Shown here: piece by piece, positions 1 to 64,000 of the stretch
Layout of the letters: the number at the start of each line of letters is the position of its first letter
Numbering within the stretch: position 1 is the first letter of the stretch
From: a virus
DNA: 64,000 nucleotides
Virus record (IMG/VR): IMGVR_UViG_3300031555_005249
Direction: 5' to 3' (one strand)
Notes under the pieces: model-generated
Databases searched by the model: none
The model's input: the letters and a program-made list of their open reading frames with translations, nothing else
What the model was told of the DNA's origin: nothing
Translations under genes and position numbers: made by a program

Positions 1-1
1 A

Positions 2-688
2 TTATTCAAATAGTATTGTATGGATTATAATGTAGATTCAAGAATTGTTAAAGATCAGCTCACAGAAGAACAAGCTTTTAAATATGAAGCAGAGTTAACT
101 TATTACTACAAAGAAAAAGGTGAATGTCATTGTAGTTTAGCTAAACCTGGAACTGGAGGCTACTCTTTTGTATGGACAGAGGATATGAAACAATATTGGT
201 CTAAATATAACCCAATGAAAGCTCAAGAATAGAGAGAAAGAATGTCTAAGAATAATCCTATGAAAAATCCAGAATTTGCAAAAAAAGCTGGAGATAAACA
301 TAAGCGACCTATTATAATAAACAAAACCCGATATGATGGTCTAGTTGATGCAGCAAGAGCATATGGAGTAGCAGAGACAACTGTCGTAGGATGGTGTAAA
401 AAAGGAGGCAATCCTCAAGGAGAATTATGTTATTATGAGGATGAAGGACCCAAACCATTCACTCCTAGTTTAAGTACAAAAGTTCCTATTATTGTAAATG
501 GAATATGGTATGAGAGCAAAGGAGCCGCAGCGAAAGCTATTGGTGCGCCAAATGGTTCTTGTTTCAATAGCGCGTTAAAAAATGGGATTTTATATAAAGG
601 ACAATATAAATGTGAATATGCTAATCAGCAGCCGAGCCAAGGGAATTCCAATAACAGTACCTTGGAAGGTTCAACGACTAACGAGTGA
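2..688 (+). CDS. Homing-endonuclease-like protein, 5' end lies outside the window; carries NUMOD3-type motifs (NPMKNPE); read through in-frame TAG at 11-13 and 230-232
   Basis: ORFs 20-232 and 242-688 are in the same frame, separated only by a TAG. Sequence shows repeated NPMK/NPxG NUMOD3-like motifs, typical of the C-terminal DNA-binding part of GIY-YIG or HNH homing endonucleases. Confidence 0.45.
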
Positions 689-918
689 GGATGGATACCA
701 ATAATCTCGACACGAGTACCGAACTCCTATTTAGATAGGATGAAGATATAGTCTGATCTTATAGGAAACTATAAGAAATACAAGATAAAGAGCTTGTATG
801 ATAACATAATGGTGACACTCGCGCCGCAATTGCTGATGTAAAAACTCAAGGCGTTATAAATACTAACGCTCTTGCTTCACAATTAGCTGCTTGCTGCTGC
901 GACATTGAGAAGGCTAAC

Positions 919-1239
919 ATGGAAAATCGTTTTGCCGCTCAAACTTATAACTGCAATACGCTTCAAGCTATTGACAAACTTGGTGATAGAATCATCGATT
1001 TCATGACGCAAGATAAGATCGCTTCTCTTACTGCAGAGAATCAGTCTCTTAAATTCGCGGCATCACAAGCAAATCAAAATGCATTTATCACTGCAAATCA
1101 AGAAGCTCAGACTGCAGAACTTATTCGCAGACTTTCGACTCCATGTCCCGTTCCTGCGTATGTAGTTCCTAACCCCAACTGCTGCTACGATTATCAAGTA
1201 ACTCGTAACTGCGGTTGCGGTAATTGCGTAAGCTTCTAA
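919..1239 (+). CDS. Small protein with a helical N-terminus and a Cys-rich C-terminus (7 Cys in last 35 aa: PCPVP...NCCYDYQVTRNCGCGNC)
   Basis: ORF track; first gene of a short plus-strand operon opposite to the rest of the window; composition only. Confidence 0.4.
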   Translation: MENRFAAQTYNCNTLQAIDKLGDRIIDFMTQDKIASLTAENQSLKFAASQANQNAFITANQEAQTAELIRRLSTPCPVPAYVVPNPNCCYDYQVTRNCGCGNCVSF

Positions 1240-1267
1240 TTAATTTTAAACGGAGGCTTAGATAAGA

Positions 1268-1687
1268 ATGGAAATTACAGCAAATGCTCTGCAGACGGTA
1301 GAGCTTAATCAAAATGTTCAGTTTACCGACACTGCGGTTTGCGGCAGCTGCTCCATTATGCATCGTGATGGTAGTGGTTTAGTAACTCTTCGTGGTCTTA
1401 CTAACCAATGTCGTGCGAGATTTAAGGCGTTCTTCAGCGGGAATATAGCCATTCCCGCTGACGGAACTGTTGAAGCGATCTCTCTTGCGATTGCTATTAA
1501 CGGAGAGGCTGTGGCTACAACCACAATGATCCAAACTCCAGCGGCAGTAGAAGAATTCGCTAATGTAGCTAGCGCAGTATATATTGACGTTCCTGCTAAT
1601 TGCTGCATCACAGTTAGCGTAAGAAATACTAGTACGCAAGCTATTGATGTTCAAAATGCAAACTTAATTATAGAAAGGGTGGCGTAA
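1268..1687 (+). CDS. Beta-rich 139-aa protein, weak resemblance to exosporium/TNF-like (BxpB/DUF3992-type) proteins
   Basis: ORF track; RBS GGAGG upstream; similarity judged from memory of motif spacing only. Confidence 0.35.
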   Translation: MEITANALQTVELNQNVQFTDTAVCGSCSIMHRDGSGLVTLRGLTNQCRARFKAFFSGNIAIPADGTVEAISLAIAINGEAVATTTMIQTPAAVEEFANVASAVYIDVPANCCITVSVRNTSTQAIDVQNANLIIERVA

Positions 1688-1688
1688 T

Positions 1689-2408
1689 ATGGAAAAATTA
1701 AAATAGATGAAAGAGGCGCTCGTCGGTTGTGTTCAAGGCCAGGTCTATGGCAACATGGAGAAGGTCGACGCTCAAGAGCTTGGCGCCGCCATTGATATGA
1801 TTAAGGATCTTAGTGAAGCTATCTATTATTGTACAATTACTGAGGCTATGGAGGAAGAAGGCGAAGATAAAGAAGGTAAAGGCAAGCACGGAATGATGTA
1901 TTATTCTCGTACAACTCCTATGTATCATATGCCTTATCCTGTTGAGATGTATGACCCTCGCAATAGAGAAAGATATTATTCACCAATGTATGCGCAAAGT
2001 GGCGAAAATAGTGGTGGCTATTCTAGCTCGTCTAATGGCAATAGTTCGAACTCCTCAGGTGGTAATGATGCGCGCGGAGGCGGCACTCGTGGCTACCATG
2101 AGGGAATGATTCCAGGTGAACATTATCCAATGTATAACGATGGTATGTATTCAATGTACGAACGCGGCGGTAATCGAGGATATATGGAAGCTATGAGTCG
2201 TGACCCTAAAGAAGGAAGAAGCGGCGAACGCCGCAAGATGTATATGGACGGTAAAGGTATGAAAGATAAAGCTCATCAAATGAAAGAGCTTGAATCTTAT
2301 ATGCAAGAACTTTCCAGTGATCTCACAGAGATGATTCAAGACGCATCTCCTGAAGAAAAACAACTTCTACAACAAAAGATAAGCATGCTCGCTACTAAAA
2401 TTAAATAA
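1689..2408 (+). CDS. Low-complexity Met/Tyr/Gly/Ser-rich protein (MYxxY repeats), with in-frame TAG at 1704-1706
   Basis: ATG at 1689 preceded by AAAGGGTGG RBS; the frame continues through TAG into the listed ORF 1707-2408. Confidence 0.4.
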
Positions 2409-2728
2409 TGTTTACCATTAATGGAGAACAATGGTGGATTGTTTTAGTTATGCCATACGACGTTGCGCTTTTAATGCCTGACGGTAACTTTGCTATTGGG
2501 GCGTGTAATGATGCAACTAAAACTATCTATATTAGTAACGAACTTTATGGTGAAGAGTTTGAGAAAGTTCTTTGCCATGAGTTAGTGCATGCGGCAATGT
2601 TTGCATATGATATGACTTTGGGTCATGATGAGGAAGAACTTATAGCGGAAATAATTTCGGTTTTTGGTGAAGAAATTATTGATTTAACTGATATAATGTT
2701 TGAACGAATAAGAAGAGGAAGATATTGA
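2408..2728 (+). CDS. ImmA/IrrE-family (DUF955-like) HExxH zinc metallopeptidase
   Basis: Motif ...TKTIYISNELYGEEFEKVLCHELVHA... matches the ImmA/IrrE pattern (I.IN..L......F.LAHELGH); start overlaps the previous stop (TAATG). Confidence 0.55.
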   Translation: MFTINGEQWWIVLVMPYDVALLMPDGNFAIGACNDATKTIYISNELYGEEFEKVLCHELVHAAMFAYDMTLGHDEEELIAEIISVFGEEIIDLTDIMFERIRRGRY

Positions 2729-2748
2729 GATATCTTCCTCTTTTTTAC
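2706..2748. terminator. Rho-independent terminator hairpin (aagaggaagatat-tgag-atatcttcctctt + T-run) closing the plus-strand operon and also lying downstream of the RuvC gene
   Basis: Perfect 13-bp inverted repeat followed by TTTTTT, seen in sequence. Confidence 0.6.
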
Positions 2749-3254
2749 CACTCTAAAGCAGAGCTATAATCTTTTTCTTTTTTTGGATGTAAATAAGCAT
2801 GACCAATACAAATTGCGTCTGCAATGTCGTCATTGGTTAAAGATAATCCATAAGCACGGTTTGCAAAGTCTATATCTTTCTATTTTTTCTATTCGCGCTT
2901 AGATCCACGTCCATCTTCTATTCCACATACGGAGCGCCAAGAACTAGGATAAACTAATTCAATTTCTACATTAGGATATTTATCATGAAGCTCGATATGG
3001 ATTAACGCTTGTAAATACATTAATGCTTTAAATGTATTAGTGTTTTTAGTATGATCTGGAATAACTTCTTCCATTACAATTTTTTCAATCTTTAACTATT
3101 CTACTAATGCTAGTATATTATCAACCATTTTATGGATTCGTTTATATAAATCATTTGAAGAAGCTGTAATACAAGTCTATCCAATCAACTCTTTGTCTTT
3201 AAAAATTGCCACACCTGTTGCTTTAGTTGAGGCATCTAATGCAAGTAAGTACAT
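2745..3254 (-). CDS. RuvC-like Holliday-junction resolvase, with 4 in-frame TAG codons
   Basis: Rejoined translation MYLLALDASTKATGVAIF...DDIADAICIGHAYLH carries the RuvC catalytic motifs. The listed ORF 2889-3074 is only the middle fragment. GGAGGTG RBS upstream. Confidence 0.65.
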
Positions 3255-3277
3255 ATATGCACCTCCATTCTGGTTTT

Positions 3278-3306
3278 ATTATACTATAAAATTTTATAAA
3301 AGTCAA
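3278..3306 (-). promoter_or_regulatory. Consensus sigma-70-type promoter (TTGACT-17-TATAAT) for the RuvC unit
   Basis: Minus-strand reading TTGACTtttataaaattttatagTATAAT. Confidence 0.55.
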
Positions 3307-3318
3307 AAGGAGCAGAAT

Positions 3319-3546
3319 TTACTTCTGCTCCTTGGCTTTTTGTTCTTGCTCTATAAGTAATTGATATTGTTGTAAATCTCTTTGATATTCTAATTGGACT
3401 TGATTTTGAGTTTCAATATAAATATCTTTTAATAATGCAGCGATTGTAAAAGGCGGTAGATGATAATCATTAACTCCAGCATTTACAAGATTAATAAGAT
3501 TTTGTTTTAATTGTTCGTAAGCAACAGATTGAGGTAATTGAGCCAT
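3319..3546 (-). CDS. Hypothetical protein (75 aa, Q/E-rich)
   Basis: ORF track; start overlaps dUTPase stop. Confidence 0.35.
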   Translation of the reverse strand: MAQLPQSVAYEQLKQNLINLVNAGVNDYHLPPFTIAALLKDIYIETQNQVQLEYQRDLQQYQLLIEQEQKAKEQK

Positions 3547-4046
3547 TATTTAGTTCCTGTACTACCAAATCCGCCTTCTCCGCGCGCGGTAGTTCCAATA
3601 GAATTTACCTCATTAAATAGTACTGGTATATATGGAGTAACCACGATTTGTGCAATACGTTCTCCATGTTCTACTATTTGTACTTCATTTGAAGTATTCT
3701 TAAGAGCTACTATTAGTTCTCCTCGATAATCTGAATCAATGATACCTGTTCCATTGGCTAATACAAGACCACGCTTTGTAGCCATCCCAGAACGAGGATA
3801 AACTGCGCCAAACGTGCCTTGAGGTAGCTCAATAGCAATGCCAGTAGAAATCTTACGAACTTCGCCTGGAGCAAGGGTGATACGACTTTGCAATTCAAGA
3901 TCCGCATAAAGATCCCAGCCTGCTGCGTATGTACTGCCCTGCACTGGCTCGTGCGCAGTGGGTGAAAGTTTTACATAATTTACGTGGCTACGCCACATTC
4001 CATTAGTGTCACAAGATGTTACTCCTACCATATTAAAATGCTCCAA
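3546..4046 (-). CDS. dut: dUTP pyrophosphatase (dUTPase)
   Basis: Motifs AAGWDLYA, PRSGMATK, GIIDSDYRGEL are classic trimeric dUTPase motifs. Confidence 0.9.
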   Translation of the reverse strand: MEHFNMVGVTSCDTNGMWRSHVNYVKLSPTAHEPVQGSTYAAGWDLYADLELQSRITLAPGEVRKISTGIAIELPQGTFGAVYPRSGMATKRGLVLANGTGIIDSDYRGELIVALKNTSNEVQIVEHGERIAQIVVTPYIPVLFNEVNSIGTTARGEGGFGSTGTK

Positions 4047-4284
4047 TCTTATATTCTACGCTTGCTTCTCCACAAGGTTCTTTAGGGTCATCGAATACCT
4101 TAACCAAAGTTACAATATAATATTCATCAATAATTTCACCCTTTTGTTTGCGTTCTTTTTTTACCGAAGAGTATTTTGATAAGAGATAGCGCGTATCCGC
4201 CTTAGCTGCCTCTATAAGCGCAGCCGCCTCTTTTTCACTATCTGCTCTATGCTCTTCTGTTGTTTTAAGCAAATATTTAGCCAT
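4033..4284 (-). CDS. Hypothetical protein
   Basis: ORF track. Confidence 0.35.
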   Translation of the reverse strand: MAKYLLKTTEEHRADSEKEAAALIEAAKADTRYLLSKYSSVKKERKQKGEIIDEYYIVTLVKVFDDPKEPCGEASVEYKIGAF

Positions 4285-4306
4285 ATCCTTTTATCTCCTT
4301 TTATTC

Positions 4307-4588
4307 TTATAGATATTGAAAAGTCAAATCATCTATACTATAAGTTGTTACTGTTGTTTCTTTTAGTCTTTTTTCAATGCCTTCCATATAATCTTTTGCG
4401 CCTGAAAAACTAATATGCTTAATATCATATTTTTTAATAAGCTCGAAAATAACTTCATCGAGATCTTCAAATTGAACACCTATTGTGTCAACTATTGCTT
4501 TTTCTTTAACGACGCAAATTTTATAAAAAGGGGTTACTGGACTTCCGTGTATTAATATTGTATTCATAGACTGCTCCTTAATATTCAA
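4307..4588 (-). CDS. Hypothetical protein
   Basis: ORF track. Confidence 0.35.
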   Translation of the reverse strand: MNIKEQSMNTILIHGSPVTPFYKICVVKEKAIVDTIGVQFEDLDEVIFELIKKYDIKHISFSGAKDYMEGIEKRLKETTVTTYSIDDLTFQYL

Positions 4589-5003
4589 TTACTGCTTCTC
4601 CATATGGGAAAAGATAATAAGCAAAACAACCCTCAGGGTTTCTAATCCAAAGTTCCCAACTACCATCTGTTTGATCTTCTATTGCTAAAATTTCTCCTCT
4701 ATTAATCATACACTCAATAACGTCATTAGCTGCATTGTAAACTGTGAGAGGAGGAGTCATATCGCTATTTGTTTTATTTAAGTTAAATAAAGTAAAGTCG
4801 CGCTGTTCATGACATAAAAGCATAAAATACTTTTGTTCAAAATGGTTTAGAAACCAAGTTCTTAAATGTTCACGCGAAAGTTCAAGTTGAGCATCGCTAA
4901 TCTTAGGCTCTTTTTCCATCAACTGCTTATTTATATCATATAGATTTCCAAGAGAGACTTCTGACGTTTGCTTTGGAATTTTATCTTCATAGTTGGCTTT
5001 CAT
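4578..5003 (-). CDS. Hypothetical protein
   Basis: ORF track. Confidence 0.4.
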   Translation of the reverse strand: MKANYEDKIPKQTSEVSLGNLYDINKQLMEKEPKISDAQLELSREHLRTWFLNHFEQKYFMLLCHEQRDFTLFNLNKTNSDMTPPLTVYNAANDVIECMINRGEILAIEDQTDGSWELWIRNPEGCFAYYLFPYGEAVIEY

Positions 5004-5062
5004 TTTTCTTTCTCCTTAAATTGTTCTATATATAATAATTATAATTTAATTTTTTATTTTTG

Positions 5063-5257
5063 TCAAGCTTCTGTTTTTATATATAAACCGCAATTGCAAA
5101 TAGTCCCCTAAGGTGATTCACGAAAATCTTTACACATACATTTAGTATCTTCATTTCGAAATTCTTTTAGCACACAAGGACAATGTCCTTCAGCAGCATT
5201 AATAGCTGTGCGGATCTCAGCGGCAAGTTCATCACTAGCATATCTTTTAATGATCAT
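5063..5257 (-). CDS. Small CPC/CxC-motif redox protein resembling the ferredoxin-thioredoxin-reductase catalytic motif (CPC-x10-CMC-x11-CNC), with one in-frame TAG
   Basis: Hand translation MIIKRYASDELAAEIRTAINAAEGHCPCVLKEFRNEDTKCMCKDFRESP-Q-GTICNCGLYIKTEA; translationally coupled to nrdG (TAATG). Confidence 0.35.
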
Positions 5258-5739
5258 TAACTAATCCTTTCTGCGTATTGATTGGGAGAAGCCAATTTTA
5301 CGCCAAGTATTTCATCATAATGTGACTCAGTATTTGGAATATAGCGCCCAAATTTTATTATGATGTTTGAAAATTGTTTTAATTGAATTAATTCATTTTC
5401 AATCTCATCTTTATTATAACCTGTATAGATAATAATATCATCATTTATAGAATAACATTCTCTAAAAACAAAGATAAGATTTAACAGGTCTTCAAATGTA
5501 TCAAAAGGTTCTAGACCTTGGAAGCATATCGCGCGCGCGATAGGGTTGTTTCTATAAGCTTGTACTATTGAAGTGTTAGCAATTTCTTTATCAGGTGCGG
5601 CCACCAGTGCGCTATTTTGACACACTGGTTGGCCGCATTCACGATCGCATTTAAAACCTTTACAAATAGGCGTTTCTATTGTCATACAAGGAACTTTATA
5701 ATTTACAAAATCTTCAAATATAATTCCTTTTATTTTCAT
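5257..5739 (-). CDS. nrdG: Anaerobic ribonucleotide reductase activating protein (NrdG-like radical SAM)
   Basis: Cys cluster CKGFKCDRECGQPVC near the N-terminus, size about 160 aa, sits directly next to nrdD. Confidence 0.55.
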   Translation of the reverse strand: MKIKGIIFEDFVNYKVPCMTIETPICKGFKCDRECGQPVCQNSALVAAPDKEIANTSIVQAYRNNPIARAICFQGLEPFDTFEDLLNLIFVFRECYSINDDIIIYTGYNKDEIENELIQLKQFSNIIIKFGRYIPNTESHYDEILGVKLASPNQYAERIS

Positions 5740-8700
5740 TTATTAATAGGCTCCCATTTTCTCATTTTATATTCATTAGTTCTTTCTTTTGACCACGTCT
5801 TTATAGGGGTGTAAAAGCCAACGATACGAGTATATTCTGTTTCAACTGGTCGACCACATACTGGACAAGTGCGTCCATAGAAGGCATGGTTATTATCACA
5901 AGCTTGAATCTTGGTATTAAAAGCAAAATATGTTACTCCTGCATCAGAGATATAATTAACCATATCCCAAGCCTTATCAAAACTATCAAATGGGGCATCG
6001 ATATTGGCGTGTAGGATCGAACCTCCATTGCAATATCCATCAAACTCTGCGGCGATACGTACGCGCTCGGCAAGGGTTGTTTGTATACCAAGCGGAATAA
6101 ATTGATTACCATAAAGCGGTAAGTCAAAGATGCTCGCTTCCGGATAAAAGAATTTGTCTTTTTTCATTAGCTTTGCGGCAGCCGACTCTCCGGGGATCTA
6201 TTCAGTATTAACGTGATAATCGGCGCCTACCTCTGCAATAAATTCATCTGCCGTTTGACGTATAGTCTCAAAGATTCTTTTACCAAGCGACGAAGCATTT
6301 TCTGTATAGTAAACATTGCCAAATTCATCTGTACGAGTATAGCCAAAACGCTTCATTGTTTCATATACTCCGATAAAACCAATAGTATTATAAAGATGTT
6401 CAAAGTCGACTAACCCATTAGAAAAATTAGGTAATAGTCCTTTTTCAACATTACGACGAATAATATTACGTACACAATGTAGTGCTTGAAGATTCAAAAG
6501 TGTCAACTTCTTCAATCCACATAGATATTCAAATTCATTAGCACTATCAAGAGCGAGGCGCGCGAGGTTGATTGTAGAGACTTTAACTGAACCGACTTTT
6601 AGTGCGGTACCTCCGATACTATTAAAATAACCTAGGTCTTTAATATCACTCTTCAAACGACAACAGTTAGAAAGTGAAGTTACTGAATCATCAATAAATA
6701 GGTTACTGTCAGACCAGCGCATATTGTGTTTAACTGCCCAGCGCGCAAAATCTTCATCTTGGAATTTACCTTCTTGTTTTAGTAGAGAGATTGAAAGTAC
6801 TGGAAAAGTAAACATATTCTTGTCCCTGATATCAGCAACGGTTTCCATATACCATTTTTGGAATTCAATAATTTCTTCTTCATAGTCAATCATAAATTCT
6901 CCATTAGGGAACTCACTGCCGCCAAATAAAGCTTCGTAGTAAGGACGATCAAATACACTGGTATTAGTAAATGCAGATTGCGACCCATCGCGGACATAAG
7001 GTTGATTCACTGCGTATACAAAACGCTGGAAGTTTTGACGTGCATATTTCTCTCCATTTCCGCTACTCTTGATACCGAGATAGTCTTCTTCCATATCCTT
7101 ATGCCAAAAGTAATACATATAAGGGATGAGATTAGGAAGTCCTACGGCGCCGGAGGAACGATTAGAAGCATAGCTAATAAACTCTTTAACAAAATCAACA
7201 AAAGTAGTTAAATGCTAAGCAGGCTCAGGATTAAAAGGTGCGCCAATAAAATATAGTCCTTTTTCAGCCAGGTCTTTCAGGTCATAAGCAAAACAATTAT
7301 GAGATAGAATGTTGTTGCAAATAAAATGACCTGTTTTTGTTGTTAAGTCATATACCTCAGGGCATTCATCAATATACTCTGAGTTATCAATAACTGAGAC
7401 CCATCCATAGTTATATTCATATTGCTTGTTTTTAAAATTACCTTTACGAGTTAAAGGAATATATTTTTCAGCAATTTTAATACTTCCAATACGAGAAAAA
7501 TATTCTTCGTTCGTTAAAGTGAAGCCAATCCCAAACATTGGTAACTTTTGTTCGAAGCTTCCAGCTCGATTATATCTAAATGGAGTGCGATCTCCTGCAA
7601 AAACCCCTTTGGAATGTAAATACATACTCAATTGATGGCATAGCGTTTCTGAGGCAATACGGATATGACAATGTCTATTTTTATATCCATCAATAGTACC
7701 ATCGCCATCGATCATTCCCGCAATAATTCCATCCATAAATTCAGAAGGATAAGTCATGAAATATGATGGTAACTGCTTAGTTGCAGAAGTCTGACCTTTT
7801 AATAGTGAATTTAACCATTCTTCAAAAGGACTAACCTTTAAATAAATTTTTCTATCTCCACTTTCTGAATATGGAATATCATATTGGTCACAGATATATT
7901 TTAATTTTTCAGCTTGAGGAGAATCTAGTTTTTGAGCAATTACAAATTGACTATTCAGACTATTTCCTTCGGAAAGAGCCATACCTAATATCCATCCTGT
8001 CTCTCTATTATAAGGAATTTGATATACAATTTCTTGATGACTTTCAGAATATTTATTAGGCTGTATTGTAAAGACTCGATACTCACTAGTTACATCCTTT
8101 GCAGGAATATCTCCACAATCGGTAATAATAGGGTGATCTTCTGTTACAATTTGTGATAAACCATTTGCTAACTTGATAAAACGCATAGGTTTATTATTTG
8201 TGTGTTTAACTGCGCGAGTAATCTTAGTCCAACATTTTTCTCCAGTTTCTTCATTAATATCAAGTATCTCGATATTTTTCGGGAAAAGTGCATTTTGTTC
8301 AATAGATACATCATATTTTTCTTCTGCTTCTGTATCCATATACAAAATATTTTCATACAAATTCTTAAGTGCAAAAGTGTATTCACGATGCACCTTGTCT
8401 CTTACTGTTACAAGTTCTTCACCCTTATAGCAGTAATGTTTAAAGGTCGAGGTATCAGCATCATGCATGTAGAGCTGACCAATCCATTCGGCGCGCAACC
8501 ACTCATTTGCACGTTTAAAACCAAAATGTTTTTGCATCTCATAATGAATTTTATTATAAGCTAATAATTTTCTATGAGGTTTTGGCATTTCGTTTAAGAG
8601 AGTTACAATATCTTTTTTACTAACATTACTATTGCCATCAATACTCGCGTCAGCTACGACTTTGGTATCGATAAATGAACTAATAAAATCTGTGTAACTT

Positions 8701-8885
8701 AATTGTTCATCAGCAAATCCATTAAGCTTTGCCATTTCAGTTCCAAATTCATCTTGCATTTTGTTATAAGCAGTAACAAAATTTTTCTTTAATTTAACAT
8801 TAACTTCCATATCTCCAATGATATCCTCCTGTTGTTTGTAAAAATCCTTGACAGCATCGAGATATGTTTTCATGATGTATGCCAA
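5736..8885 (-). CDS. nrdD: Anaerobic ribonucleoside-triphosphate reductase NrdD, one continuous frame with 2 in-frame TAG (6198-6200, 7215-7217) and a LAGLIDADG intein
   Basis: Three listed ORFs (7215-8885, 6198-7118, 5736-6167) are in frame and separated only by TAG. C-terminus has the CPVCG Zn ribbon and the glycyl-radical region TRIVGFYTP. Confidence 0.8.
7296..8432 (-). mobile_element. Intein (379 aa) with LAGLIDADG homing-endonuclease domain inside NrdD
   Basis: Starts with Cys after ...TSTFKHY, ends ...ILSHN followed by Cys+1. Internal motifs LGMALSEGN and IAGMIDGDG. Confidence 0.75.
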
Positions 8886-9480
8886 GCTCTTTCTCTGCTT
8901 CTGCTAGAGATTTAAAGTTTTGATTTAGCTCCACACAATAAACTGGAGTAACTCTTTTATCTTCAGATAGAGGAAGATTATTTGATAAATAATCTTCATA
9001 GTATGTCCAATGAAATTTATATGCAGTGTGTAATTTTCCACGACAACACGCAATAATATTTGCATTAGCAAAACCCTTTAATCGTTCAATTTCTTTTGCG
9101 CTATCAAAAACCTTTTGTGTTTCTAAACATATAATTTTTCTTTTTGTTTTACAACTATTACTCATTTTTTGACGAGATTCTCTTGAATATTCATTATTCA
9201 ATCCGCCACTTTTTATATTATAGCCACTATTCACAGTATCATATTTTGTGATAAGTTCTTCTTCTTTTTGATTAGCTTCCTGTAATGTTAAGTTCTCATA
9301 TAAAATAGTCTATTCAAAATTATCCCATCCATATTTTTCAATAGCATGATAAAATTTAACACAGCCAGTATAGTTAGAGGGGTGACAGCGACGCGTGATA
9401 TCTTTAGACTAACCAATATATTTTTTGCCATTTATTTTATTGGTATAACAATAAATGCAATATTGATTATCCATTAGCAT
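8800..9480 (-). CDS. GIY-YIG homing endonuclease (I-TevI-like, NUMOD C-terminus), 2 in-frame TAG
   Basis: N-terminus MLMDNQYCIYCYTNKINGKKYIG-TAG-SKDI...R..H...AIEKYGWDNFE; a TAG sits at the conserved Gln of the YIGQ motif. Free-standing between nrdD and nrdH, as seen with T4 mob/seg genes. Confidence 0.75.
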
Positions 9481-9691
9481 GCTCCTTTGCCCAATTAGTA
9501 AACCACTTAATAGCTTCTGGGCCTGTATAGATAGTACCATCCATACGAAGCGCGGGAGCAGCTTTTACTCCAAGAGCAATAATTGCATCTTCATCTTCAA
9601 TATGCTTATAGCTGATACCAGCTTTATCCATTTTCATTTTTAACACTTTGCACTGGGGGCATCCAGGCTTTGAATATAAAGTTATATCCAT
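9467..9691 (-). CDS. nrdH: Glutaredoxin-like protein (NrdH-like, CPQC active site)
   Basis: KPGCPQCK motif, 74 aa thioredoxin fold. Confidence 0.6.
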   Translation of the reverse strand: MDITLYSKPGCPQCKVLKMKMDKAGISYKHIEDEDAIIALGVKAAPALRMDGTIYTGPEAIKWFTNWAKEHANG

Positions 9692-9766
9692 GTCATTTTC
9701 TCCTTTTCATTTAATTTTGACATTATAATATAATTTTTATTATAATTAGTTAAATTATTTTTGACC

Positions 9767-10396
9767 TCATTTTGCTTTTATCAACTTTAAATGTTCACTA
9801 AAAACAGCCGGATCTTTACCAAGAGATAACCACATTCTACTAATAGGCAAAGTAATACCATAGTTCATAAGTAGGTCTGGATTGGTATTATTATCCATAT
9901 TTGCAAACCTGTAATATTCAAATTCAAGGTCGCTAAAATCTGTTTCATCTGTAAAATAACGACGACACATTTCTGCACAATTAGGATTATCAGAGCGTTG
10001 TAAATAACGCATTAAGCGCATTTTATCAGGTGCGTCCACATAAATTACTATGGTTTGAATATTAGGCGCCTCAAGAAGAGCAATTACACCTGCAGGGTTA
10101 AATACACCTATATTAATTTTATCGGTTACTAATGAGTCATAACCAGTGCCGTAAAACCAACCATTAAATTCTGTTGCTTCAAAGAGATTCCCATTTAAAA
10201 CTCTACGAGTAAAATCTTCAATAGAAAGGTAATGGTAATCTATACCATCTTGTTCATTATCTCGCGGCGGGCGCGTAGTACAGCTAACTATTGAATGAAA
10301 AATATCTGGATGTAATTCATAAGTAACTCGCTGAATTAAATCTTTACCTGCGCCCGCCTTGCCTATAAGCGCCACTACTTGATATTGTTTATCCAT
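9767..10396 (-). CDS. gmk: Guanylate kinase
   Basis: P-loop GKAGAGKD and the signature CTTRPPRDNEQDGIDYHY. True start is MDKQYQ; the listed ORF starts at a spurious upstream codon. Confidence 0.8.
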   Translation of the reverse strand: MDKQYQVVALIGKAGAGKDLIQRVTYELHPDIFHSIVSCTTRPPRDNEQDGIDYHYLSIEDFTRRVLNGNLFEATEFNGWFYGTGYDSLVTDKINIGVFNPAGVIALLEAPNIQTIVIYVDAPDKMRLMRYLQRSDNPNCAEMCRRYFTDETDFSDLEFEYYRFANMDNNTNPDLLMNYGITLPISRMWLSLGKDPAVFSEHLKLIKAK

Positions 10397-10556
10397 AAAT
10401 TCTTGTTTGACCTCTTTCTTTTTGTATTTCTTGTAAAGATAATAGTAGTTGATAAGCTTCACTATAATCTTCAAATGATTCTGTGGTAATCTCTATTTTA
10501 TAGAGATTACCAGCATTTTCATAATCGGGGGTAATTACCCGTTTTATATCAATCAT
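10389..10556 (-). CDS. Small hypothetical protein (55 aa)
   Basis: ATG overlaps the dnaE stop (ATGA); stop overlaps the gmk start. Confidence 0.3.
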   Translation of the reverse strand: MIDIKRVITPDYENAGNLYKIEITTESFEDYSEAYQLLLSLQEIQKERGQTRIYG

Positions 10557-13500
10557 TCTTCCATATCCTTTCTTTCATGAACTAGTTCCATATCGCGTCC
10601 GTTATTAAGCAATGATATTTTATAGATTTGGTGCGTCGGGGTATGCTTATAGGTCTTGGTTACGAACTGGTCACCACGTTTATAGCCAGTTAAAAGTAGC
10701 ATCGTTCCTCTCTTAAACCAGCCCTTTTCTGTTATCTTCTTAGATCCATCATCCTGAAGCTCCGACAATTGTTTCTTGTACTGCGCATAATATTCCTTCG
10801 TAAACTTAACAGTGACAACACCGCTTGGAGTTAATAGAGTAATAGATGCTTTATTATCATTTTTTGCGATTACAGTTCCGATAATCTTATGCGTTTTCCA
10901 AATCGGAATCTGTTGACCATTGCGCTTGAAATAGTAGTCAACCTCGGGCTCTTCTGGAAGCGCAAAGAAGTTTGAAATACCATACTTATAGGTGTCAACA
11001 TTTGCTAACTCATGCTCGTGATAATAGAAACATAGAGACTCCATTTCCCAAGAGGATAAAGATCCTTGAGCATATTTATTCCAAGTATCCATAAAGAGCT
11101 GTGTATTGAGTTGGCGCAAAACCTCACTCTGATTCTCCTTCAACCAATCACGGGCGCCATCCATCTGTTTCTGATAAATACCGTCCCAAGTCTTTTGTTG
11201 AATACAAGTTAATCCATTGATAACTTCAAGTTTTTCAATATCAAAGTGACCTTTATAGAATTTATCACAAGGTTCATCAAATACAAAGTATTTTCCAACT
11301 TTTGTATTTGCTTTGAGATATTTATTAAACTCAAAAACTCTGCGCTCAAAGTCAAGTGACTCTGGAACCAGACCACGCTGAATAAGTCCGTTAAAGTTCT
11401 GCAAAGTTAGTTTACTTTTAGGCTCACAAGCTTTTGATAAATAATATGCCATAGCTACGAAACGAGGATGGATATTTAACTCTTTACCCCATTCTGCTTC
11501 AAGCTTATCAAAGGCGCCCGCCTTGATAAGAGAAATCATCTGTGTTTTATTAAGAGGACAGCGCTCCATAAAATCGGCGATATTAGCATACGGTCTGCCG
11601 CAAATTATCTGCTCAATAACTTCGCTATTGATTCCGCTTAATGCTTTCATACCAAAGAGGATTTGATTATTTTCTACGTCAGGCTTAAAGCTGAATTGAG
11701 ATTTGTTTATATCAACTAAAGATACATTAATACCAGCGGAAATAATATCTCCTAAAGCACGAGCAAGTTTTGTATAATCAGTCTGTTTATCTTTTGCCTC
11801 TTCATCGTCATCTTCATTGTCATAGCCTTCAAGTGAGCCACTATTAACAATTAGATTTGCGGTATTCCAATAAATTGGATTCCATCTAGTCGCAGCATAC
11901 GCAGTCTGGAATCCTATAAATGAATAGGCTAGAGCATGGATTATGGAGAAGGAATAACCCATCTGGGGTCCAATTCCATGTTTCCATACATAGTGACCCA
12001 TGCATGGAGAGCTAGCCTGATCAAGAACTTGTTGTTGTAAAGCAGGAATCTTAGACATTTGCTTTTTTCCGACAATTTTTCTGGCGGCGTTGGCATCTGC
12101 AAGGCTAAACCCACAAATCTTGGGATCCATCAACATCTGCATCATCTGCTCCTGAGAAGGTGGAACACCGTGAGACTTTAAGAAGTAAGGTTTTAATACC
12201 TCTTGCTCCTCTTTGGTTAAGCCAAATTCATCCATTTCTTTATACCAAAGGTTAATATTATTCTTAAAACGAACATACTTTTCCATTGGGGTTTCCTGAC
12301 CTTTTTCATTTGTCATAAGGCGCATTAAACCATTGGCGTCCGCCAGCTCAAGGATACTTGATGGACGAATCTTTTTAGCCGCTTGGGCGCCCACATCTGA
12401 GTCAAACTGGAAAAGACCTAATACTGCAACATCTTGAATAGGTTTCCAATACTTTTCTTCTTCAATAGGAAGAACATTCGGATGAAAATATTTATCATAT
12501 ATCTGGCGCAAGGTCATATCTGACTCTAATTCGCCAGTCTCTTGCAGCATATTAATAGTCTCTACGAGTTTGTCTTGTACTTCTGTTACAAGGAAGTCAT
12601 ATTTCACCATTCCAAGTGCCTCACAAGTGTGAAGATCAAATTGCGTTATAACTTCACCTTTTGGAGTTCTCATGAATGCGCCAAACTCATATGGATCTTC
12701 ATCAAATAAAATTACTCCAGATGCGTGAGATGAGCGCTTGTTCTTAAGACCTTCAATCGAAGTCATAATTTCCAAAAGTCCAGGATAATGATTTACTTCT
12801 CGAACGAATGACGCTACTGGTTTACGATCTTTATCTGGGTTACCATTAACAACATCATTGATACTCCATAAGAAACCACGCTCTTGCGGAACAAGAGAAG
12901 TAAGATACTGCGCCATATCAACATCAATACCGTCCGGATATTCTTCACTACGATAGCCGCGGCAAGCGGTCAATATTGCGCTCTTTGTAGTTTCCGTACC
13001 AAAAGTTGCAATAAGAGTACAACCTAAGTTTGCGCGAGACAGTTCATCAATATCTGTATTAAACTTGGCTCCACGTTCTTCTTTAATTTTCTTAAGAATA
13101 TAGGGTCTTTTACTTGGACAAAGGTCTAAGTCGATATCACCGAGTTCTACTCTTTCCTTATTGAGGTAGCGCCAGAAGGGAAGATCCCACTCTATAGGAT
13201 CAAGCTGGGTAACTCCAAGGAGATAATGGTTTAGGCCTGAGCAGCTTGAACCACGACCGGCGCCAACCATAGAACCGCATTCCCAAAAGAGATCAATATA
13301 ATGCTGAAGAGTGACAGGATATGCAAACATATTTGTTTCCAATTTTTCACTAATCGTTCTCTTGATATCTGCTTCTTCTTCAAGTCTGTCGAGATATTGA
13401 GAAAATTCAACGATTAAATCATAACTGGTAGCTTTCTTTTTATTTGCCAAACTTTCAAAACATTGATTTACCCAATATCGTTCCACCTTATTTTCAGAAT

Positions 13501-14527
13501 TAAATAGACTATTCAAAGTAGGGTAATGTGTACCGATAAAATATTCATCGTCATTACCAGATTTTGTTAAATCAACTTGCGGATACTCTTTTACTTCAAC
13601 TTTAGGAATTCTTTGCTTATGTCGAATACTGTAATTTTCAATTTTATCATAGATAGATAAGCTATTTTCAAATAAATTGCTAATATAATTATCATCATTG
13701 AAAGATTTTCGTAAGTTTTCAAAAATCTCGTCTTCAGTTTGAAGATAAGAATATTCATAGAAGCTATCTACTTCTCTCTCGCCGCCTTTTGAATTAAGAT
13801 ACGCTTTATGAACATATCTATCCTTCTTTGAGAGATAATGTGCGTCGCTGCCAATTACCATTGGAATCTGCATTGCATCAGAGATTTGACGCAGCTTTTT
13901 ATTAACCACTATCTGATCTCTTGAAGCGGCGGGCGCGCACTCTAAATAAAAGTCGTTTCCAAAAAGATTCTTACACCAAGAGATAAAATCAATGATATGA
14001 TTATACTCTCGCTGTCTTGTATCCATATCAAACATAGCTTCTGCACTTACCATATTTGCGACTGCTGTTGATAATTCTCCGCCGAGACAAGCGGTTGTTG
14101 CTATAAGTGAATTTGGATATTTGTTTACAATTTCTTCGAGATCTGATTTAAGAGTTACTACTCTTTCCATGCCGCGATCCCAATAGCTATTGAGCCAAGC
14201 GCGCGATGATAACTCTCTTAATGCGCGCCATCCATTAAAATTTTTCGCCAATAAGATAAAATGCCAATATTTTTGTCCAGTTTCTCTAGTATTGCATAAA
14301 TAAATCTCGTTGCCTAAAATAACTTTAAAATCAGGATATTTTTTTTGAATTTCTTCTGCATAAAAATTAGCCTCTGGTAGTCCAGCTAAAGTTTCATGGT
14401 CTGTAATAGCAATTCCTTGAAGTCCTATTTCTACTGCCTTATCTATAAGACGTTGTACAGTGTTTACGCTATCTAACAATCTAATATTACTATAATCACT
14501 ATGAGTATGAATTTCACATCGTTTCAT
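10553..14527 (-). CDS. dnaE: DNA polymerase III alpha subunit (DnaE-type, N-terminal PHP domain)
   Basis: 1324 aa. PHP motif CEIHTHSDYSN, conserved polymerase core, no internal TAG. Confidence 0.85.
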   Translation of the reverse strand: MKRCEIHTHSDYSNIRLLDSVNTVQRLIDKAVEIGLQGIAITDHETLAGLPEANFYAEEIQKKYPDFKVILGNEIYLCNTRETGQKYWHFILLAKNFNGWRALRELSSRAWLNSYWDRGMERVVTLKSDLEEIVNKYPNSLIATTACLGGELSTAVANMVSAEAMFDMDTRQREYNHIIDFISWCKNLFGNDFYLECAPAASRDQIVVNKKLRQISDAMQIPMVIGSDAHYLSKKDRYVHKAYLNSKGGEREVDSFYEYSYLQTEDEIFENLRKSFNDDNYISNLFENSLSIYDKIENYSIRHKQRIPKVEVKEYPQVDLTKSGNDDEYFIGTHYPTLNSLFNSENKVERYWVNQCFESLANKKKATSYDLIVEFSQYLDRLEEEADIKRTISEKLETNMFAYPVTLQHYIDLFWECGSMVGAGRGSSCSGLNHYLLGVTQLDPIEWDLPFWRYLNKERVELGDIDLDLCPSKRPYILKKIKEERGAKFNTDIDELSRANLGCTLIATFGTETTKSAILTACRGYRSEEYPDGIDVDMAQYLTSLVPQERGFLWSINDVVNGNPDKDRKPVASFVREVNHYPGLLEIMTSIEGLKNKRSSHASGVILFDEDPYEFGAFMRTPKGEVITQFDLHTCEALGMVKYDFLVTEVQDKLVETINMLQETGELESDMTLRQIYDKYFHPNVLPIEEEKYWKPIQDVAVLGLFQFDSDVGAQAAKKIRPSSILELADANGLMRLMTNEKGQETPMEKYVRFKNNINLWYKEMDEFGLTKEEQEVLKPYFLKSHGVPPSQEQMMQMLMDPKICGFSLADANAARKIVGKKQMSKIPALQQQVLDQASSPCMGHYVWKHGIGPQMGYSFSIIHALAYSFIGFQTAYAATRWNPIYWNTANLIVNSGSLEGYDNEDDDEEAKDKQTDYTKLARALGDIISAGINVSLVDINKSQFSFKPDVENNQILFGMKALSGINSEVIEQIICGRPYANIADFMERCPLNKTQMISLIKAGAFDKLEAEWGKELNIHPRFVAMAYYLSKACEPKSKLTLQNFNGLIQRGLVPESLDFERRVFEFNKYLKANTKVGKYFVFDEPCDKFYKGHFDIEKLEVINGLTCIQQKTWDGIYQKQMDGARDWLKENQSEVLRQLNTQLFMDTWNKYAQGSLSSWEMESLCFYYHEHELANVDTYKYGISNFFALPEEPEVDYYFKRNGQQIPIWKTHKIIGTVIAKNDNKASITLLTPSGVVTVKFTKEYYAQYKKQLSELQDDGSKKITEKGWFKRGTMLLLTGYKRGDQFVTKTYKHTPTHQIYKISLLNNGRDMELVHERKDMEE

Positions 14528-14530
14528 TTT

Positions 14531-15418
14531 TTATTCTATATACCTCCAATAATATCCATATGCTTTTCTTTGCTTTCTGGCAGCTGCGCAAATATTACTT
14601 TTATCTTGTAATCCTAGAGCTCTAGCTGCATCTGCTCCAGAGTCATATTCAGCAATTATGCTATTATCTAACGTGAGTTGTTGAATTCTTTTCTTAGGGC
14701 GTCCACTAGATAACTTATTCTAATAAATTTGTACCCACTCTTGGATATCTCTTTCATCTGCTTTGTATTTCCAAAGAAAGCCGTAAGCACTTTTCTATTT
14801 CTAAGCACATACCTAACTAATTGCTGTTTGTTGAAAACCATTAGCCCTGCCGCACTCTGAGGCTGATTCCCATTCTTGGATAAAATATCCATTTAAATCA
14901 TACTGTAGTACAGGATAAGCACATCGTTTTGCTACTGCGCAACCAAATCTTGCGGCTATCTCTTCTCGTGAAATTCCTGCTCCTCTTAATCGAAGTCGGG
15001 CAGTTTTTTTTGAACAGCCTATTTTTTCAGCAATTTCTTTAATTAAAAGACCTTGATTCCAGCCATCAAGAAAAAGCTGAGTGGGATATAGAATCGCCCC
15101 TTGTCCTCCAAGAACTGCATTGTATCCATTATTAGGGTCGGTGCTGTCAAAATATTCTATATAATACATTTCTCGCTCAAATCTAATTTCATCAGGGCAT
15201 TTCTCTAGCGTTTCAATAATAAAATTTTGTTCTCCGTATTTTCGTATAGCACAAGAAATATGATAATAATATCCATGATCACCTTCTTTAGAATGAGCCC
15301 TTCTTATATGTTCCCTCCACCTTGTCTCAACCCCTCGAATAGTTTCTCCTATATAAACTTTATTGTTTATTTGGTTGGTAATTTTATAAATATAAGCCAT
15401 AAAATGCTCTCCTTTCAC
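14531..15418 (-). CDS. GIY-YIG homing endonuclease with NUMOD1/NUMOD3 C-terminal modules, 6 in-frame TAG
   Basis: N-terminus YIYKITNQINNKVYIGETIRGVETRWREH...E...N. The frame continues through the TAG at 14813 for about 95 more aa and ends in the NUMOD1 signature ...AARALG...GYYWRY. Confidence 0.8.
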
Positions 15419-15478
15419 TTTGTTCTTATATATATAAGAAAAAAGTGATAATAAAATTATTGAGATTTGACCTTAATT

Positions 15479-15655
15479 TTACTCTAAAGCATTTTCAATC
15501 TCGTTACATTTATCTTCTATTGCTTGAATAATAAGCGCCATTGCAGGAAAACTTAAACCCGCTCTATTCATATTATCTACAAATCTACAATCTTCACTTA
15601 TTAAAAATTCTCTTACCTCTTGAATTGTTTTTTTATCAATTAATGTGCTAAACAT
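15479..15655 (-). CDS. Small hypothetical protein (58 aa)
   Basis: ATG with AAAGGAG RBS directly downstream of a consensus promoter. Confidence 0.3.
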   Translation of the reverse strand: MFSTLIDKKTIQEVREFLISEDCRFVDNMNRAGLSFPAMALIIQAIEDKCNEIENALE

Positions 15656-15693
15656 ATTTATTATTCTCCTTTCGCATACTTTTATATATAATA

Positions 15694-15722
15694 ATTATAA
15701 CTTATTTTTTACAAAAAATCAA
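15694..15722 (-). promoter_or_regulatory. Consensus promoter TTGATT-17-TATAAT
   Basis: Member of the repeated promoter family; followed by the RBS of the 15479-15655 gene. Confidence 0.5.
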
Positions 15723-15747
15723 GCCGTATCACCTGATACGGCTTTTA
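15721..15747 (-). terminator. Hairpin terminator (aagccgtatcaggtgatacggctt + T-run) after gene 15748-15993
   Basis: Inverted repeat and T-run seen in sequence. Confidence 0.55.
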
Positions 15748-15993
15748 TCATTTTAAACCAAGCATACGACATATATCTAAATAACTTTCACTTACCTCAT
15801 AGGGCTCATTATCAGAATCAGCATTTATCCAAATTTCAGTGCCAGTTAGAATTTCACGACTTGGCCCAAATTGTTCGATATATGCCGTATTTAGCATTAT
15901 TTTATTTTGAGAATGAAAAAGAGTTACTTCAATAAACATATTATTTTTCCCTCCAAATATGAATTGGTAAATTGTTTTCACAAGGAAAGACAT
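15748..15993 (-). CDS. Hypothetical protein
   Basis: ORF track. Confidence 0.35.
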   Translation of the reverse strand: MSFLVKTIYQFIFGGKNNMFIEVTLFHSQNKIMLNTAYIEQFGPSREILTGTEIWINADSDNEPYEVSESYLDICRMLGLK

Positions 15994-16177
15994 TAATCAT
16001 CTTATGATCTTGACTGTAAGAACAATAAACATCAAAACCTCGTTTCTTCATTTGTCTTTCGATAATCTCTTCTTTAAGTAAGCCAATATGTGCATAGTTC
16101 TTAGCTCGCTGTTCTGCGATACATTTATCAAGATACTTAAAAGTTTCTTTTATTGCTTGTTCATATTTTTCTGTCAT
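15941..16177 (-). CDS. Hypothetical protein
   Basis: ORF track. Confidence 0.35.
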   Translation of the reverse strand: MTEKYEQAIKETFKYLDKCIAEQRAKNYAHIGLLKEEIIERQMKKRGFDVYCSYSQDHKMINVFPCENNLPIHIWREK

Positions 16178-16496
16178 TTATTTTCCATGCTCCTATTTCA
16201 AAGTTATTTAGATCTATTAGCGGCGGATCGCCAATGAAAGCGATTTTTATTGGCTTTTGAAGTTCGCTTACGCCAAGTATCCAAAGAGAATTGGGATCTA
16301 GCCTCTCTGGGTCGTAGTATACTTCTACAGGTATCTGTTTTTCTTTTATTTTTTGTCTGAATAAAAGATACAATTCTTCAAAAGATAGCTCTCTTACATC
16401 AGTCGTTGCTTTTATGTTCTCAATTAGATCGTGTAATTCTGCTTCTATATATGGTTTCATTGCTACCTCATTTCCGTTGATAATATTCTTCTTCAT
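16161..16496 (-). CDS. Hypothetical protein
   Basis: ORF track. Confidence 0.35.
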   Translation of the reverse strand: MKKNIINGNEVAMKPYIEAELHDLIENIKATTDVRELSFEELYLLFRQKIKEKQIPVEVYYDPERLDPNSLWILGVSELQKPIKIAFIGDPPLIDLNNFEIGAWKINDRKI

Positions 16497-17440
16497 TTTC
16501 TTTTGTTAATAGAAATCTTGAAGTTTCTAATTTTAAATCGTTTAGGTCATACTCTTGATCATATGGGATACGAATTAATGGAATATTATGTTCAAAACAA
16601 TATTTATTTTTAAGTAAATCGTTGTTGCGAGTTTCTTCAAAATGCTCTTTTGTATTCCAAGTATTTATAGTATCTTTGCGATATGAAAAATGTTGTTGTC
16701 CATCAAATTCAATAATATAAGAGTCTTCTATATAAAAATCAAATCTAGCCTTTGCACCAGAGGCTAACAAACAGTCTTTAAAACTCTTTTGGTTTGTAAA
16801 GCTAATATCGGCTTCTTGTAACATTTGTGTAATTTTTGTTTCATTATAGGATGCGCCTAAACAGCCGCAACTTTTTGTTTGCCCCACAGTTAAATAGCCA
16901 GAAGGAACTTCCGTATAGTTACCGCAATCACATAAGCATTTCCAAATTACATAAGATCCAATCCTTTTTTCAGTTGGTTCTAAAGCAGTTAATAAGCCAA
17001 ATTTTTGATTACTTAAATCAATAAAATGCCTAGGTTTACAAAATCCACAGCTTTTGGTGTCGCCAGCCGTAAGACTTGAGCCCATTACTATATGCGCCCT
17101 TCCACAAGAACATTTGCAATTCCAAAAGGCATGGCCACCTTCTGTTTTGGCTAAACTTAAAACTGTAAGTTCTCCAAAAGTTTGTCCTGTTAAATCTCGA
17201 ACTGGTCTTCCGCCACTTTTATTTTCGTGTTTAAGACAGCCACAAGATTTAGTATGATCTGATGTTAAATGGTTTTTAGACACCACTAATAAAGTCTTTG
17301 CTTCACATTGACATTCGCAGAGCCAAAAGACACCTTTTCTCCCTGTTGGATGCTCTACTCTATATAGCGCTTTTAAACGATTAAACTATTTACCAGAAAT
17401 ATTTTCAGCTTGCCCTATTGGAATTTGTTTGTACTCCATT
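16468..17440 (-). CDS. Putative homing-endonuclease-like protein: N-terminal repeated Zn-ribbon modules (LTxGxTKSCGC, 4 copies) plus a C-terminal Vsr/DUF559-like PD-(D/E)xK nuclease motif (FDFYIEDSYIIEFDGQQH), 1 in-frame TAG
   Basis: ATG at 17440 (MEYKQIPIG...) runs in frame through a TAG into the listed ORF 16468-17286. Confidence 0.5.
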
Positions 17441-17443
17441 TTT

Positions 17444-18631
17444 TTACTCCTTTATAATAACGACTTTTTCACTTCCTCTTGTGCAACAAGTATATAGCCA
17501 TTTTTTATGCTCTTCTTTATCAAATGGGAAACGTTCTTCAATAACTAGTACTTTATCCCATTCACTGCCTTGCGCGCGATGTCCAGTAATACTATAACCA
17601 TATGTGAATTCATAGGGAATCATATGCTTTGTCATTTTATTTCGAGAAAGTTTATAGATTTGTTGGGGGGTTAAACTTCCCTCTCCCATTATTATATAAT
17701 TTTTATCCATATTCAATTCATTAAACTTGTCCAAATTTTCCGAAAGGAAATTACAAGAAATAATTGGGATAGGAGGCACTCCTAAAATTTTTGGAGGATA
17801 AAAAGTTTGTTCATAAAAATCAGTGCAATATCCAATAGTGCCATTAATTAAAGCATTGCCTGATTCTGAAATTTCAGACCAATAATTTTTTAAACAGATT
17901 AATTTTTCATTTTTTTCTAATGGTTTTTCATAACCCAATAGTTCTCGGACTTGTGAGTTTAAAGCAATTCTAGTCTTATTAGTTGAGCATAGAATAATAT
18001 CTGCCCAAGTCAACATACCTGTATTCAATTCACTAGAAGGTAGAACCATGGCATCTTTTCCCTTAAAATTATCTATTCTTTCTCCATTTCGAATTTTTAA
18101 GCTCAATTGAATAATATCACTTTCTAAACTTTGACGCATAATGTCAGATAAAAAGATATGAGGTTTATCTAATAAATGATTGGCATTTGTTTTATCAATT
18201 GGAGGAAGTTGTCCTGGATCGCCGCAGAAAATAAGGTAAGCATTGTGAGAAAATAAAAGTGCTACCATATCTTGCGGCACCATAGAACATTCATCAATCA
18301 CAATAATACGATATTCTAATTCCGTTTTGGGGGAATGCACGAATTTGCCATTGGGTAGGGGGCGAGTATAATATAATAGCTTATGAAGGGTCATTGCATT
18401 TTTATTACCCTTTTTTTGAAGTACAGATGCCGCCTTTCCAGTAAAACTTGCGTATGCTACATCTTCTATTGTTAAACCAGATCCAGTATTCAAAAGCGCG
18501 GCTACTAAAAATTTAACTAGCGTTGACTTACCAGATCCAGCGTATCCCGAAATAACCGTATACTTTTCGCCTGCTTTATATCGCTGAAGTGCGATCGTAA
18601 GTCCAGTTAATTGCTGATCAGTTAGCACCAT
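17444..18631 (-). CDS. SF1 DNA helicase, Dda/RecD-like (AAA_30)
   Basis: Walker A GYAGSGKST, motif II VIDECSMV, and C-terminal RecD-like motifs. Confidence 0.75.
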   Translation of the reverse strand: MVLTDQQLTGLTIALQRYKAGEKYTVISGYAGSGKSTLVKFLVAALLNTGSGLTIEDVAYASFTGKAASVLQKKGNKNAMTLHKLLYYTRPLPNGKFVHSPKTELEYRIIVIDECSMVPQDMVALLFSHNAYLIFCGDPGQLPPIDKTNANHLLDKPHIFLSDIMRQSLESDIIQLSLKIRNGERIDNFKGKDAMVLPSSELNTGMLTWADIILCSTNKTRIALNSQVRELLGYEKPLEKNEKLICLKNYWSEISESGNALINGTIGYCTDFYEQTFYPPKILGVPPIPIISCNFLSENLDKFNELNMDKNYIIMGEGSLTPQQIYKLSRNKMTKHMIPYEFTYGYSITGHRAQGSEWDKVLVIEERFPFDKEEHKKWLYTCCTRGSEKVVIIKE

Positions 18632-19005
18632 GTGTCATTCACCACCTTGCTAATATTCTTTAACTTTTCCCAAAGCTTATCATTCTCTAGCTGTAAATCA
18701 TAGTTTCTATCTATTAAATCTGTATTGTCACTCTCTAGTATTTCATTTCTTTCTCGTATATGATCATTATAGTCTTTCAAGTCATCGATATCTGCTTTTA
18801 AGCTTTCAATTTCTTCCTCATACTCTTCTCGTTCATCAGTATAAAGTATAGTATGAGCTTCAACATCTTCCCACAGATCTTTCATTTCTGCTTCAAATAT
18901 ATTGCGTTCAAGAGGATTGCAATCAAGATTATTAAAGCCTTTTGCCTCATATAGCTGCTGCATTAAGTCTTTAATTATGCTTTTTACTTTTTCTTTATTT
19001 GCCAT
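18622..19005 (-). CDS. Hypothetical acidic coiled-coil protein
   Basis: ORF track. Confidence 0.35.
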   Translation of the reverse strand: MANKEKVKSIIKDLMQQLYEAKGFNNLDCNPLERNIFEAEMKDLWEDVEAHTILYTDEREEYEEEIESLKADIDDLKDYNDHIRERNEILESDNTDLIDRNYDLQLENDKLWEKLKNISKVVNDTWC

Positions 19006-19016
19006 TATATTTCTCC

Positions 19017-19244
19017 TTAAAATGTAAAACTAAAGCCTATAGACGAATCTGTTTTTTCCTTTCGTTCAATGCGTTCTTCTTGTTTACCGCAAAATCTGCA
19101 TCGAATTCCCACTCTATGATTTCCTTCTTCATCTTCGTAGCTACTACCATCTAACCACCATTGATGTGGACACATATCAGGGTGTTCAGATAGAAAGGCT
19201 TCCATAAAGGCTTCAACTCTAGCTACTCTTTCTTCTAAATACAT
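19017..19244 (-). CDS. Small Zn-ribbon protein
   Basis: CPHQ...CRFCG motif. Confidence 0.35.
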   Translation of the reverse strand: MYLEERVARVEAFMEAFLSEHPDMCPHQWWLDGSSYEDEEGNHRVGIRCRFCGKQEERIERKEKTDSSIGFSFTF

Positions 19245-19483
19245 TATTCTTCCTCCCTTTTTTCTTTTCCCATAAATCTGTATTTATCCAATACCTTAAT
19301 CCCATTAAAATTTTCAAAATGCATAAACATTTCTTCGACTTGTTTTCCGTCTTTATAAGTTCCACATATTCCACGCTCATTGGTGTATTGTATTTTACAC
19401 GCGCAATGCTTTTTTCCATCGTGAAAAAAGCAAGAGGTAGCAAAACAAATTGGTCTTGGATCCGTCTTTTTTATTTCTTTCAT
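19244..19483 (-). CDS. Small Cys-rich hypothetical protein
   Basis: ORF track. Confidence 0.3.
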   Translation of the reverse strand: MKEIKKTDPRPICFATSCFFHDGKKHCACKIQYTNERGICGTYKDGKQVEEMFMHFENFNGIKVLDKYRFMGKEKREEE

Positions 19484-19981
19484 TTACTCTTCCTCCAATT
19501 TTTTACCCATTCTCAACTTCATCAGTCTTCCGCAGAATTCCGATTGAGTCAATACTGTTCTGCTCTCATCATTTTTACCTATTGAGTGCGTTAAGATAGC
19601 GGGTTTAGATGCTTCAAGAGCTCGCCTAAATCCTTCGTTCTGGTATAGAGCGTTGTAAACTCTGTTTAGAAGAATCTGGTATTCCTCGCTATCTCTCTTG
19701 TATTCTACTCCCTGCCAGTAGAGAGTCTGATCTCTCCACCACTTCTTATCTTTACCCTTAAACTTTGCGGCCTTGCCTACCAGGGTGCAGACATGGCGCT
19801 GCATATCGGGTGATTTAAATTTTAATGACTGCAAGAACCCCTCCATTGATGCACATTCGACGCCGTCTATTACGAATGGGTGCGGCGCAAAGTTGCTCAA
19901 TGTGCAAGATGGGTATGCAGACCCGCTTCCTATATCCATTTTATTTTCCTCTTTTCTTATTCTTATAATATATTTTAACAT
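19484..19981 (-). CDS. NADAR-domain (YbiA-like, DUF1768) protein
   Basis: LSNFAPHPFVIDGVECASMEGFLQSLKF matches the YbiA/NADAR signature FSNF...F..DG..Y.S.E..FQA.KF. Confidence 0.65.
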   Translation of the reverse strand: MLKYIIRIRKEENKMDIGSGSAYPSCTLSNFAPHPFVIDGVECASMEGFLQSLKFKSPDMQRHVCTLVGKAAKFKGKDKKWWRDQTLYWQGVEYKRDSEEYQILLNRVYNALYQNEGFRRALEASKPAILTHSIGKNDESRTVLTQSEFCGRLMKLRMGKKLEEE

Positions 19982-20010
19982 AATTTTTATTAAAAATCAA
20001 AAGAGGATGA

Positions 20011-20235
20011 TTAATTATCCTCTGATGTCATTGTTGTTAGATAATATAATAATGTTGTTTTCCTTCCGCATTTAGGACATTGCCAAATTTCTTCACCATA
20101 TGCTAAAGAGTCTTTTCTCAGAGAAGTGTGCTGACAATTTTGAACCTTCTCTTGAATACACTTCATTCTAATTCTACATTTACAACAGTTAATTCCTGTA
20201 GTGCGAGGTAATTTTGTGCGTTTTAAATATTTCAT
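20011..20235 (-). CDS. Small Zn-finger protein
   Basis: CCKC...CPKCG motifs. Confidence 0.35.
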   Translation of the reverse strand: MKYLKRTKLPRTTGINCCKCRIRMKCIQEKVQNCQHTSLRKDSLAYGEEIWQCPKCGRKTTLLYYLTTMTSEDN

Positions 20236-20305
20236 ATTTTACTCCTAAAAATTCCAAAAGTCATTTTCATTTTAAATTTACGACCCAGTTCGTTCCAAGT
20301 ATTAG

Positions 20306-20551
20306 TTAAATGAAGATTAGCTCTCCCCCATAAGGACTGCACATGGGTTTTAATACACAGGTAATCCATTCTTCATTAATCTTTGTGTTTAATTCGCCAT
20401 CTACATAAATGGTGTTACATCTAGCACCAGGGCGCCCCATTAAGAGATAGCTTCGTGTACCTTTAATAATTGTAATTTTAGTGTTGTTGGTTAGAATAGT
20501 CTCTACCTTATTTTCTTTATCATCTAATAGAAAAAACATTATTCTTTTCAT
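20306..20551 (-). CDS. Hypothetical protein
   Basis: ORF track. Confidence 0.35.
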   Translation of the reverse strand: MKRIMFFLLDDKENKVETILTNNTKITIIKGTRSYLLMGRPGARCNTIYVDGELNTKINEEWITCVLKPMCSPYGGELIFI

Positions 20552-22290
20552 CAGAAATTATACCTACTTTCACCTGTAATTGCATATTCTTCGATAAATA
20601 TCTGCGGACTTACCCAGCCATTATATTCATTCTTATTTGGCTTTCCAATGATATCCATTTCCACATAGCCTTGAGTGTTTTGAAGCTTCTCACACAAGTC
20701 ATCGGGTGCGTTGAATAACATTATCGACAAGCGGTTGGGAAGAGTTATTTTAAGGGTCTTGTTTTTCTTTATATACACAGTTACCATATCTGCGGTCACT
20801 TTTAAGCCATCAATAGCAACGAATGATTCTTCCACATCCTTGCCCCAGATACCATCAAGCTCAGCTATTTCAAGGATTTGATTAGGATCTACATTTGTAT
20901 TGCGGTAGATGTAGTCTACATAATGGACTGGTTCAGATGCCATATTACGAAGCGCGCGGTCAGTCGATTCAAGAAAGAAAGGCACGTCCTCTGGAAGAAT
21001 GCCTAAGCCAAACGCGCCTTGGTGTCCAGCCACATATTGGATAAGACCAGTTCCTTCGCAGATATCTTTGAAATTAGATACTTCTGCTTTATCGCAGCCT
21101 CGCGCTGAACCTTCGTAACAGAAATACTTGCGCGCATTAAGAGTGGGGGTTGCATCCATTTCTTTTTCGCGTTTTGTAAGTACGGCGCAAGGACGCTGAT
21201 ACTTACCCATTATTTTATTTGCGGCAAGACCAGCTACATTTGGCTCAACCTCGCCAGGTTCAAGAAGGAATAAAAGGACTTGATGATCCATCAGATTTTC
21301 CATAGTAATACGCTCTTCAAGTAATTCCATTGCTGCATCTTGAGCTTTCGTTTGGCGCGTCTTTACATTCTTACAAGTACGCACTGCTTGCGTCACTAAT
21401 TGTTCAGTTTCACCCTGTTTATGCCCACGCTTTGTAGAGTATATATAATCAAAAGCCTTAAACTTTAAAAAGGATTTGAAAAGAAGCTCCTTTTCTTCTT
21501 CTTCACCACTACGCACCATAGCATTGACAAACGGCGCAATATACCAAGCAGCGCCATGTGGAGTAATCTTATCTCCAAGAGAATAGGCATTACTTTCAGC
21601 TATTGTTGCGATAAATGGATTGTGAATATTTTCTGCGCGGAAGCCCTTCATTATAAGATGCTTTGTTTCTATTGACTGAAGCGACATCATATCCGCGGTA
21701 TTCCCCAGCGCCACGAGGTCAAGATAATTCTGCGCATAATCAGTGTGCATAAGTGAATCAAGGTATCTGCAAAACTGCCACGTGATACCAACACCTGATA
21801 GTTGCTTATTTGGATAGGCGCAAAGCTGATTATTTATGACTATTGCATTTGGAGATACAATATCCGCTTCATGGTGGTCTAAGACAATAATATCTACACC
21901 TTTGTCGATAAAAGCTAGGTGATATTCATAGTCATTAGAGCTTGCGTCTGGGCACAAGATTAATGCGTAATTGGCGGCCGCCCATTCAACATCGACATCA
22001 CTAAGTCCGTGTTGTTTGCCGCTATGAATAAACCAGTCTAAGTTGTTCTGAACCCAAGCTGGGAAATGGTCATAAAGGTAATTGATTAGAAGCGCGGACG
22101 AGGTAAATCCGTCGCAGTCTGAGTCCACGATAACCAGCGCTCGGGCGCCTTGAGAAATCGTTTTTATTAAGGTTTGAGCTGCCTTGCGCAATCGATCGGC
22201 GCCCAATAAGTTAAAGTCATTAATATCCGCATCCGTTGTATTCAGCCAGTGATGGATATCATAGTAGGGAATACCTCTATTGGTTAGCAC
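20551..22290 (-). CDS. recJ: RecJ-like ssDNA exonuclease (DHH/DHHA1)
   Basis: DHH motifs DSDCDG and VLDHHE. Confidence 0.8.
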   Translation of the reverse strand: MLTNRGIPYYDIHHWLNTTDADINDFNLLGADRLRKAAQTLIKTISQGARALVIVDSDCDGFTSSALLINYLYDHFPAWVQNNLDWFIHSGKQHGLSDVDVEWAAANYALILCPDASSNDYEYHLAFIDKGVDIIVLDHHEADIVSPNAIVINNQLCAYPNKQLSGVGITWQFCRYLDSLMHTDYAQNYLDLVALGNTADMMSLQSIETKHLIMKGFRAENIHNPFIATIAESNAYSLGDKITPHGAAWYIAPFVNAMVRSGEEEEKELLFKSFLKFKAFDYIYSTKRGHKQGETEQLVTQAVRTCKNVKTRQTKAQDAAMELLEERITMENLMDHQVLLFLLEPGEVEPNVAGLAANKIMGKYQRPCAVLTKREKEMDATPTLNARKYFCYEGSARGCDKAEVSNFKDICEGTGLIQYVAGHQGAFGLGILPEDVPFFLESTDRALRNMASEPVHYVDYIYRNTNVDPNQILEIAELDGIWGKDVEESFVAIDGLKVTADMVTVYIKKNKTLKITLPNRLSIMLFNAPDDLCEKLQNTQGYVEMDIIGKPNKNEYNGWVSPQIFIEEYAITGESRYNF

Positions 22291-22353
22291 CTACTCTACT
22301 GCTGAATAGTGCGGATTTATATTTCCTAAAAGTTTATAGTTCAATTCACAATC

Positions 22354-23106
22354 TCATCCTTTCTTTAAATAATTTTCTACATCTTCAATAAACAACCAAT
22401 GATAACCATAGCCTTTAGTTTCACCTTTATTACGACAACTTCTACGAATGTGAGAACCATCTGTTTTTCCTAGTGCTCGAGCAGCGGTTTGACTTGATGA
22501 ATACTCTTGTTTGGTTTCTATGCAATATACTGGTTTACTATTGGTTTTAACTGAATTTATTCGCATTTTATCTAATTTAATTTTTTCTTCTTCTTTATGA
22601 CTATCCCAGTATACACGAGATGCCATTCTTCCTTTTAAGGTATTATTTTTTCGTTCTTCAAAAGAAGAATTTTCTATATATTTTACATTAATTTCCTTTA
22701 AAAATACTTTCTTTTCTTCTTTTTTATCTTCTGGTAAATTTTGCCAAGTATTTTTAGAAGCAATACCAATTTTCTTTTTAGTTTCTTCTGTGTGCAAATG
22801 TCCAAGCTGACCTCCTTTTGTTAAATTATATCCAAAATCAGGATTGTCACTTTTATAAAATTGGATATAAAATTTTTCCCAATAATCAGCTTCATTTTGA
22901 CTTAGCAAGTTTTGTTTTAAAATTATATGCTCAAAATTATCCCATCCATATTTTTCAATGGCAGAATAAAAAAGAGGGCTTTTAATATATTGCTTTCCAT
23001 TAGCTCTCCATCTCTACTTTATATTACAGCTTTGTCCTATATATCTTTTCTAATTTTGCTTATTAACATGAGCATAGATACACCATTTTTTAATATTTTC
23101 ATTCAT
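22354..23106 (-). CDS. GIY-YIG homing endonuclease with NUMOD3/NUMOD1, 2 in-frame TAG
   Basis: Rejoined N-terminus MNENIKKWCIYAHVNKQN-Q-KRYIGQSCNIK-Q-RWRANG...SAIEKYGWDNFE. C-terminus has HTEETKKKI and AARALG...GYHW. Confidence 0.75.
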
Positions 23107-24242
23107 AATAAAATCCTCCTTTTAAACAGTTCTATAAATACTTCTGCTCCTTCGTCAAGAGGAGAAGCTTTGTATGGCAATAAGTTTTCTTTATCAAAAA
23201 TAAAACTAATTTGCACTTTAGAATAGTATTTTTTATGAATTGCTTGAAGCTTCTTTACCCACTGATTAAACTCTGTATCATTTTTTTGTCGCCATTGGCG
23301 ATCAAAACCAATCACTATTTCTTTCGCGCCATGTTTAATTAATAAATCTACTTGATGTTGAATAAGATTACTTCCACACACTGCTACCGAAATATCGTTT
23401 TCTGTCCCAAAAAAGGATGCATATTTTAAGCAACTTTTTTCACCTTCTACAACAATTGCCTTTTGTATTTTTCGTATATTGTTTTTTGAAAAGTTCAAGT
23501 TATATAAAGCGAAACCTAATGGATGATTATATTGAACACCATTAAGAATCGCTGGTCGATACTTACCATATGCTTCCTCTTCTTTAATAAGTGTGCGCTC
23601 ACGGATACCTATTAGCGCTCCATTTTCATCATAATGAGGTATCACAATACCTTGGTTAACGGGGTCATAACAAATACCTCGAGAATCCATTATCTCTTGA
23701 GTAATGCCTTCATTAAGCCATGGAGTAATGCGCGGGCGTGGTAAGTGTTGAAGGATATTTTCATCAAATTTTTTGAACTCAATTATTTTTTTATCATTAT
23801 TGATGGAGCTATTTTGTTGATAATTCTTTAAAATATCCCAATCACGAAGTTTTTGTTGTGCATCTCCAAAATTCTCGTCTTCAGATGAAGCTATGCCGAA
23901 ATAGCGGGCAACATACCCAACGGCGTGTGATAGTGACCACTCTTCGCCGCGCTGGATCTTCATTGCGCGCCGTGTTAAGTCATATATGTCAAACGCGTCT
24001 CCCGCGCACTCAGTGTAGCAGCGATAGAGTCGAGTATTCCCGTAGTAGTATAACTTGTGTGATCCGGTGCAAGCTGGGTTATGGCAGATAGTGTGGGCAG
24101 TAAAAACTTCTCCTCCTCCGGGGTCAAGTTTAGGATTGCCGCCAAGCTCTGCGGTGTAATCGAAGACTTGTTGGAAGGTAAGTTGTTGTTTGATTTCGTT
24201 GGAGTCATACTTGCTCATTTTTCCTCCTCGTAACAAGTCCAA
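23103..24242 (-). CDS. dnaG: DNA primase (DnaG-type: Zn-binding domain plus TOPRIM)
   Basis: Zn finger CHNPACTGSHK...C..C and TOPRIM VVEGEKS. Confidence 0.8.
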   Translation of the reverse strand: MDLLRGGKMSKYDSNEIKQQLTFQQVFDYTAELGGNPKLDPGGGEVFTAHTICHNPACTGSHKLYYYGNTRLYRCYTECAGDAFDIYDLTRRAMKIQRGEEWSLSHAVGYVARYFGIASSEDENFGDAQQKLRDWDILKNYQQNSSINNDKKIIEFKKFDENILQHLPRPRITPWLNEGITQEIMDSRGICYDPVNQGIVIPHYDENGALIGIRERTLIKEEEAYGKYRPAILNGVQYNHPLGFALYNLNFSKNNIRKIQKAIVVEGEKSCLKYASFFGTENDISVAVCGSNLIQHQVDLLIKHGAKEIVIGFDRQWRQKNDTEFNQWVKKLQAIHKKYYSKVQISFIFDKENLLPYKASPLDEGAEVFIELFKRRILL

Positions 24243-24826
24243 ATTCCATATGATACATTTTTATATTTACAAGGCTGTCCATAAACTACTTTTTTACAAG
24301 TCTTACAAATGTCTGGTGTAGCTGCGAAAGCCCAGTCGCTTATGATAGCTTTATTCTTATTTGGTTTATTAAGTTCTGCAATTTTCATTTTAACTGTCAC
24401 AGCTTCGCCTAAATGCTTATCATCAATATCCATCATATCATCACAAATATTACATTTTGCTCGTTGACCTCTTGTATAGTTTGTTGAATGATAATAGTCA
24501 CAAGGCATTCCCTCAAAAAAGTCTTTAAGAGGTTCTGGATGATTGAATAAACATATTGGACCTACCATAATATCACTATCATCAAAGTGGATACAGTCTG
24601 GGTGACAGGTTTTTTGCTCTTTAAGAGTAAACCCCTTATATTCTCCAATAACCCCATTCTTCATATTTTCTTCTGAAGCGGTTTTAACATACCCCTCACA
24701 CTTCCCATCGGCGCCAATATTAATCACATAGTTATCACATACTCCATTATGATTAAATAGGCAATCAGGGTGCGCCTTACATTTTACTATTGTGTTCTTT
24801 TGATCCATTACAAGCCTCCCTTTCAT
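24215..24826 (-). CDS. Cys-rich hypothetical protein (duplicated C..HPDC.F.H.G.C modules)
   Basis: ORF track; composition only. Confidence 0.35.
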   Translation of the reverse strand: MKGRLVMDQKNTIVKCKAHPDCLFNHNGVCDNYVINIGADGKCEGYVKTASEENMKNGVIGEYKGFTLKEQKTCHPDCIHFDDSDIMVGPICLFNHPEPLKDFFEGMPCDYYHSTNYTRGQRAKCNICDDMMDIDDKHLGEAVTVKMKIAELNKPNKNKAIISDWAFAATPDICKTCKKVVYGQPCKYKNVSYGIWTCYEEEK

Positions 24827-25046
24827 TAAAACGCTTCAAATCTTCTATCATCTTTTCAAACTTGTCTCTTGGCATGAATATCTTACAAATACCTCGTTCA
24901 TCGTGAAGAATAAGTGAGGCTGTGCAATATTCATCTTTATTATATAAACATTGAGTTGCACTACATTGAGTAACTCGTTCTGGATTTTTTATGTTAAGAT
25001 CTTTCATATTTACCCACCCTGCTATAACATACTCCATTATTATCAA
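24777..25046 (-). CDS. Hypothetical protein
   Basis: ORF track. Confidence 0.3.
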   Translation of the reverse strand: MIIMEYVIAGWVNMKDLNIKNPERVTQCSATQCLYNKDEYCTASLILHDERGICKIFMPRDKFEKMIEDLKRFNEREACNGSKEHNSKM

Positions 25047-25326
25047 CTTTGGCTTCTTCTAAATCACAAAAACCGCCTTCCATCCAATGCATACAAAATT
25101 TATCAGCGCATCTATCCTGACAACCATTCTTCCACATTGTATAAGTTTCAGCATTTGTCCAAGAAATATTAATCCATCCAAGGTCTTCTCCCCAACTATA
25201 GCTTCTTTCTTTTAGCACATAACAAGTTTCAAACCAACGATATTCATTGCCTACTCGAATAGGCAATAGAGCAAAGCGTTTTACTATTTTATAGTCTTTA
25301 TTACGATATTTTTTAGTCCATCTCAT
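24994..25326 (-). CDS. Hypothetical protein
   Basis: ORF track. Confidence 0.35.
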   Translation of the reverse strand: MRWTKKYRNKDYKIVKRFALLPIRVGNEYRWFETCYVLKERSYSWGEDLGWINISWTNAETYTMWKNGCQDRCADKFCMHWMEGGFCDLEEAKVDNNGVCYSRVGKYERS

Positions 25327-25337
25327 TTTTCTACTCC

Positions 25338-26882
25338 TTAAAACGCTGATAAGTCAACGCTTTTCTTTACATTTATCTTAAAATCTTCTATATCAACTAA
25401 TTCATAACTATATTTAGTTACAAATATCGGATCTAATCTACAAATACCACGATCTGACTTAATCCAGACTAGAACATTCTTCCAACGACCTCGTCTATTC
25501 TTATAAATCGACATCTTAATATCTGGCATCTCACATCCAAGACGCTTAACCAAAGGCGCCAGCGCCTCTTTATCTTTATCCGTCGCCTCAAGTAAAATAG
25601 AACCAGCATCAATTTTATCTGCTATAGACTTTGCGCCACGAAGCAATCCTTGGTCATAAACCTCTGCCTCGTGATAATCATTACTCAACTGAGTCGCAGA
25701 CATAATAAATATTCCATACTGATTACACAAATCTTTAAGTCTTACGGAAATCATAAAGAGAATATTATCTTCTCTAAGGCGCACACCGCCGCTTCTTCGA
25801 GTAATCTCTTCGAGAATCTTCATACTCGTGTGTATATAGTCGTGGAATACGTACTTGATATCGTTCTCTCTAATGCCTTTCTTAATAACATTCTCAATGT
25901 CTTGTAATGAGAAATCTGGAAGTGCTTCAAAATAGATTTTTCCAGTCTTTAAGAGTTGCGCAGCATGGAGTGCGCGCTCCCATTCACCTTCAAGATATTC
26001 ACCTGTAACAATATGTTCCTCGTCAACACCAGATAAAAACGCTATCATCATGGTTTGAACTTCTGATAACTCTTGCTCTGTTGCTATATAAAGAGTGGCT
26101 TGTGGTTCACCTGTATTTATCCAAGTGCGTTCTTCAAGGCTATACATAGAACCACATCCAATATAACACGCATCTGCTACCATTGAACGCGTTTTACCAA
26201 CACCTGTTGCAGCTGAGCGCAAGTAAAATTTTTTCAAGCGCGCGCCGCGGAAAATAGTATTAATATATTTGCCATACAATGGGTATCCAAGCTCAGGCTT
26301 TTGTTTTAATTGCTCAAGAAGTAACTCCACACCTGCGCCCGCCTGAACAATATCGGCTTCGCAGTTGTCTACATAAACTGATTTAACTTCATCTATCTTT
26401 TTATCAATTAAATCTGCAATTTCTACAAGAGGTGTATTGTCTAACCAGTCCTCTTGTGCCTGTTTCTTCTTTGCATCAAAGATATTATCCATATCATAGA
26501 GCCACGATAAATCCATTCCACAGCGCTCGTTATACATGCGCAAGAGCGTCATCTTCTTAACTCTATCATAGTAATACTGAAAGGCGCTTAATTGTGTAGC
26601 CTCTTTAAGTTGCTCAAGATATTCTGCACCCTTATTTGATTTATATATCGCTTGGCGCTTAGGGCGCTGTGCAAGATAGTCTTCTATTGCATTGAGAGTT
26701 ATCTCCTTAGCGCCGAGCGCATGTAGATTATATATAGTTCCAAAAAGAGTCACGTGAAAGTCTTCACAAAAATCTTCTTCGTGGAAATGATAATTTTCAT
26801 TATCTAAAAGTGAGGGTTGGATATAGATAGCACCGATCACTTGCATTATTGCAGCGGTATCTACATATTTACTTTTGCTCAT
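25338..26882 (-). CDS. dnaB: Replicative DNA helicase (DnaB-like)
   Basis: DnaB-type N-terminal domain and RecA-like ATPase with Walker A SAATGVGKT. Confidence 0.75.
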   Translation of the reverse strand: MSKSKYVDTAAIMQVIGAIYIQPSLLDNENYHFHEEDFCEDFHVTLFGTIYNLHALGAKEITLNAIEDYLAQRPKRQAIYKSNKGAEYLEQLKEATQLSAFQYYYDRVKKMTLLRMYNERCGMDLSWLYDMDNIFDAKKKQAQEDWLDNTPLVEIADLIDKKIDEVKSVYVDNCEADIVQAGAGVELLLEQLKQKPELGYPLYGKYINTIFRGARLKKFYLRSAATGVGKTRSMVADACYIGCGSMYSLEERTWINTGEPQATLYIATEQELSEVQTMMIAFLSGVDEEHIVTGEYLEGEWERALHAAQLLKTGKIYFEALPDFSLQDIENVIKKGIRENDIKYVFHDYIHTSMKILEEITRRSGGVRLREDNILFMISVRLKDLCNQYGIFIMSATQLSNDYHEAEVYDQGLLRGAKSIADKIDAGSILLEATDKDKEALAPLVKRLGCEMPDIKMSIYKNRRGRWKNVLVWIKSDRGICRLDPIFVTKYSYELVDIEDFKINVKKSVDLSAF

Positions 26883-26889
26883 TGTTGCC

Positions 26890-27159
26890 TCACCTCATTT
26901 TAATATTTTGAATTTTATTACCAAGCTTATTGATCCATGCATGTGCTACTATTTTTGCATCTGACCCAATGAATACTATTTTACTTTTCATAAGATCAAG
27001 ATGATTTTTTAATCTACAAATTTTAATAACAACATCAAAATTAGCTTCAGCTTCAGCCGCCCAATTATAAAATGTTGTATCTGCTACTTCAAACCAGCCA
27101 AGATAATCAGAATCGTAGCGAGCTTTAGTGAATTTTAAAATTACTTTATGTTTTTTCAT
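26890..27159 (-). CDS. Hypothetical protein
   Basis: ORF track. Confidence 0.35.
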   Translation of the reverse strand: MKKHKVILKFTKARYDSDYLGWFEVADTTFYNWAAEAEANFDVVIKICRLKNHLDLMKSKIVFIGSDAKIVAHAWINKLGNKIQNIKMR

Positions 27160-27677
27160 TCCTCTTCCTCCAAATCATCTAAATTGAACAAACGCGGCGG
27201 TTTTACAATTCTCATAGGTGGTTCAATAGAGAACTCTCTAACCTTAACTTGAAAATGCTCTATGTCTTTATCTTCATTAGCGACCGCCGCCAGATATAGT
27301 GCATAGTAATAGGCGCACGCATCCTTGTAGACATAAGGTACAATGCCTATTGCACCGTTTGCTTTTTCCACATCGTTACCTTTTAATTCATACCACCACT
27401 TAAGCGTTTTTAATATTCCACTATAAGAATATTTATACACTTCTTTATATTCCTTAAGTTGTTTCCATACTCGCGGATTTAAATCCTCTCCTAAGAGGTA
27501 TTTTATATATTCGATTAATTCATTATAGTCTCGTTCTTCTTGAGACATTGATGCCATATGTGTTTCATAGCATTTTTGATGTGCGTAACGATTACCTTTT
27601 GGTTTGGCGCAAGGCTCAGAATTACGATCAAAAAGCTGGCCACAATACAGGCATTTAACCATTGCTTTGCTCGCCAT
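27156..27677 (-). CDS. Hypothetical protein with N-terminal Zn ribbon
   Basis: ORF track. Confidence 0.4.
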   Translation of the reverse strand: MASKAMVKCLYCGQLFDRNSEPCAKPKGNRYAHQKCYETHMASMSQEERDYNELIEYIKYLLGEDLNPRVWKQLKEYKEVYKYSYSGILKTLKWWYELKGNDVEKANGAIGIVPYVYKDACAYYYALYLAAVANEDKDIEHFQVKVREFSIEPPMRIVKPPRLFNLDDLEEEE

Positions 27678-27715
27678 TTATCTTTTTACCTCTTTTTATA
27701 CTTTTATATATATAT

Positions 27716-27744
27716 ATTATAACATAAATTAAATAAAAAGTCAA
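27716..27744 (-). promoter_or_regulatory. Consensus promoter TTGACT-17-TATAAT
   Basis: Member of the repeated promoter family. Confidence 0.5.
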
Positions 27745-27775
27745 TAGAGGATAATATCCTCTATTGACTTAATCA

Positions 27776-28264
27776 TTATTGAGCTGTATTTATCAAATCT
27801 TTAAGTTCCGTCACAATAAGGTCAAGCGCTTCTGTCTGTTCGCGAGAGCACTGAGAAACTTTTTGTCCTTTACCAAGATATTTCTCTATGCATTGACTAA
27901 TACGAGGTTGCCAATAAGTTTTGAATGTTTCTTCGTCGCTTTGAACCGAGAGGTCTTGAATCATTGAGTTAAACTGCATCATAAGTTCATCGAAATCAAG
28001 TTCTTTTGAAACGAATGTATGCAAGTTGGCGCCAGTATCTGTGAAGTATTGAGTTCCATCCTCAGCCGCCTGTCTATCAATAGCATCTCCTATTGCATTA
28101 ACAAGAGCATTATAGTTGAAGTCAATATAATCAGGCGTATACTTAAATCTACTTCCAGCTACGAAACGAGGAGTTCCGCGCATAAAGAGTTTTGTAGATT
28201 TCTCACCAGACTCAGACTCAACAGTTCTCGCATATCCTATTATGTCCTTTAATACCCTCTTTTT
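27776..28264 (-). CDS. Sak4-like (AAA_24) recombination ATPase, exon 2
   Basis: Begins exactly after the group I intron terminal G. Sequence KKRVLKDIIGYARTVESESGEKSTKLFMRGTPRFVAGSR is remembered to resemble the AAA_24 C-terminal region. The listed ORF start is a TTG artefact. Confidence 0.5.
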   Translation of the reverse strand, partial: KKRVLKDIIGYARTVESESGEKSTKLFMRGTPRFVAGSRFKYTPDYIDFNYNALVNAIGDAIDRQAAEDGTQYFTDTGANLHTFVSKELDFDELMMQFNSMIQDLSVQSDEETFKTYWQPRISQCIEKYLGKGQKVSQCSREQTEALDLIVTELKDLINTAQ

Positions 28265-29250
28265 CAAGATATTTTAATGGGAATAGACTATATCTTCATC
28301 CATTTTAAACGGTGGATGTCATGCACTTCGATTTAAAGGATTTTCACCTACTTTTATATTATTATAAAAGCCCTACTCCTGTTGAGGAAATTTCATCCTC
28401 CAGTGGGATAGTCGTTGAACCTTCTCCTATTCGGAGCTTGGCTGCTGATTGCCCAATTTAATCAATTTTTAACATTCGCACTTAGATTTCTTTCATTCTT
28501 ATGCTGTAGTTTGATTAACTCTAAGGGGTTTCCAGCAATTCACATGATTTGCTTAATGGATTGCTCCATTAAGGGCCTTATATATTTCATATTTTCGTCT
28601 CAACCGAGAGGCCTCGGTTGAATGTTCATAAATTTTATTTAAAATTTGTACAACTGCAGCGCCTTCTTTATGAATTTGATAAGCAGAGGTTCCACAAGGA
28701 CTTACTTTATTATCAAACTCTAAAATTTCTAGCATTTGTTTTGTGCAGATCTCAGTTTGACTGACAAAACTTAAACTAGGAATATTGTTTCTATCTTCTC
28801 TAATGTGAATACTACCATCTGCATCTAGCAATCCTCTTGCAAAATCATAAATATATTCATTAGGAATGTTTTCAAGGGGAATACTAAAAATAGAGGTTTT
28901 TGCAGGTACTATATTATATTGTGCTAAATAACGTTTTAACTCTGCCGAGTTTATAGATACAGTTAAAGCATGACATCCAGTGTTATTAGTACGCTCTGTA
29001 ATGGGCGCATTAGATTCAAAGAATGCTTGTAAATTTTCAAGCTGCTCTCTATCTATATCTTTTAACTCAACTCTTACTCTGGCTTCATTTTTAGCTACAT
29101 TTCCATCTCCAGCTAAAAATCCAAGCCAATAATATTTTTCATGAGGGTCTATTTTAATGTTTGTTAAATTTAAAGGATATTTTCTCAAAAAACTTTCAAC
29201 TCCTTCTTTAAGAGAGCGAAAATATGAAATAAAAATGTTAAGCCATACGG
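28265..29250 (-). mobile_element. Group I intron (minus strand) splitting the Sak4-like gene and carrying a LAGLIDADG homing endonuclease ORF; exact 5' splice site not resolved (about 29241-29335)
   Basis: Canonical core elements in order: P AAATTGGGCAA (28449-28459), Q AATCAGCAGC (28441-28450), R GTTCAACGACTATCC (28406-28420), S AAGATATAGTC (28287-28297). Intron ends with G at 28265. A possible P10 (CTCTT with exon-2 AAGAG) is present. Confidence 0.6.
28553..29188 (-). CDS. LAGLIDADG homing endonuclease (double-motif), encoded within the group I intron
   Basis: Motifs LGFLAGDGNV and LLDADGSI; TTG start preceded by AAGGAG. Confidence 0.8.
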   Translation of the reverse strand: MRKYPLNLTNIKIDPHEKYYWLGFLAGDGNVAKNEARVRVELKDIDREQLENLQAFFESNAPITERTNNTGCHALTVSINSAELKRYLAQYNIVPAKTSIFSIPLENIPNEYIYDFARGLLDADGSIHIREDRNNIPSLSFVSQTEICTKQMLEILEFDNKVSPCGTSAYQIHKEGAAVVQILNKIYEHSTEASRLRRKYEIYKALNGAIH

Positions 29251-29807
29251 TTTACAATATTACGAGGTTTATTATCAAGAGTAGGAACAATCTGATTATA
29301 CTCATTGCCATTTTGATCCTTAAAGGTTTTGTCTTGCGCGTGAGAAATAATTACTAAGCCGTATCCTAATTGAAGGATTGAACGAAGCGCGCTATCAAAC
29401 TCTTGCGCTGCCATTTTGAAGCCCTTTCCGTAACCAATGTCACCGATGCTATCGACGCCTATAGAGCCATCTGGACGAACTGCATTGGCGCAAATATATT
29501 TCTCACAATAGTCATAGGCTATATCAGCTGTATCAAGGATAATAGTTTCGAATCTAGCTTTAACCTGTTCATTCTTTAACTGGCGCAAGAATTTTTTAAA
29601 CTCAGACCAACTATTAATAGGTTGTGCCATGGCGCCGGGAATTGCATTATATCCTTTTTCAAAAGCCGCCAAAAGATGATTAGGGAATTTAGTCGCGGTA
29701 GTAGTTTTACCGGTCTTTGCGTCTCCATAGAAGAAGACGCAATAACCGCGCATATCTCTTGAAACCTAATGAGGCTAAATATCAAGTAAATTAAAATCTG
29801 CCATTTT
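29238..29807 (-). CDS. Sak4-like (AAA_24) recombination ATPase, exon 1 (the 3' part of this ORF probably continues into the intron); 2 in-frame TAG near the N-terminus
   Basis: MADFNLLDI-Q-PH-Q-VSRDMRGYCVFFYGDAKTGKTT... has the Walker A and ILDTAD motifs. ATG at 29807 is in frame with the listed ORF. Confidence 0.6.
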
Positions 29808-29823
29808 CACTTACCTCTTTTTA

Positions 29824-30789
29824 TCAGAAGTTAAAGCCACCAGCTTTTGCCTGAGGAGCGGCGGGCGCTGCTACAGGATTATTTCTCTGTGCCTTATACT
29901 CTTCACTTCTCTTCTTTTCCTCGGCAAGCTTAACCTGTCTATCCTGCATAGCCTTTGTAAGCTCTTCTCCAGTAAGAATACCCTCTTCACCAAAGTCATA
30001 AGGATTCTGCGAAGCTCTTACAACAAGCCATTCTTTAGTCTTGCGCTCAAAGGTTCTTACAGACTCGCCGCCAAATGCAGTCTCTTCCTTGACCTCGTTC
30101 TTAACAGTATTGCAGTTAATAATACCTTCAACCCAAGTGTAAACAGGCTCGCTACCAGACACGCCAAGTTCTTCAAAGTAATTCATACCGTTAGGATTCT
30201 TAACTGTAAAGGTAAGAGGAAGAAGTTCTTTACGGAAATTAAATACTGCACCGCGAAGAGCAACATGTTCATCAATGTTTTTCTCTTTATCTTCATCTAC
30301 ATGAGTTACATTTGTGATAACCATATCACAGCGGAAATAAGTTCTCTCTGCTTCGTTCTCAGGAAGAGTGTTTACGATTGTTGCAAAACCACCCTCGTGC
30401 ATTACCTGAGAGACAAGTTTATCTTCACCATTCTCATTGATATAGAAATCATTGAGCGCAAAAGAAGGCTCGAGTTTAACCATAGGTGCAGCATCCTTGC
30501 CGTCCTTTACCCAAGTCTTACCGCCATCGATAAGTGCCTTAAGAGCGGTAAAGGTATTGTTGGTGCCGCCATTCTTTGTGGTGGGGGTTACAAAAGTGTA
30601 GTGAACAGGAATTACATTAAGACCTGCTTCATCTACTGCAACCTGGATAGTTCCTGCAATAAACTCCTTACCGAAGTTCTCAGACTTTTCATTCTTTACA
30701 GTCTTTACTTCAAGCATATTTCTTCCATTTGCTTCTCCAAAACTGTAAACTCTTCCTTGAATTGTAATTGAATTCTTTGTGTACTTCAT
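29824..30789 (-). CDS. Hypothetical protein (321 aa); possibly an ssDNA-binding partner of Sak4
   Basis: ORF track; functional guess from position only. Confidence 0.3.
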   Translation of the reverse strand: MKYTKNSITIQGRVYSFGEANGRNMLEVKTVKNEKSENFGKEFIAGTIQVAVDEAGLNVIPVHYTFVTPTTKNGGTNNTFTALKALIDGGKTWVKDGKDAAPMVKLEPSFALNDFYINENGEDKLVSQVMHEGGFATIVNTLPENEAERTYFRCDMVITNVTHVDEDKEKNIDEHVALRGAVFNFRKELLPLTFTVKNPNGMNYFEELGVSGSEPVYTWVEGIINCNTVKNEVKEETAFGGESVRTFERKTKEWLVVRASQNPYDFGEEGILTGEELTKAMQDRQVKLAEEKKRSEEYKAQRNNPVAAPAAPQAKAGGFNF

Positions 30790-31023
30790 TTCTTTCTCCT
30801 TGTTTATTAATTATTTTACTTATTTAATATTTTTGTCCAATATCTTTATTATAACAAAAATTTTTTATTTAGTCAAGTAGAAGCTGCATTATATCATTAA
30901 CTACTTCATAAGTCATACGAGAGCTTCCATCTTCATTATAGCAAGTTATTCCTCTTGTTTTAAGATACTCCTCTAAAACAGGAAAAGGTATATAAGAAAT
31001 TGCTAAAATTATAAAATCTCTCA

Positions 31024-31407
31024 TTATTCTTCATCCTTGGTTTTCTTTTCTGGAACTACTACCGTTACGCTCATCCCAAGTTCTGTAAGCGAATAACAAG
31101 TAGGAGTTCCTTCTGTCTTGCTTACATAACCGTCAGTAATAAGCTTTCTCATAGCACCAGACACTGTGCGCGAAGAACAGAAAAGTCCATCACCGATTTC
31201 CTTTGCCTTGAGAATATTGTTATAAGACTCATAATTCTCCTGCATCCAAATAAGAACCTTTGCGCCATTTTCAGTAAAAGGAGCCTTCTCCTTTTCAGGT
31301 GTTGCTTTAAGCTGATTAAGGTATTCAATAGCTTCAGTAGGAATCATATCTTTGCTATGCGCAATAAGTTGTTCTACTGTGTTGATAAAAATTTCTTTGT
31401 TTGTCAT
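31024..31407 (-). CDS. Winged-helix transcriptional regulator (MarR/GntR-like HTH)
   Basis: HTH segment SSRTVSGAMRKLITDGYVSK. Confidence 0.45.
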   Translation of the reverse strand: MTNKEIFINTVEQLIAHSKDMIPTEAIEYLNQLKATPEKEKAPFTENGAKVLIWMQENYESYNNILKAKEIGDGLFCSSRTVSGAMRKLITDGYVSKTEGTPTCYSLTELGMSVTVVVPEKKTKDEE

Positions 31408-31489
31408 TTAATTAATTTATCTCCATTTCTATTTATTTTATTCATTTTATATAATAATTATAATTAAATTTGTATAAAAAATCAATAAA

Positions 31490-32185
31490 TTAATCAAAGA
31501 TTAGCTCTTTTGCATAGGGAAGAGTATTCGCCCACTCAAGGAAAGTATGCCACTCAGAGAGCTTGTGTCCGGCGCGCTGATGAGCCATACTACGAAGATT
31601 CTCATAATTCATAGTTACTGTACGCGTTTGAAGCCAACCATTGGGCAGCCAACGGATAAGCTCTTTCCAATATCGCTTATCTTTTGTTTCAAGATATTTT
31701 TGACGCAAGGTTTCACAATAAGCAATAATAGTATCTGGATTTAATGTTTCATCAATATCCGCGAAGTTAGTAAAATCATCAGTCTCAAAACATTCAAGCG
31801 TAATTGGAGTGCTTGCCAGTTTATGCATGGTGCTAGTTGAATTCTCGGTTACTCCAATACGGTAGGTATCAAACTCCTTGAGCCAGTAGAGAGGAGCAGT
31901 AATATCTACACTCACGAAGATTTGTCTAAGAAATTTACGATGTTCTGGACCTCCATTGATTAGTCTACGACAAAGATCCATATCATTAGGTCCGATTACA
32001 AAAGCCCCTTTAAGCATATTGCCTGGACACACTGACCAATCAAGACGCCATTTATCACAATTATCACAACTACCTGGACACAAAATAGAATCGCTTTTAG
32101 CCCAGCTATTAAGCGGATTTCTCATACCACGTAAAGCACCTTCAAAGTTAAAAACCTCAGTATTCTTAAACTTCATTAATCCCAT
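31490..32185 (-). CDS. ThyX-like (flavin-dependent thymidylate synthase fold) protein, divergent: RHR motif replaced by TYR
   Basis: EHRKFLRQIFVSVDITAPLYWLKEFDTYRIGVTENSTS aligns with the ThyX pattern HRxFxFxI...P.FV.RE..RHR..S.NE.S.RY. Confidence 0.4.
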   Translation of the reverse strand: MGLMKFKNTEVFNFEGALRGMRNPLNSWAKSDSILCPGSCDNCDKWRLDWSVCPGNMLKGAFVIGPNDMDLCRRLINGGPEHRKFLRQIFVSVDITAPLYWLKEFDTYRIGVTENSTSTMHKLASTPITLECFETDDFTNFADIDETLNPDTIIAYCETLRQKYLETKDKRYWKELIRWLPNGWLQTRTVTMNYENLRSMAHQRAGHKLSEWHTFLEWANTLPYAKELIFD

Positions 32186-32187
32186 TC

Positions 32188-32340
32188 CTCCTTTATTCCA
32201 TCTTGATATTTCTTTTTCATTTTCTTTAGTACGCGAATTGCATCATCAAAAGAGTCTTCATAAGTTTCATGCTCAAATTCGCCGCTATCCTCCCATTCAA
32301 GAGAGATTTCAATTCTTGTTACTTTCATTTGCCACATCCT
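32188..32340 (-). CDS. Small acidic hypothetical protein (50 aa)
   Basis: Hand translation; start overlaps the neighbouring gene. Confidence 0.25.
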
Positions 32341-32527
32341 TTATATAATCTTTAATAACTTCATTATTAAGTAGATTAAACAGTTCTTCTTGGTTATGCT
32401 TATCTACTATTATGGCGCAAGCTTCGTTCCAGCTTAGGTTTTCAGCATGATACTCTGCGCCTTCGTCTGTTGTTATCCAAATATCTACTTTCATTTCAAT
32501 TTTAACTCCTTGCGTATTTTCTTCCAT
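32309..32527 (-). CDS. Hypothetical protein
   Basis: ORF track. Confidence 0.35.
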   Translation of the reverse strand: MEENTQGVKIEMKVDIWITTDEGAEYHAENLSWNEACAIIVDKHNQEELFNLLNNEVIKDYIKDVANESNKN

Positions 32528-32539
32528 TTTTGGTCGTAC

Positions 32540-32632
32540 ATTTTAAAAACAAAGCTAAAACAGTCTCCCCAAGACCAAAACTCTTTTTCTTCAATATCAC
32601 CAATTTCATCTGTCCATTCTAGTTTAATATAC
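32540..32632 (-). CDS. Very small hypothetical protein (about 30 aa)
   Basis: ATG immediately after the exon-2 stop (TAAATG). Confidence 0.2.
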
Positions 32633-32634
32633 AT

Positions 32635-32860
32635 TTAACTATTTCCGCGAGTTTTATTCAGTCCAAAATCATATGTCTGATAGAGGTCAATATAAAACTT
32701 CTCCTTTTCATTTAATTCATTGATATTACATTTTTCAAGTATTTCAAAAGTAAAGTTATCAATACCCTTTTCTTTTGTAAATGCATAAAGTTGACTTGTT
32801 ACAGGGGTATCGATACCTAAGCTGCATTTGACATGCGTTACCCAGCGCTCTTTAATGTTG
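32635..32860 (-). CDS. Exon 2 of the membrane-anchored coiled-coil GIY-YIG-domain protein (C-terminal half of the GIY-YIG domain)
   Basis: Sequence (V)NIKERWVTHVK...FTKEKGIDNFTFEILEK...GLNKTRGNS; joins exon 1 to give ...YIGQAV|NIKERW. Confidence 0.6.
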
Positions 32861-34150
32861 CATTAATTTTGACTATTTTTTACTGTAATTTTTATTACAG
32901 GAAACCATTTCGGCATTTAAAGTACTTCGTTTCCTAAAATACTACTATGTGCTAATAATAGCCCTACTTCCCCGCCCATAAGGCCTAGGGAATAGTCGAT
33001 ACAGGTTTTTCAATTAATCCATTATTTTCTAGCAGGATAATCATAATCTTTAAGAATATAAGTTTTTCCTAAATTAATATTACTTATAGTTGAACGCCCT
33101 ATGTTATATTGTGCACCAATATTATCCATAGAAGTATTAGTATTACGTAACAGATCTAAAATATTCTAAACATCCTCTAAAGTTAAATTATGATTATTGC
33201 GAATGTTTTTTGCTCTAATAGGATAACTATATTTCCCTATTTCTGCAAATTTTCTTCCATTATTAATGTCTCTTAATACCCTGATTGGAATATTATATTT
33301 AATATCTATACCACCTTGAATTGGTAAATCCCAACGATACAATAAATCTTCTTTTAAATTAACTAGCTCTTCTTCGGAGGAAAAATAATCTAAAACTTCT
33401 GTCTTACACGCTGAGTCATGATTATTTTTTCTTAATGGGTAAACTAAGTTTGGATTAACATAGGTTCTACCTGTTGAAATATTTAATATAGTACCTTGTC
33501 CTACTCCATATTTATTACCTATCTCTGTTAAAGAAAACTCTGTATGATTAATTAACAAATCAATTATTTCTTTAAGTTGATTTTCATTTAAAGCTGCATT
33601 AGGATTTTCAGTCCCTCGTTTCCCCGAAGCGTCTCCTCCTCGGGTTTTATTGTATCCGTGTCCATCTTTAATATAGGTTTTATAAAAGGAAATCCAATAT
33701 CTTTCTTTATCATCTAATAACGATAAGTCAGAAACTGTTTCAAGTAATTCAAACTCATCAATAATAATATTGTATTCTTTCATTTTTTGCTCACACAATA
33801 GAAGTTCTCTTGAACCATGTCCAGCTTGACTATAAGAATTATGCTCCATAAGTCTAGCTCGAATATTTTGAGCCTATCCAATGTAAGCTTTTCCGTTTGG
33901 GTAATTAATTTTATAAATTCCGCTAATAATGTCATTTGGTGTCATCTTAGATAAAAATAATTTTTGCATTTTATGCCTCCTATAATGTTATATTCATCAG
34001 TTGTTCATATATATATTATTTTTATGGAAGATGGATTAATCAAAATTTCCCACGAGATTGTATTTTATTAAAAAATATTTTCCTCGTTAGCCACTATAAG
34101 TTAGCGACCCCTAGCAGCTACTAGGTAAAGTTTTTCATCGGCCAACATTG
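32861..34150 (-). mobile_element. Group I intron carrying a GIY-YIG homing endonuclease ORF, inserted in a gene that itself encodes a GIY-YIG domain
   Basis: 5' splice site after U at 34151, closing a P1 with a U-G pair (exon CGGU with intron GCCG). A 7-bp P10 pairs intron AATGTTG with exon-2 CAACATT. Core R-like ATCGACTATTCC and S-like ATAGTC elements are present. Intron ends with G at 32861. Confidence 0.65.
33022..33970 (-). CDS. GIY-YIG homing endonuclease (intron-encoded) with HTH C-terminal modules, 2 in-frame TAG
   Basis: MQKLFLSKMTPNDIISGIYKINYPNGKAYIG-TAG-AQNIRARLMEH...GYNKTRGG; a TAG sits at the conserved Gln of YIGQ. The frame reads through the TAG at 33166 to a TAA at 33022. Confidence 0.75.
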
Positions 34151-35118
34151 ACCGCTTGTCCGATATAAGATATACCAGAGTCAATGTGTGTTATCTTATA
34201 TATTCCACTGGCGCCCAACGCACCTACGCGCGCCGCAAGGTCATTGACTTTATCTCTATAGAAAGTAGTCCATATAAGCATACGCAAAGGTCTTGCTTCG
34301 CGTAGATTATATTCAATACTTTGAAGATATGCCACGTCTCGCTTATCTGCCTCATTAAGTTGAAGAGTATAAAATGTTGCTTGATTTTTAATTTCTTCTT
34401 CACGAAGTTGTGCTTCCATTGTGGCGGCCTTGGTTGCACGAATTTTTTCTAGCTCTTTGCGGATTGAGTCTAGGTCGGCGCGCATTGCCGCCTCTTCTTC
34501 TTGTAATTCTTTAGACATTGACTATTGCTTATCATAAAATAATTGCACAAGAGTGTCAATATCTTGACGTCGCTCTTCAATTAATCCTTTTTCTCTTGCA
34601 TCAAGTTCTTGAAGTCTGTCAAAATATAATTGATCAAGAGTGTCCACTTCAATATCGAACTCTTGTTCGCGTTTTTGATATTCATAATCAAGAGTCTCAC
34701 AATATTGTTCAAAGGAGGCGAGCGCAGCTGCCTTTAAGTCACCTGACATTGTCTCTACAGAGCTGCTGAAAGCAGCAATTTGCGCCTCAATTCCTGCTTT
34801 TTCAATTTGCTTATTTTGAATTTCATTTATTAACAACAATTTCTATTGAGTTAATTGATTTAATTCGTCGTAAGAATTTTTTGTTTTTTTACAGTTCTCT
34901 TCATATTTTTGAGAAATTTCATTGTTAGATTTTATCAATAAGTTATTTTGTGCTTCTAAGCTTTTGCGAGTTGCTTGTAATGACTAATTGAGTTCTTCTA
35001 GTTTCTAATTTTCTTCTGCTGTATAGCGATTAGCTTTTACAGATGTGGCTTTAACCCATACTCCATAAGCAAGACCGCTCACACCAAGAAGAATTGATAT
35101 TACGCATAATACTATCAT
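34151..35118 (-). CDS. Exon 1 of the membrane-anchored coiled-coil protein with a C-terminal GIY-YIG domain (N-terminal TM helix, long coiled coil, GIYKITHIDSGISYIGQAV), 4 in-frame TAG
   Basis: ATG at 35118 (MIVLCVISILLGVSGLAYGVWV...) is in frame through TAGs at 35005, 34984, 34843, 34522 into the listed ORFs 34522-34839 and 34135-34518. Confidence 0.55.
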
Positions 35119-35162
35119 CTTTACAATTTAAGGGGTAATTGCATAATTACCCCTTATTTTCC

Positions 35163-35420
35163 TTTTTAATTAGTCTTCCGTTGCCTCAGGATCAAAACAT
35201 TTTCCCGTTTCAGTTAGACGGATATATTTTACCTTACCGCCAGTTACAGCAACCTCTTCACGATAAATAAGATCGTGGTGTCTTGCCATTGCTGTGAGGC
35301 ATCCATTTACAGACTTTACACCGATACCAGTTGCTTCTGAAATATCCTATGCAGTAAAGTCCTCTCCATCATGCTCTCTTACATAGTTAAAAATTGTGAG
35401 TGAATTGTCTTTTAAAGCCA
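35163..35420 (-). CDS. Winged-helix DNA-binding protein, 1 in-frame TAG
   Basis: MALKDNSLTIFNYVREHDGEDFTA-Q-DISEATGIGVKSVNGCLTAMARHHDLIYRE...; paralogous to 31024-31407. Confidence 0.4.
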
Positions 35421-35500
35421 TTGCCTTAATTCTCCTTTTATATCTTAATATTTGCAGTTTTTTATTCTCTGCTATTGTTATTATAATTATATAATAAATT

Positions 35501-35752
35501 TTAATGATTGTCAAGTAGATTCTTGTTATAGATATAATCTTCGATGGCAAACATCTCAATCATTGTGCAGCTTTCAATGATTTGGGTCATTTCAGTTTCA
35601 GCTGCGTCTTTATCAATGCCTGCTTTTATTTGCTTTTCGAGTTCTACAATGCGCTTAATTTTAGGCATAAGGCGCTTATGCATTGCCTTACGCTGCTCTC
35701 GGTTCATTGGCGCATGACTATTTGAATCTTTTAAGTTTATGTTAACTTTCAT
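35501..35752 (-). CDS. Hypothetical protein
   Basis: ORF track. Confidence 0.35.
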   Translation of the reverse strand: MKVNINLKDSNSHAPMNREQRKAMHKRLMPKIKRIVELEKQIKAGIDKDAAETEMTQIIESCTMIEMFAIEDYIYNKNLLDNH

Positions 35753-37761
35753 TTCATTAACTCCTGTAACTGTTCTTCAGTGATAATTGGAATACCGAGC
35801 TCTTTTGCTTTAAGATTTTTTGATGATGTGCTTGTAACATCATTGTTTACGAGATAATCGGTTTTTGAAGAGACTGATGATGTTACCTTGCCACCTGCGG
35901 CGGTCACTGCCGCTGAAAGTTCGTCTCGGTTCTTCCAGATATGGACTCGACCCGTGACACAAAAAATCTTACCCTCAAGCGCATTTCCAGAATTTTCCAG
36001 TGCGCCTTCTTCTTCGACAAAGTCAATGATATTCATATCAACCATTCTATCTGCCTCATAATAATTAAAACTCATGATTGCCTCATGCATTGCTGGACCA
36101 AATCCATCAATCTGTGTAAAGTCAAAAGGTTTAATACCAGTGATAGGATCGGGAGTTACAGATACTCTAAAGTTTTGATAAGTTTCAAATATCTGCGCCA
36201 ACTGACGTGCATAAGTCTTCCCTATAAGCGGAATACTAATCGCGCTTAAATACTTCTCAAGTGTCGTGTGACGCGCCTCTTCAATAGCATCCAAAATCTT
36301 CTTTACGCTCTTTGCGCCGAATCCTGGCTTATTAATCCACTCAGACTCGCATTGGTATAGATAGAATAGATCCTTTGCTCTTGTAATCCAGCCCCAGTCA
36401 ATAAGTTTTTCTAAGGTAGCTTTAGACAAGCCTTTAATGTCGAGACCTTTCTTACCACAGAAATGGTCTAGCTTGTTTATGAGCTTTCCTTCGCAAGTAT
36501 CACTTGAACAATACAGCTCAATAGTTCCACTATCGCTCTCTCTGATTTCTGTTGGCGCGCCGCAGATTGGACATTTCTTAGGTGGAAATAAGAATTTAAT
36601 TTCTGGATCGTTAAGATAATAACCCGGATCCGCGCCAAATATTTCTTCCGCTTTTTCCCCCCAACTTACTTGAGGATTAATCATTAATGCCTTATATGTT
36701 TTTATTTTTTGTCCTACATAGGGATATTCACCAAGAATCTCGACTAAAGTATTGATATTATGAAGGCTTGCTCTTGAGCACATTGTATTTTCCATTTCTA
36801 TTTCTCGATAAATAGCAACTGGACTAAGCACTCCCGTTTTACCCATACTCCATTCAATATCTAATAGCTCGGTTTCATATTCTTCATCATAAAATTTAAA
36901 CGCAATTGCCGCTTTTGGATGATGGGCGGTAATCCCAGTGGCATAGTATTCGCTTTTATTATTTAATTTAAAAACCACTCCATCAATAGGTAAGCCTATT
37001 CTTTCACTATCCCATTTTAAACTATCTATTGCTTCTGTTATAGATTGACTTCCTGAAACGCTCCAGGAGACAACCTCAAACCCATAAAGACTTAAATCTT
37101 CGAGTTGAGCTGATAAAAAGTTACTTTCACTTTTATCGTCATAAATACAGTCCCACGCAATAAAACTCAAATTTCGCTTTGCAGACTCAGCGCTGTCAAG
37201 CAATCTAATACTACCCGCCGCAAAGTTTCTTGAGTTAGCATACTCCTCTGCAAAAGGTGCAAAGTCTTGCGAAAAACAGACTATCTCTCCATCGACTACA
37301 AGTCTGCCATCATGCGGAATCCACTTGGGTATATTTTTTACAACTTTAGCGTTGTGTGTGATATCCTCTCCCACCTCGCCATTGCCTCGAGTAGCCGCTT
37401 GAATTAGGCGCCCGCCTTGATAGATAAGACGACATGATAGACCATCACATTTAGCCATTGCAATCCATTGCTTATTTCCAAATTTATCTTCGATATCAGC
37501 AATCTCTTTTGTCTTATCAAGAGAAAGCATAGGAAAGTCTTCATCATGAGATACTTTGCGAAGCTCCGATACAACTTCATATCTTATCTTTTGAGTTGGA
37601 GATCCAGGTAGGCTTTCTCCAGCAACTTCTTCAAGATTCTTTAATTCAAAATAGGCATCATCCCACTCTTTATCGCTAATTGCAGGGGTACTTTTATCAT
37701 AAAGCTCTTGATGATGATTTAGAAACTCAATAAGCTCTTTCATTCTTGTATAATTAGCCAT
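35749..37761 (-). CDS. ligA: NAD-dependent DNA ligase LigA
   Basis: KxDG adenylation motif (MAKCDGLS), OB fold, Zn finger, HhH and a C-terminal BRCT-like domain. Confidence 0.9.
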   Translation of the reverse strand: MANYTRMKELIEFLNHHQELYDKSTPAISDKEWDDAYFELKNLEEVAGESLPGSPTQKIRYEVVSELRKVSHDEDFPMLSLDKTKEIADIEDKFGNKQWIAMAKCDGLSCRLIYQGGRLIQAATRGNGEVGEDITHNAKVVKNIPKWIPHDGRLVVDGEIVCFSQDFAPFAEEYANSRNFAAGSIRLLDSAESAKRNLSFIAWDCIYDDKSESNFLSAQLEDLSLYGFEVVSWSVSGSQSITEAIDSLKWDSERIGLPIDGVVFKLNNKSEYYATGITAHHPKAAIAFKFYDEEYETELLDIEWSMGKTGVLSPVAIYREIEMENTMCSRASLHNINTLVEILGEYPYVGQKIKTYKALMINPQVSWGEKAEEIFGADPGYYLNDPEIKFLFPPKKCPICGAPTEIRESDSGTIELYCSSDTCEGKLINKLDHFCGKKGLDIKGLSKATLEKLIDWGWITRAKDLFYLYQCESEWINKPGFGAKSVKKILDAIEEARHTTLEKYLSAISIPLIGKTYARQLAQIFETYQNFRVSVTPDPITGIKPFDFTQIDGFGPAMHEAIMSFNYYEADRMVDMNIIDFVEEEGALENSGNALEGKIFCVTGRVHIWKNRDELSAAVTAAGGKVTSSVSSKTDYLVNNDVTSTSSKNLKAKELGIPIITEEQLQELMK

Positions 37762-37794
37762 TTCTCTTTCTCCTCTTTTTCATTCTTATAATAA

Positions 37795-37823
37795 ATTATA
37801 ACATATTTTTAATAAAAAATCAA
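37795..37823 (-). promoter_or_regulatory. Consensus promoter TTGATT-17-TGTTATAAT for ligA
   Basis: Member of the repeated promoter family. Confidence 0.5.
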
Positions 37824-37847
37824 AATAAGAGGGTTAATATAACCCTC
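37823..37847 (-). terminator. Hairpin (aagagggtta-atat-aaccctctt) terminating the papain-like peptidase unit
   Basis: Inverted repeat seen in sequence. Confidence 0.45.
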
Positions 37848-38696
37848 TTAATGTTTTATTCTATACCATAAGCTATAAAAGACACTATATATCTTATTGG
37901 CAATTTTAACTAAAGTGCGTAAAAACTTATTTTGGGTTTTAAACGGCTTTTTAATATTTAATGGAGTGGTCTCAGTATCAACAATAGCATAAGCTTCACG
38001 TAACTTAAAATCATAGGGCCAAACGGCACGACCTTGATTACCCCAAAATACACTCCAAGAATTTTGAATTTTCCAACCGTTTTCATCCCAACCATAAAGC
38101 ACCATCGCATGGCCGCCAGACTTTTGGGTGAAATTAGAGGTTATAACTCCATCTTTGACTTTCATATCATTATACCAGTCCACTGCAATAATAACAGGAT
38201 AGCCTTGCATTAATGCTGTTTTTATTTCTTTTTCTTTTGATACTTTAATATAAGAGGTAAAACGGAATTGGCGCGCGAGTGCGTCCAATGAGTCTTTAGC
38301 CTTTTCTACTGCGGTAATAATATCTGGGACTTCACAATGTAATGGAAAATCATTGAATGTAGGAGCGCCATCTGCGCAAAAATTGGAAATTGCAAAACGC
38401 GTAATCATGCCAGCAGTTTTATTTAATGGAGGCACTCTATTGCCATAAATATAGCCAACGCTTATTTCATTTGCGATGCCATATTGTTGTTGATTAAAAT
38501 ATTCTGCTACTAAAGCAATAGAATGAGCTACGCAAGAGCCAACTGATCCTTGATTCTTAACAGGTGGCATTGGTAATTCAAATTCAGCTGGAAATTCTGA
38601 TTGTAGACTAGAACTATCAATACGATAATCTCGGATATCGGGAGCGGAAAATTCCGCTCCCAAAGTTTCCATATATTGTTGATTTTCAGTTATCAT
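37848..38696 (-). CDS. Papain-like (C1 family) cysteine peptidase
   Basis: QGSVGSCVAHS (the catalytic Cys signature Q..CGSCWAF) and GGHAMVLYGW...NSWSVFWGNQG (His and Asn-Ser-Trp region). Confidence 0.65.
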   Translation of the reverse strand: MITENQQYMETLGAEFSAPDIRDYRIDSSSLQSEFPAEFELPMPPVKNQGSVGSCVAHSIALVAEYFNQQQYGIANEISVGYIYGNRVPPLNKTAGMITRFAISNFCADGAPTFNDFPLHCEVPDIITAVEKAKDSLDALARQFRFTSYIKVSKEKEIKTALMQGYPVIIAVDWYNDMKVKDGVITSNFTQKSGGHAMVLYGWDENGWKIQNSWSVFWGNQGRAVWPYDFKLREAYAIVDTETTPLNIKKPFKTQNKFLRTLVKIANKIYSVFYSLWYRIKH

Positions 38697-41035
38697 ATTT
38701 TAATTACTCCTTTTATGGTACTATTTTTAATCATTATATTACCTTGCGCCGTGCGCGCTAAGAGCGGAATTTCAGTGGCTGATATGCAGATGCTATTTGG
38801 CGAACCGACTATGAGAAGATTATCTTCATCGCTAATCAACGCTGCGCCAGCCAGGTCTCCACTTCCTATCTTTAGGCCCTTGCCACCTCTACCCTGGACA
38901 GGGAATTCTTCAAGCAAGGTCTTGCGCCCCATACCATTCGCGCTAAATGTTGCAAGAGTATCAGTCTTATGCTTAATAGGCAAACCAGTTAAAACCTCAT
39001 CACCCTCGTTTAATTTAATGCTCTTTACACCAGAGGTTACGCGCCCAATAGGAGCAATCTCTTTCGTTTCAAAGCGAATACTCATTCCTTGTTTTGTAAG
39101 AATGATAAAATCTTCTTCATTAGCAAAAGTAACAGTAGCAAGTGAATCACCTTCCTTAAACTTAATTGCGGTAATACCTGTTGCTCGTTTTGTTTGGAGA
39201 TATTCTTCTAACTTTGTCTTTTTGAAAAGTCCCTGCTTTGTAATAAAGATAACATATTCTGCTTGACTCTTGCGATATAGTGAAGTCATAGCTACTACTT
39301 TTTCATCTGCTTCTATATTAATCAAGGCGCCGATGCGTCCGCCCTTCGAAGCATTAGTGCCAGTAGGAACTTTATCTACCAATAGACGATACATTTTACC
39401 TTTATCAGTAAAGAACATTAAAGTATCGACAGTGTTGGTAGAAATCATGTCAAGGATTGCGTCATCTGTTGTCTTTACGCCTTTGCCGTTGCGCTTTTGC
39501 GTTTTAAAAGATGCGGCGGGCACTCTCTTAATATCGCCATTTTGTGTCGCTATTACTACGCAGTCTTCAGGTACTACGGTTTCGATTTCCTTCTCTACCT
39601 TGGGAAGCTCGATCTGCTCAAGACCAGTTCTGCGTGAGTCACCATATTTCTTAATGAATGCGGTAAGGCGTTCGCGCAATACTTCACGCTGCTTGGTTTC
39701 GTTAAGGAAGAGGGTATTTAATTCCTCAACTTCTTTGTGGAGTTCGTTTGCCTCTTGATTCAGCTCAACCTTTTCAAGTCCAGCGAGCTTACCAAGTTTC
39801 ATATCTACGATAGCTTTTGCTTGTGCTTCAGAGAACTTATAGGTGGCGATTAACGCATCCTTAGCGGCCGCCGCACTTGCAGATGTCTTAATGAGCGCGA
39901 TAATGTTATCGATATCTTCCAATGCATGAAGAAGTCCTTCAACGATATGAAGTCTATCTTGCGCCTTTTCCAAATCAAACTGTGCTTCATTTTGAATACA
40001 AAGTAAATTATGGTCTACATAAATCTCACAATAGTCTTTAAGAGTAAGAAGTCTTGGAGTTTTACCCACAAGCGCCCATTGGTTTGCGCTATATGATTTT
40101 TGTAAATCAGTCTTAGAATACAGCTGTTTTAATACTGCATCGGGATTTTCACCACATTCTACATCTATTTCAATACCCTTTTTACTACTTCTATTATAAA
40201 CCGCATCTACGCCAGTGATTTCGCCTTTTGATGCAAGCTCTTTAATTTTTTCAATAAGAGGCTCAACATACACCTGATAAGGAAGTTCTCTAAAATAGAT
40301 ATGGTCTTTTACTATATCTGCTCTTGCCCTAAGTGTGACTTTGCCTTTGCCTGTTGCATAAATAGGCGCTAAATCGTTTTTATTAATTATCTGACATCCC
40401 GTAGGAAAATCTGGAGCTAAGCCTGTAAAATCAACAGTGTTAGTTTCAATATAGTTAAGAATAACATTTCCTATATCAGTTAAGTTATGCGGCAACCATA
40501 CGTTTGCTATTGTGCTTCCTATTCCTTGACATCCATTTACCATTAAGCGAGGGAAAATCGCAGGAAGAACCTCTGGCCATTCATCGTCTTCAGAATAGTT
40601 GGGAATCATTTTTACTACTCGCTTTTTAATAGCATGGAACATACCCTCTTCAGTTGCTTTTGAAAGACGAGTTTCTGTATACCTTGAAGAAGCGGCTGAG
40701 TCAGGAATAATTTGAGAACCATTATTTCCTTTCCAGTCTACTTCTGGAACATTATTAATCCATGGCTGAGACATACGAGTAAAAGTTTCATAGATAGCTA
40801 CATCTCCGTGCGGCCACCAGTTACCCGATACTGCGCCAGCTACTTTTGCGCCTTTTACTGTTGGTTTAGAAGAAAGATATCCTTTATGATACATTTCCCA
40901 AAGACAAGCGCGTTGACCTGGTTTTAAGCCGTCTCTTGCGTCAGCAAAAGCACGACATGAATTGGCTTCATAACTAAAATCTATAAAGTTATTTGATAAT
41001 TCATCACATATGTTTATTTGTTTATTATTATCCAT
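38693..41035 (-). CDS. Type IIA DNA topoisomerase subunit A (GyrA/ParC or T4 gp52-like)
   Basis: RDGLKPGQRA active-site region with the catalytic Tyr. Confidence 0.85.
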   Translation of the reverse strand: MDNNKQINICDELSNNFIDFSYEANSCRAFADARDGLKPGQRACLWEMYHKGYLSSKPTVKGAKVAGAVSGNWWPHGDVAIYETFTRMSQPWINNVPEVDWKGNNGSQIIPDSAASSRYTETRLSKATEEGMFHAIKKRVVKMIPNYSEDDEWPEVLPAIFPRLMVNGCQGIGSTIANVWLPHNLTDIGNVILNYIETNTVDFTGLAPDFPTGCQIINKNDLAPIYATGKGKVTLRARADIVKDHIYFRELPYQVYVEPLIEKIKELASKGEITGVDAVYNRSSKKGIEIDVECGENPDAVLKQLYSKTDLQKSYSANQWALVGKTPRLLTLKDYCEIYVDHNLLCIQNEAQFDLEKAQDRLHIVEGLLHALEDIDNIIALIKTSASAAAAKDALIATYKFSEAQAKAIVDMKLGKLAGLEKVELNQEANELHKEVEELNTLFLNETKQREVLRERLTAFIKKYGDSRRTGLEQIELPKVEKEIETVVPEDCVVIATQNGDIKRVPAASFKTQKRNGKGVKTTDDAILDMISTNTVDTLMFFTDKGKMYRLLVDKVPTGTNASKGGRIGALINIEADEKVVAMTSLYRKSQAEYVIFITKQGLFKKTKLEEYLQTKRATGITAIKFKEGDSLATVTFANEEDFIILTKQGMSIRFETKEIAPIGRVTSGVKSIKLNEGDEVLTGLPIKHKTDTLATFSANGMGRKTLLEEFPVQGRGGKGLKIGSGDLAGAALISDEDNLLIVGSPNSICISATEIPLLARTAQGNIMIKNSTIKGVIKI

Positions 41036-41050
41036 TTTTTATTCTCCTTA

Positions 41051-42961
41051 TTACCACAATCCATCGCTTGCTTCTTCGCTGTGCGCCAATAGCCATGCGC
41101 GCCTTGGAGGAACAGCAGTCCCCATTAATGTTTCAAACATAATATCTGCCTGCTTTTTATCGGGAACTATAATCTGATTGATATTGCGAGTCTCAGGATT
41201 TAGTAAGCAGGGCTCTAATTCTTCGCTATCCTGTTCTCCAAGTCCCTTGTTTCTGTTGATAACGAACTTCTCGTTTCGATGTTCATTTTTATATTTCTCT
41301 AGCTCCTCATTATCTTTAAGGTAGATATATTTATCTTTTCCCTTAGTGATTCTATAAAGAGGCGGAACTGTTACATAAACGTGACCATTTAAAATAAGCT
41401 CTGGACAAATAGTCCATAGGCAAGTTAATATAAGATTTTTTATAGCCATGCCATCAGGATCTGCATCACAAGCTGTAAGAATTTTTCCATAACGAAGCTT
41501 TGAAGTATCATAAATCAATTTACCTGTTCGAGGATCAATATCAAGACCAAGAGCTTTCTTTAGATTATTTACTTCTGCATTAGCAAGAACTTTCTCTGGA
41601 GAATTCTTGTAAAGATTGATTAATTTTCCACGGATTGGAAAAATGCCTTGTGTTTCAGAATCTCGAACCTTAATCAATCCACCTGCGGCACTATCGCCTT
41701 CACAGATATACAGCTCACATTCAAGCCTGTTTTTGCTATTTGCGTCAACGAGTTTTGTTGGAAGGTTAAGAAGTTTATTTTTCTTTTCTTTTTTGTCGCC
41801 ACGAGCCGCGTCTCGCGCCTTTTTAGCAGCTTCTCTTGCCTTTCTTGCATTAATTGCTTTATCTGCAATTACTTTGATTTCCTTTTCATTATTATTCAAC
41901 CAAATACTTAAATTCTCTGCGAGTGCCTGAGTAAAGGTTGTCATACCAATTTTAGTAATATTACTCTTAACCTGTGCATCATAAGATACATTGGGTGCAG
42001 TAATATTAAATACAATATACATTCCCTCTTGGATATCATCACCAGACAGATTCTCGTCAGTAGATTTCAACCACTTTTTCTCCTTGAAGAACTTATTAAA
42101 TTCTCTTGTGAGTACTGTCTTAATCTGTGTGATATGAGGTCCTTTCTCTGTAAGTCCAGTATTCACATATGGAACCAGAGTAGAGGAATAATTGCTGGTA
42201 TAAGTGAGGATAAAGTCCATTTTCTCTTTTCCTTCACTAAAATTCATAGAAAATCTGTTATTGATTATTTCTTTATCTTTTACTGCTTTATCTGCTAAAT
42301 CATTTAATCCACGAGTTGAATGATAAACAGTTTTCTTTCCATTATCATCAAGATTAATCGTTAACCCAGGGCAAAGACAAGTGATTGTTTCAAATAAAGA
42401 ATGAATTTTAGACACTTCTACTTCTGGATGAGTAAAGAACTCTTCGCTTGGTTCGTACTCTACAATAGTACCTGTAGGTTCTTTATTTTCAATGCCCGTT
42501 ACTCGCTGATCGAATACACCTTCTCTAAAATTGACGCTTTCCATTTTCTTATCTCGAATAGTTACAACGCGCAACCAATGAGAAAGGAATGTAGTAATCT
42601 TTGAGCCAATACCGAAGCTACCTAATGATGTTCCTTCATAAGTTCCATCCTCTCGATACTTTCCGGAGGTATTCAGAACTGAGAAAGCTGCCTCTAGGAT
42701 AGTTTTACCATCATCGCGCTTTTCATTTACCAAGAAGCCCTGACCATAGTCTCTAACTCTAACCTTAGCATCTCGAAGCTCTACATCGATTTGATTACCA
42801 TGACCCAATCTAAATTCATCAACCGAGTTAGAAATTATCTCAACCAAGAGCTGAGTTGCATAGGTCGTGTCTCCTGCATATACCCCTGGCCTAAGACGAG
42901 TAAATTCTAGCGGCGATAAAGATTCGATTGAGTCCTTAGTATATAATTTACTATCTGCCAT
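41051..42961 (-). CDS. Type IIA DNA topoisomerase subunit B (GyrB/ParE or T4 gp39-like)
   Basis: GHKL ATPase N-terminus and TOPRIM motif ELYICEGDSAAGG. Confidence 0.85.
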   Translation of the reverse strand: MADSKLYTKDSIESLSPLEFTRLRPGVYAGDTTYATQLLVEIISNSVDEFRLGHGNQIDVELRDAKVRVRDYGQGFLVNEKRDDGKTILEAAFSVLNTSGKYREDGTYEGTSLGSFGIGSKITTFLSHWLRVVTIRDKKMESVNFREGVFDQRVTGIENKEPTGTIVEYEPSEEFFTHPEVEVSKIHSLFETITCLCPGLTINLDDNGKKTVYHSTRGLNDLADKAVKDKEIINNRFSMNFSEGKEKMDFILTYTSNYSSTLVPYVNTGLTEKGPHITQIKTVLTREFNKFFKEKKWLKSTDENLSGDDIQEGMYIVFNITAPNVSYDAQVKSNITKIGMTTFTQALAENLSIWLNNNEKEIKVIADKAINARKAREAAKKARDAARGDKKEKKNKLLNLPTKLVDANSKNRLECELYICEGDSAAGGLIKVRDSETQGIFPIRGKLINLYKNSPEKVLANAEVNNLKKALGLDIDPRTGKLIYDTSKLRYGKILTACDADPDGMAIKNLILTCLWTICPELILNGHVYVTVPPLYRITKGKDKYIYLKDNEELEKYKNEHRNEKFVINRNKGLGEQDSEELEPCLLNPETRNINQIIVPDKKQADIMFETLMGTAVPPRRAWLLAHSEEASDGLW

Positions 42962-43041
42962 ATTTTCTCCTTTATTTTATTTTATTCATTTTTATTTACT
43001 TATAATATATTATAACATATTTTTTATATTTTTTCAATTCA

Positions 43042-43070
43042 AAAAGCCATAGATTAACTCTATGGCTTAT
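43042..43070 (-). terminator. Hairpin terminator (aaaagccatagag-ttaatc-tatggctt + T-run)
   Basis: Seen in sequence, downstream of gene 43072-43554. Confidence 0.5.
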
Positions 43071-43071
43071 T

Positions 43072-43554
43072 TTATATTATATTTAAGCGGAACATTCTAT
43101 ATCCTTCAACCATTATTTTGAATTTAACATATAATTCAGATAACGAATATGCTTCCAGCGCTGGATCCTTAAGAGGGAAAACGGGCGCACAAGTGGAATA
43201 CCCATTTTCAGTCAAAAAATTTCTAAAAGCATTTTCGATTCGGTCGAGACGTTCGCCTTCAATCCGAACAGCTTCTTCAGTATAAGGGGTGTCATAAAAA
43301 CCTGTATCTATTGTCATATAGTATTTTTTATCAGCTCGATTATAATAAATATATGCATCATCCCAAGAGCAGAACGAAGGTGTAATTATAGGGTTTGTAT
43401 TATATCCCCATATAAATTTATTATCTAACATATTAAATTCATCGTCGCGCCAGTCCGGATAAAGGCGCACGCATCTTGCTTTTTCGCGCTTCATGCTTTT
43501 GCCTATACGACGAAATTCTTTACGTAAATAGGCATCTAATTTTTGTTTATTCAT
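43072..43554 (-). CDS. Hypothetical protein
   Basis: ORF track. Confidence 0.4.
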   Translation of the reverse strand: MNKQKLDAYLRKEFRRIGKSMKREKARCVRLYPDWRDDEFNMLDNKFIWGYNTNPIITPSFCSWDDAYIYYNRADKKYYMTIDTGFYDTPYTEEAVRIEGERLDRIENAFRNFLTENGYSTCAPVFPLKDPALEAYSLSELYVKFKIMVEGYRMFRLNII

Positions 43555-43614
43555 ACTTACTCCTTGTTAATAATGGTAAAGCTCCTTTGATTCTCTCAAA
43601 GGAGCTTCTCTATC

Positions 43615-43689
43615 TGGCAGGGGAGGTAGGAATCGAACCTACGTCTGTGGTTTTAGAGACCACGGTCTTGACCTTTCGACGACTCCCCA
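43615..43689 (-). tRNA. Amber suppressor tRNA (anticodon CUA, reads UAG), class I, with U1-U72 mismatch and G73 (Gln-like identity)
   Basis: Hand-folded cloverleaf: acceptor 6 bp, D-arm, anticodon stem GTGGT/ACCAC with loop CT-CTA-AA, T-arm GTAGG-TTCGATT-CCTAC, CCA encoded. Confidence 0.8.
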
Positions 43690-43801
43690 GTATAAGTAAT
43701 GAGGTGGCTGTTTATTAATATTTTACCTGTCGAAATTTAAGTTGTCAGGCGGCACCTTTCACACACCACTTTTTTCATTTCTTAACTCATTACATTTATA
43801 T

Positions 43802-43830
43802 TATATACAAATTTTTTAGTTTTGTCAAAT
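43802..43830 (-). promoter_or_regulatory. Consensus promoter TTGACA-17-TATAAT driving the suppressor tRNA
   Basis: TTGACAaaactaaaaaatttgtaTATAAT, about 110 nt upstream of the tRNA 5' end. Confidence 0.55.
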
Positions 43831-44346
43831 AAAGAAATCAATTGATTGTCTAAGTGGATCGTCATCTGGTTTAAACCAATATTCAATAAGCTCTTTATAT
43901 TTCTTATGATTGCCAGTAGCTAAGGCATCTGCTAATTCATTACCTATATCACCTGAGTGCCCGTCGCATTTGTGAACTTCTGCGTTGAAAAATGGGCGCG
44001 AAATGTAACTCCATATTGCTTTCATCAAATCGATATTTTCTACTTCTTGCTTTTTTGAGTTACGCCATCCATTAGCCGCCCATGTCCGCATCCAAGAGTT
44101 GCAACTATTGACAACATAAGCGCTATCAGAATAAATAATAAACTGGTCATTTGGATGAGACTCTACATATCCAAGGGCGCAAATCATTGCCTTTAACTCC
44201 ATACGGTTATTGGTTGTATGATCTTCAGTGTCGTGCTCAGTGAAAATAATCTCAGTTTCATTTTCATTCATCACGATCATTCCCCAGCCACCTGGGCCCG
44301 GATTAAATCTTGCACTTCCGTCTGTGTATATATGATATTTAGCCAA
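43825..44346 (-). CDS. rnhA: Ribonuclease H
   Basis: IYTDGS...ELKAMICAL...IIYSDSAYVVNSCNSW...CDGHSGDIGNELADALA. Confidence 0.85.
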   Translation of the reverse strand: MAKYHIYTDGSARFNPGPGGWGMIVMNENETEIIFTEHDTEDHTTNNRMELKAMICALGYVESHPNDQFIIYSDSAYVVNSCNSWMRTWAANGWRNSKKQEVENIDLMKAIWSYISRPFFNAEVHKCDGHSGDIGNELADALATGNHKKYKELIEYWFKPDDDPLRQSIDFFI

Positions 44347-44800
44347 GTTCGCTCTCCTTTCTAATTTTTAATACAGTGCTTAAACAAGCATATCTTAAGC
44401 CTAATTCTTTTTTATTTAAACAGTCATGATGATGTGGCAAATCACATAAAACACGATGAATAAATGTGCGGGTGTGTTCGTGCATAGCAATAGGTTTAGA
44501 ACTCTTATTCAGCCACCATTCATATTCTTTTTGGTAACTGAAACTCTTTCCCATATATGCGCGCCCGGCGCCTAGATAATCACAGAGCATCTCTACTGCA
44601 TCTTTATAAGGCATCTGTACAGGGTGCCCACCATTGTCAAAATTGTCCTGCCAATATTCGTAATGGTGAGTGTTTCTACCTTTGTGGTGCATCCACGCTT
44701 TAGAGACACCTTTATCTTCTTTGCAAGCGTCAATGGGAGAGCGATTACCTTGATAGTATCTCACCGACTCCCAGAATTCAGTCGGTGAGAATTTAGACAT
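44339..44800 (-). CDS. Hypothetical protein
   Basis: ORF track. Confidence 0.35.
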   Translation of the reverse strand: MSKFSPTEFWESVRYYQGNRSPIDACKEDKGVSKAWMHHKGRNTHHYEYWQDNFDNGGHPVQMPYKDAVEMLCDYLGAGRAYMGKSFSYQKEYEWWLNKSSKPIAMHEHTRTFIHRVLCDLPHHHDCLNKKELGLRYACLSTVLKIRKESELG

Positions 44801-44899
44801 ATCGTGTTTAATTCCGCGCCAAGGGAACCTGCTTTACAACAATAATAAAATACCCAATATTTATGTTTGAGTATTTTACCGAAGTGACGACAAGTATTC

Positions 44900-45208
44900 T
44901 TAATAGTAATTTTGGGAGTCATTTATAGTTGCAATCCTTTCTGATTTATATCCATTATCATTAATCACTGTAAAATCAATATCATCATACCAAATAAAAA
45001 CATTATGATTAGGAAAGCAATCTTGAAGAGTGCGTTTTAATGTATTAAGTTTTTCAAAATCATAGCCCGAATTTCGAGAGATGCGCGCAACCAGTACTGC
45101 ATTCCGCTCAAGGGTAAGAGTATTAAGTTGCATAGAGGCAAGGTTTGGCGCCTCATAGTATTTAGGCATGCCTTGTTCTATTGGAGTGCCCGTATAATAA
45201 TCAATCAT
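44900..45208 (-). CDS. Hypothetical protein
   Basis: ORF track. Confidence 0.35.
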   Translation of the reverse strand: MIDYYTGTPIEQGMPKYYEAPNLASMQLNTLTLERNAVLVARISRNSGYDFEKLNTLKRTLQDCFPNHNVFIWYDDIDFTVINDNGYKSERIATINDSQNYY

Positions 45209-45288
45209 ATATCAATTCTTCCTTTTTTTATTTTTTATTTCTTATAATAATTATAATATATTTTTAATAAAAAATCAAAGAAGGAAGA

Positions 45289-45582
45289 TTACTCTCCCTT
45301 CTTTAACTTTTCTCTCATTATTTCAAGTGCTGAATCTACCATTTTTGAAAAGAGTTTAAATGGTAATACTTTTCCTACTAGTGGGAACTTTTGAACTAGT
45401 CTATCATGAACTAACCTTAGTTTGTCTTGTCCATGCCCTACGCCGATTTCTGTTTCTGCGGCAGTAACAGCTTCAAGCAGCCATTTCTTTAATGTATTAC
45501 GTTTAAAGATGAACATTATTACAAGAAATGCTACAGCGAGTACCGCAGCAATAATATAAAATACTGTTTGCATCGGTATCAC
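45289..45582 (-). CDS. Small membrane protein (one N-terminal TM helix); possible holin-like
   Basis: Hydrophobic segment FYIIAAVLAVAFLVIMFIF. Confidence 0.3.
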   Translation of the reverse strand: MIPMQTVFYIIAAVLAVAFLVIMFIFKRNTLKKWLLEAVTAAETEIGVGHGQDKLRLVHDRLVQKFPLVGKVLPFKLFSKMVDSALEIMREKLKKGE

Positions 45583-45619
45583 ATCCTTTCATATAATTAT
45601 GAAAAATGCAATAGATATA

Positions 45620-46063
45620 TTAATTAGTTTTGTCCTTAAGCGCTCTTTGAAGAGTAGCATTTTTGAAACCAAGGTCACGAGTAATAATGGTATTATGATA
45701 AGAGCGTTTAAGGTATTGAATGCGCGCAGACCATTCATCATATCGTGCTTTGACTTCGTCTACTTTAATTCGCATCTTTTTTACCCAAAAATCATCTACA
45801 TTATAGGTGCGAGTAGTGATCATATTACGCCAGAATTCAGTTAGCGCCTTAAGTTGCGCAGAATAAAAAGCTTTTTTTGCTTTTGCATATTCAATTTCAG
45901 CTTTTGTTTCTGCAAGAGTCCAACCGAATATATCACTTTCATGCGCCCAGTCCTCCTCACGGCAAACTGTGGCGCCAGTAAACTCTCCTAAATCTGTACC
46001 TATTGTTACCAGATAGCTATGAGAATCTGGTTTTATATTTTCAATTAATGTATGTTGCTTCAT
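45620..46063 (-). CDS. Hypothetical protein
   Basis: ORF track. Confidence 0.35.
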   Translation of the reverse strand: MKQHTLIENIKPDSHSYLVTIGTDLGEFTGATVCREEDWAHESDIFGWTLAETKAEIEYAKAKKAFYSAQLKALTEFWRNMITTRTYNVDDFWVKKMRIKVDEVKARYDEWSARIQYLKRSYHNTIITRDLGFKNATLQRALKDKTN

Positions 46064-46153
46064 CGTAGCTCTATTTTCTCCTTTATAGCATAAAATATTT
46101 TTTCAATTTCAAAACGGTTTTCCATAAACCAATGGTAAATAGGAAATATAATA

Positions 46154-46702
46154 TTAATCATTCTTTTGAATCTCCTTCCAATGCTCAGTAATCTCTTCAA
46201 TAACTGTATCAAGTAGTACGGGTCTACAATCATGCGCATCCATATTTACGTTGTAGCAAAAAGAGTGTTCACACCACTTTGAAGTAGAGTGAGTGTGTCC
46301 ATGTAAATTCCATGTAGCTAACCAACATTTGTCTTTTCCGTTGCCTGTAAGGGTAGGATAATGGCTAAGATAAAAACTTTTCTTTTTGTATTTTAACCTA
46401 TATGCAAAATGAACATCGTATCCAAGTTCTTTATATATAGCAATTCGAGTATCCGTGCAATGGTTGCCACAAACCACATGAATATGTCCTTTGAGTTGTT
46501 TAAGAGCGGCCGCCCCTTTTTCATTATCATTCATCATTAAATCGCCAAGAATCCAGACATCATCTTCATGATCAACCAATTCATTCCATCTTTTAATAAT
46601 TTCTTCGTTCATATGGTCTGGAGAAGTGAATCCTCGTGCTTCCCATACAAATGGTTGAATATGGGATAGATGCAAATCGCTAGTTACATATATTTTACCC
46701 AT
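46154..46702 (-). CDS. Calcineurin-like metallophosphoesterase
   Basis: Motifs DLHLSH, GDL, GNHC, GHTH. Confidence 0.75.
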   Translation of the reverse strand: MGKIYVTSDLHLSHIQPFVWEARGFTSPDHMNEEIIKRWNELVDHEDDVWILGDLMMNDNEKGAAALKQLKGHIHVVCGNHCTDTRIAIYKELGYDVHFAYRLKYKKKSFYLSHYPTLTGNGKDKCWLATWNLHGHTHSTSKWCEHSFCYNVNMDAHDCRPVLLDTVIEEITEHWKEIQKND

Positions 46703-46707
46703 ATTTT

Positions 46708-46920
46708 TTACATCCTTTCTATCATTTTATTTAGTTCATTTACTGCAAAATTATAATTATTTAATATTCCTATCGCTTGTAGAATATCAGTATTACTTTT
46801 AGAAGAAACGCAATGCGTCTTAATACAACACTGCTGTTTATCATAGTCCCACCAAGCGCAACGCTTTGCTTCACACTCTGTACTATGACCATATTGATTA
46901 GTTTTCATTGGACATTGCAT
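46708..46920 (-). CDS. Small Cys-rich protein
   Basis: ORF track. Confidence 0.3.
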   Translation of the reverse strand: MQCPMKTNQYGHSTECEAKRCAWWDYDKQQCCIKTHCVSSKSNTDILQAIGILNNYNFAVNELNKMIERM

Positions 46921-46924
46921 TTAA

Positions 46925-47401
46925 TCACCACTCTCTAATACGAGTAATTTTAGTAAAACCTTCATCTCTTGTAGGTGCCTCCATTTGAAAGAACATTCTA
47001 CGAATGACTCCACGCGGCACTCGTGCGCGCCCTTCGCGCAGTTCGTTTCTTATAAGTGCAGTTTCAAGAGGAACCTCTATTACTATTATTTCTATTTCAT
47101 CTGCAAATTTAGCGACTTTATTAAGAACTTTAGCGCGCGCCTTTTTATTAAGATGAGTCGCATCTGCTATTGCAATTTCATCTACTATAAGACTGCCAAT
47201 AATTTGATAAATAAACTTATCAAAAACTTCATCTTCATAGTCAAAATACTCGCCGCCTCTTTTATCAAGCAATTCAAAACGAATTGCATCTCTTGATACA
47301 GGTATTATATCTGGAAAATTATTTTTTATCCAAGTACTTTTACCAGAACCTGGAACTCCGCACATCATAATTAATTTACTCATTCTTCTATCTCCTTCCA
47401 A
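46925..47401 (-). CDS. P-loop kinase (polynucleotide-kinase-like, AAA_33)
   Basis: Walker A MCGVPGSGKST; about 150-aa kinase domain. Confidence 0.55.
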   Translation of the reverse strand: MEGDRRMSKLIMMCGVPGSGKSTWIKNNFPDIIPVSRDAIRFELLDKRGGEYFDYEDEVFDKFIYQIIGSLIVDEIAIADATHLNKKARAKVLNKVAKFADEIEIIVIEVPLETALIRNELREGRARVPRGVIRRMFFQMEAPTRDEGFTKITRIREW

Positions 47402-47712
47402 CTAATCCATATTTTTATTTCTACGGGGATTATTGTTCCCGATCCTTTGATCTCTTGGAGTTCAACACTATATCCAAAATCCGTAAGAAGATCAATTAAT
47501 ACATCTTCAAATACTGAGAATGTAAACTCTTTTTCCCAAAAGACTTCTTTAGTCCATTTATAGGAAACATGGTATTCTCCTTCACTTGCTGCTTTTTTAA
47601 TACGCGGATTAATGAAACGATTAATTTCATCTATTGCAAACTGCTTTGCGCGTTCTCTTTCGCGACTATTAAAACTATCTGCTATTCTTTTAGCTTCTAT
47701 TGCACCTATCAT
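47380..47712 (-). CDS. Hypothetical protein
   Basis: ORF track. Confidence 0.35.
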   Translation of the reverse strand: MIGAIEAKRIADSFNSRERERAKQFAIDEINRFINPRIKKAASEGEYHVSYKWTKEVFWEKEFTFSVFEDVLIDLLTDFGYSVELQEIKGSGTIIPVEIKIWISWKEIEE

Positions 47713-47754
47713 TTTTATTCCCTTCTTTTCATTTCTTTCTTATTTTATAATTTA

Positions 47755-47782
47755 TTATAACATATTTTTTTAATAAAATCAA
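47755..47782 (-). promoter_or_regulatory. Consensus promoter TTGATT-16/17-TATAAT
   Basis: Member of the repeated promoter family. Confidence 0.45.
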
Positions 47783-47803
47783 AAAAGCCGCTAAAAAGCG
47801 GCT
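47771..47803. terminator. Bidirectional hairpin terminator (aagccgc-taaaa-gcggctt flanked by A/T runs) downstream of gene 47814-48614
   Basis: Seen in sequence. Confidence 0.6.
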
Positions 47804-47813
47804 TTTGTTGTTT

Positions 47814-48614
47814 TTAGATAATATAGAATTTATTTGTACCTGCGCTAAGAGTGAAAGTTCCTGCTTCACCATATTGTACAAATTTAGACAAATCAGTGAT
47901 GATAGTTCCCGTTTTCCATATCGCAGCATCCATTGTTATTTCTTCGGCGCCAAGTGTAACAACACCAGTATTAGCAATACTTAAAGTTGTTTCTGTTGTT
48001 TCTATTGTAGGCACTCCTTCAATTTGAACGAAAATAGCTGTTCCTGTAGGAATTGTCATTGTGACATCTTCTTTATCATAAATCTCAAGAGTAAATAATA
48101 CATCCTTATCTTCTTCTGTAATACCAGGCATCGCATCAAAAGTGAAAGTAAAAGCAGAAGGATCTCCTGAAGGAGCCATTGCTAAATTAAGGTTAGATTG
48201 TAATTTTGCTCTTGGAATTACAATATATGCTGGATGATCATTACCAGATTCATCTCTAAATAAAGTATCAGCAGTAATTTTATAATATCCAGCAAAAGAT
48301 GTTGTTTTAGATGTAAATTTAATACCATTATTAGTATCTTTTACATCTGCTCCAGTTAAGGCATAAAAGCTTTCCATTGTAATAAGTGCATCTTCAACGG
48401 TAAAGGTAAGTGTTTTTTCACCTTCCCAAGCCATTAAACGAGAGTTTCCTTTTCCTCCTTGTGCATAAACGGTAGTAGAAGCACCTTCAAGAGTAGAAGT
48501 TTTGGCTGTCTCAATGTCGAATTGCGCTGGACCAACACCAGAAAGTTTTTCTAAGTGCATATCGCATACTTCACGAATACCAAATCTCATATGTATAATC
48601 TCCTTTATTCTCAA
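47814..48614 (-). CDS. Putative virion structural protein (beta-rich, 266 aa)
   Basis: Strong terminator and position at the start of the structural block; no recognisable motif. Confidence 0.35.
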   Translation of the reverse strand: MRIKEIIHMRFGIREVCDMHLEKLSGVGPAQFDIETAKTSTLEGASTTVYAQGGKGNSRLMAWEGEKTLTFTVEDALITMESFYALTGADVKDTNNGIKFTSKTTSFAGYYKITADTLFRDESGNDHPAYIVIPRAKLQSNLNLAMAPSGDPSAFTFTFDAMPGITEEDKDVLFTLEIYDKEDVTMTIPTGTAIFVQIEGVPTIETTETTLSIANTGVVTLGAEEITMDAAIWKTGTIITDLSKFVQYGEAGTFTLSAGTNKFYII

Positions 48615-48695
48615 ATTTTATAGTAGTTAGCGGCAAGCTATTTATCTATAAAAATATGAAAATAAAGGAGATTATTTTAATTTATTTTGACCTTT

Positions 48696-64000: not shown

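Follow-up and report, generated by a model that had tools for sequence, protein, structure and literature searches.

The analysed stretch of DNA, 64 kb long and referred to below as the window, forms the module for replication and nucleotide metabolism in an uncultured phage whose genome measures roughly 130–140 kb. The phage probably infects Firmicutes. The closest deposited DnaE is YorL of SPbeta (about 40% identity), and no relative at the nucleotide level was found among deposited phages. The clade was represented by a comparison set of about 80 related loci (L-numbered). Most of these relatives appear to read TAG as Glu (E-type) rather than as Gln (Q-type).

The window contains nine homing-endonuclease elements: five ORFs of the GIY-YIG type, one Cys-rich PD-(D/E)xK-like ORF, one HNH, a LAGLIDADG ORF carried by a group I intron, and a LAGLIDADG intein within nrdD (Table 1). 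Together they take up 11% of the 64 kb, and 20% of the first 34 kb taken alone. Four complete free-standing ORFs (GIY-YIG, PD-(D/E)xK-like or HNH) are found between conserved genes, with a free-standing HNH further on. A homing endonuclease gene (HEG) is also borne by each of the two group I introns supported by Rfam and by the single intron-like insert. Related phages show empty sites at the same positions, so the HEGs are insertions, and the module is heavily colonised by homing elements. The types and numbers given in the original prediction were essentially right, and the Pfam, PHROG and Rfam profile matches bring corrections only: the HNH enzyme exists but lies outside the region 2–33970 to which it had been assigned, and the number of TAG codons is 0–4 per element instead of 1–6.

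Table 1. Features of the window, with in-frame TAG codons counted after gene re-calling.
Feature	Position	Strand	In-frame TAG	Support
g0, 3' part of an intron-borne homing endonuclease ORF, truncated at the window edge	2..688	+	2 (11-13, 230-232)	PHROG 314 E=1.4e-5; NUMOD-like repeats
Group I intron core, overlapping and downstream of g0	579..775	+		RF00028 45.8 bits, E=1.9e-8 (below the gathering score of 50)
g5, RuvC-like Holliday junction resolvase (not a HEG)	2745..3254	-	4	PHROG 159/827 E=1e-19; weak RuvC/RuvX Pfam matches
nrdD, anaerobic ribonucleotide reductase	5736..8810	-	2, in the extein (7215-7217, 6198-6200)	PF13597 282 bits
LAGLIDADG intein in nrdD, 379 aa	7296..8432	-	0	Intein_splicing PF14890 28.4 bits (below the cut-off of 35.8)
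gX, free-standing GIY-YIG + NUMOD endonuclease, nrdH/nrdD junction	8800..9474	-	2	PHROG 314 'homing endonuclease' E=4e-35; PF01541 22.2 bits (0.4 bit below cut-off); I-HmuI_NUMOD-like 31.4 bits
g17, free-standing GIY-YIG + NUMOD/HTH endonuclease	14531..15400	-	4	PF01541 32.7 bits; NUMOD1 27.2 bits; PHROG 314/7168
g22, Cys-rich repeat protein with C-terminal PD-(D/E)xK-like domain	16468..17439	-	1	PHROG 374/559/9084/7140, E down to 3e-48
g31, free-standing GIY-YIG endonuclease, primase/recJ junction	22354..23106	-	2	PF01541 28.0 bits; PHROG 314/7168
Group I intron splitting the AAA_24 (Sak4-like) ATPase gene (exon 1 29241-29804, exon 2 27776-28246)	28247..29240	-		RF00028 78.2 bits at 28265-28620
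g39, LAGLIDADG homing endonuclease ORF in the AAA_24 intron	28553..29188	-	0	PF14528 31.7 bits; LAGLIDADG_1; PHROG 4645 E=7.5e-32
Intron-like intervening sequence, 1290 nt, in the g49 GIY-YIG domain	32861..34150	-
g48, GIY-YIG endonuclease with HTH repeats, carried by the g49 insert	33022..33969	-	2	PF01541 30.0 bits; PHROG 7168 E=3e-22
g49 exon 1 (TM helix, coiled coil, start of GIY-YIG domain; exon 2 32635-32860)	34151..35118	-	4	PF01541 31.7 bits with exons joined
Suppressor tRNA, anticodon CTA, tRNA-Gln-like	43615..43689	-		ARAGORN; Rfam tRNA 58.9 bits
Perfect sigma-70 consensus promoter TTGACA-17-TATAAT	43800..43828	-		12/12 match
g74, free-standing HNH endonuclease	52279..52905	-	1	PF13392 38.4 bits; PHROG 59 E=9e-24

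The three free-standing GIY-YIG genes are found where they had been predicted. The gap between nrdH and nrdD, filled here by gX, is -5 to 8 nt in 10/10 relatives, and the distance between primase and recJ is below 150 nt in 20/46, with a HEG at the g31 site in L039. Both TAGs of g31 fall within its catalytic domain. The g17 ORF ends 3 nt upstream of dnaE, a site that also carries a HEG in L071 and none in L001. In the case of g0, the catalytic motif lies off the window; the ORF matches the same region of the PHROG 314 profile as the complete GIY-YIG ORFs and shows no match to Pfam, so it is a homing endonuclease of putative GIY-YIG class. The intron associated with it lies in a Gly-rich membrane/structural-like gene and leaves an exon 2 that ends at position 1239. 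In relatives this gene is uninterrupted (214–290 aa), and the window residues from about 790 align with its C-terminal part. The GIY-YIG domain predicted on a host-like gene is also real: g49 is split within this domain by the insert carrying g48 (exon 1 ends with ...GCGGT, the insert with ...AATG), and joining the exons restores the full PF01541 match. The domain is uninterrupted in L009 and L043, where the g49 homologues stand upstream of a g41 homologue. The insert is not recognised as a group I intron by Rfam. We count g49 as a resident, non-mobile GIY-YIG gene and not as a HEG.

The remaining elements belong to other families. The nrdD intein begins at Cys1 and ends in His-Asn, with Cys+1 as the next residue, and its insertion is precise in respect to four aligned intein-less relatives; it is absent from all aligned relatives, and an expanded nrdD occurs in no relative. 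The gene g22, described before as Vsr-like, is a mobile endonuclease-type ORF according to its PHROG labels (HNH, homing or intron-encoded nuclease), whereas for its fold only a weak DUF2726 match was obtained, and a search of the PDB gave no match. Its homologues occupy varied sites in relatives, among them positions within genes for dUTPase and ligase and one immediately upstream of gyrB. The AAA_24 gene is contiguous in 33/33 relatives, and its intron junction was set by homology, with U at the end of exon 1 and G at the end of the intron. The single TAG of g74 lies within the HNH domain; its orthologues in close relatives have none.

TAG is a sense codon in this phage, read as glutamine via the phage's own tRNA with the CTA anticodon. 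The nrdD homology continues over both in-frame TAGs, one of which is opposite the invariant Gln of 'NTEQIPGES', and recJ and the AAA_24 gene likewise have TAG within conserved sequence. The Q of the YIGQ motif is encoded by TAG in two HEGs (gX and g48), and the residues aligned opposite the window TAGs are mostly Q (96/261). In an alignment with phage tRNA-Gln and tRNA-Glu, the suppressor tRNA shows an unpaired 1:72 position and G73; it is found at the same position in the close relatives L081, L161, L195 and L199. The consensus promoter, about 110 nt upstream of it and inside the replication module, is one of four perfect sigma-70 sites in the window (0.08 expected). Such a host-type promoter suggests that the suppressor tRNA is synthesised early. 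Homing endonuclease genes often degenerate, and under the standard code the TAG-bearing ORFs are fragmented, so the TAGs might be taken for real stops in miscalled or broken remnants. This explanation is close to refuted: TAG alone interrupts the ORFs, never TAA, TGA or a frameshift, and domain and PHROG matches run across and past the TAGs (in g48 over residues 17–307, both TAGs included). A TAG at the conserved YIGQ glutamine, the same codon in conserved parts of essential genes, and the presence of a cognate suppressor tRNA also stand against it.

After re-calling, the window contains 34 in-frame TAGs, and their density is not uniform over gene classes. Of these, 14 fall in the 2,427 codons of the HEGs and 20 in the 17,068 codons of the remaining genes (odds ratio 4.9, p=2.5e-5), so that 12% of the codons hold 41% of the TAGs (18/34 with g49). 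TAG makes up 13.7% of the Gln codons in HEGs and about 3.5% of those elsewhere (p=1.5e-4). Since the structural genes in the window are TAG-poor, the HEGs and the RuvC-like resolvase are the top carriers; the densest single gene is the resolvase g5 (4 TAGs in 169 codons). The excess is confined to the GIY-YIG proteins (16 TAGs in 1,703 codons with g49 included, 9.4 per 1000, p=4e-9), the four non-GIY elements being at background level (2 in 1,121 codons, not significant), and it could therefore have a family-specific cause. ORFs of unknown function have a single TAG in 3,553 codons (p=3e-5 for HEGs against these). The HEGs are also AT-rich, with a GC3 of 0.20 against 0.29 for their neighbours, and compared with non-HEG genes of GC3<0.24 the odds ratio drops to 2.5 (p=0.048); low GC3 accounts for part of the window signal.

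The enrichment is repeated in the related phages, where TAG reaches 7.6 per 1000 codons in HEGs, compared with 1.38 in the replication genes of those loci. Stratified by locus and GC3, 65 HEG TAGs are observed against 17.1 expected (z=12.8). By nuclease family, the values are 10.0 per 1000 codons for GIY-YIG, 6.2 for the g22 type and 10 for one HNH family. HEGs of close relatives contain 5 (L081), 4 and 2 (L162) and 7 (L195) TAGs, the adjoining genes almost none; about half of the relatives' HEGs have no TAG. The RuvC-like resolvase family reaches 19.8 per 1000 codons across 23 loci, and RecJ 3.9, compared with 0.1–0.7 for polymerase, primase and helicases. In E-type relatives the structural genes are the TAG-richest (10–18 per 1000 codons); these genes are needed in bulk, which argues that TAG decoding is not always costly.

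One explanation for this pattern is that GIY-YIG and g22-type genes form a pool circulating among TAG-recoded phages, so that their TAG-rich, very AT-rich coding reflects the pool, or TAG-heavier donors, and not selection in the present genome. It agrees with the restriction of the window excess to GIY-YIG proteins, with the occurrence of the same HEG families at many different sites, with the low GC3 of HEGs (0.12 against 0.18 for neighbours in the relatives as well) and with a HEG TAG density that is independent of the locus background (23.9 against 0.36 per 1000 codons in L042). Non-mobile g49 shares the excess, which suits a family-level usage. Against it, the resolvase, a syntenic core gene, has an equal or higher density. 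Within one GC3 bin the relatives' HEGs still show 8.0 TAG per 1000 codons against 1.2, and homologues rarely share TAG sites. The HEG TAGs follow the resident code flavour, with Glu opposite them in E-type loci (82/235 cells) and Gln as the commonest residue in Q-type loci (7/40 cells, a weak plurality), which suggests that they arise or are kept in place. We consider imported codon usage improbable as the main cause.

As a neutral proxy, TAG/(TAG+CAG) was set against the synonymous first-position ratio TTG/(TTG+CTG). In the HEGs and g49 the TAG fraction is 0.62 and the proxy 0.90, while in other genes the values are 0.06 and 0.72, an avoidance of about 12-fold. TAG is thus a legal but disfavoured Gln codon in this phage, and in the GIY-YIG endonucleases, g49 and the RuvC-like resolvase it is near its unconstrained level. 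Because ordinary genes avoid TAG and the HEGs approach the proxy, relaxed selection suffices for the pattern. Along the ORFs the TAGs show no departure from a uniform distribution (KS p=0.93), and homologous HEGs rarely have any TAG site in common. The best explanation, to which we give a probability of roughly 0.55, is relaxed purging of TAG in selfish endonucleases within a module colonised by homing elements. Reading TAG requires the suppressor tRNA and would compete with host release factor 1, so each TAG would cost yield or time, and genes needed promptly or in bulk would be purged of it. Selfish endonucleases, which act in catalytic amounts and on whose output the phage does not depend, would stay unpurged and drift towards TAG-rich coding, with a suppressor-dependent throttle on their translation as the outcome. 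The ORFs of unknown function, presumably weakly constrained too, are almost TAG-free; plain drift of unimportant genes is therefore insufficient, and a component of timing or yield is needed.

The same throttle was offered in the original prediction, as one possible reading, and in the proposal of Borges et al. as a limit on the endonucleases. If it is a selected gate, TAGs would be kept to hold back or reduce the proteins that cut DNA until enough suppressor tRNA is present and copies of the replicated genome are available for repair, and in intron ORFs they would also keep ribosomes off the folding ribozyme. In T4 the matching device would be the RBS-hairpin control by which I-TevI and other HEGs are delayed; HEGs on early or middle transcripts of T4 are translationally delayed (PMC2988022). 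Suppressor dependence itself follows from the sequence, since a HEG with an in-frame TAG is made at full length only when the tRNA reads this codon. In favour of selection, the enrichment recurs in three nuclease families and across independent genomes and insertion sites; the resolvase, the other conserved gene rich in TAG, also cuts DNA; RecJ exceeds polymerase, primase and helicases; and weakly conserved ORFs of the same operons are nearly TAG-free. The toxicity-limiting part is weakened, however, by a HEG TAG use that is not above the proxy, by TAG sites with neither positional bias nor conservation, and by the TAG-free HEGs, among them g39, the intein and those of the relatives. The four TAGs of g17 all fall after the catalytic domain, in the DNA-binding half. 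With the perfect promoter of the suppressor tRNA any delay may be short, and the early synthesis that it suggests makes attenuation of the HEGs more likely than a strict late gate. Selection for the TAGs is possible but rather unlikely, and the throttle is more probably a by-product of relaxed selection than an evolved device.

Among known systems, phages using code 15 (TAG to Gln; crAss-like, Lak, phAss-1) share with the window phage the phage-encoded CTA suppressor tRNA, in-frame TAG opposite Gln, and an uneven use of TAG across gene classes with core replication genes the poorest. The window phage belongs to a separate lineage, it uses TAG sparingly overall (1.7 per 1000 codons), and its sister genomes appear to read the codon as Glu. 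The idea of a delayed HEG is not new, as it was put forward by Borges et al. (bioRxiv 10.1101/2021.08.26.457843) for the TGA-recoded Agate phages, in which an intron endonuclease prefers the recoded stop over the standard codon and the in-frame stops were proposed to delay its production until suppression is available. Both are stop-recoded gut or rumen phages with a homing endonuclease family in an early gene whose use of the recoded stop is significantly higher than that of the standard codon. In Agate, however, TGA is read as Trp and a single intron ORF is concerned, whereas here TAG is read as Gln and the carriers are mostly free-standing GIY-YIG genes between replication genes, together with the PD-(D/E)xK-like family. 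The structural genes are TAG-poor in the window phage, with HEGs and resolvase on top, and the synonymous-site proxy points to relaxed avoidance instead of a preference. The load of HEGs is similar to that of T4, with its 15 HEGs in 11% of the coding sequence (PMC2988022) against nine elements in 11% of 64 kb. As with the T4 seg and mob genes, the GIY-YIG and HNH ORFs occupy gaps between conserved genes of replication and nucleotide metabolism, nrd genes among them, and both phages have HEG-bearing group I introns in such genes, sporadic among relatives; the intein and the LAGLIDADG elements are without counterpart in T4. In both, HEGs on early or middle polycistronic transcripts would be limited at translation. 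T4 relies on RBS-sequestering hairpins, late promoters and autorepression (PMC2988022), whereas in the window no candidate limiter other than the codon was seen.

The window is AT-rich (GC ~36%), is transcribed rightward to position 2728 and leftward from 2745 on, and most of its genes are preceded by Shine-Dalgarno sites. ARAGORN and Rfam both find a tRNA with anticodon CTA, as well as five ordinary tRNAs towards the right-hand end. When the ORFs were re-called with TAG as a sense codon, several fragments were joined into full-length genes, the clearest case being nrdD, where the PF13597 match (282 bits) spans both in-frame TAGs. One nrdD TAG stands opposite an invariant Gln of the relatives ('NTEQIPGES', read as NTE*IPGES in the window). 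Only one window TAG falls at a conserved column, with Q as the residue opposite, and in pairwise alignments the residues opposite window TAGs are mostly Gln (96 of 261). The tRNA(CTA) has an unpaired 1:72 and G73, as do the phage tRNA-Gln genes of close relatives, and its acceptor is thus tRNA-Gln-like. Based on the NrdD alignment, the Gln opposite window TAGs and these tRNA features, TAG is predicted to be read as Gln in the window phage.

Four perfect promoters of the form TTGACA-N16-18-TATAAT are present, against 0.08 expected. The one nearest to tRNA(CTA) has a 17-nt spacer and lies ~110 nt upstream of the tRNA, inside the replication module, so the tRNA is probably made early by the host polymerase. 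The promoter at 9717 is oriented against the local transcription. The phage itself encodes a sigma-70-family factor, and three unusual genes of virion type are also found (see the table).

A near-identity DNA search of deposited phages returned a 180-nt patch alone and no close phage, and among deposited DnaE proteins SPbeta YorL comes nearest (~40% identity), so that no annotated relative could be used for comparison. A large clade of relatives is present in IMG/VR; their gene order is conserved, their contigs reach about 190 kb, and their proteins are 60–75% identical to those of the window. The lineage probably infects Firmicutes. Standard-code annotation of the clade breaks up every GIY-YIG homing endonuclease gene (HEG), the resolvase, nrdD and a tail-fibre gene.

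The nine-element endonuclease census of the original prediction is supported by Pfam and PHROG scans of the window ORFs. All four complete GIY-YIG ORFs (gX, g17, g31 and g48) are matched by PHROG 314/7168/5123, and the truncated g0 is placed in the same family from PHROG 314 only, since its catalytic part lies off the window. Three of the complete ORFs carry DNA-binding modules: I-HmuI_NUMOD-like (31.4 bits) and NUMOD1 in gX, NUMOD1 (27.2 bits) with HTH matches in g17, and Sigma70_r4- and CENP-B-like HTH repeats in g48; a Pfam search for such a module in g31 gave no match. By their domains, modules and sporadic presence these ORFs appear to be homing endonucleases of the I-TevI/Seg-like type, for which cleavage and homing are predicted. 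The position of the HNH ORF g74 also holds an HNH ORF in L161, L162 and L195; at the corresponding place in L199 no HNH ORF was detected. The nrdD intein (CYKGEEL...ILSHN/CFAYDL) splits residues that are exactly adjacent in four aligned relatives; its score against PF14890 (28.4 bits) is under the cut-off of 35.8, and the LAGLIDADG-like motif GIIAGMIDGDG is visible in its sequence. The Cys-rich g22 keeps its place in the census through its PHROG labels, and the Vsr-like or PD-(D/E)xK fold proposed for it is putative: at relaxed thresholds its Pfam match is DUF2726 alone (16.9 bits, under the cut-off), and no PDB sequence matched it.

Features of the window, and of related loci where named, with coordinates
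Feature	Coordinates	Strand	Remarks
tRNA(CTA)	43615-43689		
Sigma-70-type promoter	5038-5066	-	perfect consensus match
Sigma-70-type promoter	9717-9746	+	perfect consensus match
Sigma-70-type promoter	35486-35514	-	perfect consensus match
Sigma-70-type promoter	43800-43828	-	perfect consensus match
Sigma-70-family factor	50148-51083		
Hint-module protein	53008-54195	-	virion-type
BspA-type LRR protein, 945 aa	54192-57029	-	virion-type; repeated 'ITFxIxG...GMTWxEW' modules; 2 TAG
826-aa protein	57552-60032	-	virion-type; major-vault-protein shoulder and repeat domains
g0, truncated ORF	2-688		PHROG 314 'homing endonuclease'; catalytic motif off window
gX, complete GIY-YIG ORF	8800-9474		between nrdH and nrdD; PF01541 22.2 bits (cut-off 22.6)
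g17, complete GIY-YIG ORF	14531-15400		ends 3 nt before dnaE; PF01541 32.7 bits
g31, complete GIY-YIG ORF	22354-23106		between primase and recJ; PF01541 28.0 bits
g48, complete GIY-YIG ORF	33022-33969		carried by g49 insert; PF01541 30.0 bits
g74, HNH ORF	52279-52905		PF13392 38.4 bits (cut-off 24.8); PHROG 59 E=9e-24
g39, LAGLIDADG ORF	28553-29188		PF14528 31.7 bits
LAGLIDADG intein in nrdD, 379 aa	7296-8432		Cys1, terminal His-Asn, Cys+1
g22, Cys-rich ORF	16468-17439		PHROG labels: HNH, homing or intron-encoded nuclease
Second group I core	579-775	+	45.8 bits, E=2e-8 (Rfam)
Tail of exon 2	919-1239		
g49, resident gene	32635-35118	-	TM helix, coiled coil, GIY-YIG domain
Insert in g49	32861-34150		1290 nt
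g5, RuvC-like resolvase	2745-3254	-	4 TAG in 169 codons
GIY-YIG ORF inside dnaE (L080)	4896-5735		
HEG ORF at ligase gene (L081)	11844-12812		
HEG ORF upstream of gyrB (L162)	20490-21338		
tRNA with anticodon TCA and tRNA-like gene (L162)	3640-3715 and 19661-19759		
g68 homologue, RNA-ligase-like (L195)	15463-16854		four TAGs in last 55 codons

The group I intron beside g39 scores 78.2 bits with Rfam RF00028, whose gathering score is 50. It interrupts the gene of an AAA_24 ATPase which is contiguous in 33 of 33 relatives, and the splice junctions placed by homology give an exon ending in U and an intron ending in G. The second group I core belongs to an intron that carries g0; its host gene, whose exon 2 ends at 1239, is uninterrupted in relatives. 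The ORF called in this exon is merely its tail, from a Gly-rich TM-containing protein (~214–290 aa) conserved in relatives. The GIY-YIG domain that had been attributed to a host-like gene is indeed that of a resident gene, g49. It is cut by the insert encoding g48, is uninterrupted in relatives, and gives a full PF01541 match once the exons are joined. The boundaries are group-I-like, with the exon ending in U and the insert in G. By these sequence features the insert is taken as an intervening sequence, and it is called intron-like only, since Rfam scans of the whole window, of 1.3 kb and of 451 nt gave no RF00028 match to it up to E=10. A CGACTA...TAGTC pair is seen near its 3' end.

The nine elements comprise 7.3 kb, i.e. 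11% of the window and 20% of its first 34 kb. The window has 0.14 detectable HEG-like ORFs per kb and the 80 related loci 0.03 per kb, with at most two detected in any one of these loci and with families unlike those of the window undercounted. The HEG families can be regarded as mobile from their empty sites and from their other locations in relatives. The nrdH-nrdD gap, occupied by gX in the window, is -5 to 8 nt in 10 of 10 relatives, the primase-recJ gap that holds g31 is <150 nt in 20 of 46, and the nrdD intein is found in no relative. Members of the same families are located elsewhere in relatives, within the dnaE, dUTPase and ligase genes, immediately upstream of gyrB, and in the interval from dnaE to gmk; the homologues of g22 at several different sites also support mobility. 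Thus, with dnaE, dUTPase, ligA and gyrB all intact in the window, the clade's repertoire of intron and intein targets is much larger than the window shows. HEG ORFs within core genes or at their beginning include those at the dUTPase of L069 and L071 and those listed in the table for L080, L081 and L162, and in L049 and L050 dnaE spans 5163 nt.

After refinement of gene starts by Shine-Dalgarno sites and N-terminal homology, 34 in-frame TAGs were counted in 19,495 codons of the window. Their density is not uniform once genes are re-called with code 15: the HEGs hold 14 TAGs in 2,427 codons (seven of nine elements) and all other genes 20 in 17,068 (11 of 77 genes), an odds ratio of 4.9 (p=2.5e-5). 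The share of TAG among Gln codons is also raised in HEGs (13.7% against ~3.5% elsewhere, p=1.5e-4), which is preferential use in the sense of Borges et al. (bioRxiv 10.1101/2021.08.26.457843), so the excess is not an effect of Gln content. The claim that HEGs are the main TAG carriers needs correction, as the excess resides in the GIY-YIG-domain proteins. The six GIY-YIG-domain proteins, including resident g49, have 16 TAGs in 1,703 codons (9.4 per 1000, p=4e-9), whereas the four non-GIY elements are at background (2 in 1,121 codons, not significant). The range per element is 0–4 rather than the 1–6 originally given, with none in the LAGLIDADG ORF and the intein. The densest single gene is the resolvase g5, and the ORFs of unknown function contain 1 TAG in 3,553 codons. 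Low GC3 accompanies TAG use, and the odds ratio falls to 2.5 (p=0.048) when HEGs are set against those non-HEG genes whose GC3 is <0.24. AT-richness as the sole cause was rejected, as it explains part of the window signal but not the clade signal within GC3 bins.

The same pattern is seen in the 80 dnaE-centred related loci, with densities expressed as TAG per 1000 homology-covered codons. The values are 0.1 for DnaE, 0.2 for primase, 0.7 for SF1 helicase, 1.0 for NrdD, 2.4 for DnaB and 3.9 for RecJ, then 6.2 for g22-type HEGs, 10.0 for GIY-YIG HEGs, 10 for one HNH family, 19.8 for the RuvC-like resolvase and 12–29 for structural-looking genes on the opposite strand. Taken together, HEGs have 7.6, replication-strand genes 1.38 and opposite-strand genes 10.5 TAG per 1000 codons. 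When stratified by locus and GC3 bin, 65 TAGs are observed in HEGs against 17.1 expected (z=12.8). In the closest relatives with TAG as Gln, HEGs at other sites carry five TAGs (L081), four and two (L162) and seven (L195), with almost none in the adjoining conserved genes. From the stratified excess and these TAG-rich HEGs, the association of TAG with HEGs characterises the clade and is no chance feature of the window. The gene of the RuvC-like Holliday junction resolvase (cluster 13, 22 related loci), located where the replication operon ends, has the highest TAG density of the conserved genes, whether TAG aligns with Gln or with Glu. In the g68 homologue of L195 the terminal TAGs come after the homologous part; at the ends of some genes TAG may still act as a leaky stop in these phages.

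Most relatives differ from the window in the residue that aligns with TAG. Among columns with conservation of at least 80%, 68 cases from ~20 loci have TAG at a Glu; these loci show no TAG at a Gln, and TAG at a conserved Gln is limited to the window, L001, L013 and L076. In the loci of the first kind (E-type), 40–70% of pairwise cells opposite TAG are E, and RecJ columns show Glu in 40–47 sequences and TAG in 1–8. The signal recurs when loci are centred on gyrB or on the homologue of g78. E-type loci comprise L023, L028, L030, L034-L037, L039, L044-L046, L052, L061, L064, L066, L067, L069 and L071 in the dnaE region, and L104, L110, L118, L123, L132, L148, L168, L171, L173, L180 and others in the gyrB and g78 regions; the Gln-type (Q-type) set consists of the window, L001, L013, L076, L081, L162 and L194. 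It therefore looks like a lineage reading TAG as Glu exists beside the one reading it as Gln, with most relatives being E-type. One possible cause would be a tRNA-Gln-derived suppressor that is charged with Glu by a non-discriminating GluRS and not amidated by GatCAB. A search of the E-type loci that surround dnaE, gyrB and the homologue of g78 detected no tRNA(CTA). For phages with a code differing from that of the host, the survey of Borges et al. describes only TAG-to-Gln and TGA-to-Trp. The literature searched, of limited coverage, contains no TAG-to-Glu phage, which is weak evidence of novelty. The close relative L162 encodes a TCA-anticodon tRNA, expected to read TGA, and an odd tRNA-like gene with a four-base anticodon at the place usual for tRNA(CTA) in the window and other relatives.

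The sequence itself implies that an ORF with in-frame TAG gives full-length protein only when tRNA(CTA) reads TAG, and to this extent the suppressor-dependent translation of HEGs that was originally predicted stands. As to its adaptive role in limiting toxicity, relaxed selection is favoured over it, as TAG in HEGs is not above the neutral expectation. The proxy for TAG/(TAG+CAG) was TTG/(TTG+CTG), the sole other synonymous first-position C/T choice. In HEGs and g49 TAG/(TAG+CAG) is 0.62 against a proxy of 0.90, and in all other genes 0.06 against 0.72; RuvC uses TAG and no CAG. Ordinary genes thus avoid TAG ~12-fold, and the HEGs are near, not above, the level of mutation bias. At 60–75% protein identity synonymous sites are expected to be saturated, so that the low TAG of core genes points to selection and not to lack of time. 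Which genes carry a recoded codon should be judged against such a neutral synonymous expectation, and by this measure the signal is avoidance in ordinary genes, not a preference of HEGs.

The reading we favour, with a probability of about 55%, is that decoding of TAG costs yield or time, presumably through competition with host RF1 and reliance on the phage tRNA. Genes needed promptly or in bulk would then be purged of TAG, and the selfish endonucleases and the resolvase would escape this purging. The resulting throttle on HEG translation would be real in its effect but probably a by-product.

That in-frame TAGs are instead kept by selection in endonuclease genes, as a gate holding back their production, is a less likely alternative. 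It agrees with the TAG-rich conserved genes being nucleases, with the TAG-poor unknown ORFs of the same operons, with the translational delay of HEGs in T4 (PMC2988022) and with the same proposal by Borges et al. for a TGA-rich intron endonuclease of Agate phages; a strictly late gate is disfavoured by the placement of tRNA(CTA) downstream of a perfect promoter in the replication module, where it is probably early. N-terminal clustering of TAG, as a form of gate, was rejected, since the positions are uniform along HEG ORFs (KS p=0.93). Conservation of TAG sites among GIY-YIG homologues was also rejected (any column is common to at most 2 sequences), and about half of the relatives' HEGs are without TAG. 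An extended version, in which TAG would be a selected code-level throttle on the DNA-cutting genes of the clade (GIY-YIG and PD-(D/E)xK-like HEGs, RuvC) and, with sister lineages reading Gln or apparently Glu, also a code barrier dividing the circulating HEG pool between phages of the same community, is considered rather unlikely. Codon usage that is imported, or characteristic of the endonuclease family, could also make HEGs rich in TAG, but this explanation is improbable and is weakened by the finding that HEG TAGs follow the code flavour of the resident genome. The view that the TAG-bearing HEGs are decaying pseudogenes is close to excluded, as TAG alone interrupts their ORFs and the domain matches go on beyond it.

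Relaxed avoidance of a costly codon remains the favoured explanation. The HEGs of the early operons offer a natural internal reporter for the role of in-frame recoded stops in phages, with TAG-free neighbours and TAG-rich HEGs side by side on the same transcripts.

In general, the window is a combination of two known things, a T4-like HEG load and a code-15 phage that uses the recoded codon unevenly. The HEG load of T4, considered exceptional, is also 11% (PMC2988022), and the seg/mob-type HEGs of the window, together with intron or intein HEGs in replication genes, are T4-like. Uneven use of the recoded codon is shared with other code-15 phages. The link between HEGs and a recoded stop, with a reading of 'delay', was described by Borges et al. 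for one intron HEG family in TGA-recoded Agate phages. Added to these systems are its occurrence in a TAG-to-Gln lineage with Firmicutes as the probable hosts, free-standing GIY-YIG ORFs as carriers of the recoded codon, the recurrence of the pattern in a whole clade, the RuvC resolvase as a further carrier of TAG, and the test against neutral expectation, which moves the emphasis from a preference in HEGs to avoidance elsewhere.

What the first reader, a model, noticed from the sequence alone, without database searches (positions are those of the whole stretch)
919..2748. Opposite-strand operon: Cys-rich protein, beta-rich protein, Tyr/Met/Gly low-complexity protein and ImmA/IrrE-like metallopeptidase
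This is the only plus-strand coding block, closed by a strong bidirectional terminator. It encodes four proteins:
- a 106-aa protein ending in a 7-Cys cluster (PCPVP...NCCYDYQVTRNCGCGNCVSF);
- a 139-aa beta-rich protein resembling exosporium BxpB/DUF3992-like proteins;
- a 239-aa protein made of MY/YY/GG/S-rich low-complexity sequence, reminiscent of Tyr-rich spore-coat proteins;
- a DUF955/ImmA-like HExxH peptidase.

Possible readings are a spore-coat or exosporium-like moron set, cross-linkable virion or decoy proteins, or a peptidase-processed cargo.
Basis: inference. Interest (0 to 1): 0.6.

Follow-up and report, generated by a model that had tools for sequence, protein, structure and literature searches.

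The report
Unknown-function gene cassette in gut phages
The four genes are real, but they are the tail end of a larger uncharacterised 5-7-gene cassette shared by thousands of gut phages, whose function is still unknown and whose best-guess product is a fibre with a knob shaped like spore-surface proteins.

Summary
The four plus-strand ORFs exist and are tightly coupled, but the picture changes in three ways.

1. The "106-aa Cys-rich protein" is only the 3' exon (812..1239) of a 291-aa gene. A 1,102-nt group I intron splits it and carries a homing-endonuclease-like ORF. Exon 1 lies left of the window.

2. The phage reads TAG as Gln, and a CTA-anticodon tRNA sits at 43615..43689. The low-complexity protein is therefore 239 aa, starting at 1689.

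3. The block is the distal end of a long plus-strand tail-gene block, not an isolated operon.

The 139-aa protein models confidently as a TNF/C1q jelly roll. Its closest solved structures are BclA/F-BclA C-terminal domains and ExsFA/BxpB. The peptidase is a minimal HExxH zincin with no ImmA-type partner.

Together with two upstream genes, these genes form a conserved cassette: (HTH)-(Cys-peptidase)-A-B-P1-P2-P3-(zincin). It occurs in many gut Clostridia phages, with divergent versions in Bacteroides and crAss-like phages. Its position in the genome varies. The zincin and the putative Cys-peptidase never co-occur.

Every family in the cassette has unknown function. My best guess, at low confidence, is an accessory cross-linked fibre or decoration, made of a coiled-coil stalk and a C1q-like head, matured by a dedicated protease.

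The parts
1..811 (+). 3' 811 nt of a 1,102-nt group I intron inside the P1 gene. The intron starts 291 nt left of the window, at L020 9469.
   Evidence: - Rfam RF00028 matches 579..775 at 45.8 bits (gathering score 50), E = 1e-9.
- The intronless alleles L012 and L004 align contiguously across the site.
- A P1 helix forms between exon GCUGCU and intron GGCAGC, with U.G at the 5' splice site.
- The terminal G is at window position 811.
1..688 (+). Intron-encoded homing-endonuclease-like ORF. It is 266 aa in full (L020 9647..10447), with GIY-YIG-like N-terminal motifs and two in-frame TAG codons at window 11-13 and 233-235.
   Evidence: - It is a single ORF under code 15.
- Gene callers using code 15 also call it as 266 aa in L016.
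- tblastn relatives are annotated as homing or intron-associated endonucleases.
- Pfam gives no hit.
812..1239 (+). Exon 2 of P1, a 291-aa protein of family phrog_16490. The full protein has a Gly/Trp-rich hydrophobic N-terminal segment, two CCC motifs, long helices, and a conserved Pro/Cys-rich tail (CPVPAYVVPNPNCCY...CGCGNC).
   Evidence: -.
- The splice junction restores ECC-C-DTRAAI, matching the intronless protein P0121.
- The AF2 model of a relative has low confidence: two long helices, pLDDT 51.
1268..1687 (+). P2, a 139-aa standalone TNF/C1q-like (BclA-CTD/ExsFA-like) jelly roll of family phrog_20016.
   Evidence: - AF2 model: pLDDT 86.4, pTM 0.80.
- Foldseek against PDB and BFVD agrees.
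- More than 8,000 clusters at 90% identity contain relatives.
1689..2408 (+). P3, 239 aa: an N-terminal helical part, a Y/M/G/S/R-rich low-complexity core and a C-terminal helix. An in-frame TAG at 1704-1706 is read as Gln.
   Evidence: - The TAG is conserved at the same codon in relative L004.
- Homologues begin MDKMKR or MERLKR.
- A Shine-Dalgarno-like GAAAGGGTGG precedes ATG 1689, and none precedes ATG 1707.
- It belongs to the same family as cluster P3, found in 65 of 80 loci.
2408..2728 (+). P4, a 106-aa minimal HExxH zincin of family phrog_1233.
   Evidence: - Pfam SprT-like scores 25.6 bits, exactly its cutoff. Peptidase_M78 scores 19.5, below its cutoff of 22.
- H-E-x-x-H is invariant across 14 homologues, and an EE pair 16-19 residues after the second His is conserved in nearly all full-length ones.
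- It follows P3 in MT838220, MT835516, MT835477 and Dulem virus 39.
2710..2745 (.). Intrinsic-terminator-like hairpin between the convergent P4 and RuvC-like genes.
   Evidence: 16-bp stem, dG -21.8 kcal/mol, z = -4.6. A U-tract follows on the + strand, and the tail on the - strand is weaker.
43615..43689 (-). Amber-suppressor tRNA with anticodon CTA, needed to translate P3, the intron ORF and many other genes.
   Evidence: ARAGORN and Rfam tRNA at 58.9 bits.

Best explanation
**Shown**
- Window 812..2728 encodes the last four genes (P1 exon 2, P2, P3, P4) of a conserved, mobile accessory cassette in a roughly 100-160-kb TAG-to-Gln recoded gut phage. The host is probably in the Clostridia.
- The full cassette reads: (small sigma-r4/GerE-type HTH)-(121-aa Cys-His-Asp enzyme 'C4')-A-B-P1-P2-P3-(zincin P4, or a non-enzymatic 105-aa protein).
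  - A has a Q/Y/P-rich N-terminus followed by a small beta domain.
  - B is a 75-aa helical protein.
- P1 is interrupted by a self-splicing group I intron.

**Inferred mechanism (low confidence)**
- P1 trimerises through its long helices into a stalk. The stalk is held by its short hydrophobic, Gly/Trp-rich N-terminus.
- P2 forms the trimeric C1q/BclA-type head or socket.
- Together they make an accessory fibre or surface decoration, most likely on the virion and more likely on the head or neck than at the tail tip. Conserved cysteines stabilise it.
- The low-complexity proteins A, B and P3 act as assembly scaffold or cement.
- One dedicated protease matures a component. That protease is a zincin in this phage and a papain-like enzyme in most relatives.
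For: **Gene structure**
- Intron, splice junction and exon 1.
- Code 15.

**Cassette conservation and order**
- P1 is present in 80 of 80 genome loci, A in 68, P3 in 65, P2 in 55 (plus the alternative P2x in 17), and B in 63.
- The same order is seen in GenBank phages.

**Late, structural-side context**
- In this phage the cassette is co-oriented with, and follows, XepA-like, fibre-like and tail-protein genes.
- In at least 8 phages it lies between portal/MuF and scaffold plus major capsid protein: L001, L029, L030, L031, L052, L055, L056, L104.

**Fibre-like parts**
- P2's fold is that of fibre heads or sockets. Matches include BclA, F-BclA, ExsFA, cyanophage tail-fibre tips, the Sf6 needle knob and PRD1 P5.
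- P1 is predicted as two roughly 80-residue helices.
- Standalone P2-like proteins occur in contigs labelled Sipho-, Myo- and Podoviridae. This argues against a part specific to one tail type.

**Protease slot**
- The zincin and C4 never co-occur: 0 of 13 zincin loci carry C4, which is present in 45 of 80 loci overall. Fisher p = 4.7e-6, not corrected for phylogeny.
- C4 has invariant N, D-C, H and D residues.

**Precedent for docking**
- The ExsF trimer docks Pro-rich leader peptides of trimeric fibres (PMC12357932).

**Signs of a conserved gene**
- Homing endonucleases or an intron repeatedly sit in or beside the cassette.
Against: - There is no direct evidence that any of these proteins is in a virion. 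No proteomics was found for the isolated phages that carry the cassette.
- The cassette's position varies. It also lies after lysin genes, or among replication and early genes, as in Dulem virus 39, CPD1 and Bacteroides phage C3_41T2LP. That pattern is typical of morons rather than core structural genes.
- It often has its own small HTH regulator.
- The hydrophobic WWIILLFLF segment of P1 could be a membrane anchor.
- The P1 structure model has low confidence.
- The variant of P1's C-terminal tail (PNPNCC or QPPQPV) does not co-vary with the partner type, P2 or P2x (p = 0.76). A specific tail-to-P2 docking is therefore unsupported.
- TAG codons also occur in many minus-strand genes, so recoding does not mark the cassette as late.
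Confidence: 0.35

Rival explanations
1. Cell-envelope module. P1 is a single-pass membrane protein of the infected or lysogenic cell. Together with P2 and the low-complexity proteins, it acts at the membrane. Possible roles are superinfection exclusion, control or completion of lysis in a spanin- or antiholin-like manner, or cell-surface adhesion.
For: - A hydrophobic segment flanked by Gly/Trp is conserved in all P1 homologues.
- The overall architecture (N-terminal anchor, two helices, Cys) recalls i-spanins. This rests on my own knowledge of Rz.
- The cassette often lies directly after M15 or amidase lysin genes and a small TM protein. In crAss-like cr125_1 it lies after holin and LysB-like genes.
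- In Ceridwen it follows the endolysin, and in Dulem virus 33 it lies between the endolysin and the integrase.
- It has its own HTH regulator.
Against: - The hydrophobic core is only about 12-14 residues long, with a maximum KD15 of 1.25.
- None of the partner proteins has a signal peptide, as read directly from the sequences.
- The cassette is present in strictly virulent-looking large phages on the structural-gene strand.
- Most hosts are monoderm, so a spanin role is not needed.
- A TNF-like head has no known role in lysis.
Confidence: 0.2
2. Packaged cargo or ejection proteins. A, B, P1 and P3 are internal head proteins. The cassette's protease processes them during head maturation, and they are ejected with the DNA. 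P1's hydrophobic segment inserts into the host membrane at infection.
For: - The cassette lies next to portal and MuF-type minor head genes, upstream of scaffold and major capsid protein, in at least 8 phages.
- It has a dedicated and interchangeable protease.
- The disordered, R/Y/G/S/D-rich proteins resemble known internal proteins in composition only.
- The Bacteroides phage version ends with a PolyVal-type metallopeptidase.
Against: - A TNF/C1q-type trimer is an exterior head or socket domain in every solved relative.
- No cleavage sites have been identified.
- The cassette is absent from the head module in this phage.
Confidence: 0.15
3. Spore-coat or exosporium-like moron set. The phage supplies proteins that are built into, or that mimic, the host spore surface.
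For: - P2's nearest solved structures are exosporium proteins: F-BclA, BclA, ExsFA/BxpB and the ExsF-anchor complex.
- Cys-rich P1, Tyr-rich P3 and the Gln-rich N-terminus of A recall ExsY/CotY, CotC/CotG and GerQ. This is a resemblance of composition only, from my own knowledge.
- A 67-aa GerE-family HTH heads some cassettes: PF00196 at 27.3 bits against a cutoff of 23.5.
- Most carrier contigs are binned with Clostridia.
Against: - There is no sequence homology to any coat or exosporium family in Pfam or NCBIfam.
- P1-centred cassettes occur in a phage isolated on Bacteroides uniformis and in crAss-like phages. P1-P2-P3 occurs in a Butyrivibrio phage. These hosts do not sporulate.
- In several phages the cassette is embedded in the head module.
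- The same fold is common in phage fibres.
Confidence: 0.08
4. Intracellular assembly scaffold or condensate. The prion-like low-complexity proteins A, B and P3 form a phase-separated or fibrous matrix. P1 tethers it to the membrane. The matrix organises virion assembly or storage, and the protease dissolves it.
For: - Three of the core proteins carry Q/N/Y/M/G/S/R-rich low-complexity regions flanked by short helices.
- None of the proteins has a secretion signal.
- The cassette includes a protease.
Against: - The idea rests purely on composition.
- It does not explain the TNF-like trimer.
- I could find no precedent in tailed phages in the library searched.
Confidence: 0.07
5. P4 is an ImmA/IrrE-type regulatory protease. 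It would cleave a repressor to switch phage development, and the other three genes would be unrelated neighbours.
For: - P4 has an HExxH motif and a weak Peptidase_M78 match (E = 9e-4).
Against: - The M78 score is below its gathering threshold, at 19.5 against 22.
- No XRE or ImmR-type gene lies next to it.
- P4 always follows P3 in the conserved cassette.
- In other cassettes a Cys-His-Asp enzyme replaces it.
- At 106 aa it lacks the C-terminal sensor parts of IrrE and ImmA.
Confidence: 0.03

Closest known systems
Bacillus exosporium nap and F-ENA anchoring system (BclA / F-BclA C-terminal domains; ExsFA = BxpB = ExsF)
   Same: - Like ExsFA/BxpB, P2 is a standalone protein of about 140 aa rather than the end of a collagen stalk.
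- ExsF trimers dock Pro-rich peptides of trimeric fibres (PMC12357932). P1 offers a conserved Pro-rich tail next to a coiled coil.
- A Cys-rich partner protein is present, which recalls ExsY/CotY.
   Different: - Sequence identity is only 7-20%, with no Pfam or HMM match.
- There are no collagen GXY repeats.
- The genes are encoded by phages, including phages of hosts that do not sporulate.
- The P1 tail variant does not co-vary with the P2 type.
- No exosporium leader motif is present.
Phage and viral trimeric fibres with TNF-like heads (Sf6 tail-needle knob, PRD1 P5, cyanophage A-1(L)/A4 tail-fibre tips, TM4 gp23; reovirus sigma-1-type architecture)
   Same: - The overall logic is the same: anchor, then an alpha-helical trimeric stalk, then a globular head.
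- P1 homologues in Bacteroides and crAss-like phages have been auto-annotated as 'viral fiber' or 'spike protein'.
   Different: - Here the stalk and head are separate polypeptides.
- The stalk has an unusually hydrophobic, Gly/Trp-rich N-terminus and 15 cysteines.
- The genes travel as a movable cassette with low-complexity proteins and a protease.
- Virion location is unproven.
Minimal zincins of the SprT-like / Peptidase_M78 (ImmA/IrrE, DUF955) / PolyVal metallopeptidase group
   Same: - P4 has HExxH followed by a downstream acidic pair.
- It scores exactly at the Pfam SprT-like cutoff.
- A PolyVal-type metallopeptidase closes the Bacteroides phage version of the cassette.
   Different: - P4 is only 106 aa.
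- It has no DNA-binding or Zn-ribbon part and no partner repressor.
- In most cassettes a Cys-His-Asp enzyme fills the slot instead.
TAG-to-Gln (code 15) recoded gut phages (bioRxiv 10.1101/2021.08.26.457843; phAss-1 group, PMC10607447)
   Same: - In-frame TAG codons sit at Gln positions.
- The phage encodes its own tRNA-Sup(CTA).
- The genomes are large and come from gut samples.
   Different: - This is not the phAss-1 lineage: no nucleotide or P2/P3/P4 protein match was found in the GenBank phage set.
- Here TAG codons are spread over replication genes as well.

Membership tests
ImmA/IrrE (Peptidase_M78, PF06114 / DUF955) | Match to the family profile above the curated threshold | tested here: not met
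   19.5 bits against a cutoff of 22. There is no NCBIfam hit.
ImmA/IrrE (Peptidase_M78, PF06114 / DUF955) | HExxH zinc-binding motif | tested here: met
   HELVH in P4. H-E-x-x-H is invariant in 14 homologues.
ImmA/IrrE (Peptidase_M78, PF06114 / DUF955) | Adjacent cognate XRE/ImmR-type repressor that is its substrate | tested here: not met
   In the window and in all related loci, the neighbours are P3 upstream and a convergent RuvC-like gene downstream.
SprT-like zincin (PF10263) | Profile match at or above the gathering score | tested here: inconclusive
   25.6 bits against a cutoff of 25.6. The match covers only residues 30-76.
BclA C-terminal / C1q / TNF-like domain | Ten-strand jelly-roll fold of the TNF/C1q superfamily | tested here: met
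   - AF2 model: pLDDT 86.4, pTM 0.80.
- Foldseek probability 1.00.
BclA C-terminal / C1q / TNF-like domain | Collagen-like GXY stalk N-terminal to the domain (BclA, F-BclA, C1q) | tested here: not met
   P2 is 139 aa and the domain spans the whole protein.
BclA C-terminal / C1q / TNF-like domain | Homotrimer formation | not testable with these tools
   No multimer prediction or experiment was available.
ExsFA/BxpB exosporium anchor | Standalone TNF-like protein of about 140-170 aa with the ExsFA fold | tested here: met
   - 7r1m, 8d02 and 9h3d: Foldseek 3e-6 to 1e-5.
ExsFA/BxpB exosporium anchor | Detectable sequence homology to the family, and a sporulation or exosporium context | tested here: not met
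   - Identity is 7-10%, with no Pfam, NCBIfam or PDB sequence hit.
- The gene is phage-encoded. P2 also occurs in a Butyrivibrio phage.
DUF3992 / Ena endospore-appendage subunits (PF13157) | Profile match, or Ena jelly roll with a Cys-rich N-terminal connector | tested here: not met
   - No Pfam hit at E <= 1.
Group I intron (RF00028) | Match to the catalytic-core covariance model | tested here: inconclusive
   45.8 bits is below the gathering score of 50, but E = 1e-9 and the P3-P9 core motifs align. The window cuts off the 5' part of the intron.
Group I intron (RF00028) | - P1 helix with U.G at the 5' splice site
- Terminal G at the 3' splice site
- Insertion absent from intronless alleles
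- Reading frame restored on removal | tested here: met
   - Exon GCUGCU pairs with intron GGCAGC.
- The omega-G is at window position 811.
- L012 and L004 lack the 1,102 nt.
- The junction gives ECC-C-DTRAAI, as in P0121.
Genetic code 15 (TAG = Gln) phage | In-frame TAG at positions that are Gln in homologues, plus a phage tRNA with anticodon CTA | tested here: met
   - P2 codon 128 is TAG in L004 and CAA in the window.
- Many other ORFs show the same pattern.
- The tRNA lies at 43615..43689.
Tyr-rich spore-coat proteins (CotC/CotG/CotU type) | Sequence homology to a coat-protein family | tested here: not met
   No Pfam, NCBIfam or PHROG annotation for P3. The resemblance is in composition only.
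Spanin (i-spanin-like) - considered for P1 | - N-terminal TM helix followed by a periplasmic coiled coil
- Encoded in the lysis cassette of a phage with a diderm host
- Paired with an o-spanin lipoprotein | tested here: not met
   - No lipoprotein partner is present.
- The gene is not in a lysis cassette in this phage.
- Most carrier contigs are binned with monoderm Clostridia.

The most novel reading that the evidence does not exclude
The cassette builds a previously unrecognised, self-assembling and covalently cross-linked protein layer or fibre system for tailed phages. This would be a viral counterpart of the exosporium nap. It would combine a Cys-rich stalk (P1), a BclA/ExsF-like trimer (P2), Gln/Tyr-rich 'cement' proteins (A, B, P3) and a dedicated maturation protease. 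Such a structure would protect or target virions in the gut. It would spread horizontally between phages of Clostridia and Bacteroidota as a unit, helped by homing endonucleases.
Probability: 0.12. Interest if true: 0.85.

Novelty: new variant of a known kind. Interest (0 to 1): 0.55.

Why it matters
P2 alone has more than 8,000 clusters at 90% identity, and P1 has about 2,900 clusters at 50% identity. Even so, every family in the cassette is labelled 'unknown function'. This is therefore one of the more abundant unexplained gene sets in gut phage genomes.

Several features give concrete handles for experiments:
- The gene order is fixed.
- The protease slot is interchangeable.
- One member has an exosporium-type fold.
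- The cassette has spread across phages of two bacterial phyla.

The cassette is also present in at least three cultured phages: Butyrivibrio phage Ceridwen, C. perfringens phage CPD1 and Bacteroides phage C3_41T2LP.

The case also shows how standard-code gene calling and unrecognised introns fragment these genes in databases. The 106-aa 'protein' is itself stored as a protein cluster (P0130).

Tried and rejected
**Searches that found nothing**
- Megablast of 1..3600 against GenBank phages gave no match.
- Pfam and NCBIfam gave nothing for P1, P2, P3, A or B.
- PDB sequence searches for P2 and P4 gave only chance-level hits.
- A profile of the C4 enzyme against PDB and Pfam gave nothing significant, only a weak Peptidase_C23 hit in 2 of 21 members. 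'Papain-like' therefore rests on the invariant N/C/H/D pattern alone.
- The intron ORF had no hit in Pfam or PDB. It is called endonuclease-like from motifs and from annotated relatives.

**Limits on structure work**
- A second homology search with a profile of diverse P2 sequences returned the same close relatives, 82-97% identical.
- The afdb50 library was unavailable.
- The P1 AF2 model reached only pLDDT 51, so no fold search was run on it.
- The P1 representative search found no domain fusions. All hits are 97-331 aa.

**Ideas tested or considered and dropped**
- Co-variation of the P1 tail with the P2 or P2x partner was negative (p = 0.76).
- TAG codons as a marker of late expression were rejected, because TAG occurs in 20 of the 56 listed minus-strand ORFs.
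- A double-glycine leader in P1 (YSLSDIAAVTGG), cut by a C39-like C4, was considered. The GG is not conserved across homologues, so the idea was not pursued.
- A spanin reading was rejected (see the membership test).
- A relationship to the phAss-1 recoded phages was rejected.
- The Ceridwen paper contains no virion proteomics.
Full report
**1. What is at 919..2748**

Four co-directional ORFs are present on the + strand: 919..1239, 1268..1687, 1707..2408 and 2408..2728. They are packed like an operon:
- A GGAGG precedes the ATG at 1268.
- An ATG at 1689 lies one base after the stop of the second gene.
- The third and fourth genes overlap as TAATG.

A 16-bp hairpin at 2710..2745 is followed by a U-run (dG -21.8 kcal/mol, z = -4.6 against shuffles). 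It closes the block against a convergent RuvC-like gene. Under a TAG-sense reading, the rest of the window is coded entirely on the minus strand: 51 kb against 2.4 kb.

**2. The first 'protein' is the 3' exon of an intron-split gene**

- The 106-aa ORF matches only the C-terminal third of phrog_16490, at profile positions 162-278 of 286.
- Its frame is open back to 805.
- tblastn homologues align from residues that lie upstream of Met-919.
- Rfam finds a group I intron core at 579..775: 45.8 bits, E = 1e-9, just under the gathering score of 50.

A 26-kb metagenomic contig, L020, is the same phage. It shows 2 mismatches in 4,804 nt, and window position 1 equals L020 position 9760. It supplies the missing left side. 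Exon 1 is L020 9021..9468, and it ends ...GAA TGC TGC T.

Comparison with the intronless alleles L012 and L004 places a 1,102-nt insertion exactly there. Homology resumes at window 812 (GT GAC ACT...). Splicing then gives ECC-C-DTRAAI, as in the intronless protein P0121.

The intron shows the expected hallmarks:
- The last exon bases, GCUGCU, pair with GGCAGC ten nucleotides into the intron.
- The splice site has a U.G pair.
- The intron ends in G at window position 811.

The intron also carries a 266-aa ORF with GIY-YIG-like motifs. Its phage relatives are annotated as homing or intron-associated endonucleases. Pfam does not recognise it.

The true gene product, P1, is 291 aa with 15 cysteines. 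These include two CCC motifs and six Cys in the terminal PCPVPAYVVPNPNCCYDYQVTRNCGCGNCVSF.

**3. The phage reads TAG as glutamine**

- In relatives, called genes contain in-frame TAG where the window has CAA. One example is P2 codon 128.
- The window carries a tRNA with anticodon CTA at 43615..43689.
- The intron ORF, the RuvC-like gene, NrdD and about twenty other ORFs need TAG read-through.

The third gene therefore starts at 1689 (MEKLK-Q-MKE...), for these reasons:
- The TAG is conserved at the same codon in L004.
- Homologues begin MDKMKR or MERLKR.
- The only ribosome-binding-like sequence precedes 1689.

Because TAG also occurs in replication genes, I do not use it as evidence for late expression.

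**4. The block is the end of a long plus-strand structural-side block**

Upstream in L020, and in the intronless relative L004 (a 96-kb contig), lie co-oriented genes:
- an XepA-domain protein
- Ala-rich fibre-like proteins
- a 1,134-aa protein with a collagen repeat
- a 738-aa protein matching a 'tail protein' PHROG
- a 161-aa protein (A, phrog_21718)
- an 82-aa protein (B)

P1, P2, P3 and P4 follow these. The 'opposite-strand operon' is therefore an effect of where the window was cut.

**5. What the proteins are**

*P2.* The model is confident (pLDDT 86.4, pTM 0.80).
- Foldseek against PDB independently ranks F-BclA, ExsFA, BxpB, the ExsF/F-Anchor complex and BclA first.
- In BFVD the best matches are standalone 130-142-aa proteins of uncultured Sipho-, Myo- and Podoviridae.
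- P2 is therefore a standalone TNF/C1q-type jelly roll. The DUF3992 guess does not.

*P1.* Its relatives are predicted, at low confidence, as a short N-terminal helix, a hydrophobic helix, two roughly 80-residue helices and a disordered Cys/Pro tail. The most conserved stretch is ILDFLTQDKIATLTAENQSLKFAASQAAQNAFITANQEAQTAELIRRLGRDCPVPAYVVPNPNCCY.

*P3.* It has a helical N-terminal part, a Y/M/G/S/R-rich core and a C-terminal helix.

*P4.* It is a 106-aa zincin.
- SprT-like scores exactly at its cutoff, and Peptidase_M78 scores below its cutoff.
- HExxH is invariant in its 14 homologues, and an EE pair downstream of it is conserved in nearly all full-length ones.
- No repressor gene accompanies it.

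**6. The genes belong to a widespread, mobile cassette**

P1-P2 adjacency recurs in GenBank gut phages. P1-P2-P3-P4 recurs in MT838220, MT835516 and Dulem virus 39. MT835477 has the same order with P2x in place of P2.

I scanned one genome per species with a P1 profile. This gave 80 loci, all on MAG contigs. Most are binned with Clostridia (Acutalibacteraceae, Oscillospiraceae, Lachnospiraceae). A few are binned with Bacilli, Bacteroidaceae or Gastranaerophilales.

Clustering the ORFs of these loci gives a canonical order:

(sigma-r4/GerE-type HTH) - (C4) - A - B - P1 - P2 or P2x - P3 - (P4n, P4 zincin or C4)

| Family | Loci carrying it (of 80) |
|---|---|
| P1 | 80 |
| A | 68 |
| P3 | 65, plus 7 of a Bacteroides-type variant carrying DUF7841 |
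| B | 63 |
| P2 | 55 |
| P2x (alternative Cys-rich beta protein) | 17 |

C4 is a 121-aa family with invariant Asn, Asp-Cys, His and Asp. This is the order seen in papain-like enzymes.

The zincin occurs in 13 loci and C4 in 45, and the two never occur together. Fisher p = 4.7e-6, not corrected for phylogeny. This suggests one protease slot filled by unrelated enzymes. I therefore read P4 as a processing protease for the cassette, not as a regulator.

Divergent P1-centred versions exist in three other settings:
- Bacteroides phage C3_41T2LP, where the cassette ends with a PolyVal metallopeptidase
- crAss-like cr125_1
- C. perfringens phage CPD1

The P1 family has about 2,900 clusters at 50% identity, all 97-331 aa, with no fusions. 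P2 exceeds 8,000 clusters at 90% identity. All the PHROGs involved are labelled 'unknown function'.

**7. Where the cassette sits**

- In this phage and its relatives, it lies at the end of the tail block.
- In at least 8 phages, it lies between portal/MuF and scaffold plus major capsid protein (L001, L029, L030, L031, L052, L055, L056, L104).
- In many prophage-like contigs, it follows lysin genes. In Ceridwen it follows the endolysin, and in Dulem virus 33 it lies between the endolysin and the integrase.
- In Dulem virus 39, CPD1 and the Bacteroides phage, it lies among replication or early genes.
- Homing endonucleases sit in or beside it repeatedly.

It therefore behaves as a self-contained, horizontally moving unit.

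**8. Most likely mechanism, and its weaknesses**

The best-supported reading is an accessory fibre or decoration:
- P1 forms a trimeric helical stalk, anchored by its hydrophobic Gly/Trp-rich N-terminus.
- P2 forms the C1q/BclA-type trimeric head or socket.
- Cysteines provide cross-links.
- A, B and P3 act as scaffold or cement.
- The protease matures a component.

Three lines support this reading:
- the fold relatives of P2
- the head-module and tail-module contexts
- the precedent that ExsF trimers dock Pro-rich peptides of trimeric fibres (PMC12357932)

Four points weaken it:
- There is no virion evidence.
- The cassette's position is moron-like.
- P1 may have a membrane anchor.
- A test for co-variation between the P1 tail variant and the P2 or P2x partner was negative (p = 0.76).

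I put this reading at about 0.35. The rivals are:

| Rival reading | Confidence |
|---|---|
| Cell-envelope module | 0.2 |
| Protease-processed packaged or ejection cargo | 0.15 |
| Spore-surface morons | 0.08 |
| Intracellular scaffold or condensate | 0.07 |
| ImmA-type switch | 0.03 |

The spore idea is weakened mainly because the cassette occurs in phages of Bacteroides and Butyrivibrio.

**9. Verdict**

The finding is real but was mis-segmented. It is the 3' end of an intron-containing gene plus three genes of a larger cassette, in a code-15 phage.

The individual parts belong to known kinds: a TNF-like head, a zincin, a group I intron and amber recoding. The cassette as a unit is uncharacterised, abundant and experimentally tractable. 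I rate it a new variant of a known kind, with interest 0.55.

Noticed in passing
window 43615..43689 (-), and in-frame TAG codons throughout (for example 1704-1706, 11-13, 233-235; RuvC-like gene 2745..3254 has 4): The phage uses genetic code 15 (TAG = Gln) and encodes its own CTA-anticodon tRNA. TAG codons occur in replication and nucleotide-metabolism genes as well as in structural-side genes. Standard-code gene calls, including those in JGI records of the same phage, fragment many genes.
   Followed up: yes
window 28265..28620 (-): A second group I intron scores above the Rfam gathering threshold (78.2 bits). Next to it is an ORF with LAGLIDADG endonuclease domains (28553..29188, PF14528/PF00961). 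I did not identify the interrupted host gene (flanking ORFs 27776..28267 and beyond).
   Followed up: partly
window 5736..8885 (-): The anaerobic ribonucleotide reductase NrdD is 1,049 aa here but 645 aa in relative L004. The roughly 390-aa insert lies between KHY and CFAYDL. It begins with Cys, ends in SHN followed by Cys, and contains two LAGLIDADG-like motifs. It looks like an intein with a homing endonuclease. This rests on sequence alignment only, and no Pfam run was done.
   Followed up: partly
L034-L111 (genome loci), e.g. L039 4752..5117: A 121-aa family (phrog_3754, unknown function) has invariant Asn, Asp-Cys, Arg, His and Asp residues. It is a putative miniature papain-like peptidase or transglutaminase. 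It occupies the cassette in 45 of 80 loci and never co-occurs with the zincin.
   Followed up: partly
L025 6872..7312; L011 5442..5819; cluster 'P2x' in 17 of 80 loci: An alternative protein of about 130-145 aa replaces P2 in the same slot. It has a Cys-rich N-terminus (CKxxCxLC) and a beta-rich body, and shows no detectable homology to P2. It was not modelled, and an Ena-like fold is possible.
   Followed up: no
protein cluster P0130 (14 members) and JGI gene calls in L014-L023: The truncated 106-aa 3'-exon ORF is stored in public protein collections as if it were a complete protein. The homing endonuclease is stored as three fragments of 41, 70 and 148 aa.
   Followed up: yes
L032, L047, L048, L057, L064, L095 (MAG contigs of 142-159 kb): Contigs binned into Acutalibacteraceae, Oscillospiraceae, Eubacterium, Lachnospiraceae, Bacilli and Anaeroplasmatales MAGs carry the c15-(A/B)-P1-P2-P3-zincin arrangement. 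Their sizes are close to those of the largest contigs carrying P2 relatives (about 130-145 kb). They may be whole phage genomes mis-binned as bacterial contigs. If so, host assignments drawn from them are soft.
   Followed up: no

Follow-up and report, generated by a model that had tools for sequence, protein, structure and literature searches.

The group I introns of the phage T4 genes td, nrdB and nrdD (sunY) are well-established examples of the IA2 type. They are phage-borne and self-splicing, carry helices P7.1 and P7.2 between P7 and the 3' strand of P3, interrupt a conserved motif of a DNA-metabolism gene, have a stop for the upstream exon at or near the intron start, and contain an endonuclease ORF with its own translation signals. 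These features, self-splicing being predicted, were also found at a locus of the viral record IMGVR_UViG_3300031555_005249 (the whole stretch of 64,000 nucleotides that was analyzed is termed the window). By contrast to T4, where the intron enzymes are of the GIY-YIG (I-TevI, I-TevII) or HNH type, are encoded in P6 or P9 loops and reside in genes for thymidylate synthase or ribonucleotide reductase, the enzyme at this locus is of the LAGLIDADG type, its ORF occupies the P1 loop and the host gene encodes a Sak4-like ATPase.

A double-motif LAGLIDADG ORF inside the P1 loop is a likeness to group I introns of fungal mitochondria. ORFs in the P1 loop of such introns have been described (e.g., PMC4964425, PMC7902536). 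With the ORF in this position, P1 must pair across the whole ORF in the fungal introns and in the intron described here. The fungal introns differ in being organellar; many of their ORFs are in-frame fusions with the preceding exon and some encode maturases, whereas the bacteriophage ORF is free-standing, in a frame unlike that of exon 1 and with its own ribosome-binding site and TTG start. The endonuclease also resembles the monomeric LAGLIDADG enzyme I-Tsp061I (PDB 2DCH) in size (211 vs. 216 aa) and by a profile match of its family that spans both domains (query 22-182, chain 26-190, E 2.6e-5). This match is remote, however, as a phmmer search of the PDB with the single sequence gave no meaningful match and the family profile alone reached 2DCH. 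I-Tsp061I originates from an archaeal rRNA intron.

No close cultured relative was found when the whole region was compared by megablast to 50,697 phage records, and the only match was one of 57 nt in the P4'-P6-P7 core (94.7% identity) to introns of Enterocloster phage CB457P1 and its relatives. The latter are likewise Firmicutes phages, but their introns reside in another genomic context (another gene) and, in place of a LAGLIDADG ORF in the P1 loop, have an I-TevI-like ORF (GIY-YIG-type, 'intron-associated endonuclease 1') located 3' of the core. The host gene has full-length homologues in Enterococcus phage VRE9/EF1 (Sak4-like proteins, 49.6% identity) and the SPbeta group (YorG, 29.5% identity), and the gene order yorF-yorG-yorH-yorI(DnaB) is shared with these phages. 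In contrast to the gene described here, those of the cultured phages match as a single uninterrupted stretch.

We conclude that the region is very probably a mobile group I intron, predicted to splice and to home, between codons 188 and 189 of a Sak4-like (YorG-like) AAA_24 gene (..NRMA/DIIGY.., the slash marking the junction here and below). As a mobile element, a phage group I intron with a LAGLIDADG gene is genuine but of a familiar type. What appears to be new is the Sak4-like host gene, as full-text literature searches found no earlier report of group I introns in Sak4/AAA_24 genes.

Intron boundaries and the restored Sak4-like gene

The interrupted gene was annotated as follows.

29241..29804, minus strand: exon 1 of the Sak4-like gene (AAA_24, SPbeta YorG-like), codons 1-188, from alignment with uninterrupted homologues
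28247..29240, minus strand (29240 to 28247): group I intron, 994 nt, from Rfam, homologue alignment and the introns of relatives
27776..28246, minus strand: exon 2 of the Sak4-like gene, codons 189-344 and stop, from homologue alignment
27738..27770, minus strand: terminator-like hairpin, 15 pairs and a T-run, directly 3' of the Sak4-like gene

A preliminary description of this locus had assigned the interrupted gene to the Sak4-like AAA_24 proteins and had taken exon 2 as their C-terminal continuation; both assignments were borne out. Exon 1 alone covered positions 2-160 of the 195 positions of the AAA_24 profile (PF13479), while the spliced product covered positions 2-195 (E 1.7e-35) and matched PHROG 124 'Sak4-like ssDNA annealing protein' (E 2.9e-52), and homologues ran on through the exon-2 sequence. 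The name Sak4-like annealase is a family annotation for this putative annealing protein. Removal of the intron restored the frame and yielded an ORF of 344 aa that is collinear with uninterrupted homologues. Walker A (GDAKTGKT) and Walker B (ILDTAD) motifs can be read in the spliced protein, and the AAA_24 domain is followed by a C-terminal extension of about 130 aa. The best of its 3467 homologues were uninterrupted, 343-346 aa in length and up to 95% identical.

Homologue alignment placed the start of the gene at ATG 29804..29802; the position at which exon 1 was originally thought to open (29753) corresponds to an internal Met. Exon 1 reads MADFNLLDI(TAG)PH(TAG)VSRD...NRMA, with its two in-frame TAG codons (29777-29775 and 29768-29766) read as Gln. 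The phage is taken to read TAG as Gln, as it has a tRNA-CUA and its in-frame TAG codons fall where Gln is conserved.

Exon 1 ends in CGT ATG GCT with U 29241 as its final base, and exon 2 begins at 28246 with GAC ATA ATA GGA TAT (DIIGY). Uninterrupted homologues, up to 95% identical, read ...NRMA/DIIGY... across the gap with no counterpart to the residues KKRVLK that precede DIIGY in the open frame; thus, the intron spans 29240..28247 (994 nt), with the 5' splice site after T 29241 and the 3' splice site after G 28247. Its first bases, UAA, close the reading frame of exon 1, and its 3' end reads ...GGGUAUUAAAG, the last G (28247) being the terminal guanosine (omega-G). The DNA of the intron-less allele reads ...CGTATGGCG GATATCATT..., the intron-less sequence from L001 includes ...AATCGTATGGCGGATATCATTGGCTATGC..., and the junction of the ligated mRNA is predicted to be ...CGUAUGGCU/GACAUAAUAGG (GCU/GAC). 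The homologue alignment ruled out in-frame candidates for the 5' splice site that lie upstream of 29241. A splice pair shifted by one base (..AUGGC/U... with ...AAA/G) would also encode Ala-Asp, and protein alignment alone cannot discriminate it; it was rejected because it breaks the U(-1) and terminal-G rules and would encode Trp, not Cys, in relatives of the GUGU type.

The intron had previously been ended at the G where the exon-2 ORF begins (28265), 18 nt upstream of the true end. Use of that 3' splice site, which would leave the six residues KKRVLK in the mature protein, agrees with the cmscan alignment that stops at G 28265 (inside the P9 element), with an open frame continuous with exon 2 from that point, and with an AAA_24 score that is essentially unchanged by the insert (123 bits). 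We nevertheless regard it as extremely unlikely: KKRVLK was present in 0 of 13 aligned uninterrupted homologues, the extra codons are absent at the DNA level from the 95%-identical allele, and the P9 alignment of cmscan includes non-canonical pairs. Positions 28264..28247 instead form the 3' half of P9, which covaries in relatives, and ...AAAG/ directly before the Asp codon is kept in 8/8 complete introns.

Ribozyme core and the P1 helix

The RNA elements of the intron were assigned as listed.

29241..29244, minus strand: P1 5' strand, exon bases GGCU, by covariation in relatives
29217..29231, minus strand: 5' strand of the P1 extension helix, UAUUUCAUAUUUUCG, in the untranslated intron leader
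28583..28597, minus strand: 3' strand of the P1 extension helix, CGAAAAUAUGAAAUA
28574..28577, minus strand: internal guide sequence GGCC (P1 3' strand), directly upstream of P2
28552..28573, minus strand: P2 hairpin CUUAAUGGA-GCAA-UCCAUUAAG (GNRA loop), which holds the endonuclease stop codon, by covariation
28286..28547, minus strand: catalytic core, by Rfam and covariation, with P5/P5a within it
28547-28542 with 28324-28319, minus strand: P3
within 28540-28529 and 28450-28441, minus strand: P4
28441-28420, minus strand: P6
within 28420-28406 (5' strand) and 28296-28286 (3' strand), minus strand: P7
28401-28384, minus strand: P7.1, a covarying hairpin
28371-28350, minus strand: P7.2, a covarying hairpin
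28349-28337, minus strand: a further covarying hairpin after P7.2
28318-28297, minus strand: P8
28247..28285, minus strand: P9 (CCC/GGG with an inner UCUU-GAAA-AAGA hairpin), then UAUUAAAG to the terminal G 28247, by covariation

An Infernal search matched the full Rfam Intron_gpI model (RF00028, positions 1-253) at 28620..28265 on the minus strand with 78.2 bits (cut-off 50, E 3.6e-18), and this match and the covariation of the helices in relatives confirmed the group I core that had been recognized by eye. The four strings on which that recognition was based, AAATTGGGCAA (28459..28449), AATCAGCAGC (28450..28441), GTTCAACGACTATCC (28420..28406) and AAGATATAGTC (28296..28286), all lie on the minus strand. 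Of these, the last two, labeled R and S, do pair as P7 (GACUAU with AUAGUC), which is invariant in 8/8 related introns. The first, labeled P, is instead the P5 3' strand and J5/4; the true P element, AATTGCTGGAAA (28540..28529), forms the 5' strand of P4 and has the string labeled Q as its partner.

When eight introns from which the homing endonuclease gene (HEG) had been deleted were folded with RNAalifold, P1 to P9 were recovered and 41 of 90 pairs were compensatory. Once the P7 pseudoknot was included, pairing reached 96.0% of cells, compared to 83.2% for shuffles and 36-48% when partners were slid, and both sides had changed in 40 of 85 pairs; the observed pairing and covariation values were reached by 0 of 500 shuffles. 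Compensatory changes were found in 6/8 pairs of P2 (helix 2) and 4/5 pairs of P3, and the inner hairpin of P9 varied among relatives as UCUU:AAGA, UCGG:CCGA, UCUC:GAGA and UUCC:GGAA. P7 (6/6 pairs paired and invariant) and the base of P9 gave no covariation signal because both are invariant. Between P7 and the 3' strand of P3 are three covarying hairpins (helices 15-17), and the extra helices P7.1 and P7.2 at this position make the architecture IA-like (IA2-like).

Candidate P1 and P10 pairings had been noted earlier and the 5' splice site left ambiguous. The site is now fixed after T 29241; a P10 was not recovered, as no convincing pairing was found in the window's intron and a 5-bp P10 could be drawn in GUGU-type relatives only. 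The P1 register is GGCU/U with A-GGCC, which places U 29241 in a U·G wobble at the 5' splice site. This helix covaries across relatives (GGCU:GGCC, GGUU:GACC, GGCU:GGUC and GUGU:GCAC, with U·G in all four), and the splice-site U·G was kept in 12/12 sequences compared. For the window this register was taken from direct inspection and from the minimum free energy fold of its HEG-deleted intron, which gave the identical register (z -4.1); in MAFFT alignment A2 the window's guide is off by 1 base, which accounts for the 'UA:2' and 'other:2' cells of helix 1. An alternative guide, GAGGCCUC, in a local hairpin (28621..28602), was discarded because relatives do not conserve it and it adjoins neither P2 nor the extension helix.

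In the window, just five contiguous P1 pairs at the splice site are followed by an internal loop and then by the extension helix of 15 bp (100% complementary), which closes the loop holding the endonuclease ORF and lies beside the guide. The extension duplex has a predicted energy of -28.6 kcal/mol (z -5.9, 0/300 shuffles as good), and an equivalent helix was detected in 11/11 introns of relatives (z -2.1 to -7.1). Its CGAAAAUAUGAAAUA strand doubles as code for a conserved R-K-Y-E-I near the endonuclease C-terminus.

These data bear on whether the intron could be a decayed, non-splicing relic, with the Sak4-like gene a pseudogene or expressed as two polypeptides, exon 2 from TTG 28267. An ORF finder does list a TTG-started ORF (28267..27776), which together with the lack of an evident P10 in the window would fit such a relic. 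However, no core helix has been lost, and compensatory substitutions have maintained the helices among hosts with just 35-95% identity between their Sak4 proteins, a pattern that requires selection at the level of the RNA fold; the endonuclease ORF is also undamaged and has its two catalytic Asp residues, and the exon codons are conserved up to both junctions. KKRVLK, encoded ahead of the junction, has no counterpart in any intron-less homologue, and its partial conservation in intron-bearing relatives (e.g., ERVLK) coincides with conserved P9 RNA sequence. We thus find a relic very unlikely and favor a functional mobile intron.

The LAGLIDADG endonuclease and its linkage to the ribozyme

The intron ORF and its putative translation signal are the following.

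28553..29188, minus strand: homing endonuclease gene, 211 aa, TTG start, in the terminal loop of P1, by Pfam and profile match
29200..29206, minus strand: Shine-Dalgarno-like GAAGGAG, 11 nt upstream of the endonuclease TTG, a predicted ribosome-binding site from sequence

The LAGLIDADG assignment made in the preliminary description was upheld by Pfam matches to PF14528 (LAGLIDADG_3, E 2.6e-8, residues 19-89) and PF00961 (LAGLIDADG_1, E 1.1e-4, residues 119-151), in addition to the 2DCH profile match. The protein carries two LAGLIDADG motifs, LGFLAGDGN and RGLLDADGS, and D28 (LAGDG) and D124 (LDADG) were invariant in 18 homologues. A total of 24 endonuclease homologues (47-96% identity) was found, and all those with fetched contigs reside in interrupted AAA_24 genes. 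A viral-contig search with the endonuclease as query returned no related loci; the relatives were reached by way of the protein database and the encoding contigs.

It is well established that homing endonuclease genes can invade introns on their own, and the gene could be a free-standing invader, for example a later insertion into an ORF-less intron, that does not mobilize the intron. Consistent with this, the ORF has its own ribosome-binding site and start, and LAGLIDADG genes of about 30-33% identity occur in unrelated phages (crAss-like, Providencia and Proteus phages). By contrast, the ORF and ribozyme were found together in every relative examined and are also paired at a second site (aa 88/89), where the introns have the matching core signature and an ORF 47-49% identical to that of the window, which indicates that the pair moves as one unit. 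The C-terminal end of the ORF is also physically part of the ribozyme, as its final ~15 codons run through the 3' strand of P1, the guide and the 5' half of P2. An independent invader is therefore considered unlikely, and we retain the reading in which endonuclease and ribozyme form a single mobile element. The endonuclease would be expected to cleave the intron-less allele and promote homing. Indirect evidence comes from diverged hosts that share the occupied site and from synonymous differences to the intron-less allele, which cluster at -1, +2, +5, +8 and +11.

Recurrence of the intron and proposed pathway

Homologous introns were present at the identical codon (188/189) in 10-11 metagenomic relatives (loci L005-L012, L015, L017 and L032-L034), and the family at this codon recurs in many gut and rumen-type metagenomic phages. 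The insertion is shared by diverged hosts (Sak4 proteins 35-95% identical), exon 1 ends in T in every same-site relative, and all relatives' introns with the 3' end on the contig end in AAAG. Several homologous introns fell below the Rfam gathering threshold (e.g., the downstream intron of L008, 45.4 bits), and those of L010 and L011 had no Rfam match at E 0.1; membership of these introns rests on alignment and covariation. Further introns were found at Walker A and Walker B codons of the Sak4-like gene in related phages.

In the pathway that we propose, the Sak4-like gene would be transcribed from ATG 29804 to 27776, and ribosomes on exon 1 would terminate at the UAA that opens the intron (bases +1 to +3). 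The intron would then fold, with exon GGCU pairing to the guide GGCC ~660 nt downstream, a long-range contact that may be made possible by the 15-bp extension helix closing the ~620-nt P1 loop with the endonuclease gene. Exogenous guanosine would attack after U 29241, and the freed exon 1 would attack after the terminal G 28247 to give the ligated mRNA and the 344-aa protein. The intron ORF, from its own ribosome-binding site and TTG, would yield a monomeric double-motif LAGLIDADG endonuclease that, in mixed infections, is expected to cut intron-less alleles (..CGTATGGCG/GATATCATTGGC..) so that the intron is copied in (homing). As the last endonuclease codons overlap the P1 3' strand, the guide and P2, translation and ribozyme folding are proposed to be mutually exclusive on any one RNA.

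Tentatively, we suggest that the Sak4/YorG gene is a hot spot in this clade of uncultured TAG-recoded Firmicutes phages, with introns at three codons critical for catalysis (Walker A, Walker B and RMA/DIIGY), that one intron-endonuclease lineage jumped between two of these sites, and that the endonuclease C-terminal codons could serve as a splicing switch. If so, translation of the endonuclease would block splicing of the recombinase mRNA as a built-in switch, and the sites would provide a natural series for joint retargeting of a LAGLIDADG enzyme and a ribozyme guide. Occupation of a second codon in the Sak4-like gene provides a compact natural system for the co-evolution of endonuclease target and ribozyme guide, and new meganuclease specificities might be drawn from the LAGLIDADG family, which has 24 members of 47-96% identity. 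Gene callers report the gene in three pieces, as a truncated AAA_24 ORF, an 'endonuclease' and a hypothetical protein, and miss its true start because of the recoded TAG codons; recognition of the intron restores a complete 344-aa recombination/replication protein. The Sak4-like annealase gene joins the phage genes invaded by group I introns.

Exon boundaries of the interrupted Sak4-like gene

ORF calling of 27776..29807 revealed three consecutive minus-strand ORFs:

29753..29238 (-), ORF 1, 171 aa, matching Pfam AAA_24 at profile positions 2-160 of 195 only
29188..28553 (-), ORF 2, 211 aa, TTG start, matching Pfam LAGLIDADG_3 and LAGLIDADG_1, as expected from the LAGLIDADG ORF named in the preliminary description
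28267..27776 (-), ORF 3, 163 aa, TTG start, no Pfam assignment

The boundaries were located by joining exon 1 to the exon-2 frame and querying the product against a protein database. By this approach, 3467 homologues were retrieved, the best of which were uninterrupted (343-346 aa), with identities reaching 95% across the full length (100%) of the query. Aligned homologues all read ...PRNIVNRMA|DIIGYA..., and KKRVLK, the six residues after the ORF 3 TTG, was without counterpart in any of them. At the DNA level, the closest intron-less allele (L001) has ...AAT CGT ATG GCG GAT ATC ATT GGC..., compared to ...AAC CGT ATG GCT [994 nt] GAC ATA ATA GGA... in the window. Since the uninterrupted homologues and the intron-less allele span the gap without KKRVLK, sequence comparison places the intron at 29240..28247 (-). 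The last exon-1 base is U (29241) and the last intron base G (28247), both as group I rules dictate. A splice pair shifted by one base, which also encodes Ala-Asp, was rejected: it gives C at -1 and A as intron end, and Trp instead of the homologues' Cys where the exon of relatives ends UGU. The 3' end had initially been set at G 28265, where the cmscan alignment also stops; judged by the homologues, this is 18 nt too far upstream and cuts off the 3' half of P9, which those nucleotides make up.

Homologue alignment set the gene start at ATG 29804..29802, from which the reading frame continues across two TAGs (29777-29775 and 29768-29766). The spliced protein covers AAA_24 positions 2-195 of 195, in agreement with the earlier proposal that exon 2 continues this domain, and matches PHROG 124 'Sak4-like ssDNA annealing protein' over residues 6-329 (E 2.9e-52). 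TAG seems to encode glutamine in this phage, since both in-frame TAGs align to true Gln codons in relatives for which table 11 was used, the window encodes a tRNA with a CUA anticodon (43615..43689 (-)), and several long ORFs are open only with TAG as sense (54192..57041 (-) and 5736..8924 (-); 950 and 1063 codons). Besides this suppressor tRNA at 43.6 kb, a five-tRNA cluster (Cys-GCA, Gly-TCC, Thr-TGT, Leu-TAG, Asn-GTT) was found at 62301..63892 (-).

The gene lies in a replication module (25338..30789 (-)) with the gene order of SPbeta:

29824..30789 (-), YorF-like
between the YorF-like and YorH-like genes (-), YorG/Sak4-like, split
27156..27677 (-), YorH-like
25338..26882 (-), DnaB-like helicase

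Directly 3' of the Sak4-like gene, a terminator-like hairpin (15 pairs and a T-run, 27738..27770 (-)) overlaps a near-consensus promoter for the downstream YorH-like gene (TTGACT-17-TATAAT with extended -10 TG, 27716..27744 (-)).

Ribozyme core and the P1 loop

Scanning the whole window with Rfam gave Intron_gpI as the sole non-tRNA match above threshold (28620..28265 (-), 78.2 bits vs gathering score 50, E 3.6e-18), which upholds the group I assignment of the preliminary description. The four strings it quoted as P, Q, R and S were all found at 28459-28286, and R and S indeed pair with each other as P7; the string labelled 'P' is instead the P5 3' strand, the actual P4 5' strand being AATTGCTGGAAA (28540..28529).

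Eight complete introns, with the ORF deleted and 8 nt of each exon retained, were aligned with MAFFT. From this alignment RNAalifold recovered P1, P2, P3, P4, P5/P5a, P6, P7.1, P7.2, P8 and P9, with compensatory change in 41 of 90 pairs. Pairs were then counted with two spurious helices swapped for the P7 pseudoknot.

Pair count on the alignment of eight ORF-deleted introns
Cells with standard pairs: 96.0% (shuffles 83.2%, slid partners 36-48%)
Pairs in which both partners change: 40 of 85 (mean of shuffles 21.7)
Shuffles scoring as high as the real alignment: 0 of 500

Being invariant, P7 and the CCC/GGG base of P9 were uninformative on covariation, and the few unpaired cells of helix 1 arise because MAFFT puts the window guide sequence (the 3' strand of P1) one column off. 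Three covarying hairpins between P7 and the P3 3' strand are best identified as the subgroup IA arrangement with P7.1/P7.2 that phage T4 introns also have. A 17-nt inverted repeat (28308-28324 / 28968-28984, 88% complementary) joins the P3'/P8 region to mid-endonuclease coding sequence and may reflect chance or alternative pairing.

The guide sequence abuts the 5' side of P2 and is separated from the 5' splice site by ~660 nt, which puts the endonuclease gene in the terminal loop of P1. P1 of the window pairs exon GGCU (29244-29241) and intron U with A-GGCC (28578-28574), with a wobble at the splice site (U 29241 with G 28577). In relatives P1 is kept by compensatory change, and the U·G is invariant:

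GGUU:GACC, L007
GGCU:GGUC, L008, L012, L032, L034
GUGU:GCAC, with +1 A-U rather than U-A, L010, L015, L017, L033

The minimum free energy fold of the ORF-deleted window intron alone returned the register with U·G together with the remainder of the core (z -4.1). All sequence-level features of group I introns that could be checked were found; the intron is probably catalytically active, and the predicted RNA junction joins U 29241 to the first exon-2 base.

The last four loci, with exon end AUGUGU, carry GUCAC(A/C)CA(U) in the leader at intron ~+35 to +45 (GUCACACAU in L015, L017 and L033; GUCACCCACA in L010). This motif, absent from the window, is for the most part the complement of the exon end (entirely so in three of the four loci) and might rival guide GCAC in forming P1.

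Adjoining P1 is a perfect 15-nt inverted repeat (29231-29217 / 28597-28583), with a duplex energy of -28.6 kcal/mol vs -11.0 ± 3.0 for shuffles; an equivalent extension helix was detected in 11 of 11 introns tested (z -2.1 to -7.1). Its strands lie in the untranslated intron leader and the final ORF codons. Because the 3' strand encodes the conserved endonuclease R-K-Y-x-I and the leader covaries with it (UUUCAUAUUUUCG/CGAAAAUAUGAAA in the window, UAUUAUAUUUUCUA/UAGAAAAUAUAAUA in L032), the final ~15 codons of the ORF also serve as P1 extension, guide and P2 5' half. Through the extension helix, the catalytic core would gain access to the distant splice site. Ribosomes completing the endonuclease would unfold P1, such that endonuclease synthesis and splicing would be mutually exclusive on any single RNA. 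Just 5' of the P1 extension, within the endonuclease 3' coding end, a perfect 8-bp hairpin (CAACCGAG-GCCT-CTCGGTTG, 28602..28621 (-)) occurs in the window and a 96% relative (L005/L006; loop and closing pair altered) and not in distant introns.

The endonuclease and introns at the same codon

The ORF begins with TTG, placed 11 nt past GAAGGAG, in a frame different from that of exon 1, and its N-terminus is in exact register with those of homologues (M-RKY...). Motifs LGFLAGDGN and RGLLDADGS both retain the acidic residue (D28 and D124, invariant), and the family profile matched the solved monomeric LAGLIDADG enzyme 2DCH over both domains (E 2.6e-5). The nearest cultured-phage genes were only ~30-33% identical.

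The 24 homologues of the endonuclease were 47-96% identical, and in every contig fetched the endonuclease lies inside an interrupted AAA_24 gene, flanked as in the window (YorF-like, AAA_24, YorH-like, DnaB-like). By tblastn with the intron-less protein, the break was found between the same two codon positions as in the window, RM[A/C/V] | D[I/L/V][I/Y]GY, in L005/6, L007, L008/9, L010/11, L012, L015, L017/30, L032, L033 and L034, related metagenomic loci whose host proteins are only 35-95% identical to that of the window. The final exon-1 base is T in all of them, and every complete intron ends ...AAAG.

Compared to L001, the window exons (29251..29241 and 28246..28224 (-)) differ at -10, -1, +2, +5, +8, +11, +17 and +23, a clustering near the insertion point, with the exon-2 differences at third codon positions. 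Either co-conversion or selection for a site resistant to cleavage could give this pattern, but the signal is weak and not statistically compelling because overall DNA identity to L001 is only 88.7%. DNA cleavage and homing are the presumed activities of the endonuclease.

Intron sites within the Sak4-like gene

In its mode of action the element would resemble classical phage group I introns (T4 td, nrdB and nrdD) as well as the fungal mitochondrial P1-loop LAGLIDADG introns. Nothing relevant on group I introns in connection with Sak4 or AAA_24 emerged from full-text literature searches, and the Sak4-like gene seems to be new as a host. Its cultured-phage homologues match as a single uninterrupted stretch, the nearest being those of ~140-kb Enterococcus phages (VRE9 and EF1, 49.6% aa identity), with SPbeta-group YorG at 29.5%. 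In the cultured Enterocloster phage CB457P1 (OP172753.1 8463-8519), 57 nt match P4'-P6-P7 of the window intron at 94.7%, just 5' of an I-TevI-like ORF; this group I core is unannotated (no feature under the match).

With the core signature GGTTCAACGACTATCC..GATGAAATTTC as query, further loci were retrieved, most with an intron in the same gene at FET[IV]|I[ILV]DTAD (Walker B). In relatives, the introns at both Walker motifs are group I with LAGLIDADG ORFs:

aa 88/89 (Walker B): L013 2470-3565; L016, L018-L022, L024, L027-L029
aa 31/32 (third site, inside Walker A): L008 593-2085; L010 740-1938; L020 8142-9279

The aa 88/89 introns agree with the window intron in P9 and at the 3' end. Because their ribozyme core is also that of the window intron and their endonuclease (P0141/P0142, in L013/L014) is 47-49% identical to its own, a single intron-plus-endonuclease lineage has apparently moved between two sites in one gene. 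The Sak4-like gene appears to be an intron hot spot of this phage clade.

Follow-up and report, generated by a model that had tools for sequence, protein, structure and literature searches.

Mobile group I introns that carry a GIY-YIG endonuclease and lie in a phage gene have been textbook material since the td intron of phage T4. The td intron, of subgroup IA2, breaks a phage protein gene where the codons specify a conserved catalytic motif, and its endonuclease, I-TevI, is encoded by an ORF with GIY-YIG and HTH domains in the loop of P6a; the intron described here is alike in both respects. Among gut phages, Agate phages have recoded stops and genomes rich in both group I introns and homing endonucleases, and recoded stops inside an intron endonuclease have been proposed to delay its production until late infection (bioRxiv 10.1101/2021.08.26.457843). 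In Jug phages, which are also recoded gut phages, intron splicing was confirmed by metatranscriptomes (PMC12880540). The publications on Agate and Jug phages deal with host genes and phage clades other than those studied here. Our analysis of a 64,000-nt stretch of viral DNA (the window) indicates that positions 34150-32861, on the minus strand, are very probably a mobile group I intron whose core is IA2-like. It lies within a conserved phage gene that encodes a protein of 397 aa and, judging from sequence comparison, would be removed by splicing.

The host gene and all features described below are on the minus strand. The gene starts with the ATG at 35118-35116. Exon 1 (34151-35118), delimited from its translation, its homologs and an AF2 model, codes for a transmembrane helix at the N terminus, a long coiled coil, a conserved linker of two helices and one half, the first, of a GIY-YIG domain. 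It ends in GIYKITHIDSGISYIGQAV, of which the final GT is 34152-34151, and if it is read on without splicing the frame ends in VNVGR and a stop codon. Exon 2 (32635-32860) supplies the second half of the domain, NIKERWVTH...GLNKTRGNS, and a TAA stop. An in-frame TAA upstream of exon 2 closes its frame, and no in-frame ATG, GTG or TTG start was found near its beginning. An earlier note on this DNA had placed the exon boundaries here, with a gap of about 1.29 kb between them. The gap is 1,290 nt (34150-32861), and its precise excision restores an ORF of 1,194 nt and 397 aa, the same length as in uninterrupted homologs, the closest of which is 92% identical to the spliced protein. The boundaries are borne out by an intron-less allele, L012, whose gene is likewise 1,194 nt long and has 91% ungapped DNA identity to the joined exons of the window. 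Both loci have the same synteny, with a DNA ligase gene as neighbor, and compared with L012 the window exons contain no frameshifts and no stops. The exon flanks at the insertion site diverge, being GCGGT/CAACATT in the window versus GCCAA/AGATATC in L012 (the slash marks the junction here and below). The restored sequence YIGQAV/NIKERW, also predicted in the earlier note, is crossed by a Pfam GIY-YIG match (PF01541; 31.7 bits against a cutoff of 22.6; E 1.9e-7), which runs unbroken over aa 304-385 of the spliced product and covers profile positions 2-74 of 78.

Four TAG codons are in frame in exon 1 and are read as sense, and two more are in frame in the ORF of the intron. A tRNA with the anticodon CUA, needed for reading both, was found at 43615-43689 by ARAGORN and by an Rfam tRNA match. 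Annotation of this genome would show the host gene as two or three unrelated ORFs. The exon-1 read-through fragment (321-327 aa) has been called as a stand-alone protein in contigs P0020, P0047 and P0085, and it is already stored in databases as a 'protein'.

The 5' splice site lies in a P1 helix that contains the internal guide sequence (34139-34154). Exon CGGU (34154-34151) and C 34150 are paired with GGCCG (34143-34139), and U 34151 forms a wobble pair with G 34142 at the splice site. P1 is short in the window copy, 4-5 bp. In relatives the guide covaries with the host exons (UGGU/GCCA, AGGU/GCCU, GGGU/GCCC, ACGU/GCGU, CGGU/GCCG and GGAU/GUCC), and despite this covariation the U·G pair at the splice site is invariant across the RNA family. 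These assignments are the cases anchored by a reading frame; the automated P1 finder was noisy and often chose longer spurious helices. P10 pairs all seven bases of intron AAUGUUG (34149-34143, bases of the P1 loop) with exon 2 CAACAUU (32854-32860), and it is 10 bp in the relative L030 and 4 bp (AUCG with CGAU) in L006. The 3' splice site follows the terminal guanosine (omega-G) at 32861, in ...AAUUAAUG/C, where the intron-less allele fixes the junction. The ending AAUG/ is common to L030 and td. The U·G pair in P1, the 7-bp P10 and the terminal G, which had all been read from the letters before, were confirmed on the minus strand.

All core helices are fully paired in the window copy. P3 joins AAACU (34129-34133) to GGUUU (P3', 32902-32906) and has at least 10 covarying versions in the RNA family; it spans the 5' strand of P7, giving the P3/P7 pseudoknot. 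Only 5 nt separate P1 from P3, and there is no P2. Two hairpins lie between P3 and P4 (34091-34125), one P3.1-like (34110-34125) and the other P3.2-like (34091-34107); P3.1 is an optional pairing by name (PMC3873408). The P4-P5-P4' domain, ACGAGG...UCUCGU (34052-34087), is a covarying helix that is 100% paired, with compensation of G-C to A-U in 9 sequences, and P5 of the window copy is almost all A/U. P6 pairs GGG (34049-34051) with CCU (33003-33005) and becomes CCC/GGG in L034 and L052. P6a, 13 bp long, pairs UUGAUUAAUCCAU (34031-34043) with AUGGAUUAAUUGA (33010-33022), and its 3' strand overlaps the stop codon of the endonuclease ORF. Covariation supports both P6 and P6a. Two other pairings were tried. 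P3 formed by GGC (before 'UAAC') and GCC (in AAAUGCCGAAAU) was dropped as it showed no covariation, and a pairing of UAUAGG of the RBS region with CCUGUA was dropped because it could not coexist with P6a and P6, which covary.

The 3' half of the catalytic core (32871-32997) is delimited by covarying helices and by in-register model matches. It is bounded by the two strands of P7, GACUAU (32992-32997) and AUAGUC (32871-32876), and contains P7.1 (32969-32991), an AGUAGG joint, P7.2 (32944-32962), an extra hairpin with the invariant loop UUUUAGGAAACGAAG (32921-32943), P3' and P8 (32883-32900); P7, P7.1, P7.2 and P8 all covary. In the window copy 10 nt lead from P7' to the 3' splice site, and there is no P9 hairpin. 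The position of P7.1 and P7.2 between P7 and P3' is an IA2 feature. The canonical IA2 periphery (P2 and the P9 region) is absent, and we therefore call the intron IA2-like and not IA2. In an alignment of 40 sequences with ORFs and variable loops removed, for which the structure was taken from the same sequences, 86.6% of the cells of 12 helices were paired, compared with 39-47% in controls with slid partners. The covariation score was 0.428 versus 0.09-0.14 in the slid controls, compensatory double changes occurred in 49 of the 64 pairs, and none of 500 shuffles reached the observed values. P7.1 and P7.2 were 97% and 100% paired, each with double changes in four of five pairs.

The earlier note had regarded a missing covariance-model match as one of the grounds for rejecting the intron. 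Rfam RF00028 is indeed silent: cmscan found no match in 32500-34400 even at E<=10, and at the gathering threshold it found no Intron_gpI match for this intron in the whole window. It likewise found no RF00028 match in 12 loci of the family, including ORF-less relatives, or in a 521-nt slice of L030, and no Intron_gpI match in the EF1 and Lak loci. However, the T4 nrdB intron too escapes RF00028, the RB3 nrdB intron reaches only 31 bits with it, and its incomplete coverage of phage introns has been remarked on (PMC11878797). Because ORF-less members of the family and the proven T4 nrdB intron are missed too, the silence of RF00028 on this intron is a false negative, and the test is uninformative for the family. 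This family is widespread, and intron counts in gut-phage genomes that are based on RF00028 are therefore underestimates.

A covariance model of the P7-P7' half of the family (R1), the E-values of which are rough, gave 143.7 bits for the window intron at 32870-33006. It also matched the other group I intron of the window, which is confirmed by Rfam (31 bits, E 5e-6), and, with modest E-values, the td intron (22.7 bits, E 7.5e-4; L132, 2162-2247), Twort orf142-I2 (18.6 bits, E 8.8e-3) and Twort I1 (E 0.043). The matches are in register throughout P7, P7.1, P7.2, P8 and P7', and the motifs GACUAU/AUAGUC, UCC..GGA-AGUAGGG and CGAAAY are common to td, Twort and the family. Searches with nhmmer of family HMMs against Twort, T4 nrdB and RB3 gave marginal matches only (best E 8e-4, in the P4 region), and the mixed MAFFT alignment A3 (5' and 3' halves) held nothing informative outside the CGACUAUUCC block. 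The analysis upholds the central claim of the earlier note, a group I intron with a GIY-YIG endonuclease inside a gene for a transmembrane and coiled-coil GIY-YIG protein. The alignment and the model from this analysis could seed a better detection model for group I introns.

The endonuclease ORF (33022-33969, 315 aa) lies in the P6a loop and was recognized by Pfam and PHROG. Its RBS, AGGAGG (33976-33981), precedes the ATG by 8 nt. Pfam finds a GIY-YIG domain at aa 17-98 and HTH motifs at 134-161 and 261-307, and PHROG 7168 matches aa 17-307 (E 3.4e-22). By its domain layout and its position in the loop, the product is a predicted homing endonuclease of the I-TevI type.

The same RNA family is present on more than 120 viral contigs, and a regex search found only one copy of it in the window. 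Its in-frame insertion targets are thyX-like, Toprim, DNA polymerase III alpha and GIY-YIG genes, and ORF-less copies of the RNA also interrupt other genes exactly in frame. The insertion site 'Y(I/V)GQxV/' is also taken in L006, L041 and L086, and at least four divergent lineages of phages have the same intron at this 'YIGQxV/' codon. In L133 the first 133 nt of the intron are 97.7% identical to those of the window, whereas exon 1 is only 74% identical, and the endonuclease ORF is partly deleted. At the level of sequence, these data show that the distribution of the intron is patchy and that it has spread horizontally. Indirectly, the patchy distribution, the stronger conservation of the intron than of the exons and the divergent flanks suggest that the endonuclease would cleave the intron-less allele.

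We propose that in the pre-mRNA the internal guide sequence would pair with the last bases of exon 1 (CGGU with GCCG), placing the U·G pair at the cleavage site, and that the core would fold into the P3/P7 pseudoknot, P4-P6, P7.1, P7.2 and P8. An external guanosine would attack after U 34151, the 7-bp P10 would position exon 2, and the freed exon 1 would attack after the terminal G 32861, giving YIGQAV/NIKERW. Unspliced RNA would yield only a 327-aa product that ends in VNVGR and has no nuclease domain. The endonuclease, with its own RBS, presumably cuts intron-less alleles in co-infecting relatives, and repair would copy the intron in. Owing to the two in-frame TAG codons of its ORF, translation would be possible only once the phage tRNA(CUA) is active.

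It might be argued that the gene was split in the DNA itself by a free-standing endonuclease cassette, without any RNA splicing, leaving either a dead gene or two separate pieces. Some phage genes that are split by homing endonuclease genes do work as separately made pieces, and such a history would agree with the flanks being unrecognized by the Rfam group I model and with exon 1 being called as a protein of its own, of 321-327 aa, in other contigs. Exon 2, however, has neither start codon nor RBS and follows an in-frame TAA. The flanks of the ORF, about 180 nt and about 160 nt, are non-coding yet conserved, with covarying helices, and ORF-less copies of the RNA break other genes precisely in frame, with P1 and P10 complementarity that follows each host exon. 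Both exons are intact and the catalytic residues are conserved. A cassette without splicing is therefore, in our assessment, quite improbable.

We also give little credence to the view that the element is a group I relic, decaying or dependent on a protein cofactor and not self-splicing, so that the allele is a pseudogene or poorly expressed. The P1 of 4-5 bp, the missing P2 and P9 and the A/U-only P5 could be seen as signs of decay, which has already affected the endonuclease ORF of the relative L133, and P1 and P10 could face competition from an alternative helix of 9 bp, in which exon 1 (ACAUUGACU) pairs with the region of the 5' splice site (GGUCAAUGU). But the core helices of the window copy are fully paired and reach 143.7 bits against the family model, the exons are free of frameshifts and stops, and the endonuclease ORF is intact and has an RBS. 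Moreover, family members without P9 (L030 type) occupy an essential thyX-like gene.

The host protein is, by homology and structure prediction, a conserved and uncharacterised protein that combines a transmembrane helix and a coiled coil with a GIY-YIG catalytic domain like that of I-TevI. The AF2 model contains helices at 2-122 and 126-246. The I-TevI catalytic domain (PDB 1LN0 / 1MK0) is the best structural match and superposes on residues ~300-397 with a TM score of 0.76-0.82 and a probability of 1.0, at 22-26% identity. Among 67 homologs the GIY and YIG motifs as well as Y307, Y318, R328, E374/E376 and N391 are invariant, and we take these residues to correspond to the catalytic residues of I-TevI. 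Unlike in I-TevI, the GIY-YIG domain is C-terminal and is fused to a transmembrane helix, a coiled-coil hairpin of ~240 residues and a linker of two helices that is highly conserved. The linker of I-TevI itself, its zinc finger and its HTH DNA-binding region are missing. Outside the GIY-YIG domain the protein shows only the transmembrane helix and the coiled coil: searches of aa 240-300 and the coiled coil (Pfam at E<=10, NCBIfam, PADLOC and a PDB profile) gave no known domain and only coiled-coil noise, and domain searches found no NUMOD or HTH DNA-binding module in the protein. Our best guess is that it functions as a membrane-tethered DNase without a sequence-specific DNA-binding module of its own.

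The earlier note had called this arrangement nested homing. In the strict sense this means that the host gene is itself a mobile endonuclease gene invaded by another homing element, and the similarities are real: the C-terminal domain of the host scores 60.7 bits with NCBIfam TIGR01453 'group I intron endonuclease', above the cutoff of 56, it has 39% identity to the catalytic domain of the intron-encoded endonuclease, and I-TevI is its best fold match. The host gene, however, is conserved over its full length in more than 100 clusters, keeping its position beside DNA ligase, and it has neither a NUMOD nor an HTH module. To our knowledge, the transmembrane helix and coiled coil that it carries are unlike any known homing endonuclease architecture. 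A doubly mobile locus is thus extremely unlikely, and the term was overstated because the host gene is not a mobile endonuclease. The protein had also been thought unusual. It is uncharacterised but not rare; full-length homologs number more than 100 (361-406 aa), and 399 clusters (50% identity) match it at E<=1e-10. The host family is large and conserved and joins an I-TevI-like nuclease domain to a membrane anchor and a coiled coil; plausibly, it exemplifies how a phage function has recruited the domain of a homing endonuclease. A group II intron, an intein and an IStron were rejected, as reverse transcriptase, domain V and transposase are all absent and the insert is not in frame.

Beyond the identification of a mobile, IA2-like group I intron, a wider proposal can be made only tentatively. 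The family may be an uncatalogued, IA2-derived subclass of group I introns without P2, with two P3-P4 hairpins and an extra hairpin with the invariant UUUUAGGAAACGAAG loop, invisible to RF00028, and it may be common in gut phages, including Lak megaphages, Enterococcus phages EF1 and EF5 and phages with recoded codes. A sub-lineage may have specialised on the 'YIGQxV' codons of the membrane-tethered nuclease, itself derived from a homing endonuclease, and may have followed that site over phage lineages in which TAG or TGA is a sense codon. If this is true, splicing would also switch between active nuclease and a truncated protein that lacks it, since the break is within the catalytic motif.

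The intron of the window is real, and it is a fairly ordinary kind of mobile element. With td it shares GACUAU/AUAGUC in P7, P7.1, the AGUAGGG joint and P7.2; its P4 resembles the td sequence AACGGGGAACC..AAUCCCGUG, and the 3' ends are alike. It differs from td in having two P3-P4 hairpins instead of P2, an extra hairpin with an invariant 15-nt loop between P7.2 and P3', and no P9, P9.1 or P9.2, and in not being recognised by RF00028. The orf142 introns of phage Twort (AF132670, annotated as 'contains group 1 introns') are ORF-less and compact and, unlike the window intron, have P2 and P9; they reach 64-101 bits with RF00028, whereas the window family gives none. Their core motif, CGACUAUUCC..GGAAGUAGGG..CGAAAU, is the same as in the family, and it is followed by P3'-P8-J8/7-AUAGUC as in the family.

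The exon 1 ORF starts at 35118 on the minus strand and, with TAG read as Gln, encodes a hydrophobic N-terminus, a long heptad-rich region and then ...GIYKITHIDSGISYIGQAV; its unspliced reading stops after VNVGR. Exon 2 (32860-32635, minus strand) encodes NIKERWVTH...GLNKTRGNS*, and no usable start codon was found for it, an in-frame TAA lying directly upstream. Between them are 1,290 nt (34150-32861) containing a 315-aa ORF (33969-33022, minus strand). This ORF is preceded by the ribosome-binding site AGGAGG, and its product has a GIY-YIG domain at the N-terminus and helix-turn-helix matches at the C-terminus. Joining 34151 to 32860 yields a 397-aa protein whose Pfam GIY-YIG match is unbroken over the junction (aa 304-385, profile 2-74 of 78). 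A search of 5.8 billion proteins found over 100 homologs that were full-length (361-406 aa). The top homolog (397 aa, 92% identical) is encoded on contig L012 by an uninterrupted gene of 1,194 nt, in a neighbourhood matching that of the window; a few small ORFs separate the gene from an upstream NAD-dependent DNA ligase. The two window exons also total 1,194 nt and align to this allele without gaps at 91% identity, and strong differences are confined to ~12 nt at the junction, GCGGT↓CAACATT with the intron versus GCCAA↓AGATATC without it (arrows mark the insertion site). Exon 1 and exon 2 are one gene. Three database 'proteins' of 321-327 aa that terminate ...YIGQAVNVGR are exon 1 read through into the same intron in other phages. 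The coordinates and residues of the earlier note were correct on re-reading of the sequence, and its interpretation of the insert as an intron agrees with the spliced frame, P1 and P10, the core covariation and the intron-less allele.

The insert is a member of a large structured-RNA family that interrupts genes. In blastn, the ~100 nt that follow the ORF matched Enterococcus phages EF1 and EF5 and Lak megaphages at 84-89% identity; the EF1 copy is flanked by an endonuclease-like ORF and by the second part of a split DNA polymerase III alpha gene. Two successive pattern scans of IMG/VR found 8 and then more than 120 family loci. ORF-less members on four contigs (L030, L118, L122 and L125) split a thyX-like gene exactly at ...APLYW↓WKEFDTY; further insertion sites are a Toprim motif (...DADV↓) and other genes. 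The window's own thyX-like gene (31490-32185, minus strand) is intron-less. In three distant homologs of the host gene, the intron occupies the same codon, Y(I/V)GQxV↓: YIGQTV↓DIATRW in L006, YVGQAV↓DIADRW in L086 and YIGQAV↓NIADRW in L041. The L006 homolog (~8500-10403) has 34% protein identity to the host gene and, like that of L086, shares its transmembrane, coiled-coil and GIY-YIG layout; in L041 the reading covered the GIY-YIG region near the splice site. A TGA of L006 aligns with the conserved Trp and may thus be translated as Trp in that phage; in L086 and L041, TAG is a sense codon.

For the alignment of the family, 40 distinct members were used, ORFs and poorly occupied loop columns were taken out, and the secondary structure was written from the window copy (all on the minus strand). 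P1 with the internal guide sequence pairs exon CGGU(C) with intron GGCCG, P3 pairs AAACU with GGUUU, and two hairpins (34091-34125) separate P3 from P4. P4-P5 (ACGAGG ... UCUCGU) and P6 (GGG with CCU) are followed by a 13-bp P6a holding the ORF in its loop. P7 (GACUAU with AUAGUC) crosses P3, forming the group I pseudoknot, and is accompanied by P7.1 (32969-32991), P7.2 (32944-32962) and P8 (32883-32900). Between P7.2 and P3' is an extra hairpin (32921-32943) with the 15-nt loop UUUUAGGAAACGAAG. Of 2,416 cells, 86.6% were paired, versus 39-47% when the 3' partners were slid by 1-3 columns, and the covariation score was 0.428 versus 0.09-0.14. Both sides changed in 49 of 64 pairs, and none of 500 shuffles reached the observed values. 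P4, P6 and P7.2 were paired throughout (100%), and P3 occurred in at least 10 compensating versions, for example AAACU/GGUUU, AUACU/GGUAU, CAUAUCU/GGAUAUG, UAUACCU/AGGUAUA, AAUGGUU/AGCCAUU and AACUUCU/AGAAGUU. The alignment was trimmed and the structure came from the sequences on which it was scored, so an artefact has to be weighed; the slid controls speak against it, as do the Lak sequences, which lay outside the training set of the covariance model R1 and have compensatory changes in P7 (GGUCAU/AUGACC) and P8. The extra hairpin was present in all family members, with a variable, covarying stem. Eleven of its 15 loop bases (AGGAAACGAAG) sat in the search pattern, and their invariance therefore proves nothing; the loop UUUU, free of the pattern, was kept in 39 of 40 sequences, the exception being UUAU in L052.

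The Infernal/Rfam check proposed in the earlier note was negative as such: the Rfam group I model RF00028 gave no match at E<=10 on 32500-34400, and none on ORF-less family members even with a 521-nt search space. This model does detect another intron of the window (28265-28620, 78 bits) and three Twort orf142 introns (64-101 bits), yet the T4 nrdB intron also escapes it, and RB3 nrdB reaches only 31 bits; its restricted reach for phage introns is acknowledged (PMC11878797). Since RF00028 was silent on the family, we built R1, a covariance model of the P7-to-P7' half (137 positions, 26 pairs), and ran it on verified introns; BLAST confirmed the td and Twort sequences (100% and 98.6% identity). 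With E-values that are rough owing to shortened calibration, R1 matched the window copy (143.7 bits, E 1.8e-35), the Lak copies L009 (117.1 bits, E 1.5e-28) and L003 (106.7 bits, E 8.2e-26), both outside the training set, the RF00028-positive intron of the window (31 bits, E 5e-6), the T4-type td intron (22.7 bits, E 7.5e-4), Twort orf142-I2 (18.6 bits, E 8.8e-3) and Twort orf142-I1 (16 bits, E 0.043). All matches were in register over P7, P7.1, the AGUAGGG joint, P7.2, the CGAAAY segment, P8, J8/7 and P7'. On these sequence grounds, we conclude that the insert is a group I intron with a predicted IA2-like core and an atypical periphery; a new subclass is not claimed. P2 and P9 are missing from the window copy, whose periphery shows two P3.1/P3.2-like hairpins and an extra one; P3.1 has been named as an optional helix (PMC3873408).

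The second group I intron of the window (locus 27776-29804, minus strand) splits a P-loop ATPase gene (29238-29804, 'FFYGDAKTGKTT', and 27776-28267), contains the RF00028 match and has a LAGLIDADG-type ORF in its 5' part (28553-29188; ...LGFLAGDGNV..., ...LLDADGSI...). The contig L018 has RF00028-positive introns at 2225-2460 and 4864-5085 and an RF00028-negative family member near 10261; the detected and undetected types therefore co-exist in one phage.

At all junctions that are set by the reading frame, U is the last base of the 5' exon. It stands opposite G in the helix that the last 4-6 exon bases form with the guide sequence near the intron's 5' end: CGGU/GCCG in the window, L006 and L086, UGGU/GCCA in the thyX set, and AGGU/GCCU, GGGU/GCCC, ACGU/GCGU and GGAU/GUCC elsewhere in the family. 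The P1 loop pairs with the start of exon 2 over 7 bp in the window, 10 bp in L030 and 4 bp in L006. The terminal intron base is G, within ...AAUG↓ in the window, L030 and td. Exon 1 ACAUUGACU (34177-34185, minus strand) is fully complementary, over 9 bp, to GGU↓CAAUGU across the 5' splice site (34145-34153); the L006 counterpart is AAUUGAU/GUCAAUU, with one compensating change. This helix could be an alternative pairing that competes with P1 and P10, or could simply follow from the Ile-Asp and Val-Asn codons.

The window is a phage genome fragment (G+C 36%) in which most long ORFs contain in-frame TAGs, including 4 in exon 1 and 2 in the intron endonuclease gene, and a tRNA with anticodon CUA is encoded at 43615-43689 (minus strand). 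TAG is a sense codon in this phage, as in code 15; the closest database relative of the host gene, Phass-1, is classed as 'Caudoviricetes code 15 clade'. The predicted intron endonuclease has an I-TevI-like layout, and one idea is that its two TAGs make its production depend on the suppressor tRNA of the phage, a dependence proposed earlier for recoded phages (10.1101/2021.08.26.457843). Homing endonuclease genes are abundant in this genome. Free-standing GIY-YIG endonuclease-like ORFs are found on the minus strand at 22354-23106 and 14531-15400 (…RYIGQSCNIKQRW…; MAYIYKITNQINNKVYIGET…). The products of the host-gene alleles share 71-92% identity, and a minority of these alleles carry the intron. 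In the L133 allele (intron locus 3092-3316) the first 133 nt of the intron are 97.7% identical to the window and exon 1 only 74% (DNA), and ~770 nt of the endonuclease gene, including the start and the GIY-YIG domain, are deleted. L133 carries a decaying homing endonuclease gene within an intron transferred recently, as one would expect if the intron had lately spread horizontally and its endonuclease had then begun to decay.

AlphaFold2 modelling of the host protein homolog P0001 with 67 homologs (mean pLDDT 83) predicted one helix at residues 2-122, opening with a hydrophobic segment, and another at 126-246, which likely form a coiled-coil hairpin. Two short predicted helices (256-298) are almost invariant among the family. 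The predicted beta-beta-alpha-alpha-beta-alpha domain (305-383) matched the I-TevI catalytic domain in Foldseek (1LN0, 1MK0; TM 0.76-0.82, probability 1.0), followed by the UvrC N-terminal domain. GIY, YIG, R328, E374/E376 and N391 were invariant in the 67 homologs. The libraries searched gave no named domain outside GIY-YIG; the longer layout was also found in two unnamed viral proteins. An exhaustive search with an exon 1 product returned 928 representative clusters, 399 at E<=1e-10, mostly matching residues ~200-326. The host domain shares 39% identity with the catalytic domain of the intron endonuclease, and a homing endonuclease domain is the probable origin of the host gene. The earlier note had proposed nested homing, and an endonuclease-bearing intron does lie within a GIY-YIG gene; that the host gene is itself a mobile endonuclease was rejected, because no DNA-binding module was found in its protein and its position is conserved. 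We therefore regard it as a resident phage gene, and infer that its product may be a membrane-tethered DNase.

That phage genes harbour mobile group I introns encoding GIY-YIG endonucleases is classical knowledge, as in T4 td/I-TevI. Group I introns are now known to abound in gut phages, and metatranscriptomics has proven the splicing of some (PMC12880540). What is new is the host gene carrying the intron, the repeated use of one insertion site in distant lineages, and an intron family that escapes RF00028. By direct reading, the P4 motif is common to td (AACGGGGAACC...AAUCCCGUG) and the window (AACGAGG...AAUCUCGUG). The td and Twort introns differ from the window family in lacking the extra hairpin, which is simply deleted in the R1 alignments to the classical introns.

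Follow-up and report, generated by a model that had tools for sequence, protein, structure and literature searches.

A phage amber suppressor tRNA with its own consensus promoter and predicted decoding of UAG as glutamine

We found that a tRNA gene with the anticodon 5′-CUA-3′, located in a 64,000-nt stretch of viral DNA (IMG/VR record IMGVR_UViG_3300031555_005249, hereafter the window), very likely encodes a functional amber suppressor that turns UAG into a sense codon, most probably for glutamine (“genetic code 15”). The tRNA is a well-supported new example of a mechanism already known from other gut phages; the basic phenomenon was established before, and the present finding confirms and refines it and overturns nothing. 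The phage is large, and its host probably belongs to the Bacillota. A profile query of GTDB returned one Eubacteriales MAG contig of 106 kb, which is probably the phage itself and gives a weak hint to the host; a single-protein query of the GTDB genomes returned nothing.

Structure of the suppressor tRNA gene

ARAGORN identified a 75-nt tRNA on the minus strand with a cta anticodon starting at position 34 (UGGGGAGUCGUCGAAAGGUCAAGACCGUGGUCUCUAAAACCACAGACGUAGGUUCGAUUCCUACCUCCCCUGCCA), and the Rfam tRNA model (RF00005) matched it at 58.9 bits compared to a gathering threshold of 29 (E = 3.5e-10), flagging 1:72 as the sole non-standard pair (Table 1). The cloverleaf was also the minimum-free-energy fold of the molecule. 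U8 and C9 join the acceptor and D stems, the D loop (AAAGGUCA) contains the GG of positions 18 and 19, the anticodon stem has 5 bp, the variable region has 4 nt, the T loop reads UUCGAUU (canonical form UUCGAxU), and CCA is encoded in the gene at 43617-43615. The 7-nt anticodon loop, CUCUAAA, carries U33, the anticodon C34 U35 A36, and A37, so that A36-A37-A38 follows U35; the acceptor stem starts with a U1·U72 mismatch, continues with G2-C71 to G5-C68, and ends in the discriminator G73. The preliminary description (a class-I 75-nt tRNA with CUA, U33 and A37, a 4-nt variable loop, U1-U72 and G73) was thus borne out in every structural detail, and the ARAGORN run that it had proposed returned the CUA anticodon and a tRNA fold, on the minus strand.

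The ARAGORN output labels the gene “tRNA-Pyl”, which is the program's name for a CUA anticodon only. This label and the anticodon itself would be consistent with a pyrrolysine tRNA, a reading to which we assign a negligible probability. In tRNA-Pyl the anticodon stem has 6 bp and the variable loop 3 nt, the D loop is very small and devoid of G18G19, a single base separates the acceptor and D stems, T-psi-C is lacking, and the gene is accompanied by pylS. In contrast, the present molecule has the 5-bp stem, 4-nt variable region, GG-containing D loop, two linker bases (U8 and C9) and UUCGAUU T loop described above; no PylS or Pyl-biosynthesis family match was found among the window ORFs of at least 300 aa, and TAG aligns with Gln, not with Lys-like positions. 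The structural features of tRNA-Pyl being absent, this identity is effectively refuted.

Table 1 Position of the suppressor locus and of TAG-containing genes in the window
Feature	Position	Strand	Evidence or in-frame TAGs
Amber-suppressor tRNA gene	43615..43689	−	ARAGORN, Rfam RF00005, minimum-free-energy fold, covariation in 12 homologous tRNAs
Anticodon 5′-CUA-3′ (tRNA positions 34-36)	43654..43656	−	ARAGORN and Rfam alignment; loop CUCUAAA
σ70-type promoter	43800..43828	−	−35 TTGACA 43828-43823, 17-nt spacer, −10 TATAAT 43805-43800; 12/12 match
Predicted 5′ leader, ~104 nt	43690..43793	−	Comparison with relatives, folds; predicted start
13-bp hairpin, 7 nt past the CCA end	43578..43608	−	Fold; weak U-tract UUACCAUUAUU
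RuvC/DUF3882-like resolvase	2745..3254	−	TAGs 3177-3179, 3096-3098, 2889-2891, 2880-2882
NrdD, anaerobic ribonucleotide reductase, with intein	5736..8873	−	TAGs 7215-7217, 6198-6200
GIY-YIG homing endonuclease	8800..9474	−	TAGs 9409-9411, 9310-9312; domain (residues 4-86) spans both
GIY-YIG/NUMOD homing endonuclease	14531..15400	−	TAGs 14813-14815, 14801-14803, 14795-14797, 14720-14722
Endonuclease-like gene, IEFDGQQHF motif	16468..17439	−	TAG 17386-17388, inside N-terminal repeat motif
GIY-YIG homing endonuclease	22354..23106	−	TAGs 23050-23052, 23014-23016; domain (residues 7-86) spans both
GIY-YIG homing endonuclease	33022..33969	−	TAGs 33874-33876, 33166-33168; domain (residues 17-98) spans first
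HNH endonuclease	52279..52905	−	TAG 52702-52704; HNH_3 domain (residues 59-102) spans TAG
Large repeat protein	54192..57029	−	TAGs 55653-55655, 54876-54878

Conservation and covariation of the tRNA

A CUA tRNA was present in 20/20 related contigs spanning the intergenic region between RNase H and a 160-aa gene, and because both the tRNA locus and its promoter recur in all of them, the feature is not a product of chance. The related tRNAs fall into 13 distinct sequences, 75 to 99 nt long, with very different bodies; at least nine different bodies occupy this one syntenic locus, all with CUA, G73 and CCA and with 1:72 either weakly paired or unpaired. The loop positions 32-37 (CUCUAA) are invariant among 12 aligned relatives. 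Stem pairing in the 12 homologous tRNAs was observed in 92.9% of cells, compared to 41-52% after the partners had been slid, with double changes in 15 of the 21 stem pairs and covariation at 5/5 pairs of the anticodon stem. G73 and CCA are invariant across the related tRNAs, and 1:72 is U·U, U·C or A·A in six lineages and otherwise U-A or A-U, never G-C. This comparative evidence indicates that the phage tRNA gene is functional. An exact-match search of IMG/VR with the tRNA returned nothing, and BLAST of the tRNA against E. coli genomes gave no match.

The 90- and 99-nt tRNAs occur among these relatives, and the 99-nt type has a covarying stem in its long variable arm, capped by a conserved loop. 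Two ideas about the long arms were set aside. The UCUG loop motif suggested that they mimic the Gln anticodon arm; the motif lies partly in the stem in the minimum-free-energy fold of suppressor no. 2 of the gut phage phAss-1, the loop of the 99-nt type has 5 nt and the geometry is implausible, and mimicry was kept at low probability. A serine identity, suggested by G73 together with the long arm, was set aside only tentatively; the single informative TAG in a genome of this kind aligns with Gln (IEFDGE-TAG-HF).

In-frame TAGs in the window

The tRNA had been proposed as the mechanistic counterpart of in-frame TAGs, and this proposal gained support from homology and Pfam domains that run through the TAGs. 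Nine genes of the window together carry 20 in-frame TAGs; 14 core replication genes, with 7,620 codons, have none. CAG/(CAA+CAG) amounts to 14.5% where TAG occurs versus 44% elsewhere, and CAG is thus depleted in the TAG-bearing genes, none of which contains an in-frame TAA or TGA. The reading frame continued past the stop in 7/10 TAG-ended ORFs versus 5/66 ORFs ending in TAA or TGA (Fisher p = 3.6e-5). Eight of the TAG-ended coding-strand ORFs of at least 80 aa (n = 10) run on in frame as the same gene; one of the other two meets TGA a codon later and the second overlaps tRNA genes, and no gene in the 64-kb window requires TAG as a terminator. The naive stop-to-stop coding density was uninformative as a comparison of codes.

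The alignment of NrdD to T. maritima NrdD is unbroken across both TAGs, and in another five genes a single Pfam domain extends across TAGs (three GIY-YIG, one HNH_3 and one RuvC/DUF3882-like). The resolvase gene is not visible as an ORF under the standard code; its domain match, with a score near the threshold, spans all four TAGs, and these positions are occupied by TAG or Gln in relatives. A YIG-TAG-S sequence in the GIY-YIG gene at 8800..9474 aligns with YIGQS of its paralogue at 22354-23106, and a 47-codon open stretch follows the second TAG of the GIY-YIG gene at 33022..33969. The two TAGs of the large repeat protein take the equivalent position in two internal repeat units (…NIDS-TAG-NRLTLNGIDNL… and …NMGS-TAG-NNELITLNGIDNL…) and are followed by 258 and 227 open codons. 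Annotation with the standard code therefore splits or misses at least nine genes of the window, including nrdD and the resolvase, which vanishes.

An alternative interpretation is that the tRNA is a relic or a non-decoding element (nuclease decoy, recombination site or regulatory RNA), the in-frame TAGs being read by host near-cognate tRNAs or marking decaying genes. The location of 13/20 TAGs in homing-endonuclease-type genes, which often decay, is consistent with this interpretation, as is the detection of a suppressor tRNA in 40% of recoded phages, which implies that other read-through routes exist (bioRxiv 10.1101/2021.08.26.457843). However, read-through is needed by essential-looking genes, namely the RuvC-like gene and nrdD, whose glycyl-radical domain lies at the C-terminus; the same genes are free of in-frame TAA and TGA, and their TAG positions are kept as TAG in relatives. 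Moreover, the tRNA accompanies every related contig examined, and its anticodon loop is exact while all anticodon-stem pairs and most others change in a compensatory manner. We consider a relic extremely improbable.

Identity of the inserted amino acid

Assignment of TAG to glutamine rests on protein alignments, because acceptor features alone do not prove Gln identity. The NrdD TAG at 6198-6200 stands opposite a Gln that is invariant in 120/120 homologous proteins and present in the solved T. maritima enzyme, and the same codon is CAA or CAG in 78/78 related loci. When residues opposite TAG were tallied on true reading frames, Gln was the commonest partner at 6/9 informative positions in the window and at 4/11 in close relatives, which gave 10/20 overall compared to 1/20 for Trp. 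Furthermore, a TAG private to one related locus (L064) is CAA in two sister loci (L066 and L070) that are 98% identical. TAG thus aligns preferentially with Gln, with exceptions that include Phe opposite the TAG of the HNH endonuclease in the alignment to I-HmuI, and Glu/Asp opposite the TAGs common to more distant NrdD relatives.

The tRNA itself was compared with published identity sets. The bacterial tRNA-Gln set recognized by GlnRS comprises G73, U1-A72, G2-C71, G3-C70, G10, U34, U35, G36, A37 and U38, and the tRNA-Trp set comprises G73, A1-U72, G2-C71 to G5-C68, A9, C34, C35 and A36; G73, G2-C71 and G3-C70 are determinants of both, and Gln identity depends in part on base pairs 1-72 and 3-70 (PMC9976931). 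The sequence and the Rfam alignment place G73, G2-C71, G3-C70 and G10 in the phage tRNA; of the first tRNA-Gln pair U1 is present and position 72 is U, so that there is no pair here rather than a weak one. The anticodon loop has C34, U35, A36, A37 and A38 and lacks G36 and U38 of the Gln set, G36 because no amber suppressor can carry it. C34 also occurs in E. coli tRNA-Gln isoacceptor 2. Among the Trp elements, G73, U72, G2-C71 to G5-C68, C34 and A36 are present, and A1 (here U), A9 (here C) and C35 (here U) are absent. By sequence, the molecule resembles a tRNA-Trp body and is not a member of this class by its identity set. Its identity of 62% to E. coli tRNA-Trp and 63% to tRNA-Gln makes the isotype ambiguous by sequence, and GenBank phage matches over the 3′ two-thirds of the tRNA are annotated as tRNA-Trp. 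The preliminary description had pointed to a weak 1:72 pair and G73 as GlnRS identity features; G73 is present and 1:72 is fully mismatched, but the acceptor features are not exclusive to Gln, as those shared with tRNA-Trp indicated.

These features raise the alternative of a functional suppressor that inserts another residue or a mixture, either Trp through TrpRS, or Glu through charging by a non-discriminating GluRS followed by rejection of the mismatched 1:72 by the amidotransferase. The anticodon loop, a tRNA-Trp loop with C35U, the fit of U72, G73 and G2-C71 to G5-C68 to the Trp set, the tRNA-Trp annotation of the best phage matches, and the TAG opposite an aromatic residue of I-HmuI would agree with Trp; the Glu/Asp partners in distant NrdD relatives and the reliance of the amidotransferases of the Glu-tRNA amidation route on U1-A72 (PMC9976931) would agree with Glu. 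In contrast, either residue would have to occupy the strictly kept Gln of the NrdD NTEQIPGE motif, Trp is far behind Gln in the tally above, and the codon depleted in TAG-bearing genes is CAG and not TGG or GAG. In addition, Gln is the residue with which the amber suppressor form of E. coli tRNA-Trp is charged (PMC9976931). Insertion of a residue other than Gln is thus very unlikely.

Promoter, leader and 3′ hairpin

The tRNA was claimed to have its own promoter, TTGACA-17-TATAAT, about 110 nt upstream and the strongest in the window. A σ70-type promoter with 12/12 matches indeed precedes the gene, with a gap of 111 nt between the end of the −10 hexamer and tRNA nucleotide 1, and relatives carry a TTGAYT-17-TATAAT counterpart at the same place; but the promoter is not the single strongest, since four perfect TTGACA-N16-18-TATAAT matches tie in the window (0.08 expected). 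The broader pattern TTGAYW-N17-TATAAT occurs at 15 sites, every one on the minus strand, versus 0.15 expected. The promoter class of the tRNA also precedes at least 14 other genes of the module, and the promoters at 3278 and 52949 stand before recoded genes.

The first ~17 nt of the predicted leader (GUAAUGAGUUAAGAAAU) are common to relatives. Comparison with relatives identified the remaining positions 43776-43690 as an 87-nt insert peculiar to this genotype, closed by a predicted long-range stem between GUAAUGAG (43793-43786) and CUCAUUAC (43703-43696). One related locus (L022) has an analogous leader insert with a compensatory change in the inner stem of the fold. A short ORF in the insert (MKKVVCERCRLTT*) was rejected as coding because L022 does not preserve it. 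No further copy of the insert turned up when 1.46 Mb of related loci were searched by BLAST, and neither the insert nor the 3′ hairpin matched a ribozyme or riboswitch family in an Rfam search of 43560-43860 at E ≤ 10. A search of IMG/VR for the conserved leader pattern retrieved two contigs only, both already in the set of relatives; a scan of metagenomes for GAGTTAAGAA-N0-1-TGAAAAAAG gave at least 120 A-rich unrelated matches, with no CUA tRNA and no leader among the matches listed. The 3′ hairpin was not called by the terminator scan; relatives have a hairpin and a T-run at the same position 3′ of the tRNA, and the predicted fold is probably a terminator or a processing hairpin.

We infer the transcript ends, charging enzyme, modification and timing of the suppressor tRNA as follows. 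The gene would form its own small transcription unit driven by the consensus promoter, which either the primary sigma factor of the host or an RpoD-like sigma factor encoded at 50148-51083 could recognize. The putative precursor of ~220 nt would consist of the ~104-nt structured leader, the tRNA with its encoded CCA and the 13-bp hairpin; cleavage by RNase P and trimming at the 3′ end would free the tRNA from it. Neither an aminoacyl-tRNA synthetase nor a release factor is encoded in the window, and because the window lacks a synthetase a host enzyme would charge the tRNA. Recognition by GlnRS fits U35, G73, G2-C71, G3-C70, G10 and the unpaired 1:72, and charging would resemble that of the glutaminylated E. 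coli tRNA-Trp amber suppressor. In a host without GlnRS, the amidation route would need U1-A72, which is absent from this tRNA. A36-A37-A38 is the motif used by tRNA isopentenyltransferase, and modification at this site would strengthen UAG reading. The charged tRNA would then compete with release factor 1 at UAG, allowing full-length synthesis of NrdD, the RuvC-like resolvase, the products of seven homing-endonuclease-type genes and the large repeat protein.

The locus might also act beyond a plain tRNA gene, as a tunable “code switch”. This idea was suggested by the repeated loss of the first acceptor pair in six lineages, by the 90- and 99-nt versions among relatives, and by the pairing that the 87-nt insert brings about between the transcript 5′ end and the nucleotides just before the tRNA. 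If so, these features would set the charging host enzyme, shield the tRNA from host defences directed at tRNAs or regulate its maturation, and thereby control the timing of translation of TAG-containing genes. We regard such a switch as unlikely.

Comparison with known suppressor systems

Comparison with phage suppressor tRNAs, another check proposed in the preliminary description, identified tRNA-Sup-CTA no. 1 of the gut phage phAss-1 (OQ749652.1; “Caudoviricetes code 15 clade”) as the closest known counterpart, 80% identical over all 75 nt. The two tRNAs share U1 with a mismatched position 72 (U·C in phAss-1), G73, encoded CCA and the loop CUCUAAA. In the phAss-1 genome of ~136 kb many ORFs contain TAG, for which Gln was the assigned residue, and a cognate synthetase gene was not detected (Babkin et al. 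2023, PMC10607447). The two phages differ in other respects: they have no megablast match, and the phAss-1 NrdD belongs to a different subtype (only 25% identical over 104 aa). The phAss-1 suppressor lies in a tRNA array adjoining nrdD, beside a second, long-arm suppressor, whereas the present one stands alone as a transcription unit, flanked by RNase H and the 160-aa gene. Recoding in phAss-1 is concentrated in virion genes, and in the present window in NrdD, the resolvase and homing endonucleases.

The PolIII-alpha of this phage shares ~40% identity with its counterpart in SPbeta-like Bacillus phages; its clade of ~120-140-kb phages is thus only remotely related to the single GenBank phage whose suppressor tRNA is similar, and TAG-to-Gln recoding is extended to this clade. 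Translation table 15 is required for the genomes of this clade, which is abundant in metagenomes. The syntenic locus represents a natural experiment in tRNA identity: its diverse tRNA bodies bear on the recruitment of host GlnRS by amber suppressors and could serve as scaffolds in genetic-code engineering.

Metaproteomic proof of code 15 has been reported for crAss-like phages (PMC9523058). The TAG-recoded gut phages (crAss-like, Lak and the clades of Borges et al., bioRxiv 10.1101/2021.08.26.457843) likewise combine a phage-borne CUA tRNA with TAG aligning with Gln, and have in common with the present phage a low-GC genome (36% here) with rare TAG, core early and replication genes that fit the standard code, and reliance on host synthetases. 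Unlike in those phages, the promoter class of the tRNA also stands before some recoded genes of the window, no transcriptional separation of early and late genes is visible in the module, and the window holds no “code-change module” of release factor and synthetase. The E. coli amber suppressors (tRNA-Trp and tRNA-Gln supE) similarly place CUA on a body with G73, G2-C71 and G3-C70; they are laboratory mutant alleles, in contrast to the natural conserved phage gene, and their first pair is U-A (Gln) or A-U (Trp) rather than the fully mismatched U·U.

Theta (HDV-like) ribozymes abut the 3′ end of suppressor tRNAs, with a cleavage site within 5 nt of it, and most of these tRNAs have no CCA in the gene (Kienbeck et al. 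2024, PMC10879173). As here, the suppressors belong to recoded Caudoviricetes and have a maturation context dedicated to them. The present tRNA is probably not of the theta-associated type: no HDV-like Rfam family matched 43560-43860 at E ≤ 10; unlike the theta-associated tRNAs, it encodes CCA, is followed by a plain 13-bp hairpin and has its structured insert on the 5′ side. An RNA-ligase gene lies 5 kb away, and its N-terminal region weakly resembles the DRB0094 family, below the cut-off.

Structure of the CUA tRNA gene

ARAGORN placed six tRNAs in the window, one of them, with anticodon cta at position 34, on the minus strand, a strand that the preliminary description had left unstated. The Rfam tRNA model scored this gene at 58.9 bits (gathering 29, E 3.5e-10) and flagged 1:72 as its sole non-standard pair, and the cloverleaf was the minimum-free-energy fold of the RNA sequence, UGGGGAGUCGUCGAAAGGUCAAGACCGUGGUCUCUAAAACCACAGACGUAGGUUCGAUUCCUACCUCCCCUGCCA. 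The acceptor stem (U1.U72, G2-C71, G3-C70, G4-C69, G5-C68, A6-U67 and G7-C66) ends in discriminator G73 and an encoded CCA, the D loop carries G18G19, the variable region has 4 bases and the T loop reads UUCGAUU. The anticodon stem GUGGU/ACCAC closes the loop CUCUAAA (U33, C34 U35 A36, A37, A38), in which A36-A37-A38 is the motif used by tRNA isopentenyltransferase. Every feature originally described (75 nt, CUA, the loop, 4-nt variable region, U1-U72, G73) was present in the sequence. The label "tRNA-Pyl" at this position was discarded, since ARAGORN gives it to every tRNA with a CUA anticodon. The window also has a cluster of five tRNAs with encoded CCA (Cys, Gly, Thr, Leu and Asn).

Promoter, leader and probable transcription unit

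The tRNA has its own promoter, matching the TTGACA-17-TATAAT consensus at 12/12 positions, but this is not the single strongest in the window, as had been proposed, because four perfect TTGACA-N16-18-TATAAT sites occur (0.08 expected). The minus (coding) strand carries all fifteen TTGAYW-N17-TATAAT sites of the window (0.15 expected). They resemble one another in their A/T-rich spacers and purine-rich initial transcribed regions, and the majority lie ahead of protein genes, which indicates that they are the general promoter class of the phage. Since the window encodes an RpoD-like sigma factor (about 330 bits (334) to RpoD models), the host primary sigma or the phage sigma may read these promoters, and the latter may be the reader of all fifteen. 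The relatives carry a promoter (TTGAYT-17-TATAAT) at the same place and share the first ~17 nt of the leader, even at a locus whose neighbouring protein is just 46% identical.

The distance of 111 nt from the end of the −10 hexamer to tRNA nucleotide 1 predicts a leader of about 104 nt. Located 7 nt past the CCA, a 13-bp hairpin has equivalents in relatives that are followed by a T-run; the window hairpin has a weak U-tract and went uncalled in the terminator scan. Because of this hairpin and the AAGGAG ribosome-binding site of the next gene, the tRNA looks like a monocistronic unit with predicted transcript ends.

In most relatives the tRNA begins about 20 nt past the conserved leader GUAAUGAGUUAAGAAAU, whereas the window genotype, identical in 6 other contigs, has 87 extra nt at this point. 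At that site one relative, L022, carries an insert about as long, whose interior is unrelated but whose ends are the same. Both inserts end in CUCAUUAC, which pairs with the leader sequence GUAAUGAG, and the inner stem shows a compensatory change from GUGG/CCAC (window) to GAGG/CCUC (L022). The leader alone folded unexceptionally (z = -1.3), and the whole precursor, comprising leader hairpin, cloverleaf and 3′ hairpin, gave z = -3.25. No Rfam family matched the insert at E<=10, and no other copy occurred in 1.46 Mb of related DNA. A theta ribozyme was rejected as its identity, since theta ribozymes abut the 3′ ends of tRNAs mostly lacking an encoded CCA (PMC10879173), whereas the structured insert lies on the 5′ side.

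In-frame TAGs in the window

Among minus-strand ORFs of 80 aa or more, 7/10 of those ended by TAG continued in frame for 47-338 further open codons, versus 5/66 of those ended by TAA or TGA (Fisher p = 3.6e-5). An eighth TAG-ended ORF continues as a GIY-YIG/NUMOD gene through three more TAGs; of the other two, an 83-aa ORF meets TGA one codon later and the second overlaps the tRNA cluster. TAG is needed as a stop by no gene in the window. Homology identified the TAG-split ORFs as single genes: NrdD aligned to the solved T. maritima enzyme unbroken through both TAGs (513 residues), and single Pfam domains spanned TAGs in three GIY-YIG endonucleases, an HNH endonuclease and a RuvC/DUF3882-like resolvase, which contains four TAGs and has no listed ORF under the standard code. 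In a large repeat protein, two internal repeat units each carry TAG at the same position, suggesting that this TAG predates the duplication or is maintained.

In total, 20 in-frame TAGs were found in nine genes (3,768 codons) versus 0 in fourteen core genes (7,620 codons), with no in-frame TAA or TGA in either set. Homing-endonuclease-type genes accounted for 12/20 TAGs and core replisome genes for none. These data bear out the earlier view of the tRNA as the counterpart of the in-frame TAGs. No window ORF of 300 aa or more matched an aminoacyl-tRNA synthetase or release factor. Homing-endonuclease-type genes (GIY-YIG, HNH, IEFDGQQH-type and a Hint-module protein) are very dense in the window. 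In a coiled-coil protein frame that contains as many as four TAGs, the last residues before TGA, GIYKITHIDSGISYIGQAVNVGR, resemble the beginning of a truncated GIY-YIG domain; the frame may be a decayed endonuclease or result from a gene fusion or frameshift.

Coordinates of features in the window and in related loci (L handles)
Feature	Position (strand)	Remarks
Suppressor tRNA	43615-43689 (-)	
−35 TTGACA	43828-43823	
−10 TATAAT	43805-43800	
Leader insert	43776-43690	
3′ hairpin	43608-43578	
Next gene downstream	start 43554	160-aa protein
Sigma factor	50148-51083 (-)	primary-like; regions 1.2, 2, 3 and 4
nrdD	5736-8873 (-)	in-frame intein-like insertion of ~400 aa between HYCYKGEEL and SHN|CFAYDL, with LAGLIDADG-type motifs; close homologues 645 aa, without it
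TAG in NTE-X-IPGE motif	6198-6200	
TAG at K/R/Q position	7215-7217	
Homing-endonuclease-type genes	8800-9474, 14531-15400, 16468-17439, 22354-23106, 33022-33969, 52279-52905, 53008-54195 (all -)	
Eighth TAG-ended ORF	14813-15472	
Group I intron	28265-28620 (-)	Rfam 78.2 bits
LAGLIDADG endonuclease ORF	28553-29188 (-)	overlaps intron
Coiled-coil frame	34135-35127 (-)	
Possible RNA-repair set	46154-46702, 46925-47401, 48696-50132 (all -)	3-6 kb upstream of tRNA
Repeat protein	54192-57029 (-)	leucine-rich BspA-like N-terminal repeats suggested at first reading
826-aa protein	57552-60032 (-)	
tRNA-Thr(UGU), in cluster	63070-63154 (-)	85 nt, extended variable region
tRNA-Asn(GUU), in cluster	63818-63892 (-)	atypical T loop
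99-nt CUA tRNAs	L001 6580-6678; L014 2342-2440; L019 2346-2444; L023 2336-2434; L026 2241-2339	
90-nt CUA tRNA	L017 2367-2456	
Long-arm CUA tRNA, phAss-1 no. 2	L024 4079-4169	
Homing-endonuclease gene beside tRNA	L002 6500-7360	seven in-frame TAGs
Homing-endonuclease gene beside tRNA	L025 1315-2289	between tRNA and 160-aa gene; zero TAGs

Conservation of the locus

Related loci were retrieved through the two flanking proteins, RNase H and the 160-aa protein. A CUA tRNA was found between these genes in 20/20 contigs that include the region (two further contigs, outside the 20, end before it), as 13 distinct sequences of 75, 76, 77, 90 or 99 nt. We counted cloverleaf pairs in ten of the locus tRNAs together with the two adjacent suppressor tRNAs of the gut phage phAss-1. 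In these 12 tRNAs standard pairs filled 92.9% of cells, versus 41-52% with partners slid by 1-3 columns; 15/21 stem pairs had changed on both sides, 5/5 anticodon-stem pairs covaried, and no shuffle gave as much covariation. The invariant elements were CUCUAA (loop positions 32-37), G73 and CCA. Compensatory drift of the stems around a fixed anticodon is what selection for UAG decoding predicts, and this comparative evidence supports a functional suppressor tRNA.

Neither G-C nor C-G was found at 1:72 in any of these tRNAs. The position is U.U in the window and L017, U.C in L002, L013 and phAss-1 no. 1, A.A in L107, U-A in the 99-nt type, L015, L022 and L025, and A-U in phAss-1 no. 2. GlnRS must open the 1:72 pair of the tRNA, so that an already unpaired 1:72 should help charging.

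Some syntenic CUA tRNAs carry long variable arms, unusual for a Gln/Trp-like body with G73, and ARAGORN miscalled them as "taaa" or Leu(taa). The arm of the 99-nt type has a covarying stem (CUACGG/CCGUAG versus AUACGG/CCGUAU) and a conserved loop, GUCUGCU. One TAG in a genome with a long-arm tRNA aligns with Gln. A homing-endonuclease gene has entered on one side of the suppressor tRNA in L002 and on the other side in L025.

Amino acid inserted at TAG

Opposite the TAG within the NrdD motif NTE-X-IPGE, Gln was present in 120/120 database homologues and in the T. maritima structure. Because some database proteins may be table-15 translations, in which TAG is read as Gln, the DNA was also checked: the codon was CAA (51) or CAG (27) in 78/78 IMG/VR loci, and CAG in 4/5 closest relatives. 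The TAG at the variable K/R/Q position corresponds to CAA in the two closest relatives. When only true reading frames of relatives of at least 55% identity were tallied, Gln was the commonest partner at 6/9 informative window TAG positions, the window residue was Gln at 4/11 TAG positions of the relatives, and several positions were kept as TAG across relatives. The nrdD TAG common to loci L028 and L029 aligned with Gln in 68/72 sequences, and that private to L064 with CAA in the 98%-identical sister loci L066 and L070. The CAG/(CAA+CAG) fraction was 44% in TAG-free versus 14.5% in TAG-bearing genes; counting TAG with CAG gave 28%, near what the stronger A/T bias of TAG-bearing genes, estimated from the GAG/GAA ratio, would predict.

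Evidence for a non-Gln residue was limited. In the HNH gene, the TAG aligns with Phe in just one distant homologue, I-HmuI. Four TAGs common to a more distant NrdD subgroup (L035-L076, L105; columns 150, 154, 737 and 820) face Glu or Asp (GAA/GAG/GAT) in their nearest relatives, and Glu could be partly inserted at TAG in those phages; a single GAG-to-TAG change with a conservative Glu-to-Gln replacement would explain the same pattern. Taken together, we consider it highly likely that the window encodes a functional phage amber-suppressor tRNA reading UAG, most probably as glutamine.

Gln and Trp features of the tRNA body

The bacterial Gln identity set comprises G73, U1-A72, G2-C71, G3-C70, G10, U34, U35, G36, A37 and U38, and the Trp set G73, A1-U72, G2-C71 to G5-C68, A9, C34, C35 and A36 (PMC9976931). 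The suppressor tRNA has G73, G2-C71 to G5-C68, G10, C34, U35, A36 and A37. U1 is Gln-like and U72 Trp-like; G73, cited in the Gln-like reading first proposed, stands in both sets, as do G2-C71 and G3-C70. With the anticodon masked, the sequence identity of the body was 62% with E. coli tRNA-Trp, 63% with E. coli tRNA-Gln and 59% with two phage tRNA-Gln genes, against 74-92% between genuine tRNA-Gln genes. Alignment with E. coli trpT and glnV/glnW identified CUCUAAA as the tRNA-Trp loop with C35U. The phAss-1 suppressor was the only full-length match in GenBank phages; matches over the 3′ two-thirds were mostly annotated tRNA-Trp and none tRNA-Gln, and a tRNA-Trp-like gene of Bacillus phage TsarBomba has the same anticodon stem, T loop and 3′ acceptor strand. 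The L015 and L022 tRNAs lean towards tRNA-Gln, with a GCCAAG-GG-AAGGC D arm and the loop CUCUAAC, equal to the CUCUGAC loop of phage tRNA-Gln(CUG) with G36A. These mixed features make the ancestry of the window's tRNA ambiguous, and, judging by sequence, the family may be of mixed ancestry.

This ambiguity does not weaken the Gln assignment, because the amber-suppressor form of E. coli tRNA-Trp accepts glutamine and because recognition by GlnRS is driven by U35 and base pairs 1-72 and 3-70 (PMC9976931). In a host without GlnRS, charging would proceed via Glu-tRNA and the amidotransferase, which relies on U1-A72 (PMC9976931), a pair that the suppressor tRNA lacks.

Relation to known recoded phages

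Phage-borne suppressor tRNAs with TAG-to-Gln recoding have been established by survey (bioRxiv 10.1101/2021.08.26.457843), the recoding is described as validated by metaproteomics (PMC9523058), and NCBI lists a taxon "Caudoviricetes code 15 clade". phAss-1 combines this recoding with a suppressor tRNA (PMC10607447). Comparison with known suppressors, as the preliminary description had suggested, showed 80% identity between the window tRNA and phAss-1 no. 1, both having a mismatched 1:72, G73 and the same loop, in phages that are otherwise unrelated. The window tRNA is a well-supported further example of this established recoding. The following are new relative to the compared literature: a promoter-leader-tRNA-hairpin unit that stands alone and is conserved at a single locus; the variety of tRNA bodies found there, some with long variable arms; the repeated loss of the first acceptor pair; a body ambiguous between Trp and Gln; and the concentration of TAGs in homing-endonuclease genes, NrdD and a resolvase, with none in core replisome genes.

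Genome and host

The genes around the tRNA form a phage replication and nucleotide-metabolism module (PolIII-alpha, SF1 helicase, RecJ-like, primase-like and DnaB-like proteins, an AAA_24 protein, NAD-dependent ligase, gyrase B, gyrase A, RNase H, Pnkp-like kinase, RNA ligase, sigma factor, pyrimidine-dimer glycosylase and NrdD). No GenBank phage matched the window at the DNA level; its PolIII-alpha is about 40% identical to those of SPbeta-like Bacillus phages. The 160-aa protein is 100% identical on 11 metagenomic contigs (ENA, JGI), the longest of 135 kb, and a profile of its family found one contig among GTDB genomes, in an Eubacteriales MAG. The MAG, the Shine-Dalgarno sites and the GC content of 36% jointly point weakly to a Bacillota host.

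Three genes make up the possible RNA-repair set: one with a weak match to a phosphoesterase, one with a Pnkp-like kinase domain (AAA_33) and one for a 478-aa RNA ligase; all of these matches are under curated cut-offs. The N-terminal part of the ligase weakly resembles the DRB0094 family, reported to be enriched in phages with tRNA-associated theta ribozymes. The 826-aa protein matches the shoulder domain of the Major Vault Protein (91 bits) and a vault repeat, an unusual combination for a phage protein.
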